Shown: positions 1-64,000 of the stretch, in pieces | Position numbering within the stretch: the first letter of the stretch is position 1 | Layout of the letters: each line of letters starts with the position of its first letter | Assembly (NCBI GenBank): GCA_033648345.1 | Contig: GCA_033648345.1_4121.1 | DNA: 64,000 nucleotides | DNA from: a phage | Reading direction: 5' to 3' (one strand) | Made by a program: the position numbers and the translations under genes | The notes under the pieces: generated by a model | What the model was told of the DNA's origin: nothing | Seen by the model: only the letters and a program-made list of their open reading frames with translations | Database searches by the model: none

Positions 1-405
1 TCCGTCTTTCATTAATATAAATGCTGTATAACCACATAACATTTTTTTAATTTGGGTAACATCTATACCAGTGAAATACACAGCCCAGTCAGTATATCCT
101 TGTTGGAAAGTATTAGAATTCGTGAATGCATATGTTGAACCTGAACCATATATTTTATCACCTTTAATAACAACGGAAAACGATCCTAACCATAAGTCAT
201 CAACTTCAGTTGTGATTTGTTGAACTGCTCCTAACGATACAAACTGTGTACTTAAACCCGCATTATAGTTTGAATCTTCACCGTGTGCATATACAGTGCC
301 ATCTTGCATTAGAAACATTTCAAGAGTGTAACTAACAACACTTTTCTTTATATTATTAACTTCGATTATATTCCCATAATCAAACATTCTAACAAAAGGT
401 AACAT
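1..405 (-). CDS. RCC1-repeat (beta-propeller-like) protein, paralog 1, C-terminus outside window
   Basis: Open frame to window edge; N-terminus MLPFVRMFDYGN shared with the two downstream paralogs; AAGGAGG SD 5 nt upstream. Confidence 0.6.
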   Translation of the reverse strand, partial: MLPFVRMFDYGNIIEVNNIKKSVVSYTLEMFLMQDGTVYAHGEDSNYNAGLSTQFVSLGAVQQITTEVDDLWLGSFSVVIKGDKIYGSGSTYAFTNSNTFQQGYTDWAVYFTGIDVTQIKKMLCGYTAFILMKDG

Positions 406-477
406 AATTCCCTCCTTTATTCATTATACTTTATTTAATACAAATAAGAATTCCTGTATCGAGTACTGGCATTCAAT

Positions 478-1626
478 TTATTGTAAAAAGGACATATCTA
501 CTTCTGTATAACTAAGAATGTTTTGACCAGCAATTCCACCCATTACTACTATTGCATACCCACAATAATATAATTTCCCAGTGTCCGTAAGTATAAGTGA
601 ACCAGAAGGTGTTCTTACCAAATTACACGAACTATTAAAAGAAGTATACGAAGGAGTATAGGAGTACTGATTAATATTATTACCAACACCTAATTGACCA
701 CCCCTATTCGAACCAGATGCATAAAGTACTTCATCTGCTTTGACAATATGTGATGCCATGTTAGCAACACATGCATATACACCATATACCCCTGTACTCA
801 ATAATGTAGGAGTCTTGTATTGAATATCAGTACTAGTAGATGTTCCACCTGTGCCAAATTCATTACCATATTGTGCTCCGTACTGCTTCCCACATGCGTA
901 CAAATTATTATCCGATTTGATAAAAAATGTACTCTGATAACTTACATCAAAATCTATAACATCCGAAGAAATCATCGTTACCCCAGTAATCGAAGTTTGA
1001 TTACCAGTACCCAACTGGTAGTAATAGTTAAAACCACAACCCCATAAAGTATTATCTTCTCGCAAATAAATGTTACCAACAGCCTTTTTAACAGATGTTA
1101 TAGTACTGACCTTCTTGAATGTATTAAATGAATCAATGTTAGTACCATCTCCAAAGGAGGATATGTTCGATGCGTTATTAGCACCACAACAATATAATGT
1201 CCCATCCTTCAGTACTAAATTTACCTTCATATCATTAAAACTGCTCATGTACTCAATATCAGATACACTAATACCACCTGATGTTATCCACGTAGTACAG
1301 TCCGTCCATAACGTCTTCCTATCAGTTACCCCAGTAAATGCCTTCGTGTTACCAGTGATAAACACTTTACCAGTACCCTTTTCTTCATACAATTGACAAT
1401 CACTACTGTTATCTTCCAATAAAACCCTCTGTACATTCTCTGCACAAAGAATAAATTTACTCGATGCTACACCTGTTCCAGTACCCCAATTCGTCGCAGA
1501 AGATGCATACAACTTATGTGTTAGTGTATCATGCAAATACATAGAACCACTAGAATATATTTTAAAACGCCCTTCTTTCTCAGGTATAATATTCCCATAA
1601 TCAAACATTCTAACAAAAGGTAACAT
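478..1626 (-). CDS. RCC1-repeat protein, paralog 2
   Basis: Track ORF 478..1644 trimmed to internal Met (MNKGGN is the SD AAGGAGG); repeated G-x-x-GQLG-x-G motifs typical of RCC1 blades. Confidence 0.65.
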   Translation of the reverse strand: MLPFVRMFDYGNIIPEKEGRFKIYSSGSMYLHDTLTHKLYASSATNWGTGTGVASSKFILCAENVQRVLLEDNSSDCQLYEEKGTGKVFITGNTKAFTGVTDRKTLWTDCTTWITSGGISVSDIEYMSSFNDMKVNLVLKDGTLYCCGANNASNISSFGDGTNIDSFNTFKKVSTITSVKKAVGNIYLREDNTLWGCGFNYYYQLGTGNQTSITGVTMISSDVIDFDVSYQSTFFIKSDNNLYACGKQYGAQYGNEFGTGGTSTSTDIQYKTPTLLSTGVYGVYACVANMASHIVKADEVLYASGSNRGGQLGVGNNINQYSYTPSYTSFNSSCNLVRTPSGSLILTDTGKLYYCGYAIVVMGGIAGQNILSYTEVDMSFLQ

Positions 1627-1654
1627 ATTCCCTCCCTTATTCATTATACTATAT

Positions 1655-1690
1655 TTAATACAAATAAGAAAGCCAGTACAGAGTACTGGC
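1655..1690 (-). terminator. Rho-independent terminator (minus strand)
   Basis: Perfect hairpin GCCAGTAC-nnn-GTACTGGC at 1672-1690 followed on the minus strand by UUUCUUAUUUG, just downstream of the 1698..2864 stop. Confidence 0.5.
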
Positions 1691-1697
1691 CTATCAA

Positions 1698-2864
1698 TTA
1701 CGAAAAACGTGGATCATCAAGAACAAACACTGTACTACTTGGACCACCTTGTGTGGTGACAGCACTAGTACTGTAAAGAAAGTTACCATCCGTCATATAA
1801 GTTCTACGATTCGTACAAATAACTCTTACTTTATTCATATCGATATCAGGATTAGGTAATGGACATGAAGTATACACTGATACATCAGTACTTGTTCCTA
1901 TCCCCAGCGTACCTTCATTTGTGGTTGAACCGCTATTCAACCCACTAGCATATATACCACTGCTTGTAATAACAAAAGTGGCGTAGAATGGAGAACCTTC
2001 ACCTATATTTAATTTAGTTCCAGGTGGTTGTCTTGCCGCAGCAACCGCACCATATGCTTTCCCACCAGATGTGGCAAGATTACCAAGAGCACCATACTGT
2101 TGTTGTCCACCATTATACACTGTGTTAGTGCCATCACTGTTAGTGTGGATACCAATAGAATTATAGTTACTGTTGCTATATACTAACGCGGTATTCGAAG
2201 TAACTGTATTTCGTGTATATACTTTATATTGTTGGGTAAAATTACCACTAGTGGACGTACCCTGTACAGTTCCAGTGTAGTATATATATCCGTCTGTACC
2301 AATGAATGAGTGCATAACACTACCTGCAAAAATTTTTTCGGGAGTAACACCTGACGGTATTGTTGATTGTACAAATCTACCCACTACATTTGTTGTTGTA
2401 TTATTTCCCAATTGACCGGAGTCACCATAACCACTTGACCATATGGTATTGTTCTCAAGAAGAACACTAATTGATAATCTTGATAAAGCTATTTCTTTAA
2501 CATCACTTTCTAATGTATCAAAAAATGAAGTACAATTTGTCCAAGTGTTCACTACGCTAGAACTAACACCAATTTGTTTATTATCACCAGAACTATAATA
2601 ATTCCCATCATATGTTTGTATAAGTATAACAGAACTACCAACCCATACTTTATCAACTGAACCAAACGTTCTTGTCCATGTGGTAACTATATCCCCGCTA
2701 TTATTACCCAATCCAAAGCAACCACTACTATCTACACCTCGTACATATAAATCTCCTGAAGTCATCAGAACTGCACAGAATGATTGTGCACCTTTAACAT
2801 CTTTAATTGGCTCTGGTTCAGGTGCAACATTCCCATAATCAAACATTCTAACAAAAGGTAACAT
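1698..2864 (-). CDS. RCC1-repeat protein, paralog 3
   Basis: Track ORF 1698..2882 trimmed to Met after SD; SGYGDSGQLGNN and GGQQQYGALGN RCC1-like blades. Confidence 0.65.
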   Translation of the reverse strand: MLPFVRMFDYGNVAPEPEPIKDVKGAQSFCAVLMTSGDLYVRGVDSSGCFGLGNNSGDIVTTWTRTFGSVDKVWVGSSVILIQTYDGNYYSSGDNKQIGVSSSVVNTWTNCTSFFDTLESDVKEIALSRLSISVLLENNTIWSSGYGDSGQLGNNTTTNVVGRFVQSTIPSGVTPEKIFAGSVMHSFIGTDGYIYYTGTVQGTSTSGNFTQQYKVYTRNTVTSNTALVYSNSNYNSIGIHTNSDGTNTVYNGGQQQYGALGNLATSGGKAYGAVAAARQPPGTKLNIGEGSPFYATFVITSSGIYASGLNSGSTTNEGTLGIGTSTDVSVYTSCPLPNPDIDMNKVRVICTNRRTYMTDGNFLYSTSAVTTQGGPSSTVFVLDDPRFS

Positions 2865-2912
2865 ATTTCCTCCTTTATTCATTATATCATATTTACCCCA
2901 TAAACAAAACCC

Positions 2913-2941
2913 TTGACAACCTTCCAGTACTGATGTACTAT
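2913..2941 (+). promoter_or_regulatory. sigma70-type promoter driving the FamA array
   Basis: TTGACA-17-TACTAT in the divergent intergenic region. Confidence 0.5.
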
Positions 2942-2966
2942 AGAAGGAATATAAGGAGAACTACAC

Positions 2967-3194
2967 ATGACAAATACTCTTAAGTACTACCTCAATACTC
3001 TAAATGAACTAGAGTACGCGAAGTTTCTCGCGGATAGTTCGTGGCTAATTGAGCTAAAAACACATAACAGTACTGGATGTAACCTTATGCTGAACAATGC
3101 ACTTGATACCCTTGTAGTGAGTATTTTACACAGCACCATCTGCGGGGATAGCAATAAACAATTATCAAAAATCTTAGTACTGGTAGCTCTATGA
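2967..3194 (+). CDS. FamA-like small protein (divergent first member)
   Basis: 75 aa ORF with SD AAGGAG; LKYYLNTL N-terminus. Confidence 0.5.
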   Translation: MTNTLKYYLNTLNELEYAKFLADSSWLIELKTHNSTGCNLMLNNALDTLVVSILHSTICGDSNKQLSKILVLVAL

Positions 3195-3403
3195 ACACTA
3201 TGAACATTGAACAGTACTACATTGATGCACTACCAACAAAAGGTCTACGAGAAAGCCTACTGTATACACAAAATAATTATATAAACCTCAAACATTGTCC
3301 TAAACTCTTGAACTCGTACAGGAATAATAAAATAAGAAATGCTGTACAAGGGGTAGAAAGTATGCAATACTATTACATCCTAACCCTTTTAATCGAGCAC
3401 TAA
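3191..3403 (+). CDS. FamA small paralog
   Basis: ATGA overlap with upstream gene; EQYYID N-term motif. Confidence 0.6.
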   Translation: MNTMNIEQYYIDALPTKGLRESLLYTQNNYINLKHCPKLLNSYRNNKIRNAVQGVESMQYYYILTLLIEH

Positions 3404-3404
3404 T

Positions 3405-3590
3405 ATGTATAAAGAATTCTACTGTAGTAAGCTGCACAAACAATACAGAGATTCATTTCCCAATGAACCTATGGATATGAATAGTCCCTTTTATAAATTT
3501 GACTTCAGACTGGAGACACGTTATGCAATAGAACATCAATTTCCTGAAACTAAGTACTTATCTATCATGAACCTCATCTTTAAGTTCTAA
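3405..3590 (+). CDS. FamA small paralog
   Basis: MYKEFY N-term, LIFKF C-term; TAATATG junction. Confidence 0.6.
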   Translation: MYKEFYCSKLHKQYRDSFPNEPMDMNSPFYKFDFRLETRYAIEHQFPETKYLSIMNLIFKF

Positions 3591-3601
3591 AAGAGTACTA
3601 T

Positions 3602-3814
3602 ATGAAAACTATGAACATACACCAGTACTACTTAGATATTCTCCCTAAAGATGTACAGTTCATCCTTAAACAAGAATACAGTACTTTAAAAAACCTTAAA
3701 AGAACCGCACCGAATGTATTAATCCTGCACCAAGAAAATGTAGTTGATAATATTCTACAAGGTGTACCAGGGACCGAGTACTTTAACATAATAAGGCTAA
3801 TTACATTACCATGA
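3602..3814 (+). CDS. FamA small paralog
   Basis: Near-duplicate architecture of 3191..3403 (MxTMNIxQYY...LQGV). Confidence 0.6.
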   Translation: MKTMNIHQYYLDILPKDVQFILKQEYSTLKNLKRTAPNVLILHQENVVDNILQGVPGTEYFNIIRLITLP

Positions 3815-3996
3815 ATCATATATTATACTATTACCAAAATCTATCCGACAGGGACAAGTACACCCACAACTCCAATGTATGGTACTACAAACGCGGTAGT
3901 ATAAGAGACAAACAACATTACTTCTGTATTGCTATAAAAGAAGCACTAACAACTAAGTACACGTACAGAGCAGTACTGAAACTTATTGATATGTAA
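3811..3996 (+). CDS. FamA small paralog
   Basis: ATGA overlap; C-term VLKLIDM. Confidence 0.55.
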   Translation: MNHILYYYQNLSDRDKYTHNSNVWYYKRGSIRDKQHYFCIAIKEALTTKYTYRAVLKLIDM

Positions 3997-4006
3997 AGAG
4001 AATACT

Positions 4007-4192
4007 ATGAATACATTTGAGTACTATACAAATAAACTATCTATGCCAGAAAGATCTCATCTCTATGTGTGGAGAAATGCGTATAAAAGCGGCAATAAAC
4101 TTATACAAAGAAATTCCCTTACAGTGTGTACAAATTTAATTAAAGCAGAGTACCGCACATATATTGAAGTACTCAAACTGATAGCAATATAA
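4007..4192 (+). CDS. FamA small paralog
   Basis: Start moved to MNTFEYY after upstream stop; C-term VLKLIAI. Confidence 0.55.
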   Translation: MNTFEYYTNKLSMPERSHLYVWRNAYKSGNKLIQRNSLTVCTNLIKAEYRTYIEVLKLIAI

Positions 4193-4200
4193 GGTACTCT

Positions 4201-4380
4201 ATGCAAGAATTCTATATCTATAACCTCCAGCACAAAGATAGATACAACTATAATAAATTCCAAAGGTACTACACAGTCGGAAACAAAAGAGATAAAAAAC
4301 GATACTTTCTATCATGTACAGTAGAAGCACAAAACGAAAAGTACAGGTACAGAGAAGTACTTAAACTAATCTCTATGTAA
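4201..4380 (+). CDS. FamA small paralog (59 aa, absent from ORF track)
   Basis: MQEFYIYNL...VLKLISM by manual translation. Confidence 0.5.
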   Translation: MQEFYIYNLQHKDRYNYNKFQRYYTVGNKRDKKRYFLSCTVEAQNEKYRYREVLKLISM

Positions 4381-4388
4381 GGAATAAT

Positions 4389-4568
4389 ATGCAAGAATAC
4401 TATATAGAACACATAAACATTAAAGACCGTTTCATGTACGACACCTTCGTGAAGTACTACAACCTGGCAACTAACAGTACTAAAAATATTAATCTCAATA
4501 GCTGCATTCATCACGCACTAACAAAAGATAATCCCTTCAGGGAAATCCTCGCACTCGCATCTGTATAA
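4389..4568 (+). CDS. FamA small paralog (59 aa, absent from ORF track)
   Basis: MQEYYIEHI... by manual translation. Confidence 0.5.
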   Translation: MQEYYIEHINIKDRFMYDTFVKYYNLATNSTKNINLNSCIHHALTKDNPFREILALASV

Positions 4569-4578
4569 AGGAAACCAA

Positions 4579-5238
4579 ATGAAACTTAATGCACACAGCA
4601 AACAATACCTTAAGCACTTTAAGTACCTCAACAGTATTCAAGCAGAATCTTTTACACCAGCATATACGTATCACCCAAATGTACTAAAGAAACGAAATAA
4701 AAAGAAAAAATCCAGAAATGTTCTCGTATCTAAGAACCTCAAATCGTACTTGAAGAAAAATAATATAGCTCTTGCTTTTATTAATATCTATCATACTGAT
4801 TTAAAAGTATTGAGTACTAATACCAGCACAAAAGCACTAAAGAATGCATCTATCTATATACACATGGATAATATCCCGTGCACTATAATTCTATCTTTCG
4901 GGAATGTATACTTCTTCGGGAATTGTAATAGCACCCATGATATCAGTACTGCACAATTCCAAATCGGAGATATGTACTGCATGGGTTCAGAAAAAATACA
5001 CGATAACATGCACTTCTTCCAAAAGCAACGTACTAACGAAACTGATACAGTACTGCAATTCCTCAAAGAACTACAAAACAAAGAATTAACACCAGAAGAA
5101 GAATTCATGTACAGTACTGTAATCGATAATCCAGAACTCTATAAAAACGCGTACAAACTAACAAAACATGTACAGGAACTTATCAGTACTGATAAGAAAT
5201 TTCATAACCTCATTACGTATATTACAAACTATGTATAA
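4579..5238 (+). CDS. 219-aa protein with FamC-like motif inside the FamA array
   Basis: Contains LTPEEEFMYSTVID, resembling the FamC EE-x-F-FQ-x-S-T-V motif. Confidence 0.55.
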   Translation: MKLNAHSKQYLKHFKYLNSIQAESFTPAYTYHPNVLKKRNKKKKSRNVLVSKNLKSYLKKNNIALAFINIYHTDLKVLSTNTSTKALKNASIYIHMDNIPCTIILSFGNVYFFGNCNSTHDISTAQFQIGDMYCMGSEKIHDNMHFFQKQRTNETDTVLQFLKELQNKELTPEEEFMYSTVIDNPELYKNAYKLTKHVQELISTDKKFHNLITYITNYV

Positions 5239-5413
5239 AGAATACTACAAAGATAAAATCCCAATGCATCTACAACACCATATACCAAACGTTGCATTGG
5301 GTATCAAAGATCACGCAAAGATAATGTTCCAACAATGTACTAAGTACACGCTCATATACGATGATAATCCATATATGCTGTACTACGTAGTAATGCTAAC
5401 ATTCAGGTACTAA
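5231..5413 (+). CDS. FamA small paralog
   Basis: Start moved to MYKEYY; C-term MLTFRY. Confidence 0.6.
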   Translation: MYKEYYKDKIPMHLQHHIPNVALGIKDHAKIMFQQCTKYTLIYDDNPYMLYYVVMLTFRY

Positions 5414-5415
5414 TA

Positions 5416-5613
5416 ATGAATATAAAAGAATACTACGTAAGTAAACTTGCAATTAATTACCAAATGCTTATTCCCCGCAATCCTGTAGATTTCAAAGATA
5501 AGAGCAAAACAATATACTACCGCCAGCATATAATGCATACAATAGAAGAAGATGATTATGATGATGATATGTATAACCTGTACAAAGTACTAACACTTAT
5601 ATTCAGGTACTAA
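5416..5613 (+). CDS. FamA small paralog
   Basis: MNIKEYY...LTLIFRY. Confidence 0.65.
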   Translation: MNIKEYYVSKLAINYQMLIPRNPVDFKDKSKTIYYRQHIMHTIEEDDYDDDMYNLYKVLTLIFRY

Positions 5614-5614
5614 T

Positions 5615-5800
5615 ATGTATAAAGAATACTACATAGAGAAACTCCCAATGTATCTCCAACACCTTGTACCAACAGAACCATTGGGTATAGAAAAAGACTA
5701 CGAAAAAGACTACTTCGTTAAGTGCACTAAATCCTCAATAGATATTGAGGACTATAATCGAGTACTGTATCACATCCTTTTACTAATATATAAGTACTAA
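5615..5800 (+). CDS. FamA small paralog
   Basis: MYKEYY...LLLIYKY. Confidence 0.65.
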   Translation: MYKEYYIEKLPMYLQHLVPTEPLGIEKDYEKDYFVKCTKSSIDIEDYNRVLYHILLLIYKY

Positions 5801-5801
5801 T

Positions 5802-5990
5802 ATGAATAACCACAAAGAATACTACACACAATTTCTCCCCAGCATTTTTGAACACTACGCCAGATATAAAGTCCCCCTGGATAACGATTTGGCAGTACTG
5901 GGATTCAATAACTGCATAGAACGAAGTATAGAAAATAGTAGTACTTATGACCAATTATATAACATCATACTACTCATATACAGGTACTAA
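5802..5990 (+). CDS. FamA small paralog
   Basis: MNNHKEYY...FNNCIERS...ILLIYRY. Confidence 0.65.
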   Translation: MNNHKEYYTQFLPSIFEHYARYKVPLDNDLAVLGFNNCIERSIENSSTYDQLYNIILLIYRY

Positions 5991-5991
5991 T

Positions 5992-6180
5992 ATGCATAAA
6001 GAATACTACACAAAATATTTCCCAATGTACCTCAGTACTAATCTATTAGATAAACCTCGCGGTATCAATGCTCAAAACGATAAAGTGTACTTTACTATGT
6101 GCACTAAAGCATGTATACTAGATTTTGATAGCTATCATCGAGTACTGTATCATACCCTGTACCTAGCTTTCGTGTACTAA
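5992..6180 (+). CDS. FamA small paralog
   Basis: Start moved to MHKEYY; C-term YLAFVY. Confidence 0.6.
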   Translation: MHKEYYTKYFPMYLSTNLLDKPRGINAQNDKVYFTMCTKACILDFDSYHRVLYHTLYLAFVY

Positions 6181-6190
6181 AGAGGCCAAT

Positions 6191-6397
6191 ATGAACGAAC
6201 AGAAAGAATTCTACACCAAATACCTCAGTGCATCAGAACAAATGTTTCTAAGGAGTGTATCACCTTTACGTTTAGATACACCACACGCCAGAGATTGTTT
6301 TAATAATTGTATACGTATTACTCTAGAAGCTTTAGAAAACAATAACAAAAATATTCAGTACTCAGGCGTAATGGGACTAATATTCTTCTATGAATAA
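6191..6397 (+). CDS. FamA small paralog
   Basis: MNEQKEFY...FNNCIRIT...LIFFYE. Confidence 0.65.
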   Translation: MNEQKEFYTKYLSASEQMFLRSVSPLRLDTPHARDCFNNCIRITLEALENNNKNIQYSGVMGLIFFYE

Positions 6398-6578
6398 CAA
6401 AGAATTCTACATAAACCATCTGGAACTAAACTCCCAAATGCTTATACCACTAAACCCAATAGATATCAAGGATAAGAAAAATACCAAACAATTCCACTAC
6501 CACACACTATGTGCTATCAACCCTGATTATAATACATATAAACTGTACTACATTCTCGCCCTAATATATAGGTACTGA
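6390..6578 (+). CDS. FamA small paralog
   Basis: MNNKEFY...LALIYRY. Confidence 0.65.
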   Translation: MNNKEFYINHLELNSQMLIPLNPIDIKDKKNTKQFHYHTLCAINPDYNTYKLYYILALIYRY

Positions 6579-6579
6579 T

Positions 6580-6765
6580 ATGCATAGAGAATACTATATA
6601 CAATTTGTTAAAGGGAACTACAAACACGCCGTCCCCGTAAACCCCTTAAATTCTAATGACCCAAGTACTATATTCTTGTTCCATGACGCAATACGTACAG
6701 TACTCAATACTAAAGATGAACAGGTGCAGTACGTATTCTTACTATTACTTATATACAGACACTAA
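6580..6765 (+). CDS. FamA small paralog
   Basis: MHREYY...LLLIYRH. Confidence 0.65.
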   Translation: MHREYYIQFVKGNYKHAVPVNPLNSNDPSTIFLFHDAIRTVLNTKDEQVQYVFLLLLIYRH

Positions 6766-6782
6766 AGCACTAAGGTACTAAC

Positions 6783-6986
6783 ATGTATAAAGACTTCTAC
6801 ATAAATCATCTTAGTCCCGCAAAACAATCATTCTATAAAGCAAAACCAATGAAAATGAAATTACAAAATAATTTCACAAAAATATGCTATAATAACTGTA
6901 TACGTAGTACTATACAAGCACTGCAAGAAAATGACAACAATAAACTATACTCCAACATAATGGCACTCCTATATATCTATGAATAA
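6783..6986 (+). CDS. FamA small paralog
   Basis: MYKDFY...YNNCIRST...LLYIYE. Confidence 0.65.
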   Translation: MYKDFYINHLSPAKQSFYKAKPMKMKLQNNFTKICYNNCIRSTIQALQENDNNKLYSNIMALLYIYE

Positions 6987-7188
6987 TGAACATAAAGAAT
7001 TCTACTCCAAACACCTCAGCCCCTCAGAACAAATGTTTCTAAGGACTACAGCACCTTTAAATACTGATACATATTTCGGCAGATTATGCTACAATAATTG
7101 TATTCAAATGACTTTAAACGCAAACGACAATAATAACAGTACTAACATGTACTCAGGCATCATAGGTATACTATTCCTATATGAATAA
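6979..7188 (+). CDS. FamA small paralog
   Basis: MNNEHKEFY...YNNCIQMT...LFLYE. Confidence 0.65.
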   Translation: MNNEHKEFYSKHLSPSEQMFLRTTAPLNTDTYFGRLCYNNCIQMTLNANDNNNSTNMYSGIIGILFLYE

Positions 7189-7369
7189 TTACAAAGACTT
7201 CTATTTGAATACACTACCTACTGTACTTTCTCTAAGTGCTCAATGTAAAATCCCGCTGGATAATCCTTACGCCAGATATAACTATTCCATAACTGTTAAT
7301 CGATGTATAGAGAATCATTGCAGTACTAACCAGTACTATAACATAATCCTACTTATATTCAGGTACTAA
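7181..7369 (+). CDS. FamA small paralog
   Basis: MNNYKDFY...ILLIFRY. Confidence 0.65.
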   Translation: MNNYKDFYLNTLPTVLSLSAQCKIPLDNPYARYNYSITVNRCIENHCSTNQYYNIILLIFRY

Positions 7370-7370
7370 T

Positions 7371-7550
7371 ATGAACGAACACAAAGACTTCTATATAAGA
7401 AAACTAACATTCGTCCCCGTAAAAATATATAAAGAATGCGACCCAAGATTATACCTATGGCACTTCAATGAGTGCATAAAAGATTCTATATACCCTAAGA
7501 ACTATAAAGAACAATTGTGCTCAGTACTAACACTAGTACTATCATATTAA
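7371..7550 (+). CDS. FamA small paralog (59 aa, absent from ORF track)
   Basis: MNEHKDFYIRKL... by manual translation. Confidence 0.5.
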   Translation: MNEHKDFYIRKLTFVPVKIYKECDPRLYLWHFNECIKDSIYPKNYKEQLCSVLTLVLSY

Positions 7551-7563
7551 TAGAGATAATACT

Positions 7564-7755
7564 ATGCATAAAGACTATAAAGAGTACTATATAAGTAAAC
7601 TCAAAGAGAATGAACAAGCATGGGTTAACAATTTAATCCCCCTGGCAATGACTCAATACGAATTTAATATGTGTACAAAGATTGTTTTAACTAGTAATGA
7701 TATCTCTAATACGTACTACTTCCTATTAAGAGTACTATATGGTACTTTGAAATAA
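7564..7755 (+). CDS. FamA small paralog
   Basis: MHKDYKEYYISKL... Confidence 0.6.
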   Translation: MHKDYKEYYISKLKENEQAWVNNLIPLAMTQYEFNMCTKIVLTSNDISNTYYFLLRVLYGTLK

Positions 7756-7766
7756 TAAGGTATACT

Positions 7767-7973
7767 ATGCAGAACATAAAAAACTATAAAGAGTACTATA
7801 TAAGTAAACTACCACCGACTGACCAAGCATGGATTAGATCTATAATAGTACTGGCATTTAATAGATATGCATTTAACAGATGTACCGAGATTGCTATAGA
7901 CCCTTATAATATTAAAGAGAATGTACAGCATAATCAGTACTACTATATGTTAATGCTTATATATAGGAAGTAA
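7767..7973 (+). CDS. FamA small paralog
   Basis: MQNIKNYKEYYISKL...LMLIYRK. Confidence 0.6.
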   Translation: MQNIKNYKEYYISKLPPTDQAWIRSIIVLAFNRYAFNRCTEIAIDPYNIKENVQHNQYYYMLMLIYRK

Positions 7974-8320
7974 TTCAACATATAGACAGGGGAAGCTCCG
8001 CAGGGAAAGCATTGGACAGGCTTTAACATATGTTATATATGTTAAAATTCAGCCTGCTCGACGTCTGAATTGTTAAAATTCAGCCTGGACAAATGCGATC
8101 ACTAGGATTCTCCCCAGGCTAAACCCCGTAATCATATGTAGTCATAAGTAATCATATATAAACATTTATGTAATCATTTATAATCATTGTAGTGATTAGT
8201 ATTGAGTACTAGAGTGTAATAGAGTGTAATAGAGTACAGGAATGTGCACGTTTAATCAAGAACGTAGCAGTACTGCCCCAAAAGTATTCAGTACTGAAGG
8301 TGTCGATATCCCACTAAGTA

Positions 8321-8346
8321 GGCAGAGGAAGTCTGCCGTACTTTTT
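8321..8346 (+). terminator. Terminator-like hairpin
   Basis: GGCAGA-GGAAG-TCTGCC followed by GTACTTTTT. Confidence 0.4.
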
Positions 8347-8681
8347 AGTTTCCAAGCTCCTTTTCCATTTTGCAAATTACATCAAATGTAATCAAAAGTA
8401 ATCACGCAATGATTAGTACTGAATTATTACTTTCACCTTAATTTCAATTACCCCTTTACCCTTCGGGGTAAAATTCCATTACCCCTTGAGGCTCCAGCAA
8501 AAAGTTGGTTAGTACTCCATCCTAAATCTCGATCCTAAAAATTTTGGAGTACCTATGAAATAAAAGTTGGATCTTCGAAAGTTGAAATTTACGTTGGGAC
8601 GTTTGTGATTTGTGGGATATAATGATGTTTGTAGTCGGGTAGTTCTCAAGAATATCAGTACTGAATGGTGAAAGAAAGTTA

Positions 8682-8709
8682 TTGACATTATGATTCAGTA
8701 CTGTATAAT
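8682..8709 (+). promoter_or_regulatory. Orphan sigma70-type promoter in non-coding region
   Basis: TTGACA-16-TATAAT followed by GTTTTACAT; no long ORF downstream. Confidence 0.45.
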
Positions 8710-9096
8710 GTTTTACATAGAGAGATGAGTTGCCGCAAACAATTCATTCACTCTACTTCCTGTCGTGAGACAGTACAGAAAGATAGTTCCTCCTATGGGT
8801 GGTACATCTTTTAGAACCTCTTTTTTCGTAATATGAACAGTACTGATATTAACAGAATGGTGTCAATACTGATTTTAATCTAAAGCATTATGCCACCAGC
8901 TTGTGCTGGTGGATTCCCTCTAACAGTATTCAGTACTACATGATAGTCTTCATCCTCCTAGGGTAACATAGTGAGGGCTATGATGGCAGTACTGAATACT
9001 CCTTTCACAAGATAGATCTATGGTATAGTACTGACGTATTTTGGGCGTAGTTACCCTGGATGGATTTTGGACGTAGATATGTCTAGCCCTCCAGAA

Positions 9097-9240
9097 GTCT
9101 GGAAGTAAATATGGCTATCCATCTAGACGGCTAAACGGCTAGATTTCTGGATGGCTGGGTGGCTGGGTGGCTGGGTGGCTAGACGTTTGGACGGCTAAAC
9201 GGCTAGATGGTTACACGTCTGGAAGTATAGACGGCTAAAT
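9097..9240. repeat. Iteron cluster with near-symmetric architecture
   Basis: (GGCTGGGT)x3.5 tandem at 9153-9180 flanked by two copies of TAGACGGCTAAACGGCTAGAT and outer GTCTGGAAGTA repeats. Confidence 0.65.
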
Positions 9241-9998
9241 CAAAATTTTATTTTGTTTTTTCCAATAGTTCCCCTACCGCGTGGGGATAGTTTCCCCGCA
9301 GTATCTGGAGTTAGATTTTTCTGAATCTGGAATCATTATCTTATAAACTGGGGGCAATGTCAACAGCCTGGACGGATATTTTTAAAAATTTTTTCAGTAC
9401 TGAATTTTGGGCGTAACTATGCACCCGGTGGGCTTGAGTCTTTCTCGACTTGATGGAACTATTATACAGTACTGGAAAAATAAAGCAATACCCTGGAAGC
9501 AAAAAAGTTTTAATTAATTTGCTTGCTATCCTGGGCCGGACTATGGTACTATATTTCAGTACTGAGAAAGTGCGTTTACCTGCTAGGGTGCGGGAGTGTA
9601 TCCTTTTTTTATATCTTGAATTTTGGGCGTAATTCCGCACCCTCTGGGGTTTCCGCTTTCTCGCGTCTATGTAGTAATTATACGCTTTTTCAGGATCAAG
9701 TCAATACCTAAAAACAAAATAATTGAAAATAATTTAACGCGTTTAAACGGCCAGTAAAGCCCTGGAATGATTGGAATGGTGCAAATGTATAGCTTAGGTG
9801 TATTAATGCGTTAGAATGCGTCTGAGGCCGTTTTATGGGGTATAGGGATGATTTGGTGGATTGATTCAGTACTGAATAATAGTACTACTATATAGAAAGA
9901 TAGTTCCCCTGGATGGTTGCAGTACTGAATGATAGTACTGAATAATAGTTCCCCTATATAGAAAGAAAACTATTTTAAAAAGTATTTGTAGAAAGTAC

Positions 9999-10026
9999 TT
10001 GCAAACTAAGTTTAACGGCGTATAAT
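9999..10026 (+). promoter_or_regulatory. Class-I early promoter
   Basis: AAAGTACTTGCAA-16-TATAAT-GTTTTACATC consensus. Confidence 0.6.
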
Positions 10027-10081
10027 GTTTTACATCGAGAGCGGGAACACTTCCCGCTACATATTACGAGAGATTAAAACG

Positions 10082-10444
10082 ATGGCGACTCAAATCACTA
10101 AAATTATTGCTAACCTGGTTAACTTCCGCGACGAGATGAAAGGTCTTCCGGCTGAAACGGTAAAAATTCACATCGCAGCTTATCGGGAACTTATTGCAAT
10201 GTTGCCGCTTAAGCGTGAACAATACGCCGCGACCGTGATGCTTGATGCGATGATCCATAAGATGATCGCCAGTGATTTGACGATGGCGTATCAGTATATG
10301 GGTGAATTGTTCGCGGTGTATAGTAAACCAGTACCAGGAATGGAAAGTACAGAAGTATTACACGGTTTAAATTTAAAACAAGATGCATGGGATAATATGC
10401 CTCGTTTCCTGGTATGGGCTGACAGTGGCAAGATTTACGAATAA
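10082..10444 (+). CDS. Hypothetical early protein (120 aa)
   Basis: Start moved from track ORF 10025 to Met after the 5'UTR hairpin GCGGGAACACTTCCCGC. Confidence 0.65.
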   Translation: MATQITKIIANLVNFRDEMKGLPAETVKIHIAAYRELIAMLPLKREQYAATVMLDAMIHKMIASDLTMAYQYMGELFAVYSKPVPGMESTEVLHGLNLKQDAWDNMPRFLVWADSGKIYE

Positions 10445-10458
10445 GTTTTAGAAAGTAC

Positions 10459-10486
10459 TTGCAAACTAAGTTTAAAAGCGTATAAT
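10459..10486 (+). promoter_or_regulatory. Class-I early promoter
   Basis: TTGCAA-16-TATAAT. Confidence 0.6.
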
Positions 10487-10536
10487 GTTTTACATCAGGT
10501 GGGGAATAGTTCCCCACTATATAAGAGGATTAAAAA

Positions 10537-10776
10537 ATGGCTAAATCAAAAATGTTCTTAGGTCACAAAAACAAAACTCATTGGAATGTAAGCCTTTGGA
10601 TTAATAACGATGAGTCATTGTACCGGTTGGCCCTGGACTTTATTGCCGCCAATACTAATCGCAATGATGCGGCCCGTCATATGATGTTATTTTTAGAACA
10701 GACTGGACAAGATAAAACACCGGACGGATTCAAATATAGCACTACTGCGATCCGTGCGGCGATGGTTGGAATGTAA
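10537..10776 (+). CDS. Hypothetical early protein; paralog of 12576..12815
   Basis: Shared GHKNKTxWNVSLWINN...TPDGFKYSTTAIRAAMVGM; SD AAGAGGA. Confidence 0.7.
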   Translation: MAKSKMFLGHKNKTHWNVSLWINNDESLYRLALDFIAANTNRNDAARHMMLFLEQTGQDKTPDGFKYSTTAIRAAMVGM

Positions 10777-10861
10777 TAGAATTTATTTAAAGTACTATCG
10801 CAAAAAATGATAGTACTTTATAATAGTGTTTTATTCATACACCAACGATAAGGGCAACAGC

Positions 10862-11128
10862 ATGAATATTAAGTATTTTGCGACGCGTGAACAAGCTCGG
10901 ATCGCCGCACGCCAGGACGGGGCAACGTTTAAAGATATGGGCGTACAATCGGAACGTGGTAAACGTTGGGCCATTATAAAGCGTAGTACCGCCAGATCAT
11001 TACAGTACTGGTTAGCGGCGTTAAAAAGTCCCGATAGTGTATCGCGTCGAGTGGTAGAAATAAAGCTCGACCGAAAGGGCAACCGCGTGACCGTGTACCG
11101 TACTAAAAAGATTGCAGTACTTGAATAA
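10862..11128 (+). CDS. Hypothetical early protein; paralog of 23885..24280
   Basis: Shared KYFATREQARIAARQDGATFKDMG and DRKGNRVTVY motifs; start moved to MNIKYF. Confidence 0.65.
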   Translation: MNIKYFATREQARIAARQDGATFKDMGVQSERGKRWAIIKRSTARSLQYWLAALKSPDSVSRRVVEIKLDRKGNRVTVYRTKKIAVLE

Positions 11129-11135
11129 AAAGTAC

Positions 11136-11163
11136 TTGCAAACTATGTTTAATGGCGTATAAT
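11136..11163 (+). promoter_or_regulatory. Class-I early promoter
   Basis: TTGCAA-16-TATAAT. Confidence 0.6.
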
Positions 11164-11215
11164 GTTTTACATCGAGAGCGGGAACACTTCCCGCCTATAA
11201 CCTGGAGTAATAAAA

Positions 11216-11446
11216 ATGACTAATATGTATATGACTGAAGTTAAAACCGTAAAAGATACTACCACGAATAAAACTACTTACTTACAGCGGATCTGCGGTG
11301 TATGGCAACGTATCAGCAAATCAAAGTACTTTAAATTAACATCATATGCAAACCGTTCGGATTCATTCAGTACTGAAATAAAAGGTAATAAAGTACACCA
11401 ATACGGCACTTATTATTATTATAGCCTGGACGCGATTGCAGTATAA
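11216..11446 (+). CDS. Hypothetical early protein (76 aa)
   Basis: ORF after promoter, hairpin and SD GGAGT. Confidence 0.6.
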   Translation: MTNMYMTEVKTVKDTTTNKTTYLQRICGVWQRISKSKYFKLTSYANRSDSFSTEIKGNKVHQYGTYYYYSLDAIAV

Positions 11447-11476
11447 GCAGTTTACAAATCTTTACAATTGCCGGTA

Positions 11477-11505
11477 TTGACTTATTTTGTCAGTACTGGC
11501 ATAAT
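11477..11505 (+). promoter_or_regulatory. Promoter of convergent pair (candidate small-RNA promoter)
   Basis: TTGACT-17-CATAAT; no ORF downstream, followed by the conserved CCCA-GGGTGC leader motif. Confidence 0.5.
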
Positions 11506-11620
11506 GTATTCATTGGCAGATAAGCCGTAGCCCATAGGGTGCGGGAGTGTATCTATAGAAAAAGTAGTTTATTACAGTTACAATTGTGCACCCGGTGGGT
11601 TAGCTGTTGTCATGGGGTAT

Positions 11621-11649
11621 ATTATGCCAGTACTTGATAATGCTGTCAA
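11621..11649 (-). promoter_or_regulatory. Convergent minus-strand promoter
   Basis: Reverse complement reads TTGACA-17-CATAAT and faces the promoter at 11477. Confidence 0.5.
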
Positions 11650-11695
11650 TACTTTTTTTTACTATTCAGTACTGAAAACTATTTTTAAAAAGTAC

Positions 11696-11723
11696 TTGCA
11701 AACTATGTTTAAAGGCGTATAAT
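11696..11723 (+). promoter_or_regulatory. Class-I early promoter (P1 of tandem pair)
   Basis: TTGCAA-16-TATAAT followed by structured leader ACATCAGGACGGGGAACG... Confidence 0.55.
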
Positions 11724-11813
11724 GTTTTACATCAGGACGGGGAACGAAATAAGTAACTCCCCGTTAAGTAGCCCAGGAGTAAGGCACACGAAAAACTCCC
11801 CTGATAAAATAGT

Positions 11814-11841
11814 TTGACAAATGTTTTTAAAAGCGTATAAT
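11814..11841 (+). promoter_or_regulatory. Promoter P2 of tandem pair
   Basis: TTGACA-16-TATAAT. Confidence 0.55.
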
Positions 11842-11873
11842 ACTTACATCAACTACTGAATGAGGGTTACAAA

Positions 11874-12485
11874 ATGAAAACTATCACTACTACTACTTTC
11901 GTTATGGATTTTTCTGAATTGAACGCAGAACAAAAAACGTCAGCTATCGAACTGGTTCGGGAACGTGAAAAAAACTCAAACGACAATTATTTTTCTGAAA
12001 GTGAAATTGAATACTATAAAGAAACAGTACTACCGGAATATGGCATTAATGACGCTGAAATACAATTCAGTGGTTTTTGGTCCCAGGGTGACGGTGCATC
12101 AATCAGTACTGACCACGTTGACGGTGTGAAGTTTTTACGCAAGGTAAGAGCATTAACTAAGTATCGCTCAATCCGTCACTTGCTGAATGAAGATGATTTG
12201 GCGATGAGTGTAAAGCGTTCTCATTCTTTGTACTTGCATGAGAATACTGTAAGCGGGTACATTGAATCGGCTTACACTGATTTAACCGCAAAACAAGAAA
12301 CGTTAGTTAATGAGCTTGAGGAACTACTCACTGAAACTATTCGTGAATTATCCCGCAAGTTGTACCGTGATTTAGAGAATGCATATGAGGATCAATTCAC
12401 TACTGAAAACATCGTATCACTGATTGAGGGTAACGAATATCAATTCAATGTTATTGATGGCGTAGTAGAATCAATCGAATATTAA
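11874..12485 (+). CDS. Hypothetical acidic early protein (203 aa)
   Basis: ORF with upstream tandem promoters; SD GAGGG. Confidence 0.7.
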   Translation: MKTITTTTFVMDFSELNAEQKTSAIELVREREKNSNDNYFSESEIEYYKETVLPEYGINDAEIQFSGFWSQGDGASISTDHVDGVKFLRKVRALTKYRSIRHLLNEDDLAMSVKRSHSLYLHENTVSGYIESAYTDLTAKQETLVNELEELLTETIRELSRKLYRDLENAYEDQFTTENIVSLIEGNEYQFNVIDGVVESIEY

Positions 12486-12497
12486 TTCAAAAAGTAC

Positions 12498-12525
12498 TTG
12501 CAAACTAAGTTTAAAAGCGTATAAT
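12498..12525 (+). promoter_or_regulatory. Class-I early promoter
   Basis: TTGCAA-16-TATAAT. Confidence 0.6.
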
Positions 12526-12575
12526 ACTTTATATCGAGGCGGGGAGTGGTTCCCCGCTCAAACGAGGATTTAAAA

Positions 12576-12815
12576 ATGGCTAGTACTAAAACTTATAACG
12601 GACACAAAAACAAAACTCAATGGAATGTAAGCCTTTGGATTAATAACGGTGAGTCATTGTATCGGCTTGCACAAAGTTGTATCGCACAAAGTAGAACTAA
12701 AGATATTGCAGCGGAATGCATGTACCGCAGATTAAAAGCCAACGGTACTACTACAACGCCGGACGGCTTTAAGTATAGCACTACTGCGATCCGTGCTGCA
12801 ATGGTTGGAATGTAA
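12576..12815 (+). CDS. Hypothetical early protein; paralog of 10537..10776
   Basis: Start moved to MASTKTYNGHK after hairpin GGCGGGGAGTGGTTCCCCGC. Confidence 0.7.
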   Translation: MASTKTYNGHKNKTQWNVSLWINNGESLYRLAQSCIAQSRTKDIAAECMYRRLKANGTTTTPDGFKYSTTAIRAAMVGM

Positions 12816-12873
12816 TATTCAGTACTGTAACAATGGCGGGGAATGGTTCCCGCCTTTATTGAGGGTTTATCTA

Positions 12874-13134
12874 ATGAGTAAAGTAATTAACTATACAGTA
12901 CTAAGCAAGTCATTGTCTATCAGTGAATGCACCGATGGTTTTTGGCTTTATGATGAAACGCGTGGAATGAATTTAGCTATGCGTGTAAAAACTGCTGAGG
13001 CGGCGTATCTTGAGGCACTGGAATACTACCAGGAACGTTTAACGGAAGTAGAAGAAGATTATAAAAGCCTCAAAGCGAAAGTAGATCATTTCGTCGGTCA
13101 ATTCATCGAGGAAGACGACGATAAACAATACTGA
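12874..13134 (+). CDS. Hypothetical early protein (86 aa)
   Basis: Start moved to MSKVINY after hairpin GGCGGGGAATGGTTCCCGCC and SD GAGGG. Confidence 0.6.
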   Translation: MSKVINYTVLSKSLSISECTDGFWLYDETRGMNLAMRVKTAEAAYLEALEYYQERLTEVEEDYKSLKAKVDHFVGQFIEEDDDKQY

Positions 13135-13222
13135 AAAAAAGTACTTGCAATTAGTTTTCAGTACTGTATAATAGTTTACATCAAGTGGAGAAATGGTTCT
13201 CCCTGGTAATGAGGAAAATAAA

Positions 13223-13444
13223 ATGGCTAATATCACTACTCTTTCCCAACTGGAAGCACTGGTTAAATCTATGCGGGAACATGCCGACAAAATCGGCGTA
13301 CAAGATCCAGCCGTTTGCTTCTGCGACGAATTGAATGATGATACCCTTGTAATAGCAGAAGTCCAGGACGTTTCTAACTATTCCTCGCGTTACACTGGCG
13401 GCGTAGCAAATAAAGGCGACTTCTGTTTATACCTTACAAAATAA
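13223..13444 (+). CDS. Hypothetical early protein (73 aa)
   Basis: Start moved to MANITT after hairpin and SD. Confidence 0.6.
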   Translation: MANITTLSQLEALVKSMREHADKIGVQDPAVCFCDELNDDTLVIAEVQDVSNYSSRYTGGVANKGDFCLYLTK

Positions 13445-13449
13445 CAACG

Positions 13450-13480
13450 CGGGGAGATAATAACTCCCCGTTACTTTTTC
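13450..13480 (+). terminator. Rho-independent terminator
   Basis: CGGGGAGATAATAACTCCCCG followed by TTACTTTTT. Confidence 0.6.
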
Positions 13481-13550
13481 AGTACTGAATCATTTAATAG
13501 ACGGATCTATGCACCCGGTGGGTTAGTGACTGTTTCGTCTTGATGTAGTA

Positions 13551-13579
13551 ATTATGCCAGTACTGGATGCAGTTGTCAA
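13551..13579 (-). promoter_or_regulatory. Minus-strand promoter with conserved leader (candidate small RNA)
   Basis: Reverse complement TTGACA-17-CATAAT followed by ACATCAAGACG...CCCACCGGGTGCAT; no ORF. Confidence 0.45.
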
Positions 13580-13612
13580 CAACTATTTTTCAAATACTTT
13601 TTATTAAAATAC

Positions 13613-13640
13613 TTGCAATTAGTTTTTAAACGCGTATAAT
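13613..13640 (+). promoter_or_regulatory. Class-I early promoter
   Basis: TTGCAA-16-TATAAT. Confidence 0.55.
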
Positions 13641-13687
13641 GTTTTGCATAGGGGGAGCGGTTCCCCTGGTAACTAAGGAATAATAAA

Positions 13688-13924
13688 ATGCTTGAACAAA
13701 TCAAATCAACGTCTGCGAATGTAACGGGAACGGTAGCACACTTTACTAGTGATGAATCGCGGGGCGTTCCCTATTGTGCTGTACATGTAAACACTGATGG
13801 CAACTACTGGTTTACGGTTTACGGATCATATTCATTTGGACGGCCTGGGCATCAAAAAATTCTGGATAAAGTACAACCAACGGGTAAAAATATCACTGCC
13901 GAAATGTTTTATAAAAAATCATAA
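13688..13924 (+). CDS. Hypothetical early protein (78 aa)
   Basis: Hairpin GGGGGAGCGGTTCCCC then SD AAGGAA. Confidence 0.65.
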   Translation: MLEQIKSTSANVTGTVAHFTSDESRGVPYCAVHVNTDGNYWFTVYGSYSFGRPGHQKILDKVQPTGKNITAEMFYKKS

Positions 13925-13929
13925 AGTAC

Positions 13930-13957
13930 TTGATAATAGTTTTTAGTACTGTATAAT
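13930..13957 (+). promoter_or_regulatory. Early promoter
   Basis: TTGATA-16-TATAAT. Confidence 0.5.
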
Positions 13958-14008
13958 ATTTTACATCGCAAGGGGGAGCGGTTCCCCCTAGTAACTAAGG
14001 ATAATCAA

Positions 14009-14308
14009 ATGAAAATTGCAATCATCGCCCTGGCTTTATCTGTTTCCTCTTTCGCTGTTAATGCGTCATTAGATGTAAGTAGTGAAAAATTCATTCAGTG
14101 CACTGTTGCAATGACCGATGAAAGAACTGGCGAGATTGTATTAAAGGATTTAGAGATCCAGCCGGAAGCATTTAAAAACGGCCCGTTCCATGAAGAAGAC
14201 GAAAACGGTAGCACAACAATTTATTATGATGCCAGTACTAAACGCGGTTCGGTCACTGTAATGGATACTGAGAAAGTAACTCATACTGGCGTTATTAATT
14301 GCCGTTGA
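14009..14308 (+). CDS. Small secreted/periplasmic protein
   Basis: N-terminal signal-peptide-like MKIAIIALALSVSSFAVNA. Confidence 0.65.
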   Translation: MKIAIIALALSVSSFAVNASLDVSSEKFIQCTVAMTDERTGEIVLKDLEIQPEAFKNGPFHEEDENGSTTIYYDASTKRGSVTVMDTEKVTHTGVINCR

Positions 14309-14329
14309 TAGATACTACGGGGTAACATC

Positions 14330-14560
14330 ATGACTAAGCGAATTGTTTTACTTAACGAAAGCAGTACTACACAACTACTTAACGCCGTGCATTATGATAT
14401 TGAAACGAGCGTTAATCTTATCAGTACTGTAGTACTGTTGGACACTGGAAAGGTCGCCAATGATAAAGCGATTGCAGGTATATTAACGGATCTTGAGCCT
14501 GGTAGCAGTGCACCAATAACGTTAAATGGTAAAGTGTTTAATATTTTACTCACTGATTAA
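14330..14560 (+). CDS. Hypothetical protein (76 aa)
   Basis: ORF closely following upstream gene. Confidence 0.55.
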   Translation: MTKRIVLLNESSTTQLLNAVHYDIETSVNLISTVVLLDTGKVANDKAIAGILTDLEPGSSAPITLNGKVFNILLTD

Positions 14561-14566
14561 GTACAT

Positions 14567-14594
14567 AGCCCACCTGGTGGGCTTTTTTGTTTTT
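14567..14594 (+). terminator. Rho-independent terminator
   Basis: AGCCCACC-TGGTGGGCT followed by TTTTTTGTTTTTG. Confidence 0.75.
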
Positions 14595-14642
14595 GTAGTA
14601 TCGTAGTACTGAGATACTTTGAAAATAGTTTTAAAAAAGTAG

Positions 14643-14670
14643 TTGACATTACCGCAGAAAAGCGTAGAAT
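14643..14670 (+). promoter_or_regulatory. Early promoter
   Basis: TTGACA-16-TAGAAT followed by conserved leader ACATCAAGACGGGGAGC. Confidence 0.5.
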
Positions 14671-14793
14671 GTATTACATCAAGACGGGGAGCACTAAGTA
14701 GACCGCCAGTAAGTCGAACGAAAAACTGGACACGTCGAGAAAACTTTGATACACTAATAAACGTAAACTAAACTTTAATTGAGGATTTATAAA

Positions 14794-15276
14794 ATGGCTA
14801 ATGTAAAATCATTCATCAAAGCACTGGTAGCAAATGAAACTAACGTCGCGGCAGAGATCCTGGCTGAACTGGATAACGATACCATGAAAGCGGTACGCAA
14901 TAATTTTAACATCGCGTACAGTACTGCGAAAGAACTACAAGCAAATAAAGCAGCAGAGATCGAGGCAGCAAAGGCGGCCCGTGAAGCAGAACTACAAGCA
15001 ACAATTGAAAGTATTCAGGCGGCAGTAGTTGGATTGGATCTGGAAGTAGTTACAGAGATGGCACAAAAAGCCCTGGCGAAAAAGTACGGGGAAGACAAGC
15101 CAGAAGTAAAAGCCAAAAAATGGATTCAAGAACGTGTAGCGGTAGTACTTGATAATGGGGAAGAATATCTGATTCCGGTGCGTGGTAACTGCATTGCTGT
15201 AGTACTGGATGCGATTAACTCCAGCGGTATGACTCGCGAGGAATGGATCGAAGCTCATCGCAAAGTGGAAGCATAA
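14794..15276 (+). CDS. Hypothetical protein with Ala/Glu-rich helical segment (160 aa)
   Basis: Start moved to MANVKSF after SD GAGGA. Confidence 0.65.
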   Translation: MANVKSFIKALVANETNVAAEILAELDNDTMKAVRNNFNIAYSTAKELQANKAAEIEAAKAAREAELQATIESIQAAVVGLDLEVVTEMAQKALAKKYGEDKPEVKAKKWIQERVAVVLDNGEEYLIPVRGNCIAVVLDAINSSGMTREEWIEAHRKVEA

Positions 15277-15297
15277 CAATTAAAGTACTGAATCACT

Positions 15298-15325
15298 AGC
15301 CCACTGTATAAGTGGGCTTTTTTGT
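15298..15325 (+). terminator. Rho-independent terminator
   Basis: AGCCCAC-TGTATAA-GTGGGCT followed by TTTTTTG. Confidence 0.75.
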
Positions 15326-15477
15326 GTTTATCGTTTACCAGGCCACCAGCACCGCCTAGAATCGATTCTAACGCATTAAACTGATTATCTGATGCATCGC
15401 CCTAGCTGGTGGAGTTAAGGCCGTTAGAATGCGATTTAGAGCGTTTAAAGTATTTTGCAAAAAGTAATAAAAAGTAC

Positions 15478-15505
15478 TTGCACGATTCAGAGATTAGCGT
15501 ATAAT
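15478..15505 (+). promoter_or_regulatory. Class-I early promoter
   Basis: TTGCAC-16-TATAAT. Confidence 0.5.
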
Positions 15506-15550
15506 GTTTTACATCAAGGCGAAACACCTTAACTAACTGAGGATATAAAG

Positions 15551-15703
15551 ATGAATACTTATGAACTGGATTGTTTCACTATGCAAGTAATGTTAGTATG
15601 CAGTAAAAAAGAATGGTCATCAAAGGAATTTAAAGCAGTTATTGCGTGTGCAAAACACGGCAAGACTATCAATGAAACGGCATCAATCATTGATAAACTT
15701 TAA
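15551..15703 (+). CDS. Small hypothetical protein (50 aa, absent from ORF track)
   Basis: Manual translation MNTYELDCFTMQ... with SD GAGGA. Confidence 0.45.
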   Translation: MNTYELDCFTMQVMLVCSKKEWSSKEFKAVIACAKHGKTINETASIIDKL

Positions 15704-15711
15704 AAAATAGT

Positions 15712-15740
15712 TTGACAATAGTTTTAAGTACTGACATAAT
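15712..15740 (+). promoter_or_regulatory. Class-II early promoter
   Basis: TTGACA-17-CATAAT with AGTACTG before the -10. Confidence 0.6.
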
Positions 15741-15773
15741 ACATACATCAACTACTGAATAGGAATCAAAACA

Positions 15774-16001
15774 ATGGCTATCGTAATCACTCGCGTATCT
15801 GGTACTACTGGCAATTCTTCTACTGTTGCTGTAATTACTAATAAGAAAGGTGCGGAATTACATTTTGCAATGAATACCTGGGCGGTGAATGAGTTCGGTC
15901 AGTGGGCTAGTGTAGAATACATTGAAACCTATCAAGTGCCAACCATTAGCTTAACGGATCTCGGCGTAGATCGTATCTTATGCCTGGATGAATTAAATTA
16001 A
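15774..16001 (+). CDS. Hypothetical early protein (75 aa)
   Basis: ORF after promoter; SD AGGAA. Confidence 0.65.
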   Translation: MAIVITRVSGTTGNSSTVAVITNKKGAELHFAMNTWAVNEFGQWASVEYIETYQVPTISLTDLGVDRILCLDELN

Positions 16002-16008
16002 AAAAGTA

Positions 16009-16037
16009 CTTGCAAAGTAAATCAAATAAAGTATAAT
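16009..16037 (+). promoter_or_regulatory. Class-I early promoter
   Basis: TTGCAA-17-TATAAT; hairpin GGGGAGAAATGGTTCTCCCC at 16050-16069. Confidence 0.6.
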
Positions 16038-16086
16038 ACATTACATCAAGGGGAGAAATGGTTCTCCCCACTACAAGGAAACTAAA

Positions 16087-16230
16087 ATGAAAACTTGTCA
16101 ATGTGGTCAGAAATCTATTACGGGTTTAAAGCGGGGCGTTGCTCTTTGCCAGTACCATTATAATTTACAAGTATGGGGTAAAGAATGGGCCGACCAGGTG
16201 GAAGCAGCAAAGAAAGCAAAAAGTAAGTAA
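16087..16230 (+). CDS. Small Cys-containing (zinc-ribbon-like) protein (47 aa, absent from ORF track)
   Basis: Manual translation MKTCQCGQKS...CQYH with SD AAGGAA. Confidence 0.5.
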   Translation: MKTCQCGQKSITGLKRGVALCQYHYNLQVWGKEWADQVEAAKKAKSK

Positions 16231-16311
16231 AAATATTATCACAGTACTATTGACATAGTTTGATAGTACTGGCATAATAGATTTTATCAAGACAACTAAG
16301 AGGAAACAATA
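16221..16311 (+). repeat. Duplicated ~91-bp promoter cassette (copy 1)
   Basis: Near-identical to 16515..16605; contains TTGACA-17-CATAAT and SD AAGAGGAAA. Confidence 0.8.
16250..16278 (+). promoter_or_regulatory. Class-II early promoter
   Basis: TTGACA-17-CATAAT. Confidence 0.6.
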
Positions 16312-16524
16312 ATGGCTATCATCACAAAAATCAAAGTAAACAAATCACTGGTTAAGCTGGAAGAAGTGAAAGAAGGTTATAAAGTATCGTGGTGCGGCAT
16401 GTATCGGATTTTTACAGATGTTGACGATGCAATCAATTACTACACTGACACGGTAAAAAACTTTGTTCGTGCTGATGTGGTTATGGCAGTGGCAACACAC
16501 AAAGCATCGAAAGAAAGTAAGTAA
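16312..16524 (+). CDS. Hypothetical early protein (70 aa)
   Basis: ORF downstream of duplicated promoter cassette. Confidence 0.65.
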   Translation: MAIITKIKVNKSLVKLEEVKEGYKVSWCGMYRIFTDVDDAINYYTDTVKNFVRADVVMAVATHKASKESK

Positions 16525-16605
16525 AAATATTATCACAGTACTATTGACATAGTTTGATAGTACTGGCATAATAGATTTTATCAAGACAACTAAGAGGAAA
16601 TTAAA
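16515..16605 (+). repeat. Duplicated ~91-bp promoter cassette (copy 2)
   Basis: Near-identical to 16221..16311. Confidence 0.8.
16544..16572 (+). promoter_or_regulatory. Class-II early promoter
   Basis: TTGACA-17-CATAAT. Confidence 0.6.
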
Positions 16606-16950
16606 ATGGCTAACATCAACACTATCGCAGCACAAAATATCAACCTGTCTTCTGTTGAAGTTGTACATATTGCCGCTCGGCGTTGGTTCCAGGCTTCATA
16701 TGGTAACACTTATTTCTCTTTAAGTGTAGACGTAGAAATTGATGGTAATTTTATTGAAGTAGTAAACGTGCCGTTCCAATATGGATACGGGGATCATTTT
16801 GACACTGTAGCAATGGAAGAATTTAGCAAGGTTATTAATATGGAAGGTAAAGAGTTTTTACGCGGTTCTTATCTTTCACGTTTTTGCCGTGATAATAATA
16901 TCACTGTTTACAGTTCGGTAACTGATGTTAAACGCAAAAAAGATCTTTAA
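16606..16950 (+). CDS. Hypothetical early protein; paralog of 23466..23789
   Basis: Shared GNTY...F.YGYG...DVKRKKD motifs. Confidence 0.7.
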   Translation: MANINTIAAQNINLSSVEVVHIAARRWFQASYGNTYFSLSVDVEIDGNFIEVVNVPFQYGYGDHFDTVAMEEFSKVINMEGKEFLRGSYLSRFCRDNNITVYSSVTDVKRKKDL

Positions 16951-17030
16951 TTAGCTTTACTTTATGCAGATACTTTGATATAGTGTCTGCATAGGGGAAA
17001 GAAATTAAATTAACTTAAGAGGATAGTATA

Positions 17031-17300
17031 ATGAAAAATATCAGTACTTTAATTGATGCAGGTACACATGTTCGGCGGTCTATGGTTGCAACCAGTACTA
17101 CAAAACAAGTAGCAAGCGGTTATCTTGTATTTGTGCACGATGGAAAACTCCTGGAACGTTCAATCAATTTTGATGTTAAAAACAATTGCCGTTTTATTAT
17201 TTTTAAGCGTGAACAATATAAAATTGATTTACCAGCGAAGCCCATTAGCGGGGCGTATAACGTCTATTCATTGTTTGAGCGTCAACCATACACCTATTAA
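17031..17300 (+). CDS. Hypothetical protein (89 aa)
   Basis: SD AAGAGGA; upstream inverted repeat TGCAGA...TCTGCA. Confidence 0.6.
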   Translation: MKNISTLIDAGTHVRRSMVATSTTKQVASGYLVFVHDGKLLERSINFDVKNNCRFIIFKREQYKIDLPAKPISGAYNVYSLFERQPYTY

Positions 17301-17351
17301 TCAAAACATCGTTAGCGGTCGATTTAGGCCGCTTATATTGGGGATTATACC

Positions 17352-17624
17352 ATGAACGTTAATCAAGTACTGAATGAGATCGAAAGCATCATTAAACCAA
17401 TGAAACGCATTGATGCTATGTTAACACCGGAAGAATGCCGCCTTTATGAGCGTTACAGCGTCGAACAAGTCCAGGCAATGGCTATGGCTACCCCAGCCGT
17501 TAAACAGCCTGAGAACGCGTTACAGGACGTTACAGGGGATTATATCATCAATCCAGTACTAGGGAAGATGGCGGCAATCACCGAAGATCAACAAGACTAC
17601 TTAAGCCAGTACTTAAAAGGTTAA
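17352..17624 (+). CDS. Hypothetical protein (90 aa)
   Basis: ORF with SD GGGGA. Confidence 0.6.
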   Translation: MNVNQVLNEIESIIKPMKRIDAMLTPEECRLYERYSVEQVQAMAMATPAVKQPENALQDVTGDYIINPVLGKMAAITEDQQDYLSQYLKG

Positions 17625-17629
17625 TTAAT

Positions 17630-17839
17630 ATGCTTACTGTACAGGATAAGATCGACATCTTAAAGGTTAATATGTATGTGATTGATGCCGTACCTGGTAA
17701 AGTATTTGCATACGATGACACTACTGTAAGCGATTTCTACTATAGCCAGGCCGTGGGGGATCTTTCTGTACAGTCGGTTATTGAAAACGTAGTTAATGCA
17801 GCGTATGAGCATTTACTTTCAAATAGTACTTGCAATTAG
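17630..17839 (+). CDS. Hypothetical protein (69 aa)
   Basis: ORF whose 3' end overlaps the next promoter. Confidence 0.55.
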   Translation: MLTVQDKIDILKVNMYVIDAVPGKVFAYDDTTVSDFYYSQAVGDLSVQSVIENVVNAAYEHLLSNSTCN

Positions 17840-17857
17840 TTTTTAAACGCGTATAAT
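17830..17857 (+). promoter_or_regulatory. Class-I early promoter
   Basis: TTGCAA-16-TATAAT; hairpin GGGGAGAAATGATTCTCCCC follows. Confidence 0.6.
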
Positions 17858-17908
17858 GTTTTACATGAAGGGGAGAAATGATTCTCCCCACTAATTAAGG
17901 AATATGAA

Positions 17909-18055
17909 ATGAAAGCATCAAAAAAGAGTAATACTAAGAAAGCACGTTCACCTTTCGCTGGGGTATTCCCTTTACGTTTCGTTGATGAAGTGGTTTCCTA
18001 CCCGCCGGGCCTTACTCCTGAGATGGTAGAAAGTTTGCGTAAATCTAAAAAATAG
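17909..18055 (+). CDS. Small basic protein (48 aa, absent from ORF track)
   Basis: Manual translation MKASKKSNTKKARSPFAG... with SD AAGGAA. Confidence 0.5.
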   Translation: MKASKKSNTKKARSPFAGVFPLRFVDEVVSYPPGLTPEMVESLRKSKK

Positions 18056-18058
18056 TAC

Positions 18059-18086
18059 TTGCAATTAGTTTTTAAACGCGTATAAT
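18059..18086 (+). promoter_or_regulatory. Class-I early promoter
   Basis: TTGCAA-16-TATAAT; hairpin at 18099-18118. Confidence 0.6.
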
Positions 18087-18136
18087 GTTTTACATAGAGG
18101 GGAGAAATGGTTCTCCCCAATAACAGGAGAATCAAA

Positions 18137-18289
18137 ATGAAACAATACAATGCTCGGTTTGATGTTACTATCGGCAACGGCAAAGGTCAATTTTCTTTCA
18201 GTACTCGCCGCAGTTATACAGAAAACTTCCTGCGTAATTGTGCACTGACCGCCGCACAAATTAAACATTACTTCCAGGCTAAAAAATGA
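18137..18289 (+). CDS. Small hypothetical protein (50 aa)
   Basis: Start moved to MKQYNARF after SD AGGAGAA. Confidence 0.6.
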   Translation: MKQYNARFDVTIGNGKGQFSFSTRRSYTENFLRNCALTAAQIKHYFQAKK

Positions 18290-18375
18290 AATCATTAGCT
18301 TATTACAGTTCAGCGGTGATCGGTGCATTGATCGCGGCATTGTTAGTAACCTATCTATTCTTTATGGTGATTTAA
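18286..18375 (+). CDS. Tiny hydrophobic membrane peptide (29 aa)
   Basis: ATGA-coupled ORF MKSLAYYSSAVIGALIAALLVTYLFFMVI; a single TM-length hydrophobic stretch. Confidence 0.45.
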   Translation: MKSLAYYSSAVIGALIAALLVTYLFFMVI

Positions 18376-18510
18376 ATGAATCCTAACGGTTTAATTTACA
18401 GTACTCCTAAAACGAAAGCAGATAAAGCGAAAGCACGTAAAGCGAAAGTAAAGGAGTACATTAAGCAAGGCATGACGCGAAAGGCGGCAGTACTGAAAGC
18501 TAAAAAATAA
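18376..18510 (+). CDS. Small Lys-rich basic protein (44 aa)
   Basis: Manual translation MNPNGLIYSTPKTKADKAKARKAKVKEY... Confidence 0.45.
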   Translation: MNPNGLIYSTPKTKADKAKARKAKVKEYIKQGMTRKAAVLKAKK

Positions 18511-18520
18511 ATGAAAAAAG

Positions 18521-18550
18521 TGGTTGACTTCGGTCAGCCATTTTGCTATT
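18521..18550 (+). terminator. Rho-independent terminator
   Basis: TGGTTGAC-TTCG-GTCAGCCA followed by TTTTGCTATTAT. Confidence 0.7.
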
Positions 18551-18645
18551 ATATATTCATTGAGAGATAGCTCACTAGCCCACCGGGTGCATAAGTGTAT
18601 CTATTATATAAGTATTGAGTACTGAAAACTATTTTTAAAAAGTAC

Positions 18646-18673
18646 TTGCAAACTATCTCAATAAGCGTATAAT
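18646..18673 (+). promoter_or_regulatory. Class-I early promoter
   Basis: TTGCAA-16-TATAAT. Confidence 0.6.
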
Positions 18674-18724
18674 GTTTTACATCGAAAGGGGAAACGGTTT
18701 CCCCTGGTAATAAGGAAACAAATC

Positions 18725-19066
18725 ATGACTATTGCAATTGCTCAATCTAACTTTGAAAATGAAATCATCGCCCAGGCACTGCGTTTAAATGATGGTCGGG
18801 CCGAAATTAATTACGGTTTCAATTCAGGCGGTTGTGAAAAATATCAGTACTTTGTAACTGCTGATGGCGGTGTCCTGGGCATCAATACCGTTATTGTAAA
18901 CATTCAGAAAATTAATTTCAATGATCCAGACGATAGCCAGTTTTACATTGTAGGCGTAGACGTGAACTATGAGGATGACTCACTAACTGATGATCACACT
19001 GGCGAGCGGTTAGAAAGTGCATACGGTGAAGATGATTATCAGTCCGGTCCAGAAGATTTCGAATAA
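18725..19066 (+). CDS. Hypothetical acidic protein (113 aa)
   Basis: ORF after promoter, hairpin GGGGAAACGGTTTCCCC and SD AAGGAA. Confidence 0.7.
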   Translation: MTIAIAQSNFENEIIAQALRLNDGRAEINYGFNSGGCEKYQYFVTADGGVLGINTVIVNIQKINFNDPDDSQFYIVGVDVNYEDDSLTDDHTGERLESAYGEDDYQSGPEDFE

Positions 19067-19079
19067 TATAAAAAATAGT

Positions 19080-19107
19080 TTGACAATAGATTATAGTACT
19101 GTATAAT
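19080..19107 (+). promoter_or_regulatory. Class-II early promoter
   Basis: TTGACA-16-TATAAT. Confidence 0.6.
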
Positions 19108-19157
19108 TAATTACATCAAGGGGAGAATAGTTCTCCCCAACTAAGAGGAAAAAGAAA

Positions 19158-19340
19158 ATGGCTGAATTAATCGCTCGGAATACAATTGCAGGCGTTGAAG
19201 ATGTAACATTATCATATGATTCAGATAAACAAGTTTACGTCGTTCGTTATGGTCTGATTGGTGTTAACGTTGATTATATTGATGAAGCCTTTGAAAAATA
19301 CTTTGAATTTATTAATATGGCTTATAATGATTATCGTTAA
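19158..19340 (+). CDS. Hypothetical early protein (60 aa)
   Basis: Promoter, hairpin GGGGAGAATAGTTCTCCCC, SD AAGAGGA. Confidence 0.65.
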   Translation: MAELIARNTIAGVEDVTLSYDSDKQVYVVRYGLIGVNVDYIDEAFEKYFEFINMAYNDYR

Positions 19341-19348
19341 AAAATAGT

Positions 19349-19376
19349 TTGACAATAGATTATAGTACTGTATAAT
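19349..19376 (+). promoter_or_regulatory. Class-II early promoter
   Basis: TTGACA-16-TATAAT. Confidence 0.6.
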
Positions 19377-19430
19377 AGTTTACATCAAGGGGAGAAAAAC
19401 TTCTCCCCACTAACAGAGAGAGAAAACAAA

Positions 19431-19643
19431 ATGGCTAATATCTGCACTGTACTGAAAAATGCAAAACAAGTTTTATTTTCTGATCACGATCATTTAAACA
19501 AGGATATTACGGGCGTTCGGAATATCAAAGATGTAAAAAGTGTTATGGGTATCTATTGCAATATGAAACGTGTCGGCACGTTCGGCGATAAAGTACTATA
19601 CCAGGCAGGGGATTATAACTTCACATTAACCATCATCAATTAA
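19431..19643 (+). CDS. Hypothetical early protein (70 aa)
   Basis: Promoter, hairpin GGGGAGAAAAACTTCTCCCC, SD. Confidence 0.65.
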   Translation: MANICTVLKNAKQVLFSDHDHLNKDITGVRNIKDVKSVMGIYCNMKRVGTFGDKVLYQAGDYNFTLTIIN

Positions 19644-19733
19644 AATATATTACCAGTACTATTGACAACGTTTGATAGTACTGTATAATAAGTTTTATAA
19701 ACAGTAGTTAACTTAACCTAAGAGAGAAACAAA

Positions 19734-19877
19734 ATGATCGCACTGGATTCATTCATCGACGCAGTACTGGCAAAAACTGGCGAGGATCTGACCGCAGAAC
19801 AATACGCGATGATCGAGCAATGTCAGCAAAACGGTAAATCGGTGAAAGATACTGTTAAGATTATCCGCAAGATGTAA
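19734..19877 (+). CDS. Small hypothetical protein (47 aa, absent from ORF track)
   Basis: Manual translation MIALDSFIDAVLAKTGEDL... after class-II promoter near 19663. Confidence 0.5.
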   Translation: MIALDSFIDAVLAKTGEDLTAEQYAMIEQCQQNGKSVKDTVKIIRKM

Positions 19878-19883
19878 TATTAT

Positions 19884-19912
19884 AGCCCACTGGTTAACGC
19901 TGGTGGGCTTTA
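19884..19912 (+). terminator. Terminator-like hairpin
   Basis: AGCCCAC-12 nt-GTGGGCT followed by TTTAATCATTT. Confidence 0.5.
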
Positions 19913-19976
19913 ATCATTTACCCTATACAATGCCAGTACTCAACCGTTTATCTCGTTAGAATGCGTTACAGGACGT

Positions 19977-20180
19977 TTGACAATGATTAGCATGAAATCA
20001 GTACAAAAACAAATAGAAACATTATCAAAAATTAAACGTAAACAATACTCCTTAGAATATACAATCAATGGTAACTATCATCTAATGAAAGAAAATAATT
20101 TTATAGTCATTGATGAATCATTGCAAATTATTAGTATAGTACTGAAAGCATTAATCAATGACAGAAAAAAATTAAAATAA
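19977..20180 (+). CDS. Hypothetical AT-rich ORF (67 aa)
   Basis: Track ORF; weak SD, so low confidence. Confidence 0.35.
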   Translation: MTMISMKSVQKQIETLSKIKRKQYSLEYTINGNYHLMKENNFIVIDESLQIISIVLKALINDRKKLK

Positions 20181-20183
20181 TTG

Positions 20184-20212
20184 TTGACATACAATGCCAG
20201 TACTGGCATAAT
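20184..20212 (+). promoter_or_regulatory. Promoter with conserved leader (candidate small RNA)
   Basis: TTGACA-17-CATAAT followed by ACATCAAGACGAGAACGTCACTAACCCATAGGGTGCACAAATGTAACTAT; no ORF for ~300 bp. Confidence 0.5.
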
Positions 20213-20274
20213 ACTTACATCAAGACGAGAACGTCACTAACCCATAGGGTGCACAAATGTAACTATATAATATC

Positions 20275-20347
20275 GATCAATAAATGATCAAAAAAGTACT
20301 GGATCAATTTAGCATAAGGAGTATAATTCTGATCAATTCTTGATCAA
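20275..20347. repeat. Cluster of five GATCAA sites including palindrome TTGATCAA
   Basis: GATCAA at 20275, 20286, 20302, 20331, 20342 upstream of the TraR-like gene. Confidence 0.7.
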
Positions 20348-20508
20348 AGGCAATATACGCAGTTGAATTTATATAGACAGTACAAAGGCGTTACTATCCG
20401 TGGTAATGCTGGTGGATATGTAGTATCATATGGTTTGAATAAGATTAGCACTAGTAGTATTATTGTAGCATTACAGTACTATAGTATTTTTATAATGAGG
20501 TTAAAATA

Positions 20509-20766
20509 ATGGCTGTTGGATTCGCGAAGGACGGGGCCGAGCAAGACGAGATTAACGCAGTGATTCAGGCCGCTGTAAACCACGCTAGAAAGCAAATTAA
20601 CGCACAAAGAGAATCACTGGTACATTGCCTCGACTGCGGCGATAAAATCCCTGAGAATCGACGCCAGGCCGTTATAGGGTGCATGTATTGTATTACTTGC
20701 CAGGAGGATCATGATAGTACTTTTAAAAGAGATCCGCGTAATTGTTGGCATAGATCTATGAGATAA
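20509..20766 (+). CDS. TraR/DksA-family C4 zinc-finger protein
   Basis: RKQINA...HCLDCGDKIPENRR...CMYCITCQ fits the TraR pattern C-x2-CG-x-IPE-x-RR ... C-x2-CQ. Confidence 0.8.
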   Translation: MAVGFAKDGAEQDEINAVIQAAVNHARKQINAQRESLVHCLDCGDKIPENRRQAVIGCMYCITCQEDHDSTFKRDPRNCWHRSMR

Positions 20767-20773
20767 AAAGTAA

Positions 20774-20801
20774 TTGACAGTACTGAAAGATAGTGTATAA
20801 T
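20774..20801 (+). promoter_or_regulatory. Early promoter with extended -10
   Basis: TTGACA-16-TGTATAAT. Confidence 0.6.
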
Positions 20802-20830
20802 GTTTTATATCTTAACTGAGGATTGAAATC

Positions 20831-21187
20831 ATGGGTATTCAACACATCACGCGTACTACTGACAATGGCGAGATCACTGGTTATCAGGTACAGGGCAAAG
20901 TAGCACAATTGCAGTACTGGTTTGTTAAACGTGGAATCATTGCACCGGATCTTGATTATGACCGTGTAGCGTTTATTGATTCTCTTTATGTTGATCCTGA
21001 TAGTCGGGGCAATGGTGAAGGTAACGAATTAATGAATGCCTTTATTGATGCCGCCGATGATTCAGATTGTATCATCTTAGAATGCGATACGGGAGAAGAT
21101 AACGCCTTTAATCTTAAAGAATGGTACGAAGGCTTCGGATTCGAGGTATTGATAGATAGTGAATATCCTATCATGATTTTATCATAG
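20831..21187 (+). CDS. Putative GNAT-like acetyltransferase (weak)
   Basis: VDPDSRGNGEGNELMNAF resembles the GNAT acetyl-CoA-binding motif; 118 aa. Confidence 0.45.
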   Translation: MGIQHITRTTDNGEITGYQVQGKVAQLQYWFVKRGIIAPDLDYDRVAFIDSLYVDPDSRGNGEGNELMNAFIDAADDSDCIILECDTGEDNAFNLKEWYEGFGFEVLIDSEYPIMILS

Positions 21188-21190
21188 TAC

Positions 21191-21219
21191 TTGCATTTAG
21201 TTTTCAGTACTGTTATAGT
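21191..21219 (+). promoter_or_regulatory. Early promoter
   Basis: TTGCAT-17-TATAGT; hairpin GGGGAAACATCTTCCCC follows. Confidence 0.5.
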
Positions 21220-21266
21220 ACTTGCATCAAGGGGAAACATCTTCCCCTACTAAGAGGAAATAAAAA

Positions 21267-21455
21267 ATGGAAAACTTATCAAGTATTTTAGTACAAGATG
21301 ATTTCGGTAATCCTGGAAGTGCTATCATTGTTCGGGGCAATAAAGCAACGTTTGTTATTGCTGGTGGACCCGTACAGCGTAGCATTAAAAATAATGCTGT
21401 TACCATTAATAATGTACGCTATCGCTTAGATAAAGAATTAATTCATAAACTGTAA
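21267..21455 (+). CDS. Hypothetical early protein (62 aa)
   Basis: ORF with SD AAGAGGAAA. Confidence 0.6.
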   Translation: MENLSSILVQDDFGNPGSAIIVRGNKATFVIAGGPVQRSIKNNAVTINNVRYRLDKELIHKL

Positions 21456-21482
21456 TATTAATTTAATAGAGGATAACAATAA

Positions 21483-21806
21483 ATGTACATTCATACTACT
21501 ATCACAAAGGAAGTCCGTTGCCAGTTCGAAAGTATTCCGGGCGTATGTTTCATCACTGGTACGTTTTCCCCTGGTGATCGTGATAATCCAGTACTGTTAC
21601 AATTACGCCATCCATCATGGGATAAAGCATTTGATCTACCGTTGAATGAATTCGCAACTACTGCTGAAAAGTACATTAAAAATATTCGCGAGAATGATCG
21701 ACTATTCATTAATGCTTTTAGTGATTCCGCGTTAAGCGAGATCCACGGCGTATTGGTTGCAATCATGGAATCAATGCAGAAAACTAAATTCAAACAAGGT
21801 GAATAA
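21483..21806 (+). CDS. Hypothetical protein (107 aa)
   Basis: ORF with SD AGAGGA. Confidence 0.6.
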   Translation: MYIHTTITKEVRCQFESIPGVCFITGTFSPGDRDNPVLLQLRHPSWDKAFDLPLNEFATTAEKYIKNIRENDRLFINAFSDSALSEIHGVLVAIMESMQKTKFKQGE

Positions 21807-21812
21807 AAACTA

Positions 21813-21840
21813 TTGACAATGCAATCCAGTACTGTATAAT
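21813..21840 (+). promoter_or_regulatory. Class-II early promoter
   Basis: TTGACA-16-TATAAT; hairpin GGGGAGAAATGATTCTCCCC follows. Confidence 0.6.
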
Positions 21841-21889
21841 AGTTTACATGAAGGGGAGAAATGATTCTCCCCACTAAGAGGAAAGAAAA

Positions 21890-22102
21890 ATGCAAGGTCA
21901 ACTAATCGTTCGTAAATGGTCTGATACTAACGAAAAACCGTGGGATGTACAATACATCGCCCCAAATGGTGAATCCAGATATCAACCAGGTGTAACGCAT
22001 AGTACTGAGCAATTCGCCGCCGCTCATCGCGAACGTCTGTTACAATCAATGCAGCAAGGTTCCGGTGAAAAATTCATTCAGGATCATTGGCTGAAAGATT
22101 AA
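21890..22102 (+). CDS. Hypothetical early protein (70 aa)
   Basis: ORF with SD AAGAGGAAA. Confidence 0.65.
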   Translation: MQGQLIVRKWSDTNEKPWDVQYIAPNGESRYQPGVTHSTEQFAAAHRERLLQSMQQGSGEKFIQDHWLKD

Positions 22103-22108
22103 AAAGTA

Positions 22109-22137
22109 CTTGCACTGTACTGAATAAAGTGTATAAT
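22109..22137 (+). promoter_or_regulatory. Class-I early promoter
   Basis: TTGCAC-17-TATAAT. Confidence 0.55.
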
Positions 22138-22188
22138 GTTTTATATCGGAAGGGGAATAGTTCCCCTCCGAACAAAGAGGAAAGTATA

Positions 22189-22362
22189 ATGGTCCAGGTA
22201 GAATTAACAGTACTGAAAGATCTGTTTTATCGGATTGGTACTACTGGCGAATATCCGAAGGGTGATAATGCAAAACTTTACGTATCACTCGACTTATGGC
22301 AACGCGAACAATTAGCAACGGCCTGGCGTAAAGGCAAAGCAGATCGAGAGGTGAAAGCATGA
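22189..22362 (+). CDS. Hypothetical early protein (57 aa)
   Basis: Start moved to MVQVEL after hairpin GGAAGGGGAATAGTTCCCCTCC and SD. Confidence 0.55.
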   Translation: MVQVELTVLKDLFYRIGTTGEYPKGDNAKLYVSLDLWQREQLATAWRKGKADREVKA

Positions 22363-22508
22363 AAGAATTCTTATTTGAAGTAGTGTTTCAAGGTGTCGGC
22401 AATAACCAACTGATTCGATCAAGTGGTTATAATGTTAACCAGGCATGGAATAACATTAAACAAATGTACCCGAACGCTATCACATATCGCAACCCGAAAG
22501 AAGTTTAA
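22359..22508 (+). CDS. Small hypothetical protein (49 aa, absent from ORF track)
   Basis: ATGA-coupled ORF MKEFLFEVVFQGVGNN... Confidence 0.45.
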   Translation: MKEFLFEVVFQGVGNNQLIRSSGYNVNQAWNNIKQMYPNAITYRNPKEV

Positions 22509-22518
22509 AAATAATTGA

Positions 22519-22555
22519 AAAAGGGATTGACTCCGGTCAGTCCCTTTGCTATTAT
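22519..22555 (+). terminator. Terminator hairpin with embedded promoter-like TTGACT
   Basis: AAGGGATTGAC-TCCG-GTCAGTCCCTT followed by TGCTATTATAT. Confidence 0.7.
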
Positions 22556-22655
22556 ATACGCATAGAAACAAATTAGCCCACCGGGTGCATAAATGTATCT
22601 ATTGTTTGCTGGTGGCTAGTACTATCAAGTACTGAAAACTATTTTTAAAAAGTAC

Positions 22656-22683
22656 TTGCAAAGTATCACGATAAGCGTATAAT
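22656..22683 (+). promoter_or_regulatory. Class-I promoter P1 with structured leader
   Basis: TTGCAA-16-TATAAT followed by ACATCAGGACGGGGAACGAAACAAGTAACCCCG... Confidence 0.55.
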
Positions 22684-22771
22684 GTTTTACATCAGGACGG
22701 GGAACGAAACAAGTAACCCCGTTAAGTAGTCCAGGAGTAAGACATACGAAAAACTCCCCTGATAAAATAGT

Positions 22772-22799
22772 TTGACAATAGAAAGTAAACGAGTATAAT
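22772..22799 (+). promoter_or_regulatory. Promoter P2
   Basis: TTGACA-16-TATAAT. Confidence 0.55.
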
Positions 22800-22832
22800 A
22801 CTTACATCAACCACTGATAAGGAAACATTAAA

Positions 22833-23108
22833 ATGCGGATTCTACTGACAGCTAACGAAATCGAACAAGTACTGACTACTAACCTGGAAGACTGGAAACG
22901 TGAAGCAGATATCCAGGCGGTTCAATGGCTTAACGATAAGTTAACGCCGGATGACTTAAGCAAGATTGTAGATCCTCAATTCTACGAAGATATTCACGAC
23001 ACCGCGTTAAGCGTCGAGGATGTACTTGATAAGCACTACATTGATACTGATTTACATGTTTACGGTCGTAAAAACTTTATCACTATTCACGACATTTACA
23101 ATACTTAA
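22833..23108 (+). CDS. Hypothetical acidic early protein (91 aa)
   Basis: ORF after tandem promoters; SD AAGGAAA. Confidence 0.7.
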   Translation: MRILLTANEIEQVLTTNLEDWKREADIQAVQWLNDKLTPDDLSKIVDPQFYEDIHDTALSVEDVLDKHYIDTDLHVYGRKNFITIHDIYNT

Positions 23109-23111
23109 GTA

Positions 23112-23139
23112 TTGACAAAGTATCTTAGTACTGTATAAT
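23112..23139 (+). promoter_or_regulatory. Class-II promoter (duplicated cassette, copy 1)
   Basis: TTGACA-16-TGTATAAT; whole ~90-bp cassette repeated at 23377..23468. Confidence 0.6.
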
Positions 23140-23196
23140 AGTTTACATCAAGTGAGGGGAAACGGTTCCCCTCCTAACAAAGAGAGAGAAATAAAA

Positions 23197-23379
23197 ATGG
23201 CTAAGTGCACTATCTGCAAGAAAGAAATAGTATTAGTTCCAAGTGCCCGTGAACGTGCCGCTCGGTTTGGTGGCAAAGCGTCAGACTATACAAAAATGTT
23301 TACTGCCCATACAGCTTGCCAGGTAGCAAAACGTTCACAAGAAAGCGTAGAATTAATGCGTAAACTTTCCAAAAAATAA
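23197..23379 (+). CDS. Small CxxC protein (60 aa)
   Basis: Start moved to MAKCTICKKE; second Cys pair near the C-terminus. Confidence 0.6.
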   Translation: MAKCTICKKEIVLVPSARERAARFGGKASDYTKMFTAHTACQVAKRSQESVELMRKLSKK

Positions 23380-23381
23380 GT

Positions 23382-23409
23382 ATTGACAAAGTATCTTAGT
23401 ACTGTATAA
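23382..23409 (+). promoter_or_regulatory. Class-II promoter (duplicated cassette, copy 2)
   Basis: Identical to the promoter at 23112. Confidence 0.6.
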
Positions 23410-23465
23410 TAGTTTACATCAAGTGAGGGGAAACGGTTCCCCTCCTAACAGAGAGAGAAATAAAA

Positions 23466-23789
23466 ATGGCTATGATCCTTACCCAGAAAGTGGAATTGAA
23501 AATTGTAACCTCCTTTGACATTAAAGTTAATCGGTGGACTGATTCACACGGCAATACTTACCACTCTTGCTACGTGTCTGCGTTAATTGGCGACCGCTGG
23601 GAAGACCTGGGACACGAAACCTTTACATACGGTTACGGTACGCAAGGCGAATACACTGGTTTGGAGATCATTAAAGAAACCGTTATAGGTTTCAACCCGA
23701 AAGAAAAAGTTATTCACCGCATCGAAAAAGAGATTAACAAAGAAATAACAGTTCGCTACTACGATGTAAAACGTAAGAAAGACATGTAA
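23466..23789 (+). CDS. Hypothetical early protein; paralog of 16606..16950
   Basis: Shared GNTY...YGYG...DVKRKKD motifs. Confidence 0.7.
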   Translation: MAMILTQKVELKIVTSFDIKVNRWTDSHGNTYHSCYVSALIGDRWEDLGHETFTYGYGTQGEYTGLEIIKETVIGFNPKEKVIHRIEKEINKEITVRYYDVKRKKDM

Positions 23790-23811
23790 TAGAATCCATT
23801 TAAAGTACTAT

Positions 23812-23840
23812 TTGACATTGCCCAGATAGTACTTTATAAT
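23812..23840 (+). promoter_or_regulatory. Class-II early promoter
   Basis: TTGACA-17-TATAAT. Confidence 0.6.
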
Positions 23841-23884
23841 AGACTCTAACTTGTAGTACTAACTCAACTAATAGGATGTATACC

Positions 23885-24280
23885 ATGATTACTAAATTCT
23901 ACGCTACCCGTGAAGCTGCCCGTATTGTTGCACGCGAGGAAGGAGCAGCATTTAAAGACATGGGAACGACAGCACCGAAAGGTCAACGCTGGGCCGTACA
24001 GTTCAAAGAAATCTCTGATATTGTGAATTCACCTGAGCCAGTACTGACAGCAGCAGAACTAAAACGAGCGGATATGCTGGCGGCAATACTTGACGCACAA
24101 GATGAGTTTATCGCTGATTCTGATATCAAAGTACAGGTAAACCACACCGCATGGACTCACGCGGATCACCTGGCAAACCTTAAGCGTCCAAGTGAACTGA
24201 TTCGCAACCAGAAAGAGATCCGACATGATCGTAAGGGTAATCGTGTAACAGTATACAGTAAACGCCGCCAGGTTATCTAA
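23885..24280 (+). CDS. Hypothetical protein; paralog of 10862..11128
   Basis: Start moved to MITKFYATREAARIVAREEG. Confidence 0.65.
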   Translation: MITKFYATREAARIVAREEGAAFKDMGTTAPKGQRWAVQFKEISDIVNSPEPVLTAAELKRADMLAAILDAQDEFIADSDIKVQVNHTAWTHADHLANLKRPSELIRNQKEIRHDRKGNRVTVYSKRRQVI

Positions 24281-24302
24281 TAACTTGCAGTACTAACAAC
24301 AC

Positions 24303-24328
24303 GGCGGGATCAGTTCCCGCCTTTTTTA
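24303..24328 (+). terminator. Rho-independent terminator
   Basis: GGCGGGATCAGTTCCCGCC followed by TTTTTT. Confidence 0.75.
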
Positions 24329-24341
24329 TAGGACAAACAAA

Positions 24342-24596
24342 ATGATTAAGGTTCAACTATATAAAGATAACATCTTACGGGTACACTATAAAGCACCGAA
24401 GAGAATCATCACAAAGGCCGTACAGCTTGCTAATGAGTTTATTAATGGTAACCTATTACCGAGGAAGTTAAGCAACGGGAAACTGCGTGTAATCGACGTG
24501 GACACTAACAACAGGATAGTAATCGAGAACACAGGAAAGATAAACCTTTATGAGCATCAACAATACAATAAGAAAATAAAACTAATATCACGTTGA
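24342..24596 (+). CDS. Hypothetical protein (84 aa)
   Basis: ORF with SD GGACAAACAAA. Confidence 0.55.
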   Translation: MIKVQLYKDNILRVHYKAPKRIITKAVQLANEFINGNLLPRKLSNGKLRVIDVDTNNRIVIENTGKINLYEHQQYNKKIKLISR

Positions 24597-24621
24597 CAGT
24601 ACTCAATTGTTTTAGTATTAT
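24593..24621 (+). promoter_or_regulatory. Promoter (duplicated cassette, copy 1)
   Basis: TTGACA-17-TATTAT; cassette repeated at 24869. Confidence 0.5.
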
Positions 24622-24649
24622 GTACACATACCAACACGGGAGAAACAAA

Positions 24650-24868
24650 ATGAAATTATCTAAAATCGAAAAGAAAACTATTGATGAAGCAGTTAAGCAC
24701 GGTTATACCTTTCGTAATGATTCACATTTTACCAATTATCAACAAGGGTATCGTACTATTAAAAAACTTATTGACAAAGGTTTATTAGTTGAAGTCAATA
24801 ACGGCAATGGCATTGAGTATCAACCAACACAGGACGCATTTTATTTTAAGAAATATAATATTATCTAA
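24650..24868 (+). CDS. Hypothetical protein (72 aa)
   Basis: Start moved to MKLSKIEKK after SD GGGAGAAA. Confidence 0.6.
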   Translation: MKLSKIEKKTIDEAVKHGYTFRNDSHFTNYQQGYRTIKKLIDKGLLVEVNNGNGIEYQPTQDAFYFKKYNII

Positions 24869-24898
24869 TTGACAGTACTCAAATGTTTTAGTACTATA
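24869..24898 (+). promoter_or_regulatory. Promoter (duplicated cassette, copy 2)
   Basis: TTGACA-18-TACTAT. Confidence 0.45.
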
Positions 24899-24926
24899 TG
24901 TACATACCAACACGGGGGAAAACAAA

Positions 24927-25169
24927 ATGATTACTTTAGAAAAACGTATCAAAGAAACTACATCGCTGGTGGAATTGTTAACAGTACTCAAATGTAAAAC
25001 AACACCATTCAGCACGCCGGACTTTATTAATATGGTTGATGTTAACGGTCGTTATCGCATTGCAGTAGAACATGGAACAGCGAAAGTATTCAGTACTAAA
25101 AACACTAAGGAAGTGATTCACGCGGTTAGTGTGAAAAAAGTGGTTGCCATTGATAGTAAAGTACTGTAA
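24927..25169 (+). CDS. Hypothetical protein (80 aa)
   Basis: ORF after duplicated promoter cassette. Confidence 0.6.
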   Translation: MITLEKRIKETTSLVELLTVLKCKTTPFSTPDFINMVDVNGRYRIAVEHGTAKVFSTKNTKEVIHAVSVKKVVAIDSKVL

Positions 25170-25200
25170 TATAGTTTCATTAACTCAAGGAGTAAATGCA

Positions 25201-25785
25201 ATGCGTAATTATACTAAATTCATCCGTACACTGTCAGAAATGGAAACCAACAAAGAGATCCTTTCAGCTTGTCGGTTAGCTGGCCTGGAGATCATCGGTG
25301 CTGGTTCTTCCCGTATAGTATTCGCTTTAAATGATCGGTTAGTGATTAAGGTCGCGAATTGTGATGCGGGTGTAGAACAAAATGAAACTGAATGTAAGGT
25401 ATGGAATTTTTTAGACTATGACCGCCCTCAGTTGAAACAGTACTTTGCAAAGGTGCATATGCATTTATGCGATCCTGATAATATGTTTATCGTTATGGAT
25501 CGGTTGAGTACTGCAAGCAAAGGCAGTGTGAAGCACGTTAACGCGTGCAATGAATTAAAGTACAATATTAAACGTAATGCAATCGAACGCCAGCACCGCT
25601 TTGCTGATGCACTACAACACGTTGATGATACATTATCAACACTAACGATAAGAGATATCAGAAAACAGAATATCGGCCAGGATCGTAATGGCCTTATTAA
25701 AGTACTTGATTACGGTTTAACCAGCAATATCTGGAATCAGTACTATAAAAAGCGTGATGTGGCAGCAAGTAAAGTAACACGATAA
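25201..25785 (+). CDS. Protein-kinase-like protein (Ser/Thr kinase fold motifs)
   Basis: Gly-rich loop IGAGSSRIV plus Lys VIKVA; catalytic-loop-like RDIRKQNIG; DYG in place of DFG. Start moved to MRNYTKF after SD AAGGAG. Confidence 0.5.
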   Translation: MRNYTKFIRTLSEMETNKEILSACRLAGLEIIGAGSSRIVFALNDRLVIKVANCDAGVEQNETECKVWNFLDYDRPQLKQYFAKVHMHLCDPDNMFIVMDRLSTASKGSVKHVNACNELKYNIKRNAIERQHRFADALQHVDDTLSTLTIRDIRKQNIGQDRNGLIKVLDYGLTSNIWNQYYKKRDVAASKVTR

Positions 25786-25796
25786 AAAAAGATTAA

Positions 25797-25833
25797 AAAA
25801 GGGATTGACTCCGGTCAGTCCCTTTGCTATTAT
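25797..25833 (+). terminator. Terminator hairpin with embedded promoter-like TTGACT
   Basis: Same element as 22519. Confidence 0.7.
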
Positions 25834-25925
25834 ATATTCATTGAGAGATAACTCACTGACCCATAGGGTGCGGAAGTGTATCTATTATATAAGCATTCAG
25901 TACTGAAAACTATTTTAAAAAAGTA

Positions 25926-25954
25926 CTTGCATTGTACTTAGAATCAAGTATAAT
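25926..25954 (+). promoter_or_regulatory. Class-I early promoter
   Basis: TTGCAT-17-TATAAT. Confidence 0.6.
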
Positions 25955-26008
25955 GTTTTATATCGAGAGGGGGAAATGGTTCTCCCTGGTACATTAAGGA
26001 ATAAAATC

Positions 26009-26416
26009 ATGACTACTACTAATCAAGCTCGGTCCATCGCCAACGATAAAAATCATGCTGCAATGGTCGCTGGTTACATTGAAGCTATGCAATTCAGTAC
26101 TGTACACAATGAGAACGGCGAATACCTGGAAGATTATGAATTATCAGAGCAAGCCCATCAAGCGGCAGTGATTGCATGTTCACGTTTCCTTGCTGTACAT
26201 GGTGAAGATATGGAAACAGTACAAAAACACCATAATCCTGATTATACTTATAGTCATGCAGGTCATGATCTCTTTCTTACTCGCGAAGGTCACGGCACTG
26301 GTTTTTGGGATCGTGATATCGGTCACTATGATGATATATTCACTAAGTACTGCGAAGAAATCAACGTTTGCGATCCCTATGTAGGCGATGATAATCTAAT
26401 CTATATGGGCGAATAA
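26009..26416 (+). CDS. Hypothetical His-rich protein (135 aa)
   Basis: Start moved to MTTTNQ after hairpin and SD AAGGAA. Confidence 0.65.
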   Translation: MTTTNQARSIANDKNHAAMVAGYIEAMQFSTVHNENGEYLEDYELSEQAHQAAVIACSRFLAVHGEDMETVQKHHNPDYTYSHAGHDLFLTREGHGTGFWDRDIGHYDDIFTKYCEEINVCDPYVGDDNLIYMGE

Positions 26417-26422
26417 AAGTAT

Positions 26423-26450
26423 TTGACAAAGTATATCAGTACTGTATAAT
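26423..26450 (+). promoter_or_regulatory. Class-II early promoter
   Basis: TTGACA-16-TATAAT. Confidence 0.6.
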
Positions 26451-26504
26451 AGTTTACATCAAGGGGAGAATAGTTCTCCCCCACCAATAAAAGGAAACAA
26501 AATT

Positions 26505-26777
26505 ATGTCCAGCTACTCCGCTACTATGATCATTAAAGATATGAACGGTAATCCTACTTCTGCTGGTGGATCATTTGGAAACATTAATTTAGATGGTCGG
26601 TTATCCATGCAATCAGCCATCGATGCAGCGAAAGAAGTTTTTAAGAATGAATGTACTGTAAGTAAGCTGGATTATATGGGATTCGCTATCGAAAAAACTA
26701 ATCGTTTTGTGAACTACAAAAATCCACTGATGATCGATACTAACCTGAAAGCAAACGAAGTGGGGTACTTATTATGA
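26505..26777 (+). CDS. Hypothetical protein (90 aa)
   Basis: ORF after hairpin GGGGAGAATAGTTCTCCCCC. Confidence 0.65.
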   Translation: MSSYSATMIIKDMNGNPTSAGGSFGNINLDGRLSMQSAIDAAKEVFKNECTVSKLDYMGFAIEKTNRFVNYKNPLMIDTNLKANEVGYLL

Positions 26778-26965
26778 CAGTTGAAGAAGTTAAAAAAGTA
26801 CTGGCAGTACTACGCTATCATAATCATTGCAAGGTGAAGAATGATCCTGATTATCTCGATTCATCCCTGGAAGAGGATACACTACAAGCAATAAGCCATA
26901 TGCAAAAAATGCTTAAGCGTATGACCGAAAAGAATAGGCCGGACTATATCGGAAATAAAATTTAA
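26774..26965 (+). CDS. Hypothetical protein (63 aa)
   Basis: ATGA-coupled ORF. Confidence 0.55.
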   Translation: MTVEEVKKVLAVLRYHNHCKVKNDPDYLDSSLEEDTLQAISHMQKMLKRMTEKNRPDYIGNKI

Positions 26966-26972
26966 AAAGTAC

Positions 26973-27000
26973 TTGCATTGTAGTTAGATTAACGTATAAT
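26973..27000 (+). promoter_or_regulatory. Class-I early promoter
   Basis: TTGCAT-16-TATAAT. Confidence 0.6.
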
Positions 27001-27052
27001 GTTTTATATCGAGAGGGGGAAATGGTTTCCCCTCAAGTCCAGGAGATACACC

Positions 27053-27316
27053 ATGAACACTATCGAAATCACTATCAATGCACACGTATACGACAACGTA
27101 GTACTGCAAACTACTATGACCGCTAATGATACCAGTACTTTGCGGAATACTGTTATTAGTGCCGTATGTGCTGCAATCGGTGATGTATCCCTGGAAAATG
27201 CAGAACATATCAACAACGGTTTCACTATGTGCAAGCGTGATAACGCAAAACATATCATCGTGGAAGGTTACGGCGGTGTAGAATTTAATGTTTATATGAA
27301 AAAAGTACTTGCATAA
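27053..27316 (+). CDS. Hypothetical protein (87 aa)
   Basis: Start moved to MNTIEIT after hairpin GAGGGGGAAATGGTTTCCCCTC and SD AGGAGA. Confidence 0.65.
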   Translation: MNTIEITINAHVYDNVVLQTTMTANDTSTLRNTVISAVCAAIGDVSLENAEHINNGFTMCKRDNAKHIIVEGYGGVEFNVYMKKVLA

Positions 27317-27335
27317 TAACTAAAACAAAGTATAA
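27308..27335 (+). promoter_or_regulatory. Class-I early promoter
   Basis: TTGCAT-16-TATAAT. Confidence 0.55.
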
Positions 27336-27383
27336 TGTTTTGCATAGGGGGAGATATCCTCCCCCACTAAAAGGAGTAATAAA

Positions 27384-27608
27384 ATGGCTAACTTTGATGA
27401 ACTGATGCGGGAAGTAGCTAACCTGGCAGAAGAGAAGAAATCATTCGATTCTATCTATAACACCGCTCACCGTGATTCAGTACTGGCATGTAACCAGGAT
27501 CAAAAAGATGAACTAATCGCCACCTATCATGAAGCATGGAAGTACTACCGACAATGGGAGAAAGAAGAAAGTGAGTCTACCATTGACGGCCTCAATAATC
27601 TAATCTAA
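27384..27608 (+). CDS. Hypothetical acidic protein (74 aa)
   Basis: ORF after hairpin GGGGGAGATATCCTCCCCC and SD AAGGAG. Confidence 0.65.
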   Translation: MANFDELMREVANLAEEKKSFDSIYNTAHRDSVLACNQDQKDELIATYHEAWKYYRQWEKEESESTIDGLNNLI

Positions 27609-27684
27609 AAGTTTTATTTCAGTACTATTGACATAGCTTGATAGTACTGATGTAATAACTTTACTAACTACAAGGGGAAACATA

Positions 27685-27942
27685 ATGGAACAGTTCACAC
27701 AATATCGGGTAAATCCACAAGCTATGGCCTACGTAGAAGACCATAAAACGTTACCAGTACTGCAACCAGTTAAAGGCCGTATCTATCGTGGCCTTGCCTG
27801 GGATACGGCCCAGGATGGATATAAAACCGTCGCCGTGGGGATGTATTGCGGGAATGGTGAATGGTTTGATCCTAGCAATCCGATTGCACTTGACAGTACT
27901 GAAAAAATGAAATGGGCCGACTACATCGAAGATATTTCATAA
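27685..27942 (+). CDS. Hypothetical protein (85 aa)
   Basis: ORF with upstream TTGACA promoter-like element. Confidence 0.6.
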   Translation: MEQFTQYRVNPQAMAYVEDHKTLPVLQPVKGRIYRGLAWDTAQDGYKTVAVGMYCGNGEWFDPSNPIALDSTEKMKWADYIEDIS

Positions 27943-27949
27943 AAACTAT

Positions 27950-27977
27950 TTGACAGTACTAACCAGTAATGTATAAT
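27950..27977 (+). promoter_or_regulatory. Class-II early promoter
   Basis: TTGACA-16-TATAAT. Confidence 0.6.
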
Positions 27978-28032
27978 GTTTTACATAGAGCGGGGGAATA
28001 GTTCTCCCGCCAATAGTTTGGAGTTAAACATT

Positions 28033-28233
28033 ATGTCTATCGCTATCGCCCTGGTTGAAGTACTGAAAGAAGCTAAAGCCAACCAGATCGACGTAAAGAT
28101 CCAGGAACTACAAAACGGCTTAATCGGCTGTACTTGTACCGCTGGTGGAGCGGCAGACTATCGAGAACACGAATCACTCGAATCACTGGTTCGGTATCTT
28201 ACCATGATCGTTGATGATTGGAGAATCATCTAA
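28033..28233 (+). CDS. Hypothetical protein (66 aa)
   Basis: Start moved to MSIAIALVEV after hairpin GCGGGGGAATAGTTCTCCCGC and SD GGAG. Confidence 0.6.
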   Translation: MSIAIALVEVLKEAKANQIDVKIQELQNGLIGCTCTAGGAADYREHESLESLVRYLTMIVDDWRII

Positions 28234-28247
28234 CAAAAAAAGAATAA

Positions 28248-28284
28248 AAAAGGGATTGACTCCGGTCAGTCCCTTTGCTATTAT
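28248..28284 (+). terminator. Terminator hairpin with embedded promoter-like TTGACT
   Basis: Same element as 22519. Confidence 0.7.
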
Positions 28285-28480
28285 ATACGCATAGACAAAA
28301 ACTAGCCCACAGGGTGCATAGGTGTATCTAAAATATATAGTTAATAACGGTGAGTAACTATCTGCTGGTGGAGTGAAAACTATTAATAAAAAAAACTATT
28401 GACAAAGTATATCAGTACTGCAATAATGTATCTCGTAGGGCGGCAATGGTGCGACGGCCCACAAAGTTAGGAGATTCAAA

Positions 28481-28813
28481 ATGAGTACTTCAATCGCTAT
28501 CGTTAAAGCTTTCATCCGTACCAATGTTTCATCTGTATTCATCGACGGTCTGGATCGGGAAGTAGAATACTCAATCATTATCGCACAGACTGCAAACGGT
28601 GCTCGGTATATCCTTAATAATAGTGAAGCAAATCACTACTACTTCACTAAAGCTACTGGCTTTAAACGCATCGATGCTGACGTAGTATACACTAAGATGA
28701 ATAAGCTGGTAGACAAGATTAACGCGAAAGGTACTATCGATTTACAGTACTGGACCGAAACCGATCCAGAATATGGATCTCACCGCTACCTGAATCCAGG
28801 TATTAAAATGTAA
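28481..28813 (+). CDS. Hypothetical protein (110 aa)
   Basis: ORF with SD AGGAGA. Confidence 0.65.
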   Translation: MSTSIAIVKAFIRTNVSSVFIDGLDREVEYSIIIAQTANGARYILNNSEANHYYFTKATGFKRIDADVVYTKMNKLVDKINAKGTIDLQYWTETDPEYGSHRYLNPGIKM

Positions 28814-28820
28814 AAAGTAC

Positions 28821-28848
28821 TTGCATAGTACTTAGATTCATGTATAAT
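28821..28848 (+). promoter_or_regulatory. Class-I early promoter
   Basis: TTGCAT-16-TATAAT. Confidence 0.6.
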
Positions 28849-28902
28849 GTTTTACATAGAGAGGGGGAAATGGTTCTCCCTCCTAAATTAAGGAGTTTTA
28901 TC

Positions 28903-29304
28903 ATGACCTTCTCAATCACTTCCTTCGCTGACGTTTTAGTACTGGCTCGGACTTTTGGTAAAGCTGGCCTTGAGCACGCTGTAAGTAATGGTCATATGCA
29001 CCCTGAATATTGCCGCATCATTGGAAGCTGTAAACGTTGGGCTGTGTCCCGTAACATTGAGATTGAAAACTTCAATGACGGTAACAACGAATATACAGTT
29101 GATGCAGTATTCGAAGTCGTTGATCTCGGCGGTATCTATAACACTAACCTGAATGATGTGCGTATCGTTCGCACGGGGTTCGGTGCTTATGATGTATCTA
29201 TCCGTGAAGCTATGGACAAGGGATACATTAGCAAGGACCAGTTAGCTTACATCATGCAGCAAACTAAGGAACGTAACGAAGCACGCACTATCTTAGGACT
29301 GTAA
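28903..29304 (+). CDS. Hypothetical protein (133 aa)
   Basis: Start moved to MTFSITSF after hairpin and SD AAGGAG. Confidence 0.65.
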   Translation: MTFSITSFADVLVLARTFGKAGLEHAVSNGHMHPEYCRIIGSCKRWAVSRNIEIENFNDGNNEYTVDAVFEVVDLGGIYNTNLNDVRIVRTGFGAYDVSIREAMDKGYISKDQLAYIMQQTKERNEARTILGL

Positions 29305-29372
29305 GCGTTACACATCACCAAACATCATAGGCCGCCTTGTAGCGGCCTTAACTATATCAGGAGGGCATACAT

Positions 29373-29582
29373 ATGTTCTATACAGTATACAGCGTTCTAG
29401 GTACTATTGCAGGCGTACATGATAACGTCAATGATGCTATGCGTACAGTACTGCAACAGGTTCCACTAAAGCCTAAGACCATTAAGCAGATGACAGCACG
29501 ACTAACCAGGGCGACGGCTGGCGTGGAAGTATGGCAGGACTATGGGGATACACAGATAATCGTAAGCGTAACGAAGGATTAA
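29373..29582 (+). CDS. Hypothetical protein (69 aa)
   Basis: ORF with SD AGGAGGG. Confidence 0.6.
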   Translation: MFYTVYSVLGTIAGVHDNVNDAMRTVLQQVPLKPKTIKQMTARLTRATAGVEVWQDYGDTQIIVSVTKD

Positions 29583-29865
29583 TGCGTAAAAGGATTTAGT
29601 ACTGAATCATAAAAAAGTCAAGGCATTTTTAAACTTCAGCGTTAAAAAAATGCATAGGTAATCCCTTGACTTTTATGAATAAAAAGGGATTGGACTATGG
29701 CAAAATGCGTAGGGGGCTTAACTGCGGGTAACCTTAGCGACTTCGAAAAAAGGAGTGATAGGGGCTTGACTTTTTATATAATTCTGATAATATATAGTCT
29801 ATATTATATTTCATTCATATTTTATATGTTAGTTACATTAACTCAACATTAGAGGTCACAGAACT

Positions 29866-30231
29866 ATGAATCCATCATCTAATAAATGTGGTACTTCCTT
29901 TAATGTAGAATGGTTATTTTTTAAACCCACATCTACTATAAAATCATTCATTGCTGATATCACTGAAGCACCTGACACCCTTGTATCAGTTGTTAACAAC
30001 AATAACGAAATGGTATTTTCTATTGATGAAAATCAATATGCAGATATCTATTCATTGAGTCGTATAAAAAACTTAGTTGTACTGTCCGAGAAAGCGTTCG
30101 CAAAAGAAGCGAAGAAATGGGATTTTAAACTTCCTATTGAATTGGTACGTGAAATACAAAAATTGGGATGTACTACTATTGAGAATTGTAAAGACTCACG
30201 TGCTACTGGGAATATTTCATTTGAAGTATAA
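29866..30231 (+). CDS. Hypothetical AT-rich protein (121 aa)
   Basis: Track ORF; SD AGAGG; first gene of the AT-rich right-hand zone. Confidence 0.55.
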   Translation: MNPSSNKCGTSFNVEWLFFKPTSTIKSFIADITEAPDTLVSVVNNNNEMVFSIDENQYADIYSLSRIKNLVVLSEKAFAKEAKKWDFKLPIELVREIQKLGCTTIENCKDSRATGNISFEV

Positions 30232-30317
30232 TGCATTTATATGAACAAAACATCTTGACATCATGCCTCACATGGGGTATGATGTTTTTTCACATATGAA
30301 CCTATGGATTTTATCCT

Positions 30318-30515
30318 ATGCGTATTTTAACTAAAGAACAGCACCACGAAAGACTTATCAATAACATGGCTATGATAATGTATAAGTCCCATGACCGTGG
30401 TATTGCATATAAGCGTGAATTGGTTATGGCACTATTCATTGGAACTAACTTTCAGGAAAGGTATGTCAAGGATTGGATTTGGTATTTAATTGAAGATATA
30501 ACGAGTAAACTATGA
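30318..30515 (+). CDS. FamB small paralog
   Basis: C-terminal IGTNFQERYVKDWIWYLIEDI. Confidence 0.65.
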   Translation: MRILTKEQHHERLINNMAMIMYKSHDRGIAYKRELVMALFIGTNFQERYVKDWIWYLIEDITSKL

Positions 30516-30712
30516 AAATGCGTATTTTAAATAAAGAAGAATATCAATCACTGTTACGTAAAAACTACGTAAAGATTTACAACACAGACACACACGTAGA
30601 ACGAATGGAGTTATACCTTTTGATTACATTGGGAACAAACTATCAGGGTAGATGGGTGTGGCAATATATGGATACATTGAAAAATAAAATATTGTCCACG
30701 AGGAAACAATGA
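30512..30712 (+). CDS. FamB small paralog
   Basis: LGTNYQGRWV; ATGA overlap. Confidence 0.65.
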   Translation: MKMRILNKEEYQSLLRKNYVKIYNTDTHVERMELYLLITLGTNYQGRWVWQYMDTLKNKILSTRKQ

Positions 30713-30918
30713 AAACTATAACACGAACCCAATCATTAGGTCTTATCTTGAAATACATGGACTTAATGTTGGATATCAGCAAAGACCTTCCTAAAACTGA
30801 AATCCAAGTTGCAAGAGCAGAGATCCGCATGTTAGCTGTACTGAACACAAACCATCAGGAAGAGTATGTTGACGATTGGATTCGATTTTTAATAGAAGAT
30901 ATTAAGAGTAAACTATGA
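30709..30918 (+). CDS. FamB small paralog
   Basis: LNTNHQEEYVDDWIRFLIEDI. Confidence 0.65.
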   Translation: MKTITRTQSLGLILKYMDLMLDISKDLPKTEIQVARAEIRMLAVLNTNHQEEYVDDWIRFLIEDIKSKL

Positions 30919-31130
30919 ATATCATTACAAACTCAAATCAATATACCGAACGCGTCGCTGCCAGACAACTTGAAATTCTCATAGTATATGAAGAGACTGA
31001 TGATTTGAACTTAGCATTAGTATTGGAAAATGATATACTATTGGGTGCATTCCTCGGCACAGATTATCAGGAGCACTTCTTGAATGAGTATATAATTGCA
31101 CTCCAGAAATACATTAAGAGCAAACTATGA
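30915..31130 (+). CDS. FamB small paralog
   Basis: LGTDYQEHFL. Confidence 0.65.
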   Translation: MNIITNSNQYTERVAARQLEILIVYEETDDLNLALVLENDILLGAFLGTDYQEHFLNEYIIALQKYIKSKL

Positions 31131-31345
31131 AACATTTAAGTAACTCCGAGAAGAATAAAATTATCATTGCTGCAATAAACAAATATTTTACACTTCCTCA
31201 CACAGAAGGTTTATGTGTAAGGGAACACAGGATAAACACCACCGATATACGCATGATGGCTGTACTGGGGACGAACTTTCAGGAAGAGTATGTTGTTGCA
31301 CACATAGTTGCCCTCACTGATCTAATAAGGGACAAATGCAAATGA
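31127..31345 (+). CDS. FamB small paralog
   Basis: LGTNFQEEYV. Confidence 0.65.
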   Translation: MKHLSNSEKNKIIIAAINKYFTLPHTEGLCVREHRINTTDIRMMAVLGTNFQEEYVVAHIVALTDLIRDKCK

Positions 31346-31560
31346 AAGACATAAACACTCAAGAATATCTTAAACGATTAGAACAAGGGAAGAACTTTAG
31401 ACTTCAAGTTTACGATGATGAATCACTAACATCCAATGAAAAGTATGTTATACTAACAGACTCAACATTAATACCATTTGTAGGAACAAACTATCAGGAG
31501 GTTATGGTAGACAACCACATCACGGCCTTAAAATGTCATGTCAGGGATTTAGGTAAATGA
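31336..31560 (+). CDS. FamB small paralog
   Basis: VGTNYQEVMV. Confidence 0.65.
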   Translation: MQMKDINTQEYLKRLEQGKNFRLQVYDDESLTSNEKYVILTDSTLIPFVGTNYQEVMVDNHITALKCHVRDLGK

Positions 31561-31814
31561 GACGCTTAACACAAGATGAATATGAAACTATAGTTCGTAA
31601 ACTAACCCCCGTCGCCAGTATAGTCTACGATGACCCCAGCCTTACATGGAACCAAATGCGAGCTAAAGTTAATGAGCTATGGTTGCTGTACTTTATGGGG
31701 ACTCAATATCAAGATAAGTTTTGCACAGAATATGTCGAACAATTAATGAATGTTATACAGGATAAACTAGATGATTATTGGCTCACAAAACATGAAGACT
31801 TTATCAGGAGTTGA
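31557..31814 (+). CDS. FamB small paralog
   Basis: MGTQYQDKFC. Confidence 0.65.
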   Translation: MRRLTQDEYETIVRKLTPVASIVYDDPSLTWNQMRAKVNELWLLYFMGTQYQDKFCTEYVEQLMNVIQDKLDDYWLTKHEDFIRS

Positions 31815-32043
31815 GTATCAAACTGCCCTATTCTCTTTAATCCATACCCTTAGAAAAAACAATGCCTTACATGGTGCACCTGAAGTGGATGTTATCAACG
31901 GTGAACTTTATCTTATGAAATTCATTGGAACAAACTATCAAGATCTGTTCATTCAACGATACTTGGCAGCATTAAGAAACCAAATCCAATATAAAACCCA
32001 GAGAGCCAAAAAAGAATGGAATAAACAATGCGACAAAGAATGA
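31792..32043 (+). CDS. FamB small paralog
   Basis: IGTNYQDLFI; start uncertain (track 31771). Confidence 0.55.
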   Translation: MKTLSGVEYQTALFSLIHTLRKNNALHGAPEVDVINGELYLMKFIGTNYQDLFIQRYLAALRNQIQYKTQRAKKEWNKQCDKE

Positions 32044-32279
32044 ACCACAAAATGTATTGTAAACTATTGCAGACACTGGCACAGAAACACTATGACACGG
32101 TATCTGAAATATTACCCTATGATATCATGCGTTTACTTCACTGTGAGGCCGAGATGCTTGTACTGATGACAGGCACTGATAAAAAAGCAATTGCCAAATC
32201 AATAGATATGTTCATCGAAGCACAATGTCAACACATTAGAACCGAGATATGGAGACGAGAGAATGATAACACTAAATGA
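32028..32279 (+). CDS. FamB-like small paralog (divergent)
   Basis: TGTDKKAIAKSIDMFIE variant of the motif. Confidence 0.5.
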   Translation: MRQRMNHKMYCKLLQTLAQKHYDTVSEILPYDIMRLLHCEAEMLVLMTGTDKKAIAKSIDMFIEAQCQHIRTEIWRRENDNTK

Positions 32280-32478
32280 GTTTCAGTATCATTGGAGGTT
32301 ACAAGCTATAAGAAGGAAAGTTGTTAGTATTTCTTTAGACAAGTCTATTGCACAAGAGGACAAATGTGTTATAATAGCTGAAATGAAGTTGGGTGTATTC
32401 GTAGGAACAAACTATCAAAACATCTACACTGACGTATTGTTAAGTGCCTTACGTAACAAGGTGATATCAAAAGAATGA
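32263..32478 (+). CDS. FamB small paralog
   Basis: VGTNYQNIYT. Confidence 0.65.
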   Translation: MITLNEFQYHWRLQAIRRKVVSISLDKSIAQEDKCVIIAEMKLGVFVGTNYQNIYTDVLLSALRNKVISKE

Positions 32479-32693
32479 GAAAATTAATAGGTTACGAATA
32501 TGTTAAGCTTCTGAAAACATGTGCCAACAGAAGAGTAAAGATTCAATCTGATAAGAGCATCCCTGCCAACCTAAAACATGCAATGGTAGCTGAACTCTAT
32601 GCAGGGGCACTCATAGGAACAAACTATCAACAAATGTATATAGACATGTGGGTTGATGCATTAGTCAAGGTGATCCAAAGTAAATGCAAATGA
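32475..32693 (+). CDS. FamB small paralog
   Basis: IGTNYQQMYI. Confidence 0.65.
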   Translation: MRKLIGYEYVKLLKTCANRRVKIQSDKSIPANLKHAMVAELYAGALIGTNYQQMYIDMWVDALVKVIQSKCK

Positions 32694-32932
32694 TTAATTT
32701 AAGTAAATCTGAATATAAAGAACGCCAAGCAAAAATCTTACCTAAACTTAATGAAATCCATTTCGGTGAAGTAAACAAACACGAAAATAAGATGATTATG
32801 AAGCGTGAGACAAAGCTATGTGCATTCTTAGGAACTAACTATCAGGAGTATTATGTAGAGGAATATATAATTACACTTAAGAAATACATTGGGAGTAAAC
32901 TAAGTAAATGTACGAGAAATGCAAATGATTAA
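32684..32932 (+). CDS. FamB small paralog
   Basis: LGTNYQEYYV; MQMINLSK N-terminus. Confidence 0.65.
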   Translation: MQMINLSKSEYKERQAKILPKLNEIHFGEVNKHENKMIMKRETKLCAFLGTNYQEYYVEEYIITLKKYIGSKLSKCTRNAND

Positions 32933-33137
32933 TTTAAGTAAAGATGAATATTATGATCGTCTTGCAAAAACTTATCCAGCACGTAACGCCGTTTATAATA
33001 GTAACATTATTGAACGCTCAAAGAAGTTGATTGTAGTAAATGAGATTAAGATGCTTTCAGTCTTAGGAACAAACTATCAAGAGAATGCTGTACTGTTGTT
33101 AATTGATGCCCTCAAGAGAGAGATACAAAGTAAATGA
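32919..33137 (+). CDS. FamB small paralog
   Basis: LGTNYQENAV; MQMINLSK N-terminus. Confidence 0.65.
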   Translation: MQMINLSKDEYYDRLAKTYPARNAVYNSNIIERSKKLIVVNEIKMLSVLGTNYQENAVLLLIDALKREIQSK

Positions 33138-33358
33138 TTAATTTATCTTTCCATGAATATCAAAAACGTTTAAATGCATCCAGAGATATAAGGATTCAAA
33201 TATTCAATAACAAAAGATTGAAGCCTGATATCAGAAAAATCAAAATTATAGAAGCAGAGTTATGCAACTTTCTAGGGACCAACTATCAGGCAGGTAAGGT
33301 AAAAAACTATCTTAGAGAACTAATGAATAGTATTGAAAATAAATGCGAGGGTAATTAA
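33134..33358 (+). CDS. FamB small paralog
   Basis: LGTNYQAGKV. Confidence 0.65.
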   Translation: MINLSFHEYQKRLNASRDIRIQIFNNKRLKPDIRKIKIIEAELCNFLGTNYQAGKVKNYLRELMNSIENKCEGN

Positions 33359-33359
33359 C

Positions 33360-33623
33360 ATGAAAATGATTAATTTAAGTAAAGATGAATATACCGAGCG
33401 TATGACAAAAATTACGCACAAACGTAATACAATCTATCACAACCCAGAAATTCAACACAGTAAGAAGATGATTATGATGCGTGAGTTAAAGATGGGTGTA
33501 TTCTTAGGAACAAACTATCAAGATACAGAAGTAAATCGCTTAATCGCGGAGTTACTACTGGAAATCAAAGGTAAGCTGTACTTTTATCAAATGACCCGTC
33601 CACTAAGGTGTACTGATCGATGA
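33360..33623 (+). CDS. FamB small paralog
   Basis: LGTNYQDTEV; start moved to MKMINLSK. Confidence 0.6.
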   Translation: MKMINLSKDEYTERMTKITHKRNTIYHNPEIQHSKKMIMMRELKMGVFLGTNYQDTEVNRLIAELLLEIKGKLYFYQMTRPLRCTDR

Positions 33624-33862
33624 ATATTGTGAATAACATCAGAATAGCAGAAAGATTTGATAGAATTGGGGAAGCTCTGAGAAGATACGATAAAGAATAT
33701 GGTCATTTAAGCTTTTCTATAGAAAAGAGATATGAACTTGAAGCAGAGTTTAAAATGCAGTTCCTCTTAGGTACACAGTATCAAAACCAATATGTAGAAA
33801 AATGGATTTCACTTTTAATCCAGACAATTTACGTAAGGAACATTAAATGCAAAATGAAATGA
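33620..33862 (+). CDS. FamB small paralog
   Basis: LGTQYQNQYV. Confidence 0.65.
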   Translation: MNIVNNIRIAERFDRIGEALRRYDKEYGHLSFSIEKRYELEAEFKMQFLLGTQYQNQYVEKWISLLIQTIYVRNIKCKMK

Positions 33863-34107
33863 TATACTTAACACATGATGAGTTAACAGAAAGACTAGAT
33901 AAATCCAAAAAACTTACAAATAAACTTCCTCACAACACAAACCAAACCCCAGCGGAAAGGAGTGCAGAAGTTTTATTCCAAACATTACCATACCTTCTTG
34001 GAACTGATAGGCAAGAGTATCACATTGAACGTATAATTAAATATCTCAAAATTACTATTAAGGAAAAAGTAAATGCAAATGCAAATGAAATACTTAACAG
34101 ACGATGA
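33847..34107 (+). CDS. FamB small paralog
   Basis: LGTDRQEYHI. Confidence 0.65.
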   Translation: MQNEMIYLTHDELTERLDKSKKLTNKLPHNTNQTPAERSAEVLFQTLPYLLGTDRQEYHIERIIKYLKITIKEKVNANANEILNRR

Positions 34108-34330
34108 GTTAAAAGAACGATTAATTAAATCCAGAAAACTTACAAATCAACTTCCAATCGACACAAACAAGTCACATGCCGAAAGGAGTGCAGAAGTTTT
34201 ATACATTCAACTCCTGTACTTTCTTGGAACTGACAGACAAGAGTATTACATTGAAAGTATGCTTCGATATCTTAAATTCTCTATAAAGGAAAAGATACAT
34301 GCTCAAGAATTTAAAAATCCTAACAGTTAA
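34073..34330 (+). CDS. FamB small paralog
   Basis: LGTDRQEYYI; near-duplicate of 33847..34107. Confidence 0.65.
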   Translation: MQMQMKYLTDDELKERLIKSRKLTNQLPIDTNKSHAERSAEVLYIQLLYFLGTDRQEYYIESMLRYLKFSIKEKIHAQEFKNPNS

Positions 34331-34556
34331 TGAATATCATAAGATTGTAATGAAAACTAATAGTGCAATTTCTAAAAAATCAAACCCAAAGTACATACTG
34401 GAACACACATTCGAAGAACGCCAATTAGCTCTAGTTGAAGCAAAACTTCTTGCACTCCTAGGAACAAACTATCAGGAAGAATACATTAGAAAACTAATAT
34501 ACCTTTTAACTAAACACATCAGGAAAAGAAAAAAGCATGAAGCACTTGACAGATGA
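34299..34556 (+). CDS. FamB small paralog
   Basis: LGTNYQEEYI. Confidence 0.65.
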   Translation: MLKNLKILTVNEYHKIVMKTNSAISKKSNPKYILEHTFEERQLALVEAKLLALLGTNYQEEYIRKLIYLLTKHIRKRKKHEALDR

Positions 34557-34767
34557 TGAACATGGGCTTATAGTAATGGATGTAATCAACATCGAATACA
34601 AAAAGTTGATACGCTACCGTTGTTATGAAGATAAGCAACTCGTTCTAGCAGAACAGAAGTTGTTTCGACTCTTAAACACAAACTTCCAAGCACAATACGA
34701 AGAATCGTATTTGTACCTACTGTCGAGGAAAGCAAAAAGAGATTATGAAAATTTTAAGCCACAGTGA
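34537..34767 (+). CDS. FamB small paralog
   Basis: LNTNFQAQYE. Confidence 0.6.
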   Translation: MKHLTDDEHGLIVMDVINIEYKKLIRYRCYEDKQLVLAEQKLFRLLNTNFQAQYEESYLYLLSRKAKRDYENFKPQ

Positions 34768-34960
34768 ACAAACAGAATTGTTAATCTTTAATACAAGTAA
34801 ATTCTTAAACATAACATTGTCTGATATAGATGATGATGAAAAAGAGTTACTTAGAGCAGATTTAAGAGTTCTTTTATATATTGGAACTAACTTCCAAGAG
34901 CAATTCGTTGAGGACTACATCGATGAACTTAAAGAATCTGTACTGAGAACATGCAAATGA
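34745..34960 (+). CDS. FamB small paralog
   Basis: IGTNFQEQFV. Confidence 0.65.
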   Translation: MKILSHSEQTELLIFNTSKFLNITLSDIDDDEKELLRADLRVLLYIGTNFQEQFVEDYIDELKESVLRTCK

Positions 34961-35184
34961 AAATCCTTTCACCAAGTGAATACCACGAACTATTAAGTAG
35001 TTTAATTCTAAAATTGTATATAGCAAAGACCACAGATTTACCTGATGAAGAAAAAAATATTCTAATGAGTGAAATCTATGTTAATTCTACCCTAGGGACT
35101 AACTATCAAGAATGTAATATTAATGATTACATCAAAGAACTAAAAAGGTTTATCCAATGCAAATGCGAATCATTACCGAAGTAG
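34951..35184 (+). CDS. FamB small paralog
   Basis: LGTNYQECNI. Confidence 0.65.
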   Translation: MQMKILSPSEYHELLSSLILKLYIAKTTDLPDEEKNILMSEIYVNSTLGTNYQECNINDYIKELKRFIQCKCESLPK

Positions 35185-35408
35185 AATACCTAACAATCAT
35201 AAATGGACTGTTTTCGAAGTTATTTGCCATTAACACATCAAAACTTCCAGATACTGATAAAATTATTAAGTTAAATGAAATCTACGTTCAAGCTACTCTA
35301 GGAACAAACTATCAAGAAGCCAATGTGTATAATTACATTAATACACTCAAAAGGGTAATAAAATTAAAATGCACAGACAGCACAAACAGCCAATACACAA
35401 ACCCCTAG
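35157..35408 (+). CDS. FamB small paralog
   Basis: LGTNYQEANV. Confidence 0.65.
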   Translation: MQMRIITEVEYLTIINGLFSKLFAINTSKLPDTDKIIKLNEIYVQATLGTNYQEANVYNYINTLKRVIKLKCTDSTNSQYTNP

Positions 35409-35608
35409 GAACAGCAGAATACATTGAACTAATGGCTGCAAACTTCTCATCCTTTAAGAAACTGATGCAAGAATCAAATAATGATTTAGAATATCATATC
35501 AAAAGTTCAGATTTAAGAATGCTTCTCACCCTAGACACAGATTCCCAAGAGCGATTTGTCAATGAGCATATTAGAGCACTTTTAAATGGCATCAGGGATA
35601 AACTATGA
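35369..35608 (+). CDS. FamB small paralog
   Basis: LDTDSQERFV. Confidence 0.6.
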   Translation: MHRQHKQPIHKPLGTAEYIELMAANFSSFKKLMQESNNDLEYHIKSSDLRMLLTLDTDSQERFVNEHIRALLNGIRDKL

Positions 35609-35820
35609 AGGAAATATCAAATCAAGAGTACTTGGCACTATTCAGGAAGAATAATCACAAATATATGGCACTTGATTCAAGAACTGATATAAGTGAACTT
35701 GAAAAAAATCTTTTGCGTTCAGAGATGATAGTACTGACACTCTTAGGAACACAGCATCAAGAGAGAACTGTTAATTCACACATAGAGATTCTTATGCAGA
35801 TAGTACAGGAAAAGATATGA
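35605..35820 (+). CDS. FamB small paralog
   Basis: LGTQHQERTV. Confidence 0.65.
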   Translation: MKEISNQEYLALFRKNNHKYMALDSRTDISELEKNLLRSEMIVLTLLGTQHQERTVNSHIEILMQIVQEKI

Positions 35821-36038
35821 GAATCATAACACAACAAGATATGCTTAAGTTCGCAAGGGTTCATGCATCTGAATTTGATGCTATATTATCAAAAAGTTAC
35901 AACAACCCTTATACACAAGATGTACATTACAGTGAATTATGGATGTATATACTTTTAGGTACAGATCATCAAGAGCAAGCAGTACAGAAGTATTTGACAG
36001 CTTTACGTGATGCTACAGCTAATGGAGTACGTGTTTAA
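35817..36038 (+). CDS. FamB small paralog
   Basis: LGTDHQEQAV. Confidence 0.65.
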   Translation: MRIITQQDMLKFARVHASEFDAILSKSYNNPYTQDVHYSELWMYILLGTDHQEQAVQKYLTALRDATANGVRV

Positions 36039-36039
36039 T

Positions 36040-36282
36040 ATGAAAGTACTGACAGAACTAGAAATGTATCATAGATTTAATAAGTACTATCATTTACTTA
36101 AGCCTATACAGAGGATTAAATGTCCATTTGAAGAGAAACAGGTTTTAATCTATGAGCACAAGTTCTTTGTATCATTAGGTACAGATCAACAAGAGTACTA
36201 TTTGACGTTGTACTTGATTACATTAATAGATTTCATTCACTATAAAACCACACAATCTAATAAAGAGAAATATGAAAACTAA
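36040..36282 (+). CDS. FamB small paralog
   Basis: LGTDQQEYYL; start moved to MKVLTELEMY. Confidence 0.6.
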   Translation: MKVLTELEMYHRFNKYYHLLKPIQRIKCPFEEKQVLIYEHKFFVSLGTDQQEYYLTLYLITLIDFIHYKTTQSNKEKYEN

Positions 36283-36616
36283 TATACAACTCAAGGTATA
36301 TAAATCCTATGAACATATATATATCAAAAGTAGTCTATGTAGAGATGTAATGGACTACAAGGGTAAGCCATTCACAATTACGTATGATTCTTATATTAAT
36401 GATTTATATATATCATTTGTTAATTACGAAAATAAAATATACAAGCACGTTGATATTAAAGATTTAAGTACTTTATCACCAGAGGAATACTTTCAAGAAT
36501 CATTAGTATGGGATTTAGAATTTCCTATGCCATTAGTACATAAAATGATAGTACTAATGAAAGAAGCTAAACAGGAGCCTAATGGTGATTATGAAGAACA
36601 CATTATTGAGTACTGA
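36272..36616 (+). CDS. FamC paralog (short form) at the FamB/FamC border
   Basis: SPEEYFQESLVWD motif. Confidence 0.65.
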   Translation: MKTNIQLKVYKSYEHIYIKSSLCRDVMDYKGKPFTITYDSYINDLYISFVNYENKIYKHVDIKDLSTLSPEEYFQESLVWDLEFPMPLVHKMIVLMKEAKQEPNGDYEEHIIEY

Positions 36617-36619
36617 ACA

Positions 36620-36835
36620 ATGAAAAGATTATCATACAAAGATTACACCAATCTTATCAGGACTTTACAACCAGAAATTAGAAGAATTAATTCTCTTCCT
36701 ATATCTAATGAAGAATGTTCAGTACTGAAAGATGAGTTAATCTTAAAACACACAGTAGGAACAAACTATCAAGCTGATAGTGTTCGATATTTAATTTGGG
36801 GGTTGATGTGTCAAATAAAGTCCAGACAAGCTTGA
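36620..36835 (+). CDS. FamB small paralog
   Basis: VGTNYQADSV. Confidence 0.65.
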   Translation: MKRLSYKDYTNLIRTLQPEIRRINSLPISNEECSVLKDELILKHTVGTNYQADSVRYLIWGLMCQIKSRQA

Positions 36836-36860
36836 CAGTACTCTTCATTACTGCTATAGT
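36832..36860 (+). promoter_or_regulatory. sigma70-type promoter
   Basis: TTGACA-17-TATAGT. Confidence 0.5.
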
Positions 36861-36890
36861 ACACTAACGTTAATCATTAGGGTAAAAATT

Positions 36891-37136
36891 ATGTTAAATT
36901 TTTTAAATTTCCTTATCGTCTTGTGTATTGTTCTTGGGATTGCACCATTTGTATTGTATTTCATGGATTCAGATGAAATGCAGAAGATGAATTGCACAAA
37001 GACAGGACAGAGTAGAGTAGAGACGATTCTTATGCCTGTTACCGTTATTGTTAATAATATGCCCATTACAAACATGGTCCCTACCCTAACGACAACGTAC
37101 CAGTACTCTTGTACAGACGGAGAGAGGTGGAGATAA
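36891..37136 (+). CDS. Small membrane protein (N-terminal TM helix)
   Basis: MLNFLNFLIVLCIVLGIAPFVLYF hydrophobic N-terminus. Confidence 0.55.
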   Translation: MLNFLNFLIVLCIVLGIAPFVLYFMDSDEMQKMNCTKTGQSRVETILMPVTVIVNNMPITNMVPTLTTTYQYSCTDGERWR

Positions 37137-37459
37137 TGCGTAAGTTCAATTGTATTGTACGTAAGAATTCATGTTACATTGTAGTAGCTGATTTTAATAC
37201 AGGTTCTGGGTTGAAGATATTTGAGTACAGAAAATGCAATAATTCTTTTCATTGGAAATTGGGTGCAAGAAAAGCAAAAACAATTTCAGTACCGAATTTA
37301 TGTTCTATCTCTGAAGAAGAAGAGTTTCAGTACTTGTTAGTACATGATGATTCTTTAGGATTTACATTCGAAGATATGAAGGAAGTACAAAAGCAGATGA
37401 TTGCACATTGTCATCTTCCAAAGAATTTTGTTCAACGCGTATGTGAATTCTACATATAA
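37136..37459 (+). CDS. FamC paralog (short form)
   Basis: SEEEEFQYLLVHDD; start moved to MRKFNC. Confidence 0.6.
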   Translation: MRKFNCIVRKNSCYIVVADFNTGSGLKIFEYRKCNNSFHWKLGARKAKTISVPNLCSISEEEEFQYLLVHDDSLGFTFEDMKEVQKQMIAHCHLPKNFVQRVCEFYI

Positions 37460-37468
37460 GAGAAGAAT

Positions 37469-37780
37469 ATGAAATTTAATATAGCAAAAACATCGAGTAT
37501 ATGTATTTTTGGTTATGCAGAAGAGTTAGGTGATATTGACATTCTTTTGTACAAAAAGGATGGTGTTATGCATTTCAAGTACCAGGATGAAGAGGCAGAC
37601 AATTATCTTTTACCTAATTTAGTACACATGCAGGAAGAGGAATTATTCCAGTACAGCCTTGTGTACGACATTGATATTTGCACGATGCCAGTATTAATTA
37701 GTATTCAAAAAGTGATGCTCGATATGTATGATAAGCTAATACAAGGTATGTCAGGGAGGATCATTGAAATTGATATATAA
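37469..37780 (+). CDS. FamC paralog (short form)
   Basis: QEEELFQYSLVYD. Confidence 0.65.
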   Translation: MKFNIAKTSSICIFGYAEELGDIDILLYKKDGVMHFKYQDEEADNYLLPNLVHMQEEELFQYSLVYDIDICTMPVLISIQKVMLDMYDKLIQGMSGRIIEIDI

Positions 37781-37808
37781 GAATTTACCTAAAGGAGATG
37801 CAATATAA

Positions 37809-38060
37809 ATGTACAAAAAAATAAACCGTTATTTGTATGCATCAAAGTACAGGGATTTTTGTTTACAAGGGGGAGATGACGATTTTGCTCTGAGGTTATC
37901 GGAATTTAATATGTTATTTTATCTTGGTACATCAGTACAAGAAGAAATGGTACAGAAATTTCTCAATCACCTTGGACGAAAAATTAATATACAAATTTTG
38001 ATGCTTAAGTTACAGAATGAGATAAATGAATATGAATCCAGAAATAGTTCAGGATCTTAA
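37809..38060 (+). CDS. FamB-like gene embedded in the FamC array
   Basis: YLGTSVQEEMVQKFLNHL. Confidence 0.55.
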   Translation: MYKKINRYLYASKYRDFCLQGGDDDFALRLSEFNMLFYLGTSVQEEMVQKFLNHLGRKINIQILMLKLQNEINEYESRNSSGS

Positions 38061-38436
38061 AAAAGTAATATTTCTTTTGAATACAAGAAGCTCTTTATAT
38101 AAGGAGTTCAAGGATATTAAAACATCGTGTAATATAGATTTTTTTGAAACCATACATGCGGAGTTTCGTGATTTAATTGCAGATGCATTGTTTGAATTTT
38201 CCGAGAAATATCAAGGTACAGTCTTCGGTGTTAAGAATGTTCTTCGTCCAAGTACAGGTACAAGGAAGATTGAGTTATCACATTTTACAATTGGTAACAA
38301 CGATTTATTCAGTTATAACCCCAGTACATCTTTATATTTTATTCCTGTTTCAGACAAAAATCATCCTATTCATTACGGATGGATTATATCTTATACAATA
38401 AATGGGACGGAGTATCCTATTAAATGGCACGATTAG
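38026..38436 (+). CDS. Hypothetical protein (136 aa), no family motif
   Basis: Track ORF. Confidence 0.5.
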   Translation: MNMNPEIVQDLKKVIFLLNTRSSLYKEFKDIKTSCNIDFFETIHAEFRDLIADALFEFSEKYQGTVFGVKNVLRPSTGTRKIELSHFTIGNNDLFSYNPSTSLYFIPVSDKNHPIHYGWIISYTINGTEYPIKWHD

Positions 38437-38453
38437 GGTGTGAAGATTATAAT

Positions 38454-38576
38454 ATGAATATATTATTAAGAAATATTAATGCAGATTATTGTGTATGGGT
38501 TAAGAATAGAGATATGATGTATTATGATTTTTATTTAGATTGTGCCATTAAGCGTTTTTTAAGAGAAGAACATTAA
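38454..38576 (+). CDS. Small hypothetical ORF (40 aa)
   Basis: Manual translation; overlaps the next start; low confidence. Confidence 0.3.
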   Translation: MNILLRNINADYCVWVKNRDMMYYDFYLDCAIKRFLREEH

Positions 38577-38758
38577 TGAAAACCGTTAATACAAAAGCAA
38601 TAAATGATTTAAATGATTCTTTATTAGTAAGTATCAAGATGTATTACAATATACATTTAAAGGGTGGTATAGATAATTACAATTATTATCTTTCATTAGT
38701 TACAATAGAACATTTAAATTATATAGATCAGTTATTACATCCAAATCCACCAAATTAA
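38576..38758 (+). CDS. Small hypothetical protein (60 aa)
   Basis: Track ORF. Confidence 0.45.
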   Translation: MKTVNTKAINDLNDSLLVSIKMYYNIHLKGGIDNYNYYLSLVTIEHLNYIDQLLHPNPPN

Positions 38759-38769
38759 GGAATACCAAT

Positions 38770-39330
38770 ATGAATGATATTGAGTTATTGGTACATAAGA
38801 TTTGCACAATATCGTTTGTGCTGAACAATTCGAATACAGTACAGAGTTCCCTTTTAAGAATTAATAAAGTTGGGAGTAGTTTATATTTGGAAGTAAAAGC
38901 TGGTTTTGCAGGACAGTACAATGATAAAATCAAAGAAGAAGTTAAGGGAAGTGAAGATGCTTACATTGAGGTTTGTGCAACAGTTGGTTCAAATCCAATT
39001 TCAGTATCACCGTTAATGCGAAATGAAAATTCAGAATTTGATTCCAGTTTTGAAGGTTATTTGTGGTACAATTATGGTGATGATTATTTTATATATCAAA
39101 ATTCCAAAACGGATTATAGTGAAGAAGGTATAAAATTCATTGATCCTTACAATGAAGCAGAAGTATTTCAGACATCCCTAATATACAATACAAATCAAAT
39201 GAAGTATCTTATGTTGTTTAGTACAATGCATTTGAATCCATTGAAAGATAATTTAAAATTTTTCATTCGTTTAGAATTAGTTGATATTGCTTATGATCTT
39301 TTAATGCAAGGATATAGTTATGAAGTATAA
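38770..39330 (+). CDS. FamC paralog (long form)
   Basis: NEAEVFQTSLIYN. Confidence 0.65.
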   Translation: MNDIELLVHKICTISFVLNNSNTVQSSLLRINKVGSSLYLEVKAGFAGQYNDKIKEEVKGSEDAYIEVCATVGSNPISVSPLMRNENSEFDSSFEGYLWYNYGDDYFIYQNSKTDYSEEGIKFIDPYNEAEVFQTSLIYNTNQMKYLMLFSTMHLNPLKDNLKFFIRLELVDIAYDLLMQGYSYEV

Positions 39331-39631
39331 AATGCTGTATACATTAACATTAATATATGTAGAATTAGAATCCGATTCAGATGCATGGAATTTGGTTAAA
39401 GAGGTCGATACCAATCAATGGTACATGGCAAATTTAGACGAACATGTTGTTACGGATTATTTTATAGATTTTAATACATTATCTGAAGAAGAATTTTTCC
39501 AAATGCAATTGGTGGTTGACATGTACGGACATGACATGGTAACATTAAGAAATATACAGAAAGTAGTTAATGAATTCCAAAGCAAGAAAGATTATGAGGT
39601 AGGAGCGTATTATGACATCGACGTACAGTGA
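39320..39631 (+). CDS. FamC paralog (short form)
   Basis: LSEEEFFQMQLVVD. Confidence 0.65.
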   Translation: MKYKMLYTLTLIYVELESDSDAWNLVKEVDTNQWYMANLDEHVVTDYFIDFNTLSEEEFFQMQLVVDMYGHDMVTLRNIQKVVNEFQSKKDYEVGAYYDIDVQ

Positions 39632-39978
39632 AAGCAATGAGTACAATAGTTATGATATATAAAATGCTTTATACAGTATCGGGGATATATGTAGAATTAG
39701 AACCCGATTATCCAGATGGATGGAATTTTATTAAACGCTCCGAAAGAAATACATGGCACATGGCACATTTGGATAATGACGTAATATTAGACAATTTTGT
39801 GGATTTTAATACATTATCAGAAGAAGAATTCTTCCAAATGCAATGTGTGCTTGACACAAAAGGATTTGATGTGCTATTATTAAAGAATATACAAAAAGCT
39901 GTTAACGAATTAATATCCAATGACGAGTTAGGCAAAGTGAGGCTGTTCCATGATCTCGAAGTACCGTACCAGCAATGA
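39628..39978 (+). CDS. FamC paralog (short form)
   Basis: LSEEEFFQMQCVLD; near-duplicate of 39320..39631. Confidence 0.65.
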   Translation: MKAMSTIVMIYKMLYTVSGIYVELEPDYPDGWNFIKRSERNTWHMAHLDNDVILDNFVDFNTLSEEEFFQMQCVLDTKGFDVLLLKNIQKAVNELISNDELGKVRLFHDLEVPYQQ

Positions 39979-40519
39979 AATTCAGTACACCTACGCTAAT
40001 GCCATTCTTATGGGACAAAAGTTAGCTTGTATTGTTGCAGCCTTATATAATGTACAGAAAGCAGCACATAATAAAAAACCATATACAAGAATCATTAACG
40101 CATTCATGGGGTTTAAACCATCTGATTTTGATTCACATATTGCGTGCACAAGTTATTTTGACAAACGATTCAATACACCTGATACCCCAAATGCCCGTAG
40201 TGTTATTAGTCTTTTACAGTTTAATCCAACACCAGTTATATCAAAGAATGATTTGGATTACACATGGTACAATTCAAATCAAGATTCATTTTATTCTAAT
40301 GATCAATCGATTGAATATAATAAAATTAAATCAGAGGAAGCATTTTTTCAGGAATCATTATTTACACATGAACGTTCTTTGTTTTATAGTGTTATGTTGA
40401 GTACAGTATACAATAGTCCATTACACAAGAATAACAAAATTAATTTCAGTTTTTGTGCTTATGCGATTGATGGTGTTTATGAGTGCTTAATGGAGGTATT
40501 GAGTTATGAAGCTGAATAA
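39950..40519 (+). CDS. FamC paralog (long form)
   Basis: SEEAFFQESLFTHE. Confidence 0.6.
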   Translation: MISKYRTSNEIQYTYANAILMGQKLACIVAALYNVQKAAHNKKPYTRIINAFMGFKPSDFDSHIACTSYFDKRFNTPDTPNARSVISLLQFNPTPVISKNDLDYTWYNSNQDSFYSNDQSIEYNKIKSEEAFFQESLFTHERSLFYSVMLSTVYNSPLHKNNKINFSFCAYAIDGVYECLMEVLSYEAE

Positions 40520-40847
40520 TACATTTGATATTAAGAAGTTAAGAGAATGGTTTTATAGTATTGAAATTGAAGCCATTCCTTATCATACATATGAACAAAG
40601 TGATTTACAAAGTATTGATATCAGAGAGTTGTACAAATATTATCAGAGTGCATTAGAGATGCATAAGTTATTTTTGAGTACAAATTTCATTCTAAATTAC
40701 AATTTTGAGGAATTTAATAATTATAATTTAGTACAGAAATATGTAGTAGCAAAGTACATGTACAATCAAGGTATCAAAGGTTGCCTCGAATTCAATACCG
40801 TTCTTATTTTAGTTGAGGTAATTTTATGCACCGCATGTCTGATTTAG
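40506..40847 (+). CDS. Hypothetical protein (degenerate FamC-like)
   Basis: Track ORF; motif not evident. Confidence 0.45.
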   Translation: MKLNNTFDIKKLREWFYSIEIEAIPYHTYEQSDLQSIDIRELYKYYQSALEMHKLFLSTNFILNYNFEEFNNYNLVQKYVVAKYMYNQGIKGCLEFNTVLILVEVILCTACLI

Positions 40848-41323
40848 AGTTCAGTTTAGATGCAGCCTTTAAATTTGTTCACAAAATAGAAACAATATAT
40901 CGTACATTATGTGCAATAACATCAGTATCAAAAGAGTTTGATGTTGGTGAAAGGTATCAGGTGTGGAATAATTCATTTTATAATAAAGAACATTCTGCGA
41001 CGGCATTTTATATTTTAGCATTTAATCCCAGCAATTGTTACCCTGAGAAGCATGAACGTTATCCAAATGACGACATGTGGTTTGAGTACAAAGAAGATGC
41101 TGATATGTCGTCAATTGTAGTTCCTGATGATTTTAATGCACAAGATTTAACAGAAGAGTGGTGGTTCCAGCAGAATTTAGTACATGATGATATTGATTTA
41201 TTTTTCTATATTGCATTTAAAATGCTTTATCACAACAATATAGTTAAAGAAAGTTTATCGTTTTCATGTCTATATATTGATGATTTGTACAATGAAATTC
41301 AAATAAACATGCCTGTATCGTAA
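40826..41323 (+). CDS. FamC paralog (long form)
   Basis: TEEWWFQQNLVHDD. Confidence 0.65.
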   Translation: MHRMSDLEFSLDAAFKFVHKIETIYRTLCAITSVSKEFDVGERYQVWNNSFYNKEHSATAFYILAFNPSNCYPEKHERYPNDDMWFEYKEDADMSSIVVPDDFNAQDLTEEWWFQQNLVHDDIDLFFYIAFKMLYHNNIVKESLSFSCLYIDDLYNEIQINMPVS

Positions 41324-41341
41324 GATATGGGCTTTTTTTGT

Positions 41342-41370
41342 TTGACACGAGTACAAATGCATGGTACAAT
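41342..41370 (+). promoter_or_regulatory. sigma70-type promoter inside the FamC array
   Basis: TTGACA-17-TACAAT. Confidence 0.5.
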
Positions 41371-41396
41371 GTGTAATCATTTTTAAGGAGATACCT

Positions 41397-41972
41397 ATGG
41401 AAAATTTTAAAATACCAGATGATTTCAATTCAGTACAAGAGATTGTACACAAGGTTCATTATATTTTTAATGAATTAATTATTGCCAATTCATCCGGTAT
41501 GCAAATTGAGTTAAAGGATATTGATAGAGAAGAAGTTTTTTTGGGTTCCCCAAATTCAATCATTCCTTTTTATGGACAAGATCGTTTATGGTTCATGAGA
41601 GATACCCCAATTGACAAATACAAAATACAAACAAAATCAGAGTTTTATTCTATTTTTGAATATCTTAATATTACATTACAAACACAAGATATAAATGCAA
41701 TGAGTGCCATGAGTGCAGAGGATTATTTTCAGTACAGTACAGTGTATAGTCCAGAAGAAATCTTTGTTGTTATGCTCGTTGCAAAATTGAGTACAGTTGA
41801 TTTTGGGACGTACCCAAATAAATCATTCAAGATTATTATTCCTGCATTCGTCGATCTTTATGATTTCATTGTGCACAAGAAAGAAAGTACAGTGTACGAT
41901 ATGTATCGTTCAAATATCAGTTTATTTGCATCAAGTGCAGTAAATGCAGTGATTACAGGGGAATTAAAATGA
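41397..41972 (+). CDS. FamC paralog (long form)
   Basis: SAEDYFQYSTVYSPEE; start moved to MENFKIPDDF after SD AAGGAG. Confidence 0.65.
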   Translation: MENFKIPDDFNSVQEIVHKVHYIFNELIIANSSGMQIELKDIDREEVFLGSPNSIIPFYGQDRLWFMRDTPIDKYKIQTKSEFYSIFEYLNITLQTQDINAMSAMSAEDYFQYSTVYSPEEIFVVMLVAKLSTVDFGTYPNKSFKIIIPAFVDLYDFIVHKKESTVYDMYRSNISLFASSAVNAVITGELK

Positions 41973-42577
41973 ACATAGACCAATTAATGAAGTACAGTAC
42001 AAATACAATTCCAGTGCTAAGTAAAGCATTAGATGCATTCAATGCTAAGTACCCTGAAGGTTCAGAGTTAAATATTCCTTTTACCACAGAAGGAATTGTT
42101 GATACGTACATTGTAAACATCAGTAGTACAGGTATTGTTTTGAAGCAAAAGTACGGCGAAAGTGAATATTATGGATTGAAGCTGGATAATATTTCAGGAG
42201 AGAAGACACCTTATGAGTTTTGGGTTCCGAATAACATTGAGTCATGGAAAACAAATATTAATAAGAGAGACGAAAGAAATTTACCTCTTGTACAAAATAA
42301 TGAAAAAAGAATTGACGTATTTTATTATTACAGTACAGCCCAGTTTCCAGAAGAGATTTATTTAAATTCAGAGGTGCATGAAGATATTGAATCATTTTTC
42401 TTTCAGTTATCATTGGTACAGGATATCATGCCTGTGCAAATGTTCAGGGATGAAATAAATTTAGCGAAAGAGATTTCGGATATGTTACCTGAATTTAGTG
42501 TTCTTTATGGTAGTAGAGCTTTACCTGAAAATGTATACAAAGAATTTATTTCCATTGTTAAAGGGTTGAATATATAA
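41969..42577 (+). CDS. FamC paralog (long form)
   Basis: ESFFFQLSLVQD. Confidence 0.65.
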   Translation: MNIDQLMKYSTNTIPVLSKALDAFNAKYPEGSELNIPFTTEGIVDTYIVNISSTGIVLKQKYGESEYYGLKLDNISGEKTPYEFWVPNNIESWKTNINKRDERNLPLVQNNEKRIDVFYYYSTAQFPEEIYLNSEVHEDIESFFFQLSLVQDIMPVQMFRDEINLAKEISDMLPEFSVLYGSRALPENVYKEFISIVKGLNI

Positions 42578-42578
42578 T

Positions 42579-42773
42579 ATGACCGCCTATGATATCAAAC
42601 AAAGGCATACGAAGTTTGATTTGTTCACATACCAATTCCACAATGATATAGTGAATTTTAACATCAATGCGTCATTGCATCCTACATCACAAGATGATTT
42701 TGACAACAGAGTGCTTAACATCGTGGTGCTTTTGTGTTATAATCATTTCAGTGAATATTTTAACACAAGATAA
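42579..42773 (+). CDS. Small hypothetical protein (64 aa)
   Basis: Track ORF. Confidence 0.45.
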   Translation: MTAYDIKQRHTKFDLFTYQFHNDIVNFNINASLHPTSQDDFDNRVLNIVVLLCYNHFSEYFNTR

Positions 42774-42786
42774 GGTTGAGGCACAC

Positions 42787-43305
42787 ATGTATCAGGCCAA
42801 GTACAATACATCATATGCATTTGCACACAACATTTTGAAGATCATCAAAGCGTTAGAGGGTGGATTGCTTAGTCATAAGTACACCAAAGTAGGTGACAAT
42901 TGGTTCAGAAATGATGATGAGTTCAGAAGTCATAAGATTGTTTACAGCAATAATTACAGTGCCAATTACCTTCAGGATGTTGCTATGTGCTTCGAATACG
43001 TGTTACAGTTCAGGGGTTCCATCAGTCCAGAGCTAAGAGAACACATGTACATTCGATACCTACCAATGCTTAAGGATGAGAAAACAATATTCAATTCAGT
43101 ACACCACAGAGTACGAGAGAGAACATTCAGGGATATTTTAGAAGATGAAGCTGCATATTTCCAGCAATCATTGATTGATGCTCCTGATGTGTTACAGATG
43201 CAGAATTTGTATAATGTATTAGATGCGAACATCGATACGGATATCTTTTTTTCCTTAAGTGATTATGAAACATTTTTGGAAGATTTAAAGGAAATAGGAT
43301 TATGA
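42787..43305 (+). CDS. FamC paralog (long form)
   Basis: DEAAYFQQSLIDAPD; start moved to MYQAKYNT. Confidence 0.6.
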   Translation: MYQAKYNTSYAFAHNILKIIKALEGGLLSHKYTKVGDNWFRNDDEFRSHKIVYSNNYSANYLQDVAMCFEYVLQFRGSISPELREHMYIRYLPMLKDEKTIFNSVHHRVRERTFRDILEDEAAYFQQSLIDAPDVLQMQNLYNVLDANIDTDIFFSLSDYETFLEDLKEIGL

Positions 43306-43646
43306 GTAGATTTTCAGTTTATATAGTAAACGTCAGTAAAGATGGTAGTTTAATTGAATTTGATGTAGTTGATGACAATGATAATTCATATTGTATTAAG
43401 GTACAGGACAATGATGTACAGTTCAGTACAAGGACAAATTTTGAAAATCCAGTCCAAGTTCCGAATTTCATAGAAGATGAAGCTGCACGATTCCAATACG
43501 AAACGGCCTTTGATAATTTAGCGATGCATATTATTATGCAACAGAGTTTAGTTCAATTGCTTCAGGTATTCAGACAAAATATATATGTACACGAAGTGTC
43601 GATTAATGGCATTCAAAGTTCCGTTTTGTTCAGTACAAATATGTAA
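43302..43646 (+). CDS. FamC paralog (short form)
   Basis: DEAARFQYETAFD. Confidence 0.6.
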   Translation: MSRFSVYIVNVSKDGSLIEFDVVDDNDNSYCIKVQDNDVQFSTRTNFENPVQVPNFIEDEAARFQYETAFDNLAMHIIMQQSLVQLLQVFRQNIYVHEVSINGIQSSVLFSTNM

Positions 43647-43656
43647 GGAAAGTACA

Positions 43657-44211
43657 ATGAGTTCAATGAGTTTATTAGATACATTAGAAAAAGACAGAAG
43701 TGCCATTAAGAGATTAAAAAATCTTGTCCAGAGCATTGCGAACAACGCTGAGAAGTTCAGTGACAATCTTAGTATAGGTGATATAACCAGTACAGGAATA
43801 AAATCCCTGAAGTCAGATTTATTAATTCATAAGGAAGATAAATTATTATTTGTATTGAGTTCAGATTTAATGGTTGCAAGTAATGGTTTCAATTCGATAT
43901 CAACACAAGATGGTAGCACAGGATTATATCTATCACAGGGTGTCCAGACGAACGAACAAAAGTGTTTTAGTTCAGGAGTACAGAATCCCTTTAAGTTCAG
44001 TACAGAACAAGCTACAGAGCTTTTAGATGCTTCAGAAGAGATGTTATTTCAGTACAAAACGGTTCATACAGATTTTGAATTACGATGCATGTACGCTGTT
44101 AAGCATTATGTTCAGGAGTTCGAGAATTTAAGTTATCTTTTAGTTCGAACGAATACAAAGAACATTGGTGCATTAGAAGATTACATTTCAAAAGTTGTTA
44201 AAGGGTGCTAA
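43657..44211 (+). CDS. FamC paralog (long form)
   Basis: SEEMLFQYKTVHTD; start moved to MSSMSLL. Confidence 0.6.
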   Translation: MSSMSLLDTLEKDRSAIKRLKNLVQSIANNAEKFSDNLSIGDITSTGIKSLKSDLLIHKEDKLLFVLSSDLMVASNGFNSISTQDGSTGLYLSQGVQTNEQKCFSSGVQNPFKFSTEQATELLDASEEMLFQYKTVHTDFELRCMYAVKHYVQEFENLSYLLVRTNTKNIGALEDYISKVVKGC

Positions 44212-44220
44212 AGGGTGCTG

Positions 44221-44382
44221 ATGAAAGAGTTATTTGAAGAACAGTTCGATACATATGTGGATAATATTCTTTATTCCAGTCGTGCTAGTCAACGAGGAAA
44301 TCGTGCTTACAACATAGATTACCTATTAACGGTGCTGAGTTCACAGTACACCTACGCTGTGCAGAGGACATATTATGGATAA
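44221..44382 (+). CDS. Small hypothetical protein (53 aa)
   Basis: Manual translation MKELFEEQFD... Confidence 0.4.
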   Translation: MKELFEEQFDTYVDNILYSSRASQRGNRAYNIDYLLTVLSSQYTYAVQRTYYG

Positions 44383-44578
44383 TTTTAGAGATGTTGCTAA
44401 GGAGAAGTTCAAGTGCAGTTTAGATTACGGTTTAAATGATTTTCTTACATGCACAATGTACAGGAATGATGATTATGAGCAATCCGTAATTTCGTTGCAC
44501 AGATATTTCGAAATAATTTACGCAAGATATCTTAGAAGGTTAGATGGGATAGGGGATTGGAATTATGATTACGTTTGA
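44375..44578 (+). CDS. Small hypothetical protein (67 aa)
   Basis: Track ORF. Confidence 0.5.
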   Translation: MDNFRDVAKEKFKCSLDYGLNDFLTCTMYRNDDYEQSVISLHRYFEIIYARYLRRLDGIGDWNYDYV

Positions 44579-44789
44579 AGAGCCGGAAGTAGTATATTGC
44601 TATAGTGTGAAAGGTTTTGAATACATGATGGATTCGATTTTGAAGGATACATATTTGGTTCAGATTGCAGTTACAGATAATACAGATAATGCATTACAGC
44701 GAGTATTGAATATATACGAGAGGACGAGTCGAAGGCTTTGTGCATTGAAAAGGATTGAAGAAATCAAGCTTTCTAGGCTGAATAAATAG
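44565..44789 (+). CDS. Small hypothetical protein (74 aa)
   Basis: Track ORF. Confidence 0.5.
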   Translation: MITFEEPEVVYCYSVKGFEYMMDSILKDTYLVQIAVTDNTDNALQRVLNIYERTSRRLCALKRIEEIKLSRLNK

Positions 44790-44986
44790 AGACGTTTCGT
44801 TTTCACAGGCCGCAGGGGGGGGTCAAAAAAAATTTTCGCTGAAAAACATGTTAAGGTATATGTTTAATATAAAGTTTTAAAATGTGTTCACAGAGTACAG
44901 TTCATGTTTCCTGAAACAAAAAATACCCCGCCGCGAACGTTCTCCTTATATTGGAGTTTACCTTATTAATTACAGTTGAGATTAAG

Positions 44987-45364
44987 ATGGAAATAAAATA
45001 TAATGATTTTTGTGCAAGGACATGGATGTACACTGGTGAGTTAGTTACGCACTCTAACTTATACAAGGGTGATTTAAACTACGCAAGGGACAAGATTTTA
45101 AAGTACTGGAATTCTGACTTTTATTTGATGGATTTTAGTACTGGGTTTAGGGGTAAAGCAACCGAGATGTTGGACTATACAGTACTTGATGATGCGGCAC
45201 TGTTTCAGGAGGCATTAGTATTTGATAAGAAGTACATCTGTACATTAGAAGAGATGATTGAAATCCAGCGTAGAATTAAATGTATTCACAGAGAATGTAT
45301 AGACATCTGGTGCAGTACTGGTGAGGCTGATTTCTGGAAATTTTTTAATCTAGGGGAAGAGTGA
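44987..45364 (+). CDS. FamC paralog (short form)
   Basis: DAALFQEALVFDKKYICTLEE; start moved to MEIKYNDF. Confidence 0.6.
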   Translation: MEIKYNDFCARTWMYTGELVTHSNLYKGDLNYARDKILKYWNSDFYLMDFSTGFRGKATEMLDYTVLDDAALFQEALVFDKKYICTLEEMIEIQRRIKCIHRECIDIWCSTGEADFWKFFNLGEE

Positions 45365-45720
45365 TGGAATTTGATTTTGTAATATCAGTACATTCTTTTA
45401 AGAACAGTTTTCAGTACTTTTGTAATTTAAACAAAGGTGATTTAATGCACAGTGCAAATGAGTATATTCATTACACTCAGGGTAAATTTACATTCATTGA
45501 TTACAGTTCATTACAGTATCCGCATCAGGATATGCCGGATTATACAGTACTTGATGAGGCTGAACTATTTCAGGAGTCATTAGTATTTGATAAGAAGTAC
45601 TTGTGTACATTTGAAGAAGTAATTGCAATACAAAATGAAATGAAAGAGTATGACTCTTTGAATAAAGGCAATGTCAGTATTAATCAAGAATACAAATTCA
45701 ATATAGGAATTCCAGAATGA
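45361..45720 (+). CDS. FamC paralog (short form)
   Basis: EAELFQESLVFDKKYLCTFEE. Confidence 0.7.
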   Translation: MMEFDFVISVHSFKNSFQYFCNLNKGDLMHSANEYIHYTQGKFTFIDYSSLQYPHQDMPDYTVLDEAELFQESLVFDKKYLCTFEEVIAIQNEMKEYDSLNKGNVSINQEYKFNIGIPE

Positions 45721-46061
45721 CATTTGATTTTTCTATGTTTATACCTAAGATTAGTACTTCACTGGAAGTGTATTGCAATCTTAACAAAGGTGATTATGAA
45801 CACAAAATGGATCAGTACATTAAATTTAATGGTTCTTACTTTAGCTTCATTGATTATCAGGCCAAAGGAACAGTTGTAGAAAATATGAAAGACTATGCAA
45901 CTGTACATGGTGAGGCTGAAATATTTCAAGAGTCATTAATATTTGACAAGAAGTACTTGTGTACACTAGAGGAAGTTATTGAACTCCAACAGAAGATGAA
46001 AGAATATAGAAGAATCTGCATAGAGACTGATTCCAAAGATAGGTATTGTTTTAAGCTATGA
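45717..46061 (+). CDS. FamC paralog (short form)
   Basis: EAEIFQESLIFDKKYLCTLEE. Confidence 0.7.
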   Translation: MTFDFSMFIPKISTSLEVYCNLNKGDYEHKMDQYIKFNGSYFSFIDYQAKGTVVENMKDYATVHGEAEIFQESLIFDKKYLCTLEEVIELQQKMKEYRRICIETDSKDRYCFKL

Positions 46062-46243
46062 ATAAAAAAGAACAAATGGAATCATTCATGAATACAATAC
46101 TTCGACGATTCGTAATTGATATTAGACATAACAACAGCATTAGGAATGATATGTACTTCGGTACATATGATATTAGTGAATTGTATATAGCTAATATTCA
46201 CATGGTTTACCGAGATTATATCAAGACACAACACAGGAGTTGA
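46058..46243 (+). CDS. Small hypothetical protein (61 aa)
   Basis: Track ORF. Confidence 0.45.
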   Translation: MNKKEQMESFMNTILRRFVIDIRHNNSIRNDMYFGTYDISELYIANIHMVYRDYIKTQHRS

Positions 46244-46244
46244 T

Positions 46245-46715
46245 ATGAGTTTTGCAAGAGCATTAGAAATTGCTAAGTTAATTGATTTATGTAAAAAGGA
46301 AATAGTACTCAATCGTCTCAATGGGTATCTATTCAAGGAAGGTAAAGCTTATTGTCGAATGATATACGATGACAGTAGTGAGTACATTCACATGTACGAA
46401 GAAAACTTAGATTCTTCTGAAACAACACTCACTGGGTGTGATGTTAATCTGGAAGATAATTACATGTACTTCTGTCGTGATGCTGATATTTTAATACAAT
46501 ATACTGACATTATAACTGGTACAGCAGAAAAACATCTTCCGTATTCAGTACTGGATAATGACTGGGGAAGTGAAGAGTTCTACTTCCAGCAGAATACTAT
46601 CTACGAGGAAGATGTGCTTGACAAGCTTGTCATTCTGTGGTACTTTAATAATACCGATTGTCCTAGCTTCTATCTGGACTTGGATCTACTACGAGTTATT
46701 AAAGAGGATATATGA
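46245..46715 (+). CDS. FamC paralog (long form)
   Basis: SEEFYFQQNTIYEEDVLDKLVILWYF. Confidence 0.7.
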   Translation: MSFARALEIAKLIDLCKKEIVLNRLNGYLFKEGKAYCRMIYDDSSEYIHMYEENLDSSETTLTGCDVNLEDNYMYFCRDADILIQYTDIITGTAEKHLPYSVLDNDWGSEEFYFQQNTIYEEDVLDKLVILWYFNNTDCPSFYLDLDLLRVIKEDI

Positions 46716-47152
46716 GTTTAGCAAGTGCACTTAAACTGGCACACAAAATACATCACTTCCACGATAACATAAAAAGTGGTTTCTATGGTGATAAAGTAAG
46801 TGCATTTGGTAATGAGTATTATCTATCAGGTATAAAGACATACTCTGATGATATTTTACTTATGGGCCATGATAAAGACAATACTATACAGTACTCTTCA
46901 TGTAGTCAATATACTAGTTTTTTTGTATATATTCCAGGTACTAAGATTACTTTTGACACATCAAATACACCTGTTGACTTCGGGGTACTTGATGGGCCGT
47001 GGGGTACTGAAGAGTATTACTTCCAACAGAGTCTTATTTTTAACCAAGAAATGCTTGATTCCTTGGTTGTTTTGTGGTACTTTAAGGAATTGAATTTTGA
47101 ACCCTTCTTCCTTGACTGGGGAGCATGTGAATATTTAAGTACAGGGGATTAG
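46712..47152 (+). CDS. FamC paralog (long form)
   Basis: TEEYYFQQSLIFNQEMLDSLVVLWYF. Confidence 0.7.
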   Translation: MSLASALKLAHKIHHFHDNIKSGFYGDKVSAFGNEYYLSGIKTYSDDILLMGHDKDNTIQYSSCSQYTSFFVYIPGTKITFDTSNTPVDFGVLDGPWGTEEYYFQQSLIFNQEMLDSLVVLWYFKELNFEPFFLDWGACEYLSTGD

Positions 47153-47154
47153 TA

Positions 47155-47643
47155 ATGTCATTACAAAGTGCATTGAAAGAAGCAAAGAAGATTCATGAGT
47201 ACATGATTATGGTACAAGAAGGTTCAGTTCCTGGGGTGTATAAAACATCTGATACTGAATTTTTTGTAAAAGACCGCGACGATTATGATGAGTCAGAGAT
47301 ACATGCAGAAACGTTAGTACTACACACTGATACGGGTGATACTGATGACTGTGAATATCATATGTACAATCAATACATTAGTTATTGTAGAGATGAAGAT
47401 ATTATAATTTACAGCCCTGATTACGATGATTATGACACAATTATTCCGTATTCAGTACTGGATGGTCCGTGGGACAGTGAGGAATATTACTTCCAGAACA
47501 GTACTGTGTACAATGAAGAAGAATTAGATGTTATTGTAATTATGTGGTACTTTAAAAGTATTGGTTCTGGTAGTTTCTATTTCGATTATGAATACGTAGA
47601 GAATACTGTAGGGGAAGATAATGTCATTACGAAGTGCTCTTGA
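47155..47643 (+). CDS. FamC paralog (long form)
   Basis: SEEYYFQNSTVYNEEELDVIVIMWYF. Confidence 0.7.
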   Translation: MSLQSALKEAKKIHEYMIMVQEGSVPGVYKTSDTEFFVKDRDDYDESEIHAETLVLHTDTGDTDDCEYHMYNQYISYCRDEDIIIYSPDYDDYDTIIPYSVLDGPWDSEEYYFQNSTVYNEEELDVIVIMWYFKSIGSGSFYFDYEYVENTVGEDNVITKCS

Positions 47644-48064
47644 TAAAGCAAAAGAACTACAGGCATATATTGAAGATATTAAGGCTGGGAAGTTCGAAGA
47701 AGTATACAAAGCCGAGAATGGTAACTACTACAAGGATTGTGATTTTGCTACAACTACAGTTATTCTTGGGTTGAATTCCAAAAGTCCCGCAGATTTTTCA
47801 CAATACAATCCAGATGCAGAATTTATCAGTTATGCTTATGGTGGTGAAATCCGTTTTTATAATCGCAGCAGACCTTTAAAATTGAACTTTGAAGTACTGA
47901 AAGGTCCGTGGGATAGTGAAGAGTATTACTTCCAGAATAGTACTTTGTATGATGATGAAGTACTAGATACTTTAGTTATTATGTGGTACTTTAAAAGTAT
48001 TGATAGTACAAGATTTTATTTGGATTATGAATATGTACGTGAAGCATATAAGGGCAAACGATGA
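47621..48064 (+). CDS. FamC paralog (long form)
   Basis: SEEYYFQNSTLYDDEVLDTLVIMWYF. Confidence 0.7.
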   Translation: MSLRSALDKAKELQAYIEDIKAGKFEEVYKAENGNYYKDCDFATTTVILGLNSKSPADFSQYNPDAEFISYAYGGEIRFYNRSRPLKLNFEVLKGPWDSEEYYFQNSTLYDDEVLDTLVIMWYFKSIDSTRFYLDYEYVREAYKGKR

Positions 48065-48375
48065 AATTCTTATACAGTATTCAGTACATTCCAGGTACAA
48101 TTAGTTTAATGTATTTCTTCGATCATGATAATTTCCAGCAACTTGCCGTTAGAAGATGTAATGAATCTTTAATGATTGAATATCTTCACGATTGTGATTA
48201 TATTCCCGACTTTCTTGAATGCGATTACAGTGATGATCATGAAACATTTCTTTTTCAGGAATCACTTATATGGGATAAGAGAATTAATTTTCATGCCTTA
48301 ATTGAGATACAAAAACAAGTGAAGTACTACTGGGATTACTTAATTACCCAAAAATATATAGAGATTGAAATATAA
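48061..48375 (+). CDS. FamC paralog (short form)
   Basis: HETFLFQESLIWDKR. Confidence 0.65.
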   Translation: MKFLYSIQYIPGTISLMYFFDHDNFQQLAVRRCNESLMIEYLHDCDYIPDFLECDYSDDHETFLFQESLIWDKRINFHALIEIQKQVKYYWDYLITQKYIEIEI

Positions 48376-48818
48376 TGTACGAAAGTGATCTTAAGCACGC
48401 TGAGGAATTAGTTAATATAGTAAAGTTCTTTCAAAATAATGTAAAGTACTTAGACGACAAAGGGGCATATATTAGTACTATAAGTGTTGGTACAGATATT
48501 CTAGGATTAGGTAATGAATATAAGTACGAGTCCCATGATTATGATTTGGAATTCAAGTACTTCGAATGGAATTCTGGGACTTTCTATTCAATCGATGAAA
48601 GTGGGGGATACATTGAATTCACAGAAGAAGAAGTACTATTCTTAAATTCAGAATATGCTTACTTCCAGTACAGTACTATATACCCAAGTAGTGCATTAAG
48701 AGCTTTAGTAGTTTTTAATGCATTTCTGAAAGAGAACTTTAATAATTCTATATTCATTGATTTAAATTATGTATATGAACTAAATCAGGTGATATATATG
48801 GAGTCCAGAAAAAAATGA
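48375..48818 (+). CDS. FamC paralog (long form)
   Basis: SEYAYFQYSTIY. Confidence 0.65.
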   Translation: MYESDLKHAEELVNIVKFFQNNVKYLDDKGAYISTISVGTDILGLGNEYKYESHDYDLEFKYFEWNSGTFYSIDESGGYIEFTEEEVLFLNSEYAYFQYSTIYPSSALRALVVFNAFLKENFNNSIFIDLNYVYELNQVIYMESRKK

Positions 48819-49270
48819 GTTACGAAAGTGCAATCAAGAAAGCAAATGATATTCTAAAAGTTGTTAAGTTCTTCAAAGAAAATCCTGAATACGTAGATGA
48901 TGAACGAAGAGAAGTTTCTAATGGCACGAAGATTACAATTGATTCTTTATTTGACACTAGCAACAACAACTGTAGTACTATTGAATTAGCATACGATTAT
49001 ATTTCATTGAACAGAAAATATGATGAAGTTACGATAGAGCGTCATGAGAATGAAGAATCTTTTAAAATTTCTGATATTTTATCTCTGAGTACAGAAGAAG
49101 GGTACTTTCAGGGAAGTACTGTTTATAATGAAGGAACACTTGACAATCTATGTACATTTAGTGTACTATATCAGAAGTCAGTACTGGATATATTTTATCT
49201 AGACACTGAAAAACTTGATAGGTTAGTTGATTTCGTTACTATAGAAGAGGCATCCTTTGAGAAAAATTAA
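48815..49270 (+). CDS. FamC paralog (long form)
   Basis: TEEGYFQGSTVY. Confidence 0.65.
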   Translation: MSYESAIKKANDILKVVKFFKENPEYVDDERREVSNGTKITIDSLFDTSNNNCSTIELAYDYISLNRKYDEVTIERHENEESFKISDILSLSTEEGYFQGSTVYNEGTLDNLCTFSVLYQKSVLDIFYLDTEKLDRLVDFVTIEEASFEKN

Positions 49271-49793
49271 TATTAATGATTATGATGCATTACAAGATTT
49301 ATCAAAAAAGATTCGCACTATCGTACCAGTACTGAAAAAATGCAGTACTGGATTAATCGATCCTAGTACTGTTGTTAATGAGAAGTACAATTTTCATTAT
49401 GTATTACAGGGTACTGGGGCATTCCAGAAGTGTGAGGTGCGTGAGAAACACGTAATTGATACATCATTGTTTTCTATTGGTGCACCTATGTCGAATAATA
49501 CTATTTTCCTGGATGACGCAGGAAATATTCAACAATTAACATTTAAGAAAAGGAAAAAGAACAATAACATTGGTGTGTACGCGATGAAGTGGGGTCAACC
49601 TGATTTGAAGCGTGAAATTCACATCCCTAAGTACAATTACAATTCATTTGAAGAACAGTGCTTTCAACTATCTTGTACTGATCCTGACTATGCTATTATT
49701 CAGTTCTATATGGAATTGCAGATTGCATTTAACAGTAATTTGTATATTAACTTATTGGCGATGAACATCGATGAAGTATTCAAAAACATTTAA
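49257..49793 (+). CDS. FamC paralog (long form)
   Basis: FEEQCFQLSCTD. Confidence 0.6.
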   Translation: MRKININDYDALQDLSKKIRTIVPVLKKCSTGLIDPSTVVNEKYNFHYVLQGTGAFQKCEVREKHVIDTSLFSIGAPMSNNTIFLDDAGNIQQLTFKKRKKNNNIGVYAMKWGQPDLKREIHIPKYNYNSFEEQCFQLSCTDPDYAIIQFYMELQIAFNSNLYINLLAMNIDEVFKNI

Positions 49794-49989
49794 TCGAATT
49801 GAATACATGAGAACTGTGAGTGCAGTGTGGGACATATGGTTCACTACTAAACCAAAAATGGATTACCATGACTTTAAGCTATTGTTCTTCGTTGGTTCTA
49901 ATAAACAGGACGTTGCAATGAAGGGTTATATTGAGCACTTACAGGAACTAATACAGAAGAGGATTTATGAAAATAATAGACCAAAGTGA
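49771..49989 (+). CDS. FamB-like gene embedded in the FamC array
   Basis: FFVGSNKQDVAMKGYIEHLQELI; start uncertain. Confidence 0.5.
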   Translation: MKYSKTFNRIEYMRTVSAVWDIWFTTKPKMDYHDFKLLFFVGSNKQDVAMKGYIEHLQELIQKRIYENNRPK

Positions 49990-50161
49990 CATTGATAAAC
50001 TCTTCGGTATATACTCTAAAAGAATGATGCAAATATCAGACTCATTTAGTACTGAATTCAAAGAATTAAAAGTACTGATGTATTTGGGCACACAGTATCA
50101 GGAACAAGTTGTTAAAGAATATATTGATTCTTTACAGAAGGATATCCGTTATGTACAATGA
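49967..50161 (+). CDS. FamB-like gene embedded in the FamC array
   Basis: YLGTQYQEQVVKEYIDSL. Confidence 0.6.
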   Translation: MKIIDQSDIDKLFGIYSKRMMQISDSFSTEFKELKVLMYLGTQYQEQVVKEYIDSLQKDIRYVQ

Positions 50162-50705
50162 ACTTGACTTGACATTTGAGCGTGTAAAAATCTTCATTGA
50201 AACTTATCTTATGCATGAAACTATACTGAAAACAAAAGGAATATGGTTCACTGATAAATTTCTTACTCTAGCTATGAGAGGTGGAATGAAACATCTGTAC
50301 TGCACAGATAATGCAAGAATTTCAGTACTGAATTATGATGAAAGTGTAGCATCCAGTACCAGTTTAATTTCTACATACAATGATAATGTTATTAGTATTA
50401 TGTGCAATATGAATGTCCCATCTATTTCTGTATATAAAAACTGTGATAGTTCATTGGGGTACAAGATTGAGCAGTACTTATATCCTAACACAGAAGAAAA
50501 CATCTTTCAAAATAGTCTTATGTGGGATGATACATCTACTAAGTGCATATATCTTTATAATAAATTAAAAGAGTACATTGTTGATAGTTCAATTAGTACT
50601 GCTGTATTCAGTGTTACTGTTTTTAATGATAATCGTGAAGATATGAGTTATTACAGAGACATTGTAAGAATACATGCAATGTATAAGGATCTACTATGTT
50701 ATTAA
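50151..50705 (+). CDS. FamC paralog (long form)
   Basis: TEENIFQNSLMWDD; start moved to MYNELDL. Confidence 0.6.
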   Translation: MYNELDLTFERVKIFIETYLMHETILKTKGIWFTDKFLTLAMRGGMKHLYCTDNARISVLNYDESVASSTSLISTYNDNVISIMCNMNVPSISVYKNCDSSLGYKIEQYLYPNTEENIFQNSLMWDDTSTKCIYLYNKLKEYIVDSSISTAVFSVTVFNDNREDMSYYRDIVRIHAMYKDLLCY

Positions 50706-51298
50706 ATGCAAATAAATGTTGTAGTACTGAGGTTCATTTGTATTTTAAGAAATTAGTAAATGATATTATCTATATGCAAGAAATCATTTATCACAAAAGA
50801 ATGGACTTAGAAAAAGCATTAGTTCAGTTCTCTTTTAATCTCGATGGTGATATATCGTTAGATGGTGATGGATTGCGTATAGCATTTGACGGTAATACAA
50901 ATAGGGTTTTCTTTTGGATAGATAATAAATTATGTTCATCAATATGTCGTACTTTTTATAACCCTATTTCGGACTTATATCAATTGGTGTATTCTAAAGG
51001 TGCAGTTGAAGCATCATACGGTGATAGCTTTGCACTAGGAAAGAGTATCCCATATATGCAATCATTTGATATTGAATTAGTCAGTACTGATGAAGATGCA
51101 ATGTTCACAAATGATATAACAATGCAGCGTGAATCTGCAATGAGATATATTACAAATTCTATGCATACATTCTTCGAAAGAACAGAATTTGATAATGTGT
51201 ATATAGCAAATGTAAATATTTTTACTGACCTTTGTCAGTTCTTGAGAAGTATTTTTGATTTCGATGAAAGCTATTGTAAGCTTTATACTGAGGTTTAA
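50696..51298 (+). CDS. FamC-like protein (degenerate motif)
   Basis: 200 aa; TDEDAMFTNDITMQ in motif position. Confidence 0.5.
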   Translation: MLLNANKCCSTEVHLYFKKLVNDIIYMQEIIYHKRMDLEKALVQFSFNLDGDISLDGDGLRIAFDGNTNRVFFWIDNKLCSSICRTFYNPISDLYQLVYSKGAVEASYGDSFALGKSIPYMQSFDIELVSTDEDAMFTNDITMQRESAMRYITNSMHTFFERTEFDNVYIANVNIFTDLCQFLRSIFDFDESYCKLYTEV

Positions 51299-51303
51299 AT
51301 GCC

Positions 51304-51663
51304 ATGAATACCATTAGTATTACGTACTACACAACGAAAAAATACGTTTGTTGTTTACTTTCGTTAAAGACAAATGATGATATGTTTGAAATGGCGGCAT
51401 ATACATTAGAATTGTCAGAAGATGGATTTCAATGTCATGAAGCGTACTCAAATACACGTGAAGATACAATTGATACTACGCTAATGCAAGAAGATGAGTT
51501 ATTTCAAGAAAGTTTAGTATGGGATAAAAAATACTATTGTGATTTTGATTTTCTTTGTTTAATCCAGAAAGAAATGAAAAGGATCTTCGACAATTATCCG
51601 GTGAAGAGATTGAGTACTAAGCCGGAGCAGTACAGGAGAATTTTATTCCGTTATGAAGACTGA
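51304..51663 (+). CDS. FamC paralog (short form)
   Basis: QEDELFQESLVWDKKYYCDF. Confidence 0.7.
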   Translation: MNTISITYYTTKKYVCCLLSLKTNDDMFEMAAYTLELSEDGFQCHEAYSNTREDTIDTTLMQEDELFQESLVWDKKYYCDFDFLCLIQKEMKRIFDNYPVKRLSTKPEQYRRILFRYED

Positions 51664-51991
51664 ATTAGTAAAAATAATGTACGCAACTCACACTAAGTTA
51701 TTATTGGTTAAAATGGATTATAACAGAAAACATAATGAATTCTGTACATTAATCCGAAATGAGGAATCATTTACATTGCGTACCAATGATAAGCCAATGC
51801 TAACTATAAATGATTTTTCATGTTTAGATACAGGTGAATTGTTCCAGGAGTCATTAGTACTGGATAGTAGTATACATTTGGAAATTGAAGTACTACAACA
51901 GTACCAGATACTTTTGAATCGTATTATGGAAAATTATCCATGTGAAGTTGGTGGACCAATGCAATTCAAATCAAAGATGTATGAATTATGA
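51653..51991 (+). CDS. FamC paralog (short form)
   Basis: DTGELFQESLVLDSS. Confidence 0.65.
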   Translation: MKTELVKIMYATHTKLLLVKMDYNRKHNEFCTLIRNEESFTLRTNDKPMLTINDFSCLDTGELFQESLVLDSSIHLEIEVLQQYQILLNRIMENYPCEVGGPMQFKSKMYEL

Positions 51992-51998
51992 GGTTAGT

Positions 51999-52532
51999 AT
52001 GTTAGATAAAATAAAGAACAAGGGTACACAATACAATCATCTTAAGTTGGATACGTTCGAGGCAGCAATCAGTACTGCACAAGATATAATTGATATTATC
52101 AAGTACATTAAAGAAAATAAGTTAAAATGTGTGAAAACGCCAGAACGTACAATGTACAAAGATGACGACCTTCACGTATCAGTTGTTAAGCCAAAAGATA
52201 AGGATGGTAATAGAGATTTCTATAATAACAGTGGACAGTATGAATGTGAATATGATCCCGAATTTAGAGGTGGATTCATGTGCTTCAGTAAAACAGATAC
52301 TTCACATGTTGAGATACGTACATTAAAAGGTCTAGGTAGATTTGAGTTCATGGATATAGAACTAAATGAAGAAAACTACTTCCAACAATCATTACTTAAT
52401 ACTGAATACAATTTAGGTGTACTATTCATGTACAAGTACTTATATGAGCACTTAAATGAAGACTTCTATCTGGACTTAGAAGATTACCATTTAGTATGGA
52501 AAGAAATGGTAGAACTTCGTGAGAACTCTTGA
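51999..52532 (+). CDS. FamC paralog (long form)
   Basis: NEENYFQQSLLNTE; start moved to MLDKIKNK. Confidence 0.6.
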   Translation: MLDKIKNKGTQYNHLKLDTFEAAISTAQDIIDIIKYIKENKLKCVKTPERTMYKDDDLHVSVVKPKDKDGNRDFYNNSGQYECEYDPEFRGGFMCFSKTDTSHVEIRTLKGLGRFEFMDIELNEENYFQQSLLNTEYNLGVLFMYKYLYEHLNEDFYLDLEDYHLVWKEMVELRENS

Positions 52533-52591
52533 CACCCTCCAAATCTTTGTGATATAATCTCTTTATATTAATTGTAAAGGGTTATATCACA

Positions 52592-53071
52592 ATGTCCAAA
52601 GACCTATCATTTAGCAATGCACAAAAAATCGCACAAAATATCATTAAACTTCATAAGTTCCTTTTAACAGTTAAAGAGAATATAATTCTCCCACGATGCA
52701 CACTTTATGCGTACAAAAATTATTTGTCAATGAATAGCAATTTGTTGCATACTACAGATGAGAATTTCTGTGGTATTCGTGTACTTGACGATGCACCATC
52801 AGGGGATTTTATCTCATATTGTTTCCATACATCTGATAGTTTTAAGTACTATCATCCTAGATCTGATGATGATGATGAATATGACACATTTAATGTTAGA
52901 TCAGAAGAAGAATTCTTCCAGTACAGTACTTTGTACAATGAGAGAATCGTGTTTAGTTCTACAATTTTTACAGTACTTAAAGATGAACTCAATGACGCAA
53001 ATGATAGATTCTATATGGATTTAAACTTCGTAGATGAAATCATTGAGTACATGGAGAAAAATGGTCTATGA
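52592..53071 (+). CDS. FamC paralog (long form)
   Basis: SEEEFFQYSTLYNE; SD AAAGGG. Confidence 0.65.
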   Translation: MSKDLSFSNAQKIAQNIIKLHKFLLTVKENIILPRCTLYAYKNYLSMNSNLLHTTDENFCGIRVLDDAPSGDFISYCFHTSDSFKYYHPRSDDDDEYDTFNVRSEEEFFQYSTLYNERIVFSSTIFTVLKDELNDANDRFYMDLNFVDEIIEYMEKNGL

Positions 53072-53550
53072 TTACAACAGAATATGATTACGATGGTGTT
53101 TTAGAATTTGCATCTAACATTCATCGCATTGCAAAGGAGTTCAGAAGTCCCCAACCTTTCGGTGGAATGCCTTTTGGTGGAATGTTCCAATATGACCAAT
53201 TCAGTTCAACCAAAGGAAGACTTGCCTTTAAAAATAATAGGGACAATCAAGTATATGCTGAGTACTTTGACGATAATGACTTTCATTACAGAGGTGAATA
53301 TATTTCATATTGCCAAGGGTCCGATTTGAAGATTAACATTGATACATTTAGAGATTCAGTGTTTATCCCTTATAGTGAGTTAGTTTTCATGACAGAAGAA
53401 ATGTACTTCCAAGAGTCTTGTATTCATGATGCAAAAGTACTTAATGCTATATTACTTTATGGTGCACTACTTCATCATTACAAATACAAACAACGATTCT
53501 TTTTAGATTTAGATGTATACCATAAATGCGTGGATTATTTGAATGCATAA
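53068..53550 (+). CDS. FamC paralog (long form)
   Basis: TEEMYFQESCIHD. Confidence 0.65.
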   Translation: MITTEYDYDGVLEFASNIHRIAKEFRSPQPFGGMPFGGMFQYDQFSSTKGRLAFKNNRDNQVYAEYFDDNDFHYRGEYISYCQGSDLKINIDTFRDSVFIPYSELVFMTEEMYFQESCIHDAKVLNAILLYGALLHHYKYKQRFFLDLDVYHKCVDYLNA

Positions 53551-53905
53551 TACAACAACAATTCAGTACATGACGGATGGCAATGATTGCTTTGCTTCAA
53601 GATATGAATTCATCAAGAACCATTTCGTAACCTATATCCCTGAATATAATCAGTTTTATCTACAGATTTACCAAAATGATTCATATATGAATGAGATATA
53701 TTCTGAAATAAAAATCCCTGATTATAGTACTTTATCAGAAGAGGAATTGTTTCAGGAGAGCACTGTCAATACTGAAGATGTGTACGAACTAATGGAATAC
53801 CAGAAGGTACTTAAATATTTCCATGAAGTTCAGGATATACAAATGGATAGTGTTAAAACGTGGAATTATAACACATACGAGGTAAATTATGTTCGAAATG
53901 ATTAA
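53543..53905 (+). CDS. FamC paralog (short form)
   Basis: SEEELFQESTVNTED. Confidence 0.65.
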   Translation: MHNTTTIQYMTDGNDCFASRYEFIKNHFVTYIPEYNQFYLQIYQNDSYMNEIYSEIKIPDYSTLSEEELFQESTVNTEDVYELMEYQKVLKYFHEVQDIQMDSVKTWNYNTYEVNYVRND

Positions 53906-54302
53906 AATTATGCAACGATGCATTGTTGACCAACATGGAATATATGGATATAGTTTAAGTGCAGCTATTGACAAAAACAAAACAACCTATGTAAGCTATA
54001 ATGCAGTACTTGGATTTGATATATTCATTAATGCCAACAATAAAATCAAACAAGCCAAAGATGTATCTATAATGACCCCTGATGAGCTATTTCAGTACAG
54101 CTTAGTTCTGCCGGGCTGTATTGATTTACAACGCCTAGGAGCTATACAGAAGGTTTTACGCGAACATAAAGTACAACCAAATAAAATTACACACATTCCA
54201 GAAACATTCTACAAACCCATAGAAGTAGAAACACCTGATTATATGTTAAGTGATGATGAGTTCTACAAGAAACACTTCCCTGGTAAAGTTTGGAGAGACT
54301 AA
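53889..54302 (+). CDS. FamC paralog
   Basis: TPDELFQYSLVLPG. Confidence 0.65.
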   Translation: MFEMIKIMQRCIVDQHGIYGYSLSAAIDKNKTTYVSYNAVLGFDIFINANNKIKQAKDVSIMTPDELFQYSLVLPGCIDLQRLGAIQKVLREHKVQPNKITHIPETFYKPIEVETPDYMLSDDEFYKKHFPGKVWRD

Positions 54303-54784
54303 TGAACCGAAAGTACAGAGAAACTATGAAGTTCGCTAAGGAGTGTTTAGAGACAGTTGATTTCATTTTCGATAACAAAGACTCACTGGGTCATCACTTC
54401 GTAATTACAAAGAAAGAAGATAAGAGATACAAGTGTCAAAGATTAGGATACAGTATTGAGTTCTCCTTAATGATTGATGGAATGATAAACTCCTTATATG
54501 AATGTGGTAAGACTGATTACCTTTCATTTAGATCATGGAGTGAAGGTATCATGTTCTTGAGAACAAATGGAGTTTTATATCCGTTTCTTGATGATTTATC
54601 AGAAGAAAGTTACTTTCAAAATAGTTTAATTTACACAGAAAAAGAACTCAAGATGCTATTCATTATGTCGTACTTTAAAAAGTACTGCAATTTTAAATCA
54701 TTATCTTTTGAGATCTCTGCAATGAAAGTATTCATTAAAAATGTAAAAGAATTAAAGAGGATTTACGATGTACATAGAAAATGA
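54290..54784 (+). CDS. FamC paralog (long form)
   Basis: SEESYFQNSLIYTEKELKMLFIMSYF. Confidence 0.65.
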   Translation: MERLMNRKYRETMKFAKECLETVDFIFDNKDSLGHHFVITKKEDKRYKCQRLGYSIEFSLMIDGMINSLYECGKTDYLSFRSWSEGIMFLRTNGVLYPFLDDLSEESYFQNSLIYTEKELKMLFIMSYFKKYCNFKSLSFEISAMKVFIKNVKELKRIYDVHRK

Positions 54785-55310
54785 TAATGTAAAATGCATT
54801 GCCGACATTTGTATAAAATTAATGAAAATTTTCATTAACCCAAAATACAAGACTCGTTCTTTACGTCATAATATTGATGATCATTGTGTAATTACTATTC
54901 TAGGTAGTATGCTTGATGTAAAGTACGATGGTAAATTGTTATTCGGTATACGAGAAGAGAAGATAGATGATGTCTTCTTTTCTCCTAAAGATAAGTTTGA
55001 ACCTTCTGATTATAAAGTAATTATTCGTGATGATAGTATCTACATTAGTAGTGACTATTCAAATTACGTCGAACAGATATACACTGAAAATGTTGACTAC
55101 AACCATGAACTACTAGATTTACCAACATCAGACATAGATATGGAGAGAATCAAATTTTCATTATCAAATAATGAGTACTTAGGTATACAAACATATTATG
55201 CACTTCAGGGAAAGATTCCACCTGCGATGTATATAAGAATTGAGATTGGTAATGTATTCAGTGATACGGTTATATCAATTGCTGATAAAATATTGAAGGT
55301 ACAATTATGA
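54768..55310 (+). CDS. FamC-like protein (degenerate motif)
   Basis: 180 aa track ORF in array context. Confidence 0.5.
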   Translation: MYIENDNVKCIADICIKLMKIFINPKYKTRSLRHNIDDHCVITILGSMLDVKYDGKLLFGIREEKIDDVFFSPKDKFEPSDYKVIIRDDSIYISSDYSNYVEQIYTENVDYNHELLDLPTSDIDMERIKFSLSNNEYLGIQTYYALQGKIPPAMYIRIEIGNVFSDTVISIADKILKVQL

Positions 55311-55864
55311 ATTTTACTAATTATAATTTACATAGACTTGAATTACGTCATTGTATTGCATTTGCAAAAACATTAATGTGCATCATTGATACACTATCAT
55401 CTAAAACTTTTCGAAAGGATAATGATTTATGCCTTAAAAAAGGTAAAGTACAAAAATACGATTATACAGATGAAACGTATTTTGATATCTTTTTGGGAAC
55501 AAATGATAGTACAAGAGTAGGATGTTTGGGAACAGTTGGGACACATTGCTTTACATGGAATCCAAATTCAAGTACAGTACGAATTGACACCAACGATACA
55601 TGTTATGCTGACCTTAGTACTGAATCTGATTTAGAATCAGTTATGTTCCAACACATGTTAATCCATAAACCAAATGAAATTCTTTATCTTGTTGCTTTTA
55701 GTTATCTCTTACAAAATTATAAATCAGGTTTTACTATTGAAACTGATATCGATGAGATTATGGATGAGATTCCTAGTTTAAAAGATATTCTTGAAGAAAA
55801 AGATTTCTATCAGGACTTTAGAGATTTATACAACATGCACAGGGAGTTATCTGATAATGAATAA
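55307..55864 (+). CDS. FamC paralog (long form)
   Basis: TESDLESVMFQHMLIHK. Confidence 0.6.
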   Translation: MNFTNYNLHRLELRHCIAFAKTLMCIIDTLSSKTFRKDNDLCLKKGKVQKYDYTDETYFDIFLGTNDSTRVGCLGTVGTHCFTWNPNSSTVRIDTNDTCYADLSTESDLESVMFQHMLIHKPNEILYLVAFSYLLQNYKSGFTIETDIDEIMDEIPSLKDILEEKDFYQDFRDLYNMHRELSDNE

Positions 55865-56375
55865 AGATGATATTCTAATCAGACTAATCAACAGTCTGTT
55901 AAAATTCGTGAATAGTGATAGTGATACACACAATGTAGGTGACATTGAATTCAAATCATTTGGAATGTACGGTGAGGACAAAACATATTATGCATCAATG
56001 AAATTCCAAGATTATTATGAAATGTTAATTGCGTTAACATACGAAGATGTGGACCCAAGATGGAGTTCCAGTATTTCTCTGTCGAGAATGGTAATTCGTA
56101 GTAAACATCGTTACATTTCGTCAAAGAATACTCCTAATTTGTTTGATATTGTTTTGAATGAAAATACCAACCCCCCATCTAAACATGATATCGTACCTTT
56201 AACTGATGAAGTACAGTTTCAATTGAGTACCATTTGTGATGAAGATGTGATATCATGTATGAAAATTTACGAGAAGATTGGTAGTGATATCCCTAAGAAC
56301 TATTACATAACAATAGATGGAACGTACCTCCGAGATGAGGCTCTAGCGTACATTGACAGCGTTTTACCAAAATAA
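55857..56375 (+). CDS. FamC paralog (long form)
   Basis: TDEVQFQLSTICDED; start moved to MNKDDIL. Confidence 0.6.
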   Translation: MNKDDILIRLINSLLKFVNSDSDTHNVGDIEFKSFGMYGEDKTYYASMKFQDYYEMLIALTYEDVDPRWSSSISLSRMVIRSKHRYISSKNTPNLFDIVLNENTNPPSKHDIVPLTDEVQFQLSTICDEDVISCMKIYEKIGSDIPKNYYITIDGTYLRDEALAYIDSVLPK

Positions 56376-56400
56376 AGACCCTTATGGGTCTTTTTGTGTT
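56375..56400 (+). terminator. Rho-independent terminator
   Basis: AAGACCC-TTAT-GGGTCTT followed by TTTTGTGTTT. Confidence 0.7.
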
Positions 56401-56406
56401 TAGTGC

Positions 56407-56435
56407 TTTACATGAGCATTCAGGTGTGTTATAAT
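56407..56435 (+). promoter_or_regulatory. sigma70-type promoter with extended -10
   Basis: TTTACA-17-TGTTATAAT. Confidence 0.55.
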
Positions 56436-56462
56436 CGCTTTTAACAGAGTACAGGAGAAGAT

Positions 56463-57026
56463 ATGAGTACTGAATTAATTAAAGAAATCACATTGTTGGT
56501 AAAGCATTGTTTTAAGTTCATTGATGATAATGGTTCACGCCAGTACATTAAAGTTAATGAGAAATATAACATTAACGTCCTAAAGAATGAAACCGTTAAC
56601 AGTTATGCAAACATTGAGTTAGATGTTGAGGACAAATACACAGCATTACACATCATTTCGTCCGGCGATAGAAAACAAGATTATCGTTCTACATTTTATG
56701 ATGATAGTGTTACTGTTGGTTATAAATTTCATAAAAATAAAATTGCCTATAAGAATACATACACACATGAAGTAATTGAAGAGTACAATTATAAAATTAA
56801 AAAAGACGAGTACGATGTACTTTTATTCAATGCGAACCTCATACACAACGCTGGTACTGTTCGCAATCTTATGTTAGCATATGAAATTCCAAAGATTATA
56901 GAAAGAAATGAATTGATAATCTTTAAAACTATATTAAAATTCAGTACAGAAGAATTAGAAGATCTAGTACTGGCTCTTAAGACGTTCATCAATGAACATG
57001 TACCTGTTAAATTAGAGGACTTATAA
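56463..57026 (+). CDS. FamC-like protein (degenerate motif)
   Basis: 187 aa ORF after promoter and SD AGGAGAAG. Confidence 0.55.
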   Translation: MSTELIKEITLLVKHCFKFIDDNGSRQYIKVNEKYNINVLKNETVNSYANIELDVEDKYTALHIISSGDRKQDYRSTFYDDSVTVGYKFHKNKIAYKNTYTHEVIEEYNYKIKKDEYDVLLFNANLIHNAGTVRNLMLAYEIPKIIERNELIIFKTILKFSTEELEDLVLALKTFINEHVPVKLEDL

Positions 57027-57610
57027 TGCAAGCTGAACACATTCAAATTATGAAATTGATGCATGACATTGCAGAACTATCTGAAAAGCACAACATTACT
57101 GAACATGAGCCTATTGGAAATTATCGTCTTAAAGTTGAATGCAAATCACCATATCGTTTTGGTTCAGTAGTACTGGAGTCTTATAAAGTTTACGATTATG
57201 GAACGACGAAAAAAGGTTCATGGGATACTATGGCAATGTATATCCGAACATCAAGGCATAGTGAGCAAATCGGTTCCATTACTCCAAACATGATATTTGT
57301 CAATGCTTTACACGAAGATATTAATCGAATTGTTGAATCTAATTTTGATGACGTAGAGAATGATACATATTTGGAAATTCCACCAGAACTAGATCAATGT
57401 GAAGACATTCGCGAAGGATACATTTTTCAGAGATCAGTACTTGACAACTTCAAGGAATTTGAGTACATGATGCTTTGCTATGAAACTGCAAAAGCTATTG
57501 ACACTGGTGAATTGGTAATGTATAGTAAGTTCATTAACTGTGAATCCGATACATTAAAAGAGCTACACACGGCAATCAAAAACATCAAGGATACATATGA
57601 ACGCTTATAG
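57026..57610 (+). CDS. FamC paralog (long form)
   Basis: REGYIFQRSVLDNF. Confidence 0.65.
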   Translation: MQAEHIQIMKLMHDIAELSEKHNITEHEPIGNYRLKVECKSPYRFGSVVLESYKVYDYGTTKKGSWDTMAMYIRTSRHSEQIGSITPNMIFVNALHEDINRIVESNFDDVENDTYLEIPPELDQCEDIREGYIFQRSVLDNFKEFEYMMLCYETAKAIDTGELVMYSKFINCESDTLKELHTAIKNIKDTYERL

Positions 57611-58175
57611 TTATATGACAGCCCGACACCAACAGCTATATGATATCAGTACAAAAATGTTATCAATTGTTAGTAGTGCAAAAGAAATTGAAAAACAATA
57701 CCTCATCCGTGATGTAGCAATTTCATCTAAATGTTGGTCCAATGAATATTACGATCACGGTATTCTTACTATTTCTGGGGCTAGAAATATTTGTATTGTA
57801 AAAAATAAAAATAAAAGTAATGAAGAGTGTGAGATTAGAACCGATATACAAATTAAGGATGATGGAAGTTTTTCACACCACCCATTCCATATTAGTACTA
57901 TTGGTGTTTTATATAATATTAAAGTACTATTCGGTGATGAAGAGTATGTGTTAAAAGCTATCAATCCAGATTCAAGTACAGTTGAAGAAGAACTGTTCCA
58001 GATGAGCACTGTTATACCTGAAGAGGTTCTTAGTACTGTTATTTTTTGTAGTTTAATTTATCACACATACAAAAAGTACCAGTTCGATTTCCACATTTTA
58101 GGAACGTACATCTTCAATACTTTGAATGTTGATCGTTTAAAAGCATTAAATGCAGCAATGGATAAGGTGCTATAA
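57597..58175 (+). CDS. FamC paralog (long form)
   Basis: VEEELFQMSTVIPEE. Confidence 0.65.
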   Translation: MNAYSYMTARHQQLYDISTKMLSIVSSAKEIEKQYLIRDVAISSKCWSNEYYDHGILTISGARNICIVKNKNKSNEECEIRTDIQIKDDGSFSHHPFHISTIGVLYNIKVLFGDEEYVLKAINPDSSTVEEELFQMSTVIPEEVLSTVIFCSLIYHTYKKYQFDFHILGTYIFNTLNVDRLKALNAAMDKVL

Positions 58176-58603
58176 TGACAAGAGATGAATGCTTATACAT
58201 ATGGGATATAATTGAAACTACACTTTCAAATCCAGAAAATTATAAAACAAAAAAAAGACAACGACACAAAATATGGATAGATTTGTTCGTTGAGGGCATA
58301 CACGCAGTGACTATTTGGGATTCACCGAGGGCATCATCATCTACTCTGTTGGACAATGAATGCATTGATTGCATTAATTCCACTTTTCATCTCCACGGTA
58401 CTACATATTTCGGCACATTTCTGGATATTGAAAGTAAAGATGATATTGATTCACTTGCTTTACAATACGGAGTACTGTATGATACTAAATTAATTTACGA
58501 TTTAGTACTAGCTTCTTATGTGTATAAATTAATGATGAAATATAATCATATTTCAGTTTCAGTTTATACTAAGGATATTCTTTCATTAAGAGACAAAACA
58601 TGA
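58175..58603 (+). CDS. FamC-like protein (degenerate motif)
   Basis: SLALQYGVLYD in motif position. Confidence 0.5.
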   Translation: MTRDECLYIWDIIETTLSNPENYKTKKRQRHKIWIDLFVEGIHAVTIWDSPRASSSTLLDNECIDCINSTFHLHGTTYFGTFLDIESKDDIDSLALQYGVLYDTKLIYDLVLASYVYKLMMKYNHISVSVYTKDILSLRDKT

Positions 58604-59106
58604 GTTTATTAAATGCACGAGAATTAGTTGAGATGTATGAGATCTTATCTTCATATAAAAATTCTCCAAAAGATGTAATTCTCAACAAAAAGTTCCATGT
58701 CAATGTTGATCATATGAAAAATATAGATATGATTTCTTTAGTGGAAAGTCGTAAATCGGGTCTTGAGCGTGATATCATGCGTTTGATTTATATTACCAAA
58801 CCATCATATACTAATGATAGTTCAATTAGTAATGAGACGTTTTTGTACACTCCTTATACTGATTGTACTTTAGTTTCAATGTCTAATCAGAAACAAGATA
58901 CTATCCAATTCATCAATACCAGTACTGATAACATTGAAGAAAATGAATTCCAAAACAATACATTAAGTTCATGTAGTAGTGTTATAACCTTTATGTCATA
59001 TCTGTGGTCAATCAAATCAAATGCAATTGTATATAGTTCTAATTACACACAAGATAGTATTGTTGAATCATTTAAAGTTCTAAAGGAATACTATGAAAAT
59101 AACTAA
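58600..59106 (+). CDS. FamC paralog (long form)
   Basis: IEENEFQNNTLSS. Confidence 0.6.
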   Translation: MSLLNARELVEMYEILSSYKNSPKDVILNKKFHVNVDHMKNIDMISLVESRKSGLERDIMRLIYITKPSYTNDSSISNETFLYTPYTDCTLVSMSNQKQDTIQFINTSTDNIEENEFQNNTLSSCSSVITFMSYLWSIKSNAIVYSSNYTQDSIVESFKVLKEYYENN

Positions 59107-59674
59107 TGATTTTATTAGAAGCTTAGTGCACCCTATGCTTGGTGTTATGAAAAAACTACAGACTCTACCTGAAGACAACGATTACAAGTTTAATCGTTTT
59201 GATTCGGATGTGTTTTGTATTGAAATGGAAATTAATAACAATCGTTATTTTCATTTAAAATTCAAAGAATCGTCGAGTTCGCACTACAACTTTGACATGA
59301 ATTTTAAAATAAGCAATGATATTGAAGAAAACGCAATATCAAATCATATTAGCAGAAATGGTTTCATGCATAGAACTAATATGTTCAATAATAAAAACAG
59401 TATTATATCTAAATGGAATCATCAATTCACTAAAATTTGTGATATTGATTGCAGTACATTTGGTGAAGAACAATACTTTCAGTTAAGTACAATACATGAA
59501 CTTCCACCATATGATTGTGTAAAAACATGGTTTGATATTCATAATATAATTGATGATGCAATCGTACTTCCATTTGGGTTGTCAATATCATATACTGCAC
59601 CTAAAACGTTTGTTTTTACTGAAGATATGATTATGAAAAAGATATGGGCGATGATCCCACTTATGCTTGATTAA
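59093..59674 (+). CDS. FamC paralog (long form)
   Basis: GEEQYFQLSTIHEL. Confidence 0.65.
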   Translation: MKITNDFIRSLVHPMLGVMKKLQTLPEDNDYKFNRFDSDVFCIEMEINNNRYFHLKFKESSSSHYNFDMNFKISNDIEENAISNHISRNGFMHRTNMFNNKNSIISKWNHQFTKICDIDCSTFGEEQYFQLSTIHELPPYDCVKTWFDIHNIIDDAIVLPFGLSISYTAPKTFVFTEDMIMKKIWAMIPLMLD

Positions 59675-59685
59675 CGGAGAACTAC

Positions 59686-60237
59686 ATGAATCAAAGTCAT
59701 GATCTTTTTAAATTATGTGCATCCAAAGATGTGGAAGGATGGGCAGATAAAATCAATACAATTATTAACCGTTATCTTGGCTTCTGTGCACGATCACGAA
59801 GTGAAGGTTCAATGCGTTTCCAAATAACCATGACAATCGATGGTGTTACGATTTATGTCAACGAAGAACGTCTTGGTATTAATCTCTATGATAGTTGTGT
59901 CTTTGCTATTCACCAGAAAATGGGGGCAGGTTGGGGTTGTAATAATATGAACACCAATGCATTTTTCTGGGTAGGTCATAGCAACACAGTACTTGATCCT
60001 TCAAAGAAATCAAACCTTTTAGATGATAATTTGGTATATGATTTAGCTTACTCTGAAGAACAACATTTCCAGTTAAGTACATTGCATAATTTAGTCAAAT
60101 ATGAAGATTGTATCAAAGCATTAGAATTATGCCATTCACTTGAACTTAAAGAAAAATTGATACAAATTTACCCATTGTTCTTCCATGAAGAAGTACAATG
60201 CACACTAGATCATATTTTATATGGGTACGACAAATGA
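59686..60237 (+). CDS. FamC paralog (long form)
   Basis: SEEQHFQLSTLHNL. Confidence 0.65.
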   Translation: MNQSHDLFKLCASKDVEGWADKINTIINRYLGFCARSRSEGSMRFQITMTIDGVTIYVNEERLGINLYDSCVFAIHQKMGAGWGCNNMNTNAFFWVGHSNTVLDPSKKSNLLDDNLVYDLAYSEEQHFQLSTLHNLVKYEDCIKALELCHSLELKEKLIQIYPLFFHEEVQCTLDHILYGYDK

Positions 60238-60836
60238 GAAAAAGTTATCAAGAAGCTATTGACCTAATTCGAGAAGTTATTAAGGCGGCTCCAGGTGCGA
60301 TAGCATTCAAGAAGTCCCTATATAAAAAGTATGGTCCCATGTCAAGTATGTGCTGTCAAAAGAAACGTAGTAAATTTACTACGCAGTACTGGCATGATTC
60401 TATTATCCTGAGTAATGAACATCAGCGTATTTTAACAATCGAATCAGTAGATAATCAATATGGTGAAGGAATGATTTGTGTTCCTGACTATGATGAAATT
60501 AATTTCAATTGTGGAGATTATGAGACAACATTATTATTACACGAGGGTTACCCTGAAGGTGATGTAATGGCAGAGTATAATCCAAAAACCAAAATACTGA
60601 AACGTGGTATGCAGTTCAAAATCAATAACAAAGATGATGTGGAAGCAGCACTAATGCAACTTAGTACTAGTGAACCTATCACTATTGATGTAGAAGAGTT
60701 ATGGGGCATCATTTCAGTACTTAATGAGTGTTATAAAATTAAATCATTACATAAGTACTCTATCATTTTACATACTAATTGTGCAATGATAAAATGCAAG
60801 AACATACAAGAGATGGTGGTTCCAGATGAACTTTAA
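60234..60836 (+). CDS. FamC paralog (long form, divergent motif)
   Basis: VEAALMQLSTSEP; start moved to MRKSYQ. Confidence 0.55.
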   Translation: MRKSYQEAIDLIREVIKAAPGAIAFKKSLYKKYGPMSSMCCQKKRSKFTTQYWHDSIILSNEHQRILTIESVDNQYGEGMICVPDYDEINFNCGDYETTLLLHEGYPEGDVMAEYNPKTKILKRGMQFKINNKDDVEAALMQLSTSEPITIDVEELWGIISVLNECYKIKSLHKYSIILHTNCAMIKCKNIQEMVVPDEL

Positions 60837-61410
60837 AGAAATAGAAAGTAAAATTAAGTACTTCAAAGATATTAAAAAACTTTGGGAAAAGTATAAAATT
60901 GATTATCAGTTCCAAGATGATGATACTGTTCAAAGCATTGATATTAATATTCGTGTGAAGTTTAAGAATGGCAATTATGGCGAAGTTAAATTGAATGCTA
61001 TTGGTGTATTCCTTAAGGATTATGATGGTTCTTCACTCGCTCAATTCGATTTCACACCTGATCCTGATGATATGTTATTGAGTGAAGTCAATGCATATGA
61101 CCTTGAGATGTTTAATGGTAAACCTTTACTATTCCGCTTATCAGATGAATGGGATGAGGTTTACTACACATACAAAGATGGTGTGATTCGAGACGTAAAT
61201 GATGAAGTAGTAAATGATATGGAAGAACGTCTATTTCAAGAATCATGTGTGTCATCGGAGTCATATACATATCAATATCTACTTGACATGTTCGATTTGT
61301 ATAGTAAAATAGATTCAGAAATGAGTACATTGGGTATTCATTATCTTACAATCAACGACTTTGCACAACTTGAAACAGCGGTTAAAGCACTGGTCAAAGT
61401 ACTGAAATAG
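60826..61410 (+). CDS. FamC paralog (long form)
   Basis: MEERLFQESCVSSE. Confidence 0.65.
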   Translation: MNFKEIESKIKYFKDIKKLWEKYKIDYQFQDDDTVQSIDINIRVKFKNGNYGEVKLNAIGVFLKDYDGSSLAQFDFTPDPDDMLLSEVNAYDLEMFNGKPLLFRLSDEWDEVYYTYKDGVIRDVNDEVVNDMEERLFQESCVSSESYTYQYLLDMFDLYSKIDSEMSTLGIHYLTINDFAQLETAVKALVKVLK

Positions 61411-61419
61411 GAATGAATA

Positions 61420-61833
61420 ATGAAACTGTATCATGCGAGTACTGTAAAAATTGATAACTTTTATATCCCGTATGGTGGCCTTCATATGGGAGGTAAACAC
61501 AGTGCTTTAGAAGCTGCATTACGCAAACTGAGAAGCCCACTAAACGTCGTTGACGCTGATACAGTATACTTGCATACCTTAGAAGTTGATGTTGATAACG
61601 TGCTTCTATGGACGGATATGGGCAGTGATGATGAATGGCGTGGAGTGATTGAGTACTGCGAAATTAACGGCTATGATGCAGTTCAGTACCAAAACGATTA
61701 CGAACCAGATACAGTTCCTAGCTATATGATTTGGGATACGTCTAAGGTTCGCATTATTGAAGTTGATGCGATGCATATGGATGAAGCTGAAATGATCATC
61801 GAAGATTTCCTTGATGAATATGAAGGTGTATAA
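61420..61833 (+). CDS. Hypothetical protein (137 aa), no family motif
   Basis: Track ORF; locally higher GC than neighbours. Confidence 0.55.
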   Translation: MKLYHASTVKIDNFYIPYGGLHMGGKHSALEAALRKLRSPLNVVDADTVYLHTLEVDVDNVLLWTDMGSDDEWRGVIEYCEINGYDAVQYQNDYEPDTVPSYMIWDTSKVRIIEVDAMHMDEAEMIIEDFLDEYEGV

Positions 61834-62351
61834 TGATTGAACCTATGACAGTACTAGCACGTACTAAATTATTATTGAAGATTGGTGAGATATTCACTGA
61901 TATTTTGTACAGTGGGATTGATATACATGAATTAGGCATTAAGCAACCGTGGGAAATAACCAAGTTCTCTGCGTTCTATCGTTTATCATATAAAGGGGAA
62001 ACGGTTCTGGACTGGAACCCCAAAGCCAAATTCATGGAATATGCGGCGTTATATGGAAGCAATGGTGGTATAACAAATAATTTTAAAGAAATTAAAGTCC
62101 TAATTGGGTCAAAGGAATTTAATGATCTACTATATCCAGAATTTAAGTTAACAGAAGAATTAATATTTCAGTACTCTTTGATTTTAAAAGATCTTAATGA
62201 TTTAGAGTACTACAAAGAGTTAGTAGATATTTTTATTAATACTCGACTTTCAAAAGATATTGTGATATTCTGGTATGTTGAGTATGTTACAGAGGAATTG
62301 CTTGAAGAATTTCTTCTAAATATGACAGCAATCAAGGAGAAGTTATGTTAG
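61833..62351 (+). CDS. FamC paralog (long form)
   Basis: TEELIFQYSLILKD. Confidence 0.65.
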   Translation: MIEPMTVLARTKLLLKIGEIFTDILYSGIDIHELGIKQPWEITKFSAFYRLSYKGETVLDWNPKAKFMEYAALYGSNGGITNNFKEIKVLIGSKEFNDLLYPEFKLTEELIFQYSLILKDLNDLEYYKELVDIFINTRLSKDIVIFWYVEYVTEELLEEFLLNMTAIKEKLC

Positions 62352-62818
62352 ACATTTTAGGAAACATCGATACAGCAAATTATTTTATTCAAGATGCACT
62401 GTTCAATACAGTACAGAAAGGGTTGGATGTACGATGTAATATCCATCAGGGAGATGGGTATTTTGTTGATATCACAGAAACACGCAAGAACGTGTTCAAT
62501 TTAAACATTACCACATTAGCACGTCAGAACATTGCACGCATTCTGGTTAATAAAGATGAAATAGTTCTTCGTTATAATTCCAAATTCTTATTCACATACA
62601 AGAAGAAGACTGACATGTTCAGTACTAATTTGTTTGATGAACCCTTCAATCTGGAAGACTTAGAAGCAACTTTCTTTACACAGAACACTATGCTGAAATT
62701 CAATGATGTTGAATTTTCATCAGAAGTAATGTCTGAAACACTACAAATGGTTAAGGTAGTATTCTATGCTTTTCAACAGTTTAACGAAGAACGAAACAAG
62801 GTTAACAACAACAGATGA
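62345..62818 (+). CDS. FamC paralog (divergent motif)
   Basis: LEATFFTQNTMLKF. Confidence 0.55.
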   Translation: MLDILGNIDTANYFIQDALFNTVQKGLDVRCNIHQGDGYFVDITETRKNVFNLNITTLARQNIARILVNKDEIVLRYNSKFLFTYKKKTDMFSTNLFDEPFNLEDLEATFFTQNTMLKFNDVEFSSEVMSETLQMVKVVFYAFQQFNEERNKVNNNR

Positions 62819-63179
62819 ACTAATCGCGGCGATGGGAGCCAATGAGAAATACTTCAATGGGATTCATTTTTTTAAAACAGATCTTAGTGAAAGTAAAGTA
62901 CTATATGTGTATGGTTCCCAGTACTGCATTGTCACAAAGCACCCAGATTCGATTTCACTAAAATTTAACACTTATTCAAAAAACTTCTTGACGATTAATA
63001 AAAGCAATGTTACTATGTCTGGTATAGGGAATCAGGTTGTTGAGATTCCTTTGGACTCAATTGATTCTATTGAGTTCTTTCAATACGAGTGCTTAGGTGT
63101 TGATTTTGGTACTGTCAGTACTGAATCTATGCGAACATTAATTAATTTACTTAAAGGTAAAGTTCATGCTTTTAACTAA
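62766..63179 (+). CDS. FamC paralog
   Basis: DSIEFFQYECLGVD; start uncertain (52-nt overlap with upstream gene). Confidence 0.5.
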   Translation: MLFNSLTKNETRLTTTDELIAAMGANEKYFNGIHFFKTDLSESKVLYVYGSQYCIVTKHPDSISLKFNTYSKNFLTINKSNVTMSGIGNQVVEIPLDSIDSIEFFQYECLGVDFGTVSTESMRTLINLLKGKVHAFN

Positions 63180-63666
63180 TTCGATGAAGAATTCATTTAA
63201 AATTATCAAAGAAATACTAAATGGGTCTAAAACTTCTAGTGGGTCTTCCTTTACTAGTGACCAGATCCAACACAGTACAAAGGATTGTACTGTAATCTTT
63301 GGGTTACATAGTCTGCGTTTGACAATAGTAAATAATATTGATAACACAGCAATTGTAATCACCCCATGTCATATTCAGAATGAAACAGGTGCATACTTAC
63401 ACCACATGGGGACTGTATTCTACATCTTCAATACTGAAGAAAACATTGTTAAAGAATACAACACACTCAATGTTGATGCAGGTGAGTTATTCCAATTGAG
63501 TACTGTCAATGATTGTAACTTCAGTGACAATGCAGAAGTACTTCCATTGTTTCTAAGTCTTCTCAATAACATGGAAAAACTAACCATTGCATACAACAAA
63601 AGTGACGTACCGCAAGCAGTATTGAATATCACCGAAGCAATGGAGAAATACAAAGCTGTGACCTAA
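63166..63666 (+). CDS. FamC paralog
   Basis: DAGELFQLSTVNDCN. Confidence 0.65.
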   Translation: MLLTNSMKNSFKIIKEILNGSKTSSGSSFTSDQIQHSTKDCTVIFGLHSLRLTIVNNIDNTAIVITPCHIQNETGAYLHHMGTVFYIFNTEENIVKEYNTLNVDAGELFQLSTVNDCNFSDNAEVLPLFLSLLNNMEKLTIAYNKSDVPQAVLNITEAMEKYKAVT

Positions 63667-63708
63667 TATATGTGCACATGGAGTGCCTTTGAAGATCAAG
63701 GATAGATC

Positions 63709-64000
63709 ATGGAGATTAAAACTGTTGAGAATGGAAAGATAGATGACATTTTAGAGTTGGACGCATTCAAAGTTCATGATATAATGTTCAATGTAAAGGA
63801 CATAATTCAGTGCTTGTTTTTATGCAGTAAAACTATGCACGACTTCTTTCACAATCCAAATACTAATGTTTTCATACTAACAATCAGTACTAGCAATTCG
63901 TTTATCATGGGTATGCCTATGAGTACAAATGACGAGTACATTGATTGTGTTATTCGTAACAATGATAATATTACCCCACAATCTGAAGTACGTAAGAAAA
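63709..64000 (+). CDS. Hypothetical protein, 3' end outside window
   Basis: Open frame from ATG 63709 to window edge by manual translation. Confidence 0.45.
   Translation, partial: MEIKTVENGKIDDILELDAFKVHDIMFNVKDIIQCLFLCSKTMHDFFHNPNTNVFILTISTSNSFIMGMPMSTNDEYIDCVIRNNDNITPQSEVRKK

What the first reader, a model, noticed from the sequence alone, without database searches (positions are those of the whole stretch)
1..64000. Heavy over-representation of the palindrome AGTACT / CAGTACTG throughout the window
In the 1.8-kb non-coding stretch 8161-9960 I counted about 18 AGTACT sites, far above what a 6-mer should give in AT-rich DNA (I did not compute an exact expectation). The same density is visible by eye in coding regions of all three arrays and in the early block. 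It occurs in all reading frames, in promoter spacers (AGTACTG just before the -10) and immediately upstream of class-I -35 elements. Phages usually deplete palindromes, so enrichment suggests a function: a DNA-binding protein site, a modification or packaging motif, or a transcription signal.
Basis: seen in the sequence. Interest (0 to 1): 0.75.

Follow-up and report, generated by a model that had tools for sequence, protein, structure and literature searches.

The report
Hyper-abundant AGTACT palindrome in jumbo phage
A giant E. coli virus has written the six-letter palindrome AGTACT into its DNA about 15 times more often than chance allows, whereas its host and two other coliphages sampled have no excess, and two adjacent gene blocks use a one-letter, one-directional variant instead, which points to an unidentified DNA-reading system.

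Summary
The over-representation is real. AGTACT occurs 286 times in 64 kb against about 20 expected. CAGTACTG occurs 64 times against fewer than 1. The excess survives synonymous-codon, codon-order and Markov nulls. The window comes from an Asteriusvirus (121Q/PBECO4-like jumbo coliphage) and spans the 21-kb direct terminal repeat (DTR).

The motif covers the whole 354-kb genome of a close relative. It lies in all reading frames and on both gene strands, and takes about half of all synonymous opportunities. It is the top palindrome in every RaK2-like locus sampled with capsid identity of at least 80%, is weaker (~3×) at 65–72%, and shows no enrichment in the other, more distant relatives, E. 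coli, T2 or phage Paula.

"Throughout the window" is wrong. Two blocks, 29,604–35,626 and 37,335–45,101, have no AGTACT. They carry CAGTACAG instead, each in one strict orientation. The orientations mirror each other about ~36 kb, where GC and AT skew both shift. Related Salmonella and Klebsiella phages show the same layout.

Best reading: a selection-maintained DNA recognition signal with a bidirectional form (the palindrome) and a unidirectional form, read by an unidentified phage-clade protein and linked to replication direction. It is also embedded in 80% of early promoters. The closest analogue is cyanobacterial HIP1. The mechanism is unproven.

The parts
1..64000 (.). Carpet of AGTACT sites: 286 copies, 64 of them CAGTACTG. 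Extended consensus TTCAGTACTGAA. Flanks are the same on both strands.
1..8316 (.). Unique right-end region of the genome, lying before the right terminal repeat in the packaged DNA. 54 AGTACT sites (6.5 per kb).
8161..9960 (.). It holds 18 AGTACT sites, many in the long palindromic form (A)TTCAGTACTGAA(T). The left physical end of the genome maps to 8317.
8317..29726 (+). Direct terminal repeat, the early block. 139 AGTACT sites (expected 6). 28 of 35 sigma70-like promoters carry the motif at one of two fixed positions, -27 or -7/-8 from the start of the -10 hexamer.
   Evidence: DTR length of 20,993 bp comes from PMC13070987.
29604..35626 (-). Island 1. No AGTACT. The one-base variant is present as TGTACT on the + strand (CAGTACA on the - strand): 11 copies against 2.0 expected, with only 1 AGTACA.
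35627..37334 (.). Middle segment between the islands. 12 AGTACT plus 7 AGTACA. After masking the motif, GC skew and AT skew both have their best change point here (36,317).
37335..45101 (+). Island 2. No AGTACT and no GTACT. 39 AGTACA against 2.2 expected, consensus ttCAGTACAg, in all frames and in intergenic DNA.
45102..64000 (+). Tightly packed arrays of paralogous genes. 81 AGTACT sites (4.4 per kb, all frames), plus a residual + strand excess of AGTACA (41 against 11 TGTACT).

Best explanation
AGTACT (full form TTCAGTACTGAA) is a DNA-level recognition signal. Selection keeps it at about one copy per 220-360 bp across the whole genome of the enterobacterial RaK2-like jumbo phages. It is read on double-stranded or unwound DNA by a still unidentified protein specific to this phage clade. 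It is not read as codons, RNA or a gene-expression signal.

The signal has two forms. The palindrome CAGTACTG contains the unit CAGTAC on both strands and works in both directions. CAGTACAG carries the unit on one strand only.

The one-directional form replaces the palindrome completely in two operon-sized blocks just after the terminal repeat. Their orientations mirror each other around window position ~36 kb, where strand composition also switches. In both blocks the unit lies on what would be the lagging-strand template of forks leaving that point.

The candidates are the phage's own primase-helicase (GT start plus flanking bases), a helicase-nuclease (Chi-like attenuation), or a dimeric protein that acts directionally on half-sites. 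On this reading the carpet marks phage DNA, which is about 75 times denser in sites than host DNA. The copies inside early promoters may also act as operators.

What is shown: the enrichment, its DNA-level nature, its clade specificity, the polar islands, and the coincidence with the skew change.
For: Enrichment beyond every null model.

Genome-wide carpet in the relative fEgEco12: 1115 sites against 126 expected. Sites are uniform along genes, across gene-length classes and on both gene strands, and dip only at ribosome-binding sites and stop codons.

DNA-level pressure on coding sequence. 54% of Ser-Thr dipeptides are written AGT-ACT, against 16% expected. In the other two frames 39% and 47% of opportunities are used, against 7-9% expected. 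The dipeptides ST, VL and QY are enriched 1.3-1.4x while the reversed TS and LV are not.

Flanks are strand-symmetric even though about 90% of genes lie on one strand.

Specificity is for the exact hexamer. It is enriched 7.9-8.8x, while every one-base variant is at most 2.4x. Variants that keep one AGTAC unit (1.77x) exceed variants that destroy both units (1.28-1.37x). Eight-mers with a single CAGTAC unit are enriched 2-6x.

Individual sites turn over between genera while density is kept, and conservation is modestly above background.

The trait follows the phage clade, not the host. It is 3-8x in every capsid-gene locus with at least 80% identity, including the contigs whose lengths match 121Q, GAP32, fHe-Yen9-04 and RaK2. 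It is about 3x in three loci at 65-72% identity and about 1x in the remaining more distant relatives. E. coli has 3 sites in 50 kb, T2 has 3 in 41 kb and Paula has 0 in 32 kb.

The polar islands. In the window they hold 0 AGTACT, with AGTACA 39 to 0 in island 2 and TGTACT 11 to 1 in island 1. In fEgEco12 they are the only AGTACT gaps longer than 2 kb in 354 kb. They are retained in Salmonella phage SD-15_S21, where AGTACA conservation is 63% against 40% background. Klebsiella phage fENko-Kae01 shows the same zones in the same order, in miniature.

Skew. With the motif masked, the GC-skew and AT-skew change points both fall at 36,317. In fENko-Kae01 GC skew jumps at about 22 kb, where the motif polarity flips.

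The phage encodes its own primase next to a DnaB-like helicase.
Against: No reader protein was identified. Pfam scans of 70 proteins from the terminal repeat, the middle segment and the right end found no DNA-binding domain.

Outside the islands the palindrome is favoured more than two independent units would predict. The 8-mer is enriched 34.5x, while single-unit forms are 2-6x against a predicted ~5.9x. The hexamer is 7.9x, while single-unit forms are 1.8x against a predicted 2.8x. This favours a reader with true two-fold symmetry.

The fixed positions in 80% of early promoters look like classical operators, although paralogous promoter modules could also explain them.

No origin-like repeats were seen in 35.3-38.1 kb.

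The skew change points have modest t values (3.6-3.7). Gene content also changes at that point, so composition could shift for reasons unrelated to replication.

From memory, not tested here: known primases read only about 3 nucleotides, and no case of 10-fold primase-site enrichment is known.
Confidence: 0.4

Rival explanations
1. The motif is an operator and self-mark for a homodimeric DNA-binding protein. A phage-encoded dimer binds the 12-14 bp palindrome ATTCAGTACTGAAT. At early promoters it overlaps the -35 element or the spacer and shuts off early transcription. The roughly 1000 sites inside genes coat or organise phage DNA as a nucleoid-like structure, or protect it. There is no link to replication. 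The islands are operons that must escape binding.
For: Dyad-symmetric flanks extend to +-6-7 bp, and long perfect forms cluster in the leader of the terminal repeat.

28 of 35 early promoters carry the motif at -27 or -7/-8 from the -10 hexamer.

The palindrome is enriched more than the product of two single units.

The excess of site pairs 20-24 bp apart, about two helical turns, fits cooperative binding.
Against: Escape from binding would not require every island site to keep the same single change (T to A) in one fixed orientation. Nor would it predict selective retention of those sites.

About 1000 uniformly spread sites inside genes is unlike any known repressor regulon.

No helix-turn-helix or similar protein was found among 70 early-region proteins.
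Confidence: 0.28
2. A HIP1-style origin. AGTACT is the target of a phage-encoded sequence-specific modification or nicking enzyme. Sites are created and maintained by biased repair or gene conversion linked to that enzyme, or by selection for a high density of modified sites.
For: The sharp specificity for the exact hexamer is typical of Type II restriction-modification enzymes.

About half of all synonymous opportunities are taken, and sites turn over between genera.

The phage encodes a C5 and a Dam-family methyltransferase.

HIP1 in cyanobacteria is a precedent (PMC4390886, PMC5861425).

Phage Paula avoids AGTACT entirely (0 against 9.2 expected) and T2 is below expectation (3 against 7.9). 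This fits AGTACT being a real restriction target in E. coli, so this phage's DNA is probably protected at the site in some way.
Against: The deamination and near-miss products (AGTATT and others) are not depleted. They stand at 1.2-1.7x.

The RaK2 paper reports, as data not shown, CpG methylation by bisulfite sequencing and digestion only by methylation-tolerant restriction enzymes, which fits CpG and Dam methylation rather than AGTACT (PMC3622015).

Homologues of the C5 enzyme sit in about 70 unrelated phage contigs with no AGTACT enrichment.

Sites are conserved above background.

A repair drive does not explain the polar islands.
Confidence: 0.1
3. The motif is a host-factor site. AGTACT is the core of the E. 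coli SlmA (nucleoid occlusion) binding site GTGAGTACTCAC. On this view the phage accumulates it to hijack or titrate a host DNA-binding protein.
For: The central six bases of the SlmA site are AGTACT (PMC3020112). All cultured members of the enriched clade seen here infect Enterobacterales.
Against: SlmA needs G at position 1 and a purine at position 3 of its site. The phage flanks are T and C. G next to the core is two-fold depleted. GAGTACTC occurs 0 times in the window. No AGTACT site matches the SlmA pattern even with one mismatch allowed.
Confidence: 0.03
4. The excess is an artefact or by-product of base composition, codon usage, or copies of a repeated element or paralogous genes.
For: An order-4 Markov model predicts 239 sites, but it does so by absorbing the motif's own pentamers. 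The promoter modules in the terminal repeat are paralogous.
Against: Synonymous-codon and codon-order shuffles give 53 and 22 sites against 182 observed. Sites lie in all frames, in unrelated genes including structural genes, and across genera with position turnover. The host and two other coliphages of similar or known composition lack the excess.
Confidence: 0.01

Closest known systems
HIP1 (GCGATCGC), the highly iterated palindrome of cyanobacteria
   Same: Both are short palindromes, hugely over-represented genome-wide, found within and between genes in all frames. In both, sites are conserved above neutral expectation, the motif can differ between lineages, and the function is unresolved (PMC5861425, PMC4390886).
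   Different: This motif is in a virulent phage, not a cell, and is AT-rich. No cognate methyltransferase is evident. It is embedded at fixed positions in early promoters. It has two islands where a one-orientation variant replaces the palindrome. Large-scale periodicity was not tested.
Polar chromosome signals such as Chi (GCTGGTGG) and KOPS (GGGNAGGG)
   Same: Both are over-represented oligomers read by DNA-tracking enzymes, with an orientation tied to replication direction. In the islands the unit CAGTAC is strictly oriented, and it flips where the skew flips. True Chi is itself enriched in the terminal repeat.
   Different: Over most of the genome the signal is a palindrome and so has no polarity. 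The enrichment is stronger and the unit shorter.
Repressor operators in phage early promoters, and TF1 sites in the SPO1 terminal redundancy
   Same: A dyad-symmetric 12-14 bp site overlaps the -35 element or the spacer of early sigma70 promoters inside a long terminal repeat. The SPO1 comparison is from memory.
   Different: About 1000 copies are spread evenly through coding DNA. No cognate protein is known.
Primase recognition sites (T4 gp61 GTT/GCT, T7 gp4 GTC with flanking preference)
   Same: The motif contains GT followed by bases that would not be copied. In the islands the unit lies on the inferred lagging-strand template. The phage has its own primase and helicase. The known specificities are from memory.
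   Different: Known sites are about 3-5 nucleotides and are not strongly enriched in their genomes. There is no biochemical evidence here.
ScaI / Eco255I restriction site (AGT^ACT)
   Same: The hexamer is identical (from memory). Phage Paula avoids it strongly and T2 is below expectation, as expected for a restriction target.
   Different: This phage enriches the site 9-15-fold instead of avoiding it.

Membership tests
Highly iterated palindrome (HIP1-like) | Short palindrome over-represented at least ~15-fold genome-wide | tested here: met
   CAGTACTG occurs 64 times against 0.6-0.8 expected in the window. It is enriched 34.5x over 294 kb of fEgEco12. The hexamer is enriched 8.8-14.7x.
Highly iterated palindrome (HIP1-like) | Occurs within and between ORFs, in all frames, independent of the peptide encoded | tested here: met
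   Frame counts are 65, 46 and 71. Intergenic density is 7-10 per kb. The codon analysis supports this.
Highly iterated palindrome (HIP1-like) | Sites conserved more than neutral sequence | tested here: met
   93.5% of sites are intact against 84.6% of all hexamers in a ~96%-identical relative. Across genera the figures are ~0.22 against ~0.15. The effect is modest.
Highly iterated palindrome (HIP1-like) | A cognate methyltransferase recognising the motif or its core | tested here: inconclusive
   Only a C5 enzyme and a Dam-family enzyme were found. The C5 enzyme is reported to act on CpG in RaK2. C5 homologues occur in contigs without the motif. Methylation at AGTACT was not measured.
Polar architecture-imparting sequence (Chi/KOPS type) | Strand-specific motif whose orientation follows replication direction | tested here: inconclusive
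   Not met genome-wide, where the motif is a palindrome. Met locally: the islands are 39:0 and 1:11, and the orientation flips at the skew change point 36,317.
Polar architecture-imparting sequence (Chi/KOPS type) | Read by an identified translocase or nuclease | not testable with these tools
   Needs biochemistry.
Operator of a dimeric transcription repressor | Dyad-symmetric site overlapping core promoter elements | tested here: met
   The consensus is TTCAGTACTGAA. 28 of 35 early promoters carry it.
Operator of a dimeric transcription repressor | Sites restricted to regulated promoters, with a cognate binding protein encoded | tested here: not met
   About 1000 sites are spread uniformly in coding DNA. 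No DNA-binding domain was found in 70 early-region proteins.
SlmA-binding sequence | G at position 1, T at 2, purine at 3, flanking the AGY core | tested here: not met
   The requirement is from PMC3020112. No site matches with one mismatch or fewer. GAGTACTC occurs 0 times.
Primase recognition site | Lies on the lagging-strand template; primers start opposite the motif | not testable with these tools
   Only indirect support: the orientation in the islands relative to the inferred start point, and the presence of a primase and helicase.
Restriction-avoidance target | Site depleted in phage genomes | tested here: not met
   The site is enriched 9-15x here. It is below expectation in T2 (3 against 7.9) and absent from Paula (0 against 9.2).

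The most novel reading that the evidence does not exclude
The RaK2-like jumbo phages carry a private 'self-DNA code'. A phage enzyme that tracks along DNA (the primase-helicase or a helicase-nuclease) has an unusually long 6-8 nt specificity, and the genome has been rewritten to supply that sequence every few hundred bases. Replication or protection then becomes selective for phage DNA over host DNA without any base modification. The two one-orientation islands mark a fixed replication start next to the terminal repeat.
Probability: 0.22. Interest if true: 0.9.

Novelty: new variant of a known kind. Interest (0 to 1): 0.8.

Why it matters
Phages normally purge short palindromes to escape restriction. 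Here a whole clade of about 350-kb phages does the opposite, strongly enough to reshape codon and amino-acid usage.

This implies a sequence-specific system acting on the entire genome that has not been described. Full-text searches found no mention of it.

The polar islands give a concrete experimental handle.

The result would offer a model for how unmodified phage DNA is told apart from host DNA. It would also provide a tractable counterpart to the unsolved HIP1 problem.

In practice, the motif identifies RaK2-like sequences in metagenomes. It also flags ScaI and RsaI digests, or methylation-aware sequencing, as quick tests.

Tried and rejected
- Composition or codon artefact. Rejected by synonymous-codon, codon-order and Markov nulls.
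- Host mutational bias. Rejected. E. coli, T2 and Paula lack or avoid the site.
- SlmA sites. Rejected on flank requirements.
- LexA boxes. Considered, because the TACTG/CAGTA half-sites resemble them. The 18-bp spacing a LexA box would need is not enriched.
Unlikely.
- A gene-level signal such as a promoter or terminator inside genes. Rejected by the flat profile along genes.
- An ancestral AGTACA motif in outgroup phages. Rejected. It is only 1.3x there, which is ordinary sense-strand bias.
- Islands as recently acquired foreign DNA. Not supported. They are conserved across Asteriusvirus and mirrored in another genus, and they carry the variant motif at full density.
- Function of island genes. 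PHROGs and Pfam return only families of unknown function.
- Origin-like repeats in 35.3-38.1 kb. None found.
- Promoter and terminator scan of the island borders. Uninformative.
- Literature on the motif. Nothing found.
- Restriction digests with ScaI or RsaI in published asteriusvirus papers. None found.
- PDB match for the primase. None.

Full report
**Identity of the window.** The window is 95-97% identical to Asteriusvirus genomes, the 121Q/PBECO4-like jumbo coliphages of about 350 kb. I fetched the complete genome of fEgEco12, whose termini are experimentally verified and whose direct terminal repeat (DTR) is 20,993 bp (PMC13070987), as loci L001-L008. Aligning it to the window puts the left physical end of the genome at window position 8317 and the DTR at about 8317-29,726. 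Window 1-8316 is the unique right-end region.

- AGTACT occurs 286 times and CAGTACTG 64 times, with exactly 18 AGTACT in 8161-9960.
- Expectations for AGTACT are 21.4, 19.5 and 50 under Markov orders 0, 1 and 2. It is the most over-represented of all 4096 hexamers, at 14.7x. Meanwhile 25 of the 64 palindromic hexamers are absent, which is the usual phage avoidance.
- Orders 3 and 4 predict 119 and 239, but only because they absorb the motif's own tetramers and pentamers.
Within genes, 182 sites are observed against 52.8+-5.8 after shuffling synonymous codons and 21.5+-4.7 after shuffling codon order. Between genes, 102 are observed against 5.8, 15 and 38.7 in Markov simulations of order 1, 2 and 3.
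- All three frames are used, with 65, 46 and 71 sites.

**Genome-wide and DNA-level.**
- In fEgEco12 there are 1115 sites against 126 expected. Density is 2-3 per kb everywhere, structural genes included, and 6-8 per kb in the DTRs.
- Along genes the distribution is flat, with dips only at the ribosome-binding site and just before stop codons. Density is the same in all gene-length classes and on both gene strands.
- 54% of all Ser-Thr dipeptides are written AGT-ACT, against 16% expected. In the other two frames 39% and 47% of opportunities are used, against 7-9% expected.
- The dipeptides ST, VL and QY are 1.3-1.4-fold enriched, while the reversed TS and LV are not. The pressure has therefore changed protein sequences.
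- Flanks are mirror-symmetric, with C before and G after the core at 45% each and G before the core depleted, even though about 90% of genes lie on one strand. This argues for reading at the DNA level, not the RNA level.
- The extended consensus is TTCAGTACTGAA. The DTR leader holds forms up to ATTCAGTACTGAAT.
- Specificity is sharp. The exact hexamer is enriched 7.9-8.8x and every one-base variant at most 2.4x.

**Who has it.**
- I retrieved 80 capsid-gene loci from IMG/VR and analysed those of at least 12 kb. In every locus with capsid identity of 80% or more, AGTACT is the top palindrome at 3-8x. These include the contigs whose lengths match 121Q, GAP32, fHe-Yen9-04 and RaK2.
- Enrichment is about 3x in three loci at 65-72% identity. 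It is about 1x in the remaining environmental relatives at 64-69%.
- E. coli MG1655 has 3 sites in 50 kb and T2 has 3 in 41 kb.
- Coliphage Paula has 0 in 32 kb against 9.2 expected, which is active avoidance.
- The trait therefore belongs to the enterobacterial RaK2-like clade, not to the host. Phage DNA is about 75 times denser in sites than host DNA.

**Selection.**
- Against a roughly 96%-identical relative, 93.5% of sites are intact compared with 84.6% of all hexamers.
- Across genera, most site positions differ: 89 of 146 alignment columns are private to one genome. Density is nevertheless maintained, and conservation is about 1.4 times background.
- This pattern means selection on number or density with turnover of individual sites, as described for HIP1 (PMC5861425).

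**Early promoters.** The DTR carries about 55 small genes. Of 35 sigma70-like promoters detected upstream of DTR genes, 28 have AGTACT at one of two fixed places:
- ending on the first T of a TTGCAx -35 element (offset -27 from the start of the -10 hexamer, 14 exact cases);
- in the spacer, immediately upstream of the -10 element (offset -7 or -8, 16 cases).

These are classical operator positions. The promoter modules are also paralogous copies, which could explain the fixed placement on its own.

**The unexpected part: two polar islands.**
- The window has two stretches with no AGTACT: 29,604-35,626, which begins at the DTR boundary, and 37,335-45,101.
- In fEgEco12 these are the only gaps longer than 2 kb in 354 kb (8.6 and 5.8 kb, against a mean gap of 362 bp).
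- They are not motif-free. Island 2 has 39 AGTACA against 2.2 expected, no TGTACT and no GTACT at all, with consensus ttCAGTACAg, in all frames and in intergenic DNA.
- Island 1 has 11 TGTACT against 2.0 expected and 1 AGTACA. This is the same variant on the opposite strand.
- So the palindrome CAGTACTG is replaced by CAGTACAG, which keeps the unit CAGTAC on one strand only. The other orientation is avoided, and the two islands mirror each other about the 35.6-37.4 kb segment.
- Salmonella phage SD-15_S21 shows the same pattern. Island 2 there is only 79% identical, yet 22 of 35 AGTACA sites are intact, against 40% for all hexamers, and none has become AGTACT.
- Klebsiella phage fENko-Kae01 belongs to a different genus and has a mapped DTR. 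It shows the same zones in the same order in miniature: a TGTACT zone at 20-22 kb, then an AGTACA zone at 22-26 kb.
- Outgroup phages have no AGTACA motif. It stands at 1.3x there.

**Link to strand asymmetry.**
- After masking every NGTACN hexamer, the best change point of both GC skew (0.080 to 0.161) and AT skew (0.123 to 0.046) in the window is at 36,317, between the islands. All genes on both sides are on the + strand.
- In fENko-Kae01, GC skew jumps from 0.015 to 0.19-0.27 at 22 kb, where the motif polarity flips.
- The direction of the shift is what is expected if the + strand changes from lagging to leading. That is what a fixed bidirectional replication start would produce.
- On that reading the unit lies on the lagging-strand template in both islands.
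- The phage has its own primase (phrog_47) next to a DnaB-like helicase.
- Caveats: the t values are modest (3.6-3.7), gene families change at the same place, and no origin-like repeats were found.

**Unit or dimer?**
- Outside the first 60 kb, variants that keep one AGTAC unit are enriched 1.77x, against 1.28-1.37x for variants that destroy both units. Eight-mers with a single CAGTAC unit are enriched 2-6x.
- The double-unit CAGTACTG is enriched 34.5x. That is about three times more than two independent units would give.
- Single units therefore have some value on their own, but the palindrome is favoured beyond that. The data do not separate a strand-tracking reader from a dimeric reader that acts directionally on half-sites.

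**What it is not.**
- SlmA. Its site GTGAGTACTCAC shares the core but needs G at position 1 and a purine at position 3 (PMC3020112). No phage site fits.
- The C5 methyltransferase. It has homologues in about 70 unrelated contigs without the motif. The RaK2 paper reports, as data not shown, CpG methylation by bisulfite sequencing (PMC3622015).
- The other methyltransferase. It belongs to the Dam family.
- Near-miss products. They are not depleted, which argues against a very-short-patch type of repair drive.

**Verdict.** The over-representation is real, strong, clade-wide and maintained by selection at the DNA level. The claim that it runs throughout the window is wrong in an informative way. 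The best-supported reading is a recognition signal with a bidirectional and a unidirectional form, read by an unidentified phage-clade protein and tied to replication direction (confidence about 0.4). A dimeric operator or self-marking protein is the main rival (about 0.28). A HIP1-like enzyme-linked origin is a weaker one (about 0.1). I found no prior description of the motif in the searchable literature.

Noticed in passing
window 8893-28371 (DTR): The E. coli Chi sequence GCTGGTGG occurs 12 times against 0.6 expected. All copies are inside the terminal repeat and 10 are on the + strand. The DTR of Klebsiella phage fENko-Kae01 shows the same (12 on +, 2 on -). This suggests protection from RecBCD entering at the right genome end.
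   Followed up: partly
window 8317-29726 versus the rest: The terminal repeat does not avoid GATC (87 against 57 expected), CCWGG (69) or GGCC (36 against 35). The rest of the window depletes them: GATC at 0.3-0.5x, CCWGG at 0-7 per region. fENko-Kae01 has no CCWGG in 50 kb.
   Followed up: no
window 8131-8404 and 9080-9240: The non-coding DTR leader has ATGTAATCA-type repeats on both sides of the physical genome end (8317). It also has an array with an 8-bp period (GGCTNNNN). Either could be a packaging or end-recognition element.
   Followed up: no
window 10000-29600, intergenic: Most early genes have a conserved GC-rich stem-loop (GGGGAGAAnnGTTCTCCCC type) between the -10 element and the ribosome-binding site.
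   Followed up: no
L107, L147, L034 (IMG/VR contigs): Unrelated viral contigs carry their own ~7-10-fold enriched palindromes: ACCGGT 18 against 2.1, CTGCAG 20 against 2.0, ACCGGT 12 against 1.7. Hyper-abundant palindromes may be a wider phage phenomenon.
   Followed up: no
L173 (Escherichia phage Paula, 1-32043): AGTACT is completely absent (0 against 9.2 expected). This fits AGTACT being a genuine restriction target among E. coli hosts.
   Followed up: partly
window 37401-45020 versus L089: Island 2 is far more diverged between E. coli and Salmonella asteriusviruses (79% identity) than its flanks (91-95%).
   Followed up: partly
window 8000-14000: Megablast finds similar DNA in 162 phage records. 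These include Phapecoctavirus, Justusliebigvirus and records labelled Campylobacter or Acinetobacter phage. Which segment is shared was not determined.
   Followed up: no
window 478-2864 (- strand): My gene calls place two ~385-aa genes on the - strand here; fEgEco12 aligns at 85% over 368-1674 to g595, one of 16 minus-strand genes at its right end, most annotated 'chromosome condensation regulator' or 'DNA condensation protein'. Their function is unknown.
   Followed up: no

What the first reader, a model, noticed from the sequence alone, without database searches (positions are those of the whole stretch)
1..2864. Three tandem RCC1-repeat paralogs on the opposite strand with conserved leaders
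These are the only minus-strand genes in the window. They share the N-terminus MLPFVRMFDYGN, an upstream AAGGAGG SD and a conserved ~40-bp upstream segment with a TATAAT element, and have G-x-x-GQLG-x-G blades typical of RCC1 beta-propellers. The divergent orientation and Gly/Ser/Thr-rich repeats would fit structural or host-recognition proteins that vary by duplication.
Basis: partly seen in the sequence, partly recalled or inferred. Interest (0 to 1): 0.5.

Follow-up and report, generated by a model that had tools for sequence, protein, structure and literature searches.

The report
Leader-tagged RCC1 propeller cassettes, jumbo phage
These are the first three genes of a long tandem array in a giant E. 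coli phage; each encodes a seven-bladed RCC1-like propeller protein behind the same 12-residue N-terminal tag, relatives of these proteins are found in phage particles, and the misleading database name "chromosome condensation regulator" probably hides a set of interchangeable binding modules carried by the virion.

Summary
Window 1-2895 (minus strand) holds two complete genes and one gene cut by the window edge, from an Asteriusvirus-type (PBECO4/121Q/phAPEC6) jumbo coliphage. All three start with the same 36 nt (MLPFVRMFDYGN) and follow a conserved TAAATA..TATAAT..GGAGG module. AlphaFold models (pLDDT 88-91) match seven-bladed RCC1-like propellers, and the leader lies outside the fold. In relatives the array has 8 to at least 13 cassettes. 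I found 22 cassette types that share about 23% identity, and closely related phages differ by whole cassettes. Published virion proteomics detected eight phAPEC6 array members, including gp549, which is 89.8% identical to gene 2. It also detected GAP32 gp001 and five CBB proteins. The new point is that the same leader heads Kelch, Laminin-G and unknown-fold proteins in phages J, CBB and GAP32, so it behaves as a portable tag. My best reading is that the genes are late-expressed virion proteins, docked through the leader, whose bodies are ligand-binding modules. Their location on the virion, their ligands and the tag's partner are untested. The genes themselves are already annotated. In passing, AGTACT is about 15-fold over-represented in the window.

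The parts
1698..2864 (-). g1, cassette type A: 388-aa protein made of a 12-aa leader, a Pro-rich linker (VAPEPEP) and a seven-bladed RCC1-like propeller
   Evidence: ORF and translation. PF25390 E=1.4e-16 and PHROG 4219 1.3e-66. AF2 pLDDT 87.5, and Foldseek matches UVR8 with TM 0.76-0.78. 99.5% identical to P0001, which is carried on contigs of up to 348 kb.
2829..2864 (-). Leader of g1 (MLPFVRMFDYGN), 36 nt identical in all three genes
   Evidence: Residues 1-10 have low pLDDT and lie outside the propeller.
2865..2895 (-). Promoter-like element plus SD of g1: TAAATATGATATAAT GAATAAAGGAGGAAAT
   Evidence: The GTAAATA element resembles the (T)ATAAATA motif upstream of phAPEC6 baseplate genes.
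1670..1692 (-). Intrinsic terminator after g1 (GGCCAGTAC-TCT-GTACTGGCC-like stem followed by a T-run)
   Evidence: Terminator scan. Fold gives -14.6 kcal/mol, z -4.65. Conserved at most cassette junctions in relatives.
1627..1669 (-). Junction module of g2: T-run, TATTAAATATAGTATAAT, GAATAAGGGAGGGAAT
478..1626 (-). g2, cassette type B: 382-aa protein made of the leader (1591-1626), a linker and a seven-bladed RCC1-like propeller
   Evidence: Pfam RCC1_2 43.5 bits and RCC1 35.3 bits, both above cutoff. AF2 pLDDT 90.8 with residues 1-16 below 50. Foldseek hits UVR8, HERC2 and RCC1. 89.8% identical to phAPEC6 gp549, which was detected in virions. dN/dS 0.12-0.19 against orthologues.
452..470 (-). 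Degenerate copy of the junction hairpin after g2
   Evidence: -5.3 kcal/mol, z -0.62, so it is probably not an efficient terminator in this phage.
406..450 (-). Junction module of g3: TTCTTATTTGTATTAAATAAAGTATAATGAATAAAGGAGGGAATT
1..405 (-). g3, cassette type C, N-terminal 134 aa only (leader 370-405); the gene and the rest of the array continue beyond the window start
   Evidence: PHROG 4219 3.5e-20. 100% identical over 134 aa to the 375-aa cassettes of phage J and of L006.
2913..2941 (+). Context: sigma70-like promoter (TTGACA-17-TACTAT) in the divergent intergenic region, pointing into the plus-strand block of short genes
   Evidence: This is a consensus match only.

Best explanation
The three genes are the promoter-proximal end of a tandem cassette array of an Asteriusvirus-type jumbo coliphage.

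Each cassette is usually its own transcription unit. It consists of a hairpin terminator, a TAAATA/TATAAT promoter-like element, a strong SD, an invariant 12-residue N-terminal leader (MLPFxRMxxYGN), a short Pro-rich linker, and a globular body. Here the body is a seven-bladed RCC1-like beta-propeller.

Shown:
- The fold.
- The cassette anatomy.
- The leader lies outside the propeller.
- The leader is conserved at the protein level across several genera of Rak2-like jumbo phages.
- The leader heads unrelated bodies: RCC1, Kelch, Laminin-G/concanavalin-like, and unknown folds.
- Orthologues and paralogues are present in purified virions of three phages.
- Closely related phages differ by whole cassettes, with breakpoints in the conserved junction module.

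Inferred:
- The leader is an address or docking peptide that brings every cassette product to one shared site on the virion. The most likely site is the external 'hairy' head and tail decorations described for phAPEC6, 121Q and CBB.
- The bodies are non-enzymatic binding modules for glycans or proteins, giving the particle a repertoire of adhesion specificities.
- The genes are expressed late.
- The DNA-identical junctions act as homology patches that let cassettes be gained, lost and swapped.

The database name 'regulator of chromosome condensation / DNA condensation protein' describes only the fold family, not the function.
For: - Phage identity and array. Arrays hold 8 to at least 13 cassettes at the same genome position, divergent from the block of short genes.
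- Fold.
- Leader versus body: in 59 cassettes the only invariant columns are M1 L2 P3 F4 R6 Y10 N12, while bodies of different types share a mean of 22.7% identity. The leader has low pLDDT.
- Leader on other folds: the Kelch cassette of phage J, annotated 'virion structural protein'; all seven CBB_548-554 proteins (Kelch, Laminin_G_3, phrog_6011 'virion structural protein'); and GAP32_001 and 002.
- Leader in other genera: tandem arrays in Yersinia phage fHe-Yen9-03 and Salmonella phage Munch.
- Protein-level selection: across genera the motif is kept while codons vary (CCT/CCA/CCG, TTT/TTC, AGA/AGG).
- Specificity: a leader-only profile finds just 15 proteins among 1.84 billion representatives, and every match lies at the N-terminus (14 start at residue 1, one at residue 6).
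- Virion presence: phAPEC6 MS lists 8 array members, including gp549, which is 89.8% identical to g2 (PMC7247149). CBB MS lists 548, 549, 551, 552 and 553, and GAP32 gp001 was found by MS (PMC5259590).
- Late-type signal: phAPEC6 baseplate genes carry (T)ATAAATA 17-45 nt upstream of their ATG, and the phage encodes a gp55-like late sigma factor. The cassettes carry TTAAATA or GTAAATA ending at about -27.
- Cassette shuffling: orders are A-B-C (window), D-B-C-E.. (J), A-C-U-P.. (L006) and A-N-H-O-K.. (L005, L008). The A>C junction of L006 switches donor at the terminator hairpin. Leader alleles (VRMFDY versus A/GRMVKY) differ between orthologous cassettes, and chimeras (ARMFKY) exist. TTA-CCT-TTT and AGA are uniform in 41/41 junctions, although body codon usage is 47%, 36%, 76% and 36% for those codons.
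- Binding-module reading: the nearest cellular relatives are secreted or surface proteins carrying T9SS sorting, Ig-like or discoidin domains. RCC1-like domains occur inside annotated phage tail-fibre proteins. dN/dS of 0.12-0.19 shows that each type is a maintained function.
Against: - No experiment places these proteins on the outside of the particle.
- MS peptide counts are low (1-5 peptides, 3-17% coverage). This fits minor components but also contamination.
- A 40-kDa propeller cannot itself be a roughly 120-nm hair, so a separate fibre protein would be needed, and none has been identified.
- GAP32 has leader-bearing proteins but no reported hairs.
- The docking partner is unknown, and no co-folding test could be run.
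- Late expression rests on motif resemblance only. TATAAT could equally be a host sigma70 -10 element.
- No ligand is known for any phage RCC1-like domain.
- The virion evidence comes from relatives, not from this phage.
Confidence: 0.55

Rival explanations
1. Packaged internal proteins. The leader would be a capsid-targeting sequence like that of the phage T4 internal proteins IPI-III and Alt. The cassette products would be loaded into the prohead, possibly forming or accompanying the inner body, and then ejected into the host, where the diverse propellers bind host or defence proteins.
For: - The conserved N-terminal peptide of about 12 aa on otherwise unrelated, variable, virion-associated proteins is exactly the T4 IP pattern (established T4 knowledge).
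- Conserved promoter and leader DNA flanking hypervariable cassettes, with cassette gain and loss between close relatives.
- Low-copy MS detection.
- phAPEC6 has an inner body whose components are unidentified.
Against: - No conserved protease cleavage motif follows the leader. Residues 13-20 are variable x-A-P-x-P linkers, and an I/L-x-E motif is present in only some cassettes.
- The bodies are Kelch, RCC1 and Laminin-G modules, which are typical of extracellular adhesion and of phage fibres.
- CBB and phAPEC6, the phages with large leader-bearing sets, are the ones described as 'hairy' (PMC5259590, PMC7247149).
Confidence: 0.2
2. The database reading taken literally: DNA-condensation or inner-body proteins that organise the packaged 350-kb genome. 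The phAPEC6 authors suggested this.
For: - The annotation, and the speculation in PMC7247149.
- Virion association.
- Eukaryotic RCC1 binds nucleosomes, as shown by PDB hits 3mvd and 8ux1.
Against: - g1, g2 and g3 are acidic (pI 4.9, 5.3, 4.6; net charge -5 to -6). The median pI across the 22 types is 6.25.
- Eukaryotic RCC1 contacts histones and Ran, and neither exists here.
- The same leader heads Kelch and Laminin-G lectin-like proteins.
- CBB lacks RCC1 homologues yet packages a similar genome.
- Cassette content varies between near-identical phages, which is unexpected for a core packaging function.
Confidence: 0.07
3. The leader has no protein-level function. Its conservation would reflect only gene conversion between tandem copies, or selection on the translation-initiation region of the mRNA. 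The proteins would act independently, possibly inside the infected cell, and their MS detection would be carry-over.
For: - Nucleotide-level uniformity of codons 1-4 and of the SD region within Asteriusvirus exceeds what codon bias predicts.
- Chimeric leader alleles show that recombination is ongoing.
Against: - Across genera the amino-acid motif is kept while synonymous sites vary.
- The motif persists in cassettes that lack the promoter and terminator module and abut the preceding gene.
- The motif is retained on four or more unrelated body folds.
- Leader-bearing proteins were recovered from virions in three independent proteomic studies.
Confidence: 0.1

Closest known systems
RCC1-like gene arrays of Asteriusvirus phages (phAPEC6 gp549-551 and gp001-010; 121Q_234-248; PBECO4)
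   Same: Same family, same genome position and same cassette structure. g2 is 89.8% identical to phAPEC6 gp549 and 90.6% identical to its phage J homologue. g3 is 100% identical (134 aa) to the J cassette. Eight phAPEC6 members were detected in virions (PMC7247149).
   Different: The cassette complement and order differ. This phage has A-B-C at the start, phAPEC6 has B-L-M, and J has D(Kelch)-B-C. The papers read or text-searched here (PMC7247149, PMC5259590, PMC13070987, PMC7824862, PMC11895373) treat these genes as 'DNA condensation' genes, and I found no mention in them of the shared leader or the cassette junctions.
CBB_548-554 of Pectobacterium phage CBB, and GAP32_001/002 (Mimasvirus)
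   Same: Same N-terminal MLPFxR..Y(G/A)N leader, same locus next to the genome end and divergent from the short-gene block, and five of the seven CBB proteins are MS-verified virion proteins.
   Different: The CBB bodies are Kelch propellers, Laminin_G_3 lectin-like domains and a phrog_6011 fold, not RCC1. The cassettes abut one another without the terminator and promoter module.
Phage T4 internal proteins (IPI, IPII, IPIII, Alt) with an N-terminal capsid-targeting sequence
   Same: A short conserved N-terminal peptide on otherwise unrelated, polymorphic, virion-carried proteins, with conserved 5' DNA that favours cassette exchange between related phages (my knowledge of the T4 literature; not tested here).
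   Different: No conserved cleavage site follows the leader. The bodies are large binding-type domains rather than small basic or acidic proteins or enzymes. Location inside the head has not been shown.
Multi-tailspike or multi-fibre phages with conserved N-terminal anchor modules (for example the K1-5, CBA120 and G7C types, and the K64-1/RaK2 depolymerase sets)
   Same: Several paralogous virion proteins share a conserved N-terminal attachment element and carry divergent C-terminal binding domains. The gene sets vary between relatives (my knowledge).
   Different: Those anchors are folded domains on trimeric beta-helical spikes with enzymatic activity. Here the tag is a 12-residue peptide on a predicted single-domain propeller with no catalytic signature.
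Eukaryotic RCC1, UVR8 and HERC RCC1-like domains
   Same: The seven-bladed propeller fold and the GxxGQLG blade motif.
   Different: Only 13-21% identity. There is no Ran, no histones and no UV-B tryptophan cluster context. The proteins are acidic and virion-associated, and carry an extra N-terminal leader.
Streptomyces umbrella-toxin particles (diversified beta-propeller lectins on a common scaffold; PMC13274773, abstract seen)
   Same: Conceptual only: one particle carries an overlapping set of diversified lectin modules as a bet-hedging way to recognise targets.
   Different: Unrelated proteins and a different assembly. No homology was tested or claimed.

Membership tests
RCC1-like domain (RLD) beta-propeller superfamily | Seven-bladed beta-propeller built from repeats of about 50-60 aa | tested here: met
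   AF2 models have pLDDT 90.8 (g2) and 87.5 (g1). The top Foldseek PDB hits are UVR8, HERC2 RLD, RPGR and RCC1, with TM 0.70-0.78 and E 1e-17 to 1e-21.
RCC1-like domain (RLD) beta-propeller superfamily | Sequence-profile match to RCC1 repeats, including the GxxGQLG blade motif | tested here: met
   g2 scores RCC1_2 43.5 bits and RCC1 35.3 bits, both above the gathering cutoffs. g1 single-repeat hits fall just below cutoff (20.0 and 17.1 bits), but PF25390 gives E=1.4e-16 and PHROG 4219 gives 1.3e-66. g3 (a fragment) matches PHROG 4219 at 3.5e-20.
Eukaryotic RCC1 proper (Ran-GEF, chromatin-bound 'regulator of chromosome condensation') | Guanine-nucleotide exchange on Ran and binding to nucleosomes | not testable with these tools
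   There is no Ran or histone in the host. Identity to RCC1 is 15-17%. The name should not be read as a function.
MLPF-leader virion proteins of Rak2-like jumbo phages (PHROG 4219 and neighbours) | N-terminus M[LI]PFxR..Y[GA]N starting at residue 1, followed by a short linker | tested here: met
   Identical in g1, g2 and g3. Invariant M1 L2 P3 F4 R6 Y10 N12 in 59 cassettes. Present in GAP32, fHe-Yen9-03, Munch and CBB. All 15 hits of the leader-only profile match at the N-terminus of the protein (14 start at residue 1, one at residue 6).
MLPF-leader virion proteins of Rak2-like jumbo phages (PHROG 4219 and neighbours) | Tandem same-strand array at the border of the block of short genes | tested here: met
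   Window layout. The same layout occurs in phage J, phAPEC6, UE-S1, L005-L008, fHe-Yen9-03, Munch and CBB.
MLPF-leader virion proteins of Rak2-like jumbo phages (PHROG 4219 and neighbours) | Presence in purified virions | not testable with these tools
   Reported for orthologues and paralogues by MS: phAPEC6 gp003, 005, 006, 007, 009, 010, 549 and 551 (PMC7247149); CBB_548, 549, 551, 552 and 553; and GAP32 gp001 (PMC5259590). No data exist for this phage.
T4-type internal proteins with a capsid-targeting sequence | Prohead-protease cleavage motif (I/L-x-E in T4) immediately after the conserved N-terminal peptide | tested here: not met
   Residues 13-20 are variable (VAPEPEP, IIPEKEG, IIEVNNI, EAPLPAP, TVVAPTG, IAPVPVV ...). 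An I/L-x-E motif is present in some cassettes and absent in most. The cleavage specificity of this phage's protease is unknown, so this evidence is weak.
T4-type internal proteins with a capsid-targeting sequence | Located inside the capsid and ejected with the DNA | not testable with these tools
   Needs N-terminal proteomics, bubblegram imaging or cryo-ET, or ejection assays.
Tailspikes or fibres with conserved N-terminal anchors | Trimeric beta-helical or fibrous body, often a depolymerase | tested here: not met
   The predicted body is a single closed propeller with no enzymatic Pfam hit. The oligomeric state was not modelled.
DNA-condensing or inner-body proteins | Positive charge or DNA-binding surface | tested here: not met
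   pI is 4.94 (g1), 5.28 (g2) and 4.61 (g3 fragment). The median pI over 22 cassette types is 6.25.

The most novel reading that the evidence does not exclude
The 12-residue MLPFxR..YGN peptide is a universal plug. It would let Rak2-like jumbo phages (Asteriusvirus, Mimasvirus, Eneladusvirus, Munch-like) mount any of a library of interchangeable lectin-like modules (RCC1, Kelch, Laminin-G, others) on one conserved socket of the virion. The DNA-identical junction modules would act as the recombination system that reshuffles the library. This would amount to a plug-and-play surface-display system, distinct from tail-fibre modularity, and it may explain the 'hairy' decorations.
Probability: 0.4. 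Interest if true: 0.65.

Novelty: new variant of a known kind. Interest (0 to 1): 0.45.

Why it matters
Dozens of jumbo-phage genomes carry 5-14 of these genes labelled 'regulator of chromosome condensation' or 'DNA condensation protein'. That label rests on fold similarity only, and charge, context and the shared leader all argue against it.

Recognising a short, portable N-terminal tag shared by RCC1, Kelch and Laminin-G proteins gives a concrete, testable handle on two open questions for this phage group. The first is what the unassigned head and tail 'hairs' and decorations of phAPEC6, 121Q and CBB are made of. The second is how the genomes expanded by tandem duplication.

If the tag is a docking peptide, it could also be used to display foreign proteins on these therapeutic-candidate phages.

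If instead it is a capsid-targeting signal, the array would be a large arsenal of ejected proteins. That would be equally worth knowing.

Tried and rejected
1. A DNA-pattern scan of IMG/VR for the leader returned only phage 121Q and one unrelated 59-kb contig (L010). The L010 match has no ORF behind it and is a chance hit.
2. The leader-only HMM against 1.84 billion representatives found only 15 proteins, all with the match at the N-terminus; six are already known array-family proteins (P0002, P0006, P0009, P0011, P0012, P0019), four of the nine new ones were read and are family-like, and the other five were not inspected. This profile was built from the VRMFDY allele and revealed no further body folds. 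Those came from targeted inspection of CBB, GAP32 and J instead.
3. A T4-like cleavage motif after the leader is not conserved.
4. Diversifying selection within a cassette type is rejected for type B, where dN/dS is 0.12-0.19. Diversity lies between cassette types and in cassette content, not in rapid point change.
5. A signal-peptide or lipoprotein reading of the leader is rejected on inspection. The leader is 12 aa with R6 and D9 and has no hydrophobic core.
6. Codon bias as the explanation for identical leader DNA is rejected. TTA, CCT, TTT and AGA are used at only 47%, 36%, 76% and 36% in the bodies.
7. Literature searches for the motif, for RCC1 plus jumbo phage, for beta-propeller decoration and for AGTACT found no description of the leader, of the cassette junctions, or of the AGTACT excess. 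The CBB supplement lists only CBB_549 and 553 as paralogues. The phAPEC6 supplement is not held as text.
8. The other minus-strand ORFs in the window were judged spurious. There are no tRNA genes.
9. The top and bottom faces of the propeller could not be mapped for variability because model coordinates are not exposed.


Full report
**What is in the window**

On the minus strand, reading right to left, the window holds three genes:
- g1 at 1698-2864 (388 aa)
- g2 at 478-1626 (382 aa)
- g3 at 1-405, which leaves the window after 134 codons

The mechanical ORF list starts g1 and g2 at an upstream in-frame ATG (MNKGGN...). That ATG sits on the Shine-Dalgarno sequence and is out of frame in g3. 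The real start is therefore the ATG of MLPFVRMFDYGN.

The 36 nt that encode this peptide are identical in all three genes, with 0 matches expected by chance. A 27-nt upstream module, TAAATA-N-RR-TATAAT-GAATAA-R-GGAGG, also occurs exactly three times, again with 0 expected.

A strong hairpin terminator follows g1 (-14.6 kcal/mol, z -4.65). The equivalent hairpin after g2 is degenerate.

The protein bodies share only 21-30% identity. No other credible minus-strand gene exists in the window. The only caveats are that the third gene is a fragment and that the SD of g2 reads AAGGGAGG.

**Where the window comes from**

The region matches Asteriusvirus jumbo coliphages (PBECO4, 121Q, phAPEC6, slurp01, G17, vB_Ec-M-J and others, 350-380 kb) at 85-90% DNA identity, with 7-14 matching places per genome.
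- g1 is 99.5% identical to a protein on contigs of up to 348 kb in E. coli assemblies.
- g2 is 89-95% identical to proteins from many relatives.
- g3 is 100% identical over its 134 aa to a 375-aa gene of phage J.

In these genomes the three genes are the start of a same-strand array of 8 to at least 13 paralogues. The array is always divergent from a long block of short genes.

**Fold**
- Pfam RCC1 and RCC1_2 repeats score above cutoff in g2.
- The RCC1-like-domain model PF25390 scores E=1e-16 to 1e-18 in g1 and g2.
- PHROG 4219 scores 1e-66, 1e-107 and 3.5e-20 for g1, g2 and g3.
- AlphaFold2 models built on 50- and 31-sequence alignments have mean pLDDT 90.8 (g2) and 87.5 (g1) and are all-beta.
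- Foldseek against the PDB returns seven-bladed RCC1-like propellers as the best hits: UVR8, HERC2, RPGR and RCC1 (TM 0.70-0.78, E down to 1e-21).
- Residues 1-16 of g2 and 1-10 of g1 have pLDDT of about 50. The leader is a flexible extension in front of the propeller, joined to it by a Pro-rich linker (VAPEPEP, IIPEKEG).

**Cassette anatomy and evolution**

I aligned 59 cassettes from the window, phage J, phAPEC6 and four contigs that carry g1. At 60% identity or more they fall into 22 types. Different types share a mean of 22.7% identity. Members of the same type share 95%.

The only invariant columns in the whole alignment are M1, L2, P3, F4, R6, Y10 and N12. Blade glycines are the next most conserved.

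Cassette order differs between near-identical phages:
- window: A-B-C
- phage J: D-B-C-E-F-G-H-I-J-K
- L006: A-C-U-P-Q-R-S-V
- L007: A-C-N-H-O-K-U-P-R
- L005: A-N-H-O-K-T-P-R-S

The alignment of 41 junctions shows a standard module. It consists of:
- a stop codon
- the hairpin ATGCCAGTACTT-GA-TACTGGC plus a T-run
- TATTAAATATAGTATAAT
- GAATAAAGGAGGG
- ATGTTACCTTTTG...

A minority of cassettes abut the preceding gene and lack the hairpin and promoter part, yet they keep the coding leader.

The A>C junction of L006 follows cassette A up to the hairpin. From the hairpin onward it follows the B>C junction of phage J. This places the cassette-B indel breakpoint inside the junction module.

Leader alleles are VRMFDYGN and [AG]RM[VIL]KYGN. 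They differ between orthologous cassettes of different phages (types B, K, O), and chimeras such as ARMFKYGN occur.

Codons 2-4 and 6 are TTA-CCT-TTT and AGA in all 41 junctions. In the bodies those codons are used at only 47%, 36%, 76% and 36%. Within the genus, the junction and leader are therefore homogenised at the DNA level. They act as homology patches for cassette gain, loss and exchange.

Within one cassette type, selection is purifying. dN/dS is 0.12-0.19 for type B.

**The leader is older and more general than the RCC1 array**

tblastn hits that align from residue 1 led me to other genera.
- GAP32 gp001 (Mimasvirus), five tandem genes of Yersinia phage fHe-Yen9-03 (Eneladusvirus) and five of Salmonella phage Munch all begin M[LI]PF.R..YGN.
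- In phage J, the first cassette is annotated 'virion structural protein'. It carries the same leader on a Kelch propeller (Pfam Kelch hits, E=1e-27).
- A 245-aa cassette (phrog_4474, no Pfam hit) also carries the leader.
- In Pectobacterium phage CBB, all seven adjacent genes CBB_548-554 start MLPF.R..Y(G/A)N. They comprise three Kelch proteins, two Laminin_G_3 proteins and two phrog_6011 'virion structural' proteins.

Across these genera the peptide is conserved while synonymous sites vary (CCT/CCA/CCG, TTT/TTC, AGA/AGG, TAT/TAC). This shows protein-level selection.

A profile built from the leader region alone finds 15 proteins among 1.84 billion representatives. Every match lies at the N-terminus of the protein (14 start at residue 1, one at residue 6).

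I found no mention of this shared N-terminus in the searchable literature. The CBB authors listed only CBB_549 and 553 as paralogues.

**Virion association**
- Table 1 of the phAPEC6 study lists gp003, 005, 006, 007, 009, 010, 549 and 551 among 62 virion proteins. All are array members. Each was supported by 1-5 unique peptides (PMC7247149).
- gp549 is the orthologue of g2 (89.8% identity).
- The CBB study lists CBB_548, 549, 551, 552 and 553 as MS-verified structural proteins. It also states that GAP32 gp001 was found by MS, and that 121Q has 13 copies (PMC5259590).
- phAPEC6, 121Q and CBB are the phages described as carrying unassigned 'hairy' fibres on head and tail.

**Expression**

Upstream of phAPEC6 baseplate and tail genes I find (T)ATAAATA 17-45 nt before the ATG. 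The CBB paper proposes the same T4-late-like motif. phAPEC6 also encodes a gp55-like late sigma factor. The cassettes carry TTAAATA or GTAAATA ending at about -27, followed by TATAAT. Late expression is therefore plausible but is only inferred.

**Function**

Against the literal 'DNA condensation' reading:
- The window proteins are acidic, with pI 4.6-5.3.
- Cassette content is variable between close relatives.
- The same tag heads lectin-like Kelch and Laminin-G bodies.
- CBB has no RCC1 homologue at all.

For a binding-module reading:
- The nearest cellular relatives are secreted or surface proteins with T9SS sorting, Ig-like or discoidin domains.
- RCC1-like domains occur inside annotated phage tail-fibre proteins.

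My best explanation (confidence 0.55) has three parts. The leader docks each cassette product to a common virion site, probably external. The bodies provide a repertoire of binding specificities. The junction modules drive cassette turnover.

The main rival (0.2) is a T4-internal-protein-like capsid-targeting signal on proteins that are packaged and ejected. The absence of a conserved cleavage motif and the nature of the bodies argue against it. Nothing here excludes it.

**Comparison with what is known, and novelty**

The genes themselves are already annotated in about 40 genomes, and their virion association is published. This window adds only another cassette combination. The following appear not to have been described:
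- the portable 12-residue tag shared across folds and genera
- the defined cassette junction
- the concerted evolution and recombination of the junction

As a kind of system, this is a variant of known modular virion proteins, in which a conserved N-terminal attachment or targeting element precedes a variable body. It is not a new category.

**Seen in passing**
- The hexamer AGTACT occurs 286 times in the window against about 19.5 expected. It is the only palindromic hexamer with such an excess. It occurs in all three reading frames and is enriched in intergenic DNA. The excess is shared by relatives, including a structural-gene region, and is absent from an unrelated control contig. This is unexplained, and I did not find it in the literature.
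- The plus-strand remainder of the window is a one-directional block of about 150 short ORFs. They include 15 paralogue families, one with 26 tandem members.

Noticed in passing
window 1-64000 (densest at 1-28000; sparse at 28000-36000 and 40000-44000); also L001, L002, L004, L009: The palindrome AGTACT (often CAGTACTG) occurs 286 times against about 19.5 expected. CAGTACT occurs 257 times against 7.9 in dinucleotide shuffles. No other palindromic hexamer exceeds 2.6-fold. Sites fall in all three reading frames about equally, and 34% of them lie in the 15% of DNA that is non-coding, so this is a DNA-level signal. The excess is 9-14-fold in the related loci L001, L002 and L004, and 6-fold in the phAPEC6 baseplate region. 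It is 0.9-fold in an unrelated viral contig. The array's terminator stems contain the motif. Its function is unknown, and I found no literature on it.
   Followed up: partly
window 2967-64000, + strand: A one-directional block of about 150 short ORFs with no tRNA genes. 67 of 165 ORFs fall into 15 paralogue families. The largest has 26 tandem members of 65-96 aa at 30318-36282. Others lie at 46245-54784 (6 members, 146-164 aa), 5802-7369 (5 members) and 36272-51663 (5 members). This is probably the early, host-takeover region.
   Followed up: partly
window 2913-2941 (+): A sigma70-like promoter (TTGACA-17-TACTAT) lies in the 100-bp divergent intergenic region between g1 and the first plus-strand gene (2967). 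This suggests host-RNAP early transcription rightward, opposite to late-type transcription leftward.
   Followed up: no
window 2865-2882 and 1627-1644: An in-frame ATG (MNKGGN) overlaps the SD and lengthens the mechanical ORFs of g1 and g2 by 6 codons. In g3 it is out of frame. Some database records start cassettes at upstream codons. Examples are phAPEC6 gp002, annotated as 434 aa against 400 aa for its orthologues, and L005:12430.
   Followed up: yes
window 452-470 (-): The junction hairpin after g2 is degenerate in this phage (-5.3 kcal/mol, z -0.62), whereas the same position in relatives has an intact GCCAGTACT..AGTACTGGC stem. g2 and g3 may be co-transcribed here.
   Followed up: partly
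L001 8092-8997 (phage vB_Ec-M-J); homologues in BF17, A4, Turkey5, EJP2, CBB: A 301-aa Kelch-repeat propeller with the identical MLPFVRMFDYGN leader occupies the first array slot in some Asteriusviruses, where this window has cassette A.
   Followed up: yes
L006 12438-13175; L007 17333-18070; L008 16135-16872: A 245-aa leader-bearing cassette (type U, phrog_4474) has no Pfam match and 42% G+S+T. Its body fold is unknown.
   Followed up: partly
L003 (phAPEC6) 1-1218, 2360-3506, 5992-7716: Unannotated gaps of 1.1-1.7 kb lie inside the phAPEC6 array. They are the size of a cassette and may hold unannotated or decayed cassettes.
   Followed up: no
L005-L008 and L003 leaders: Leader alleles show a positional gradient. 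Cassettes near the promoter-proximal end carry VRMFDYGN, and distal ones carry [AG]RM[VIL]KYGN. Chimeric forms (ARMFKYGN) occur in types O and S.
   Followed up: partly
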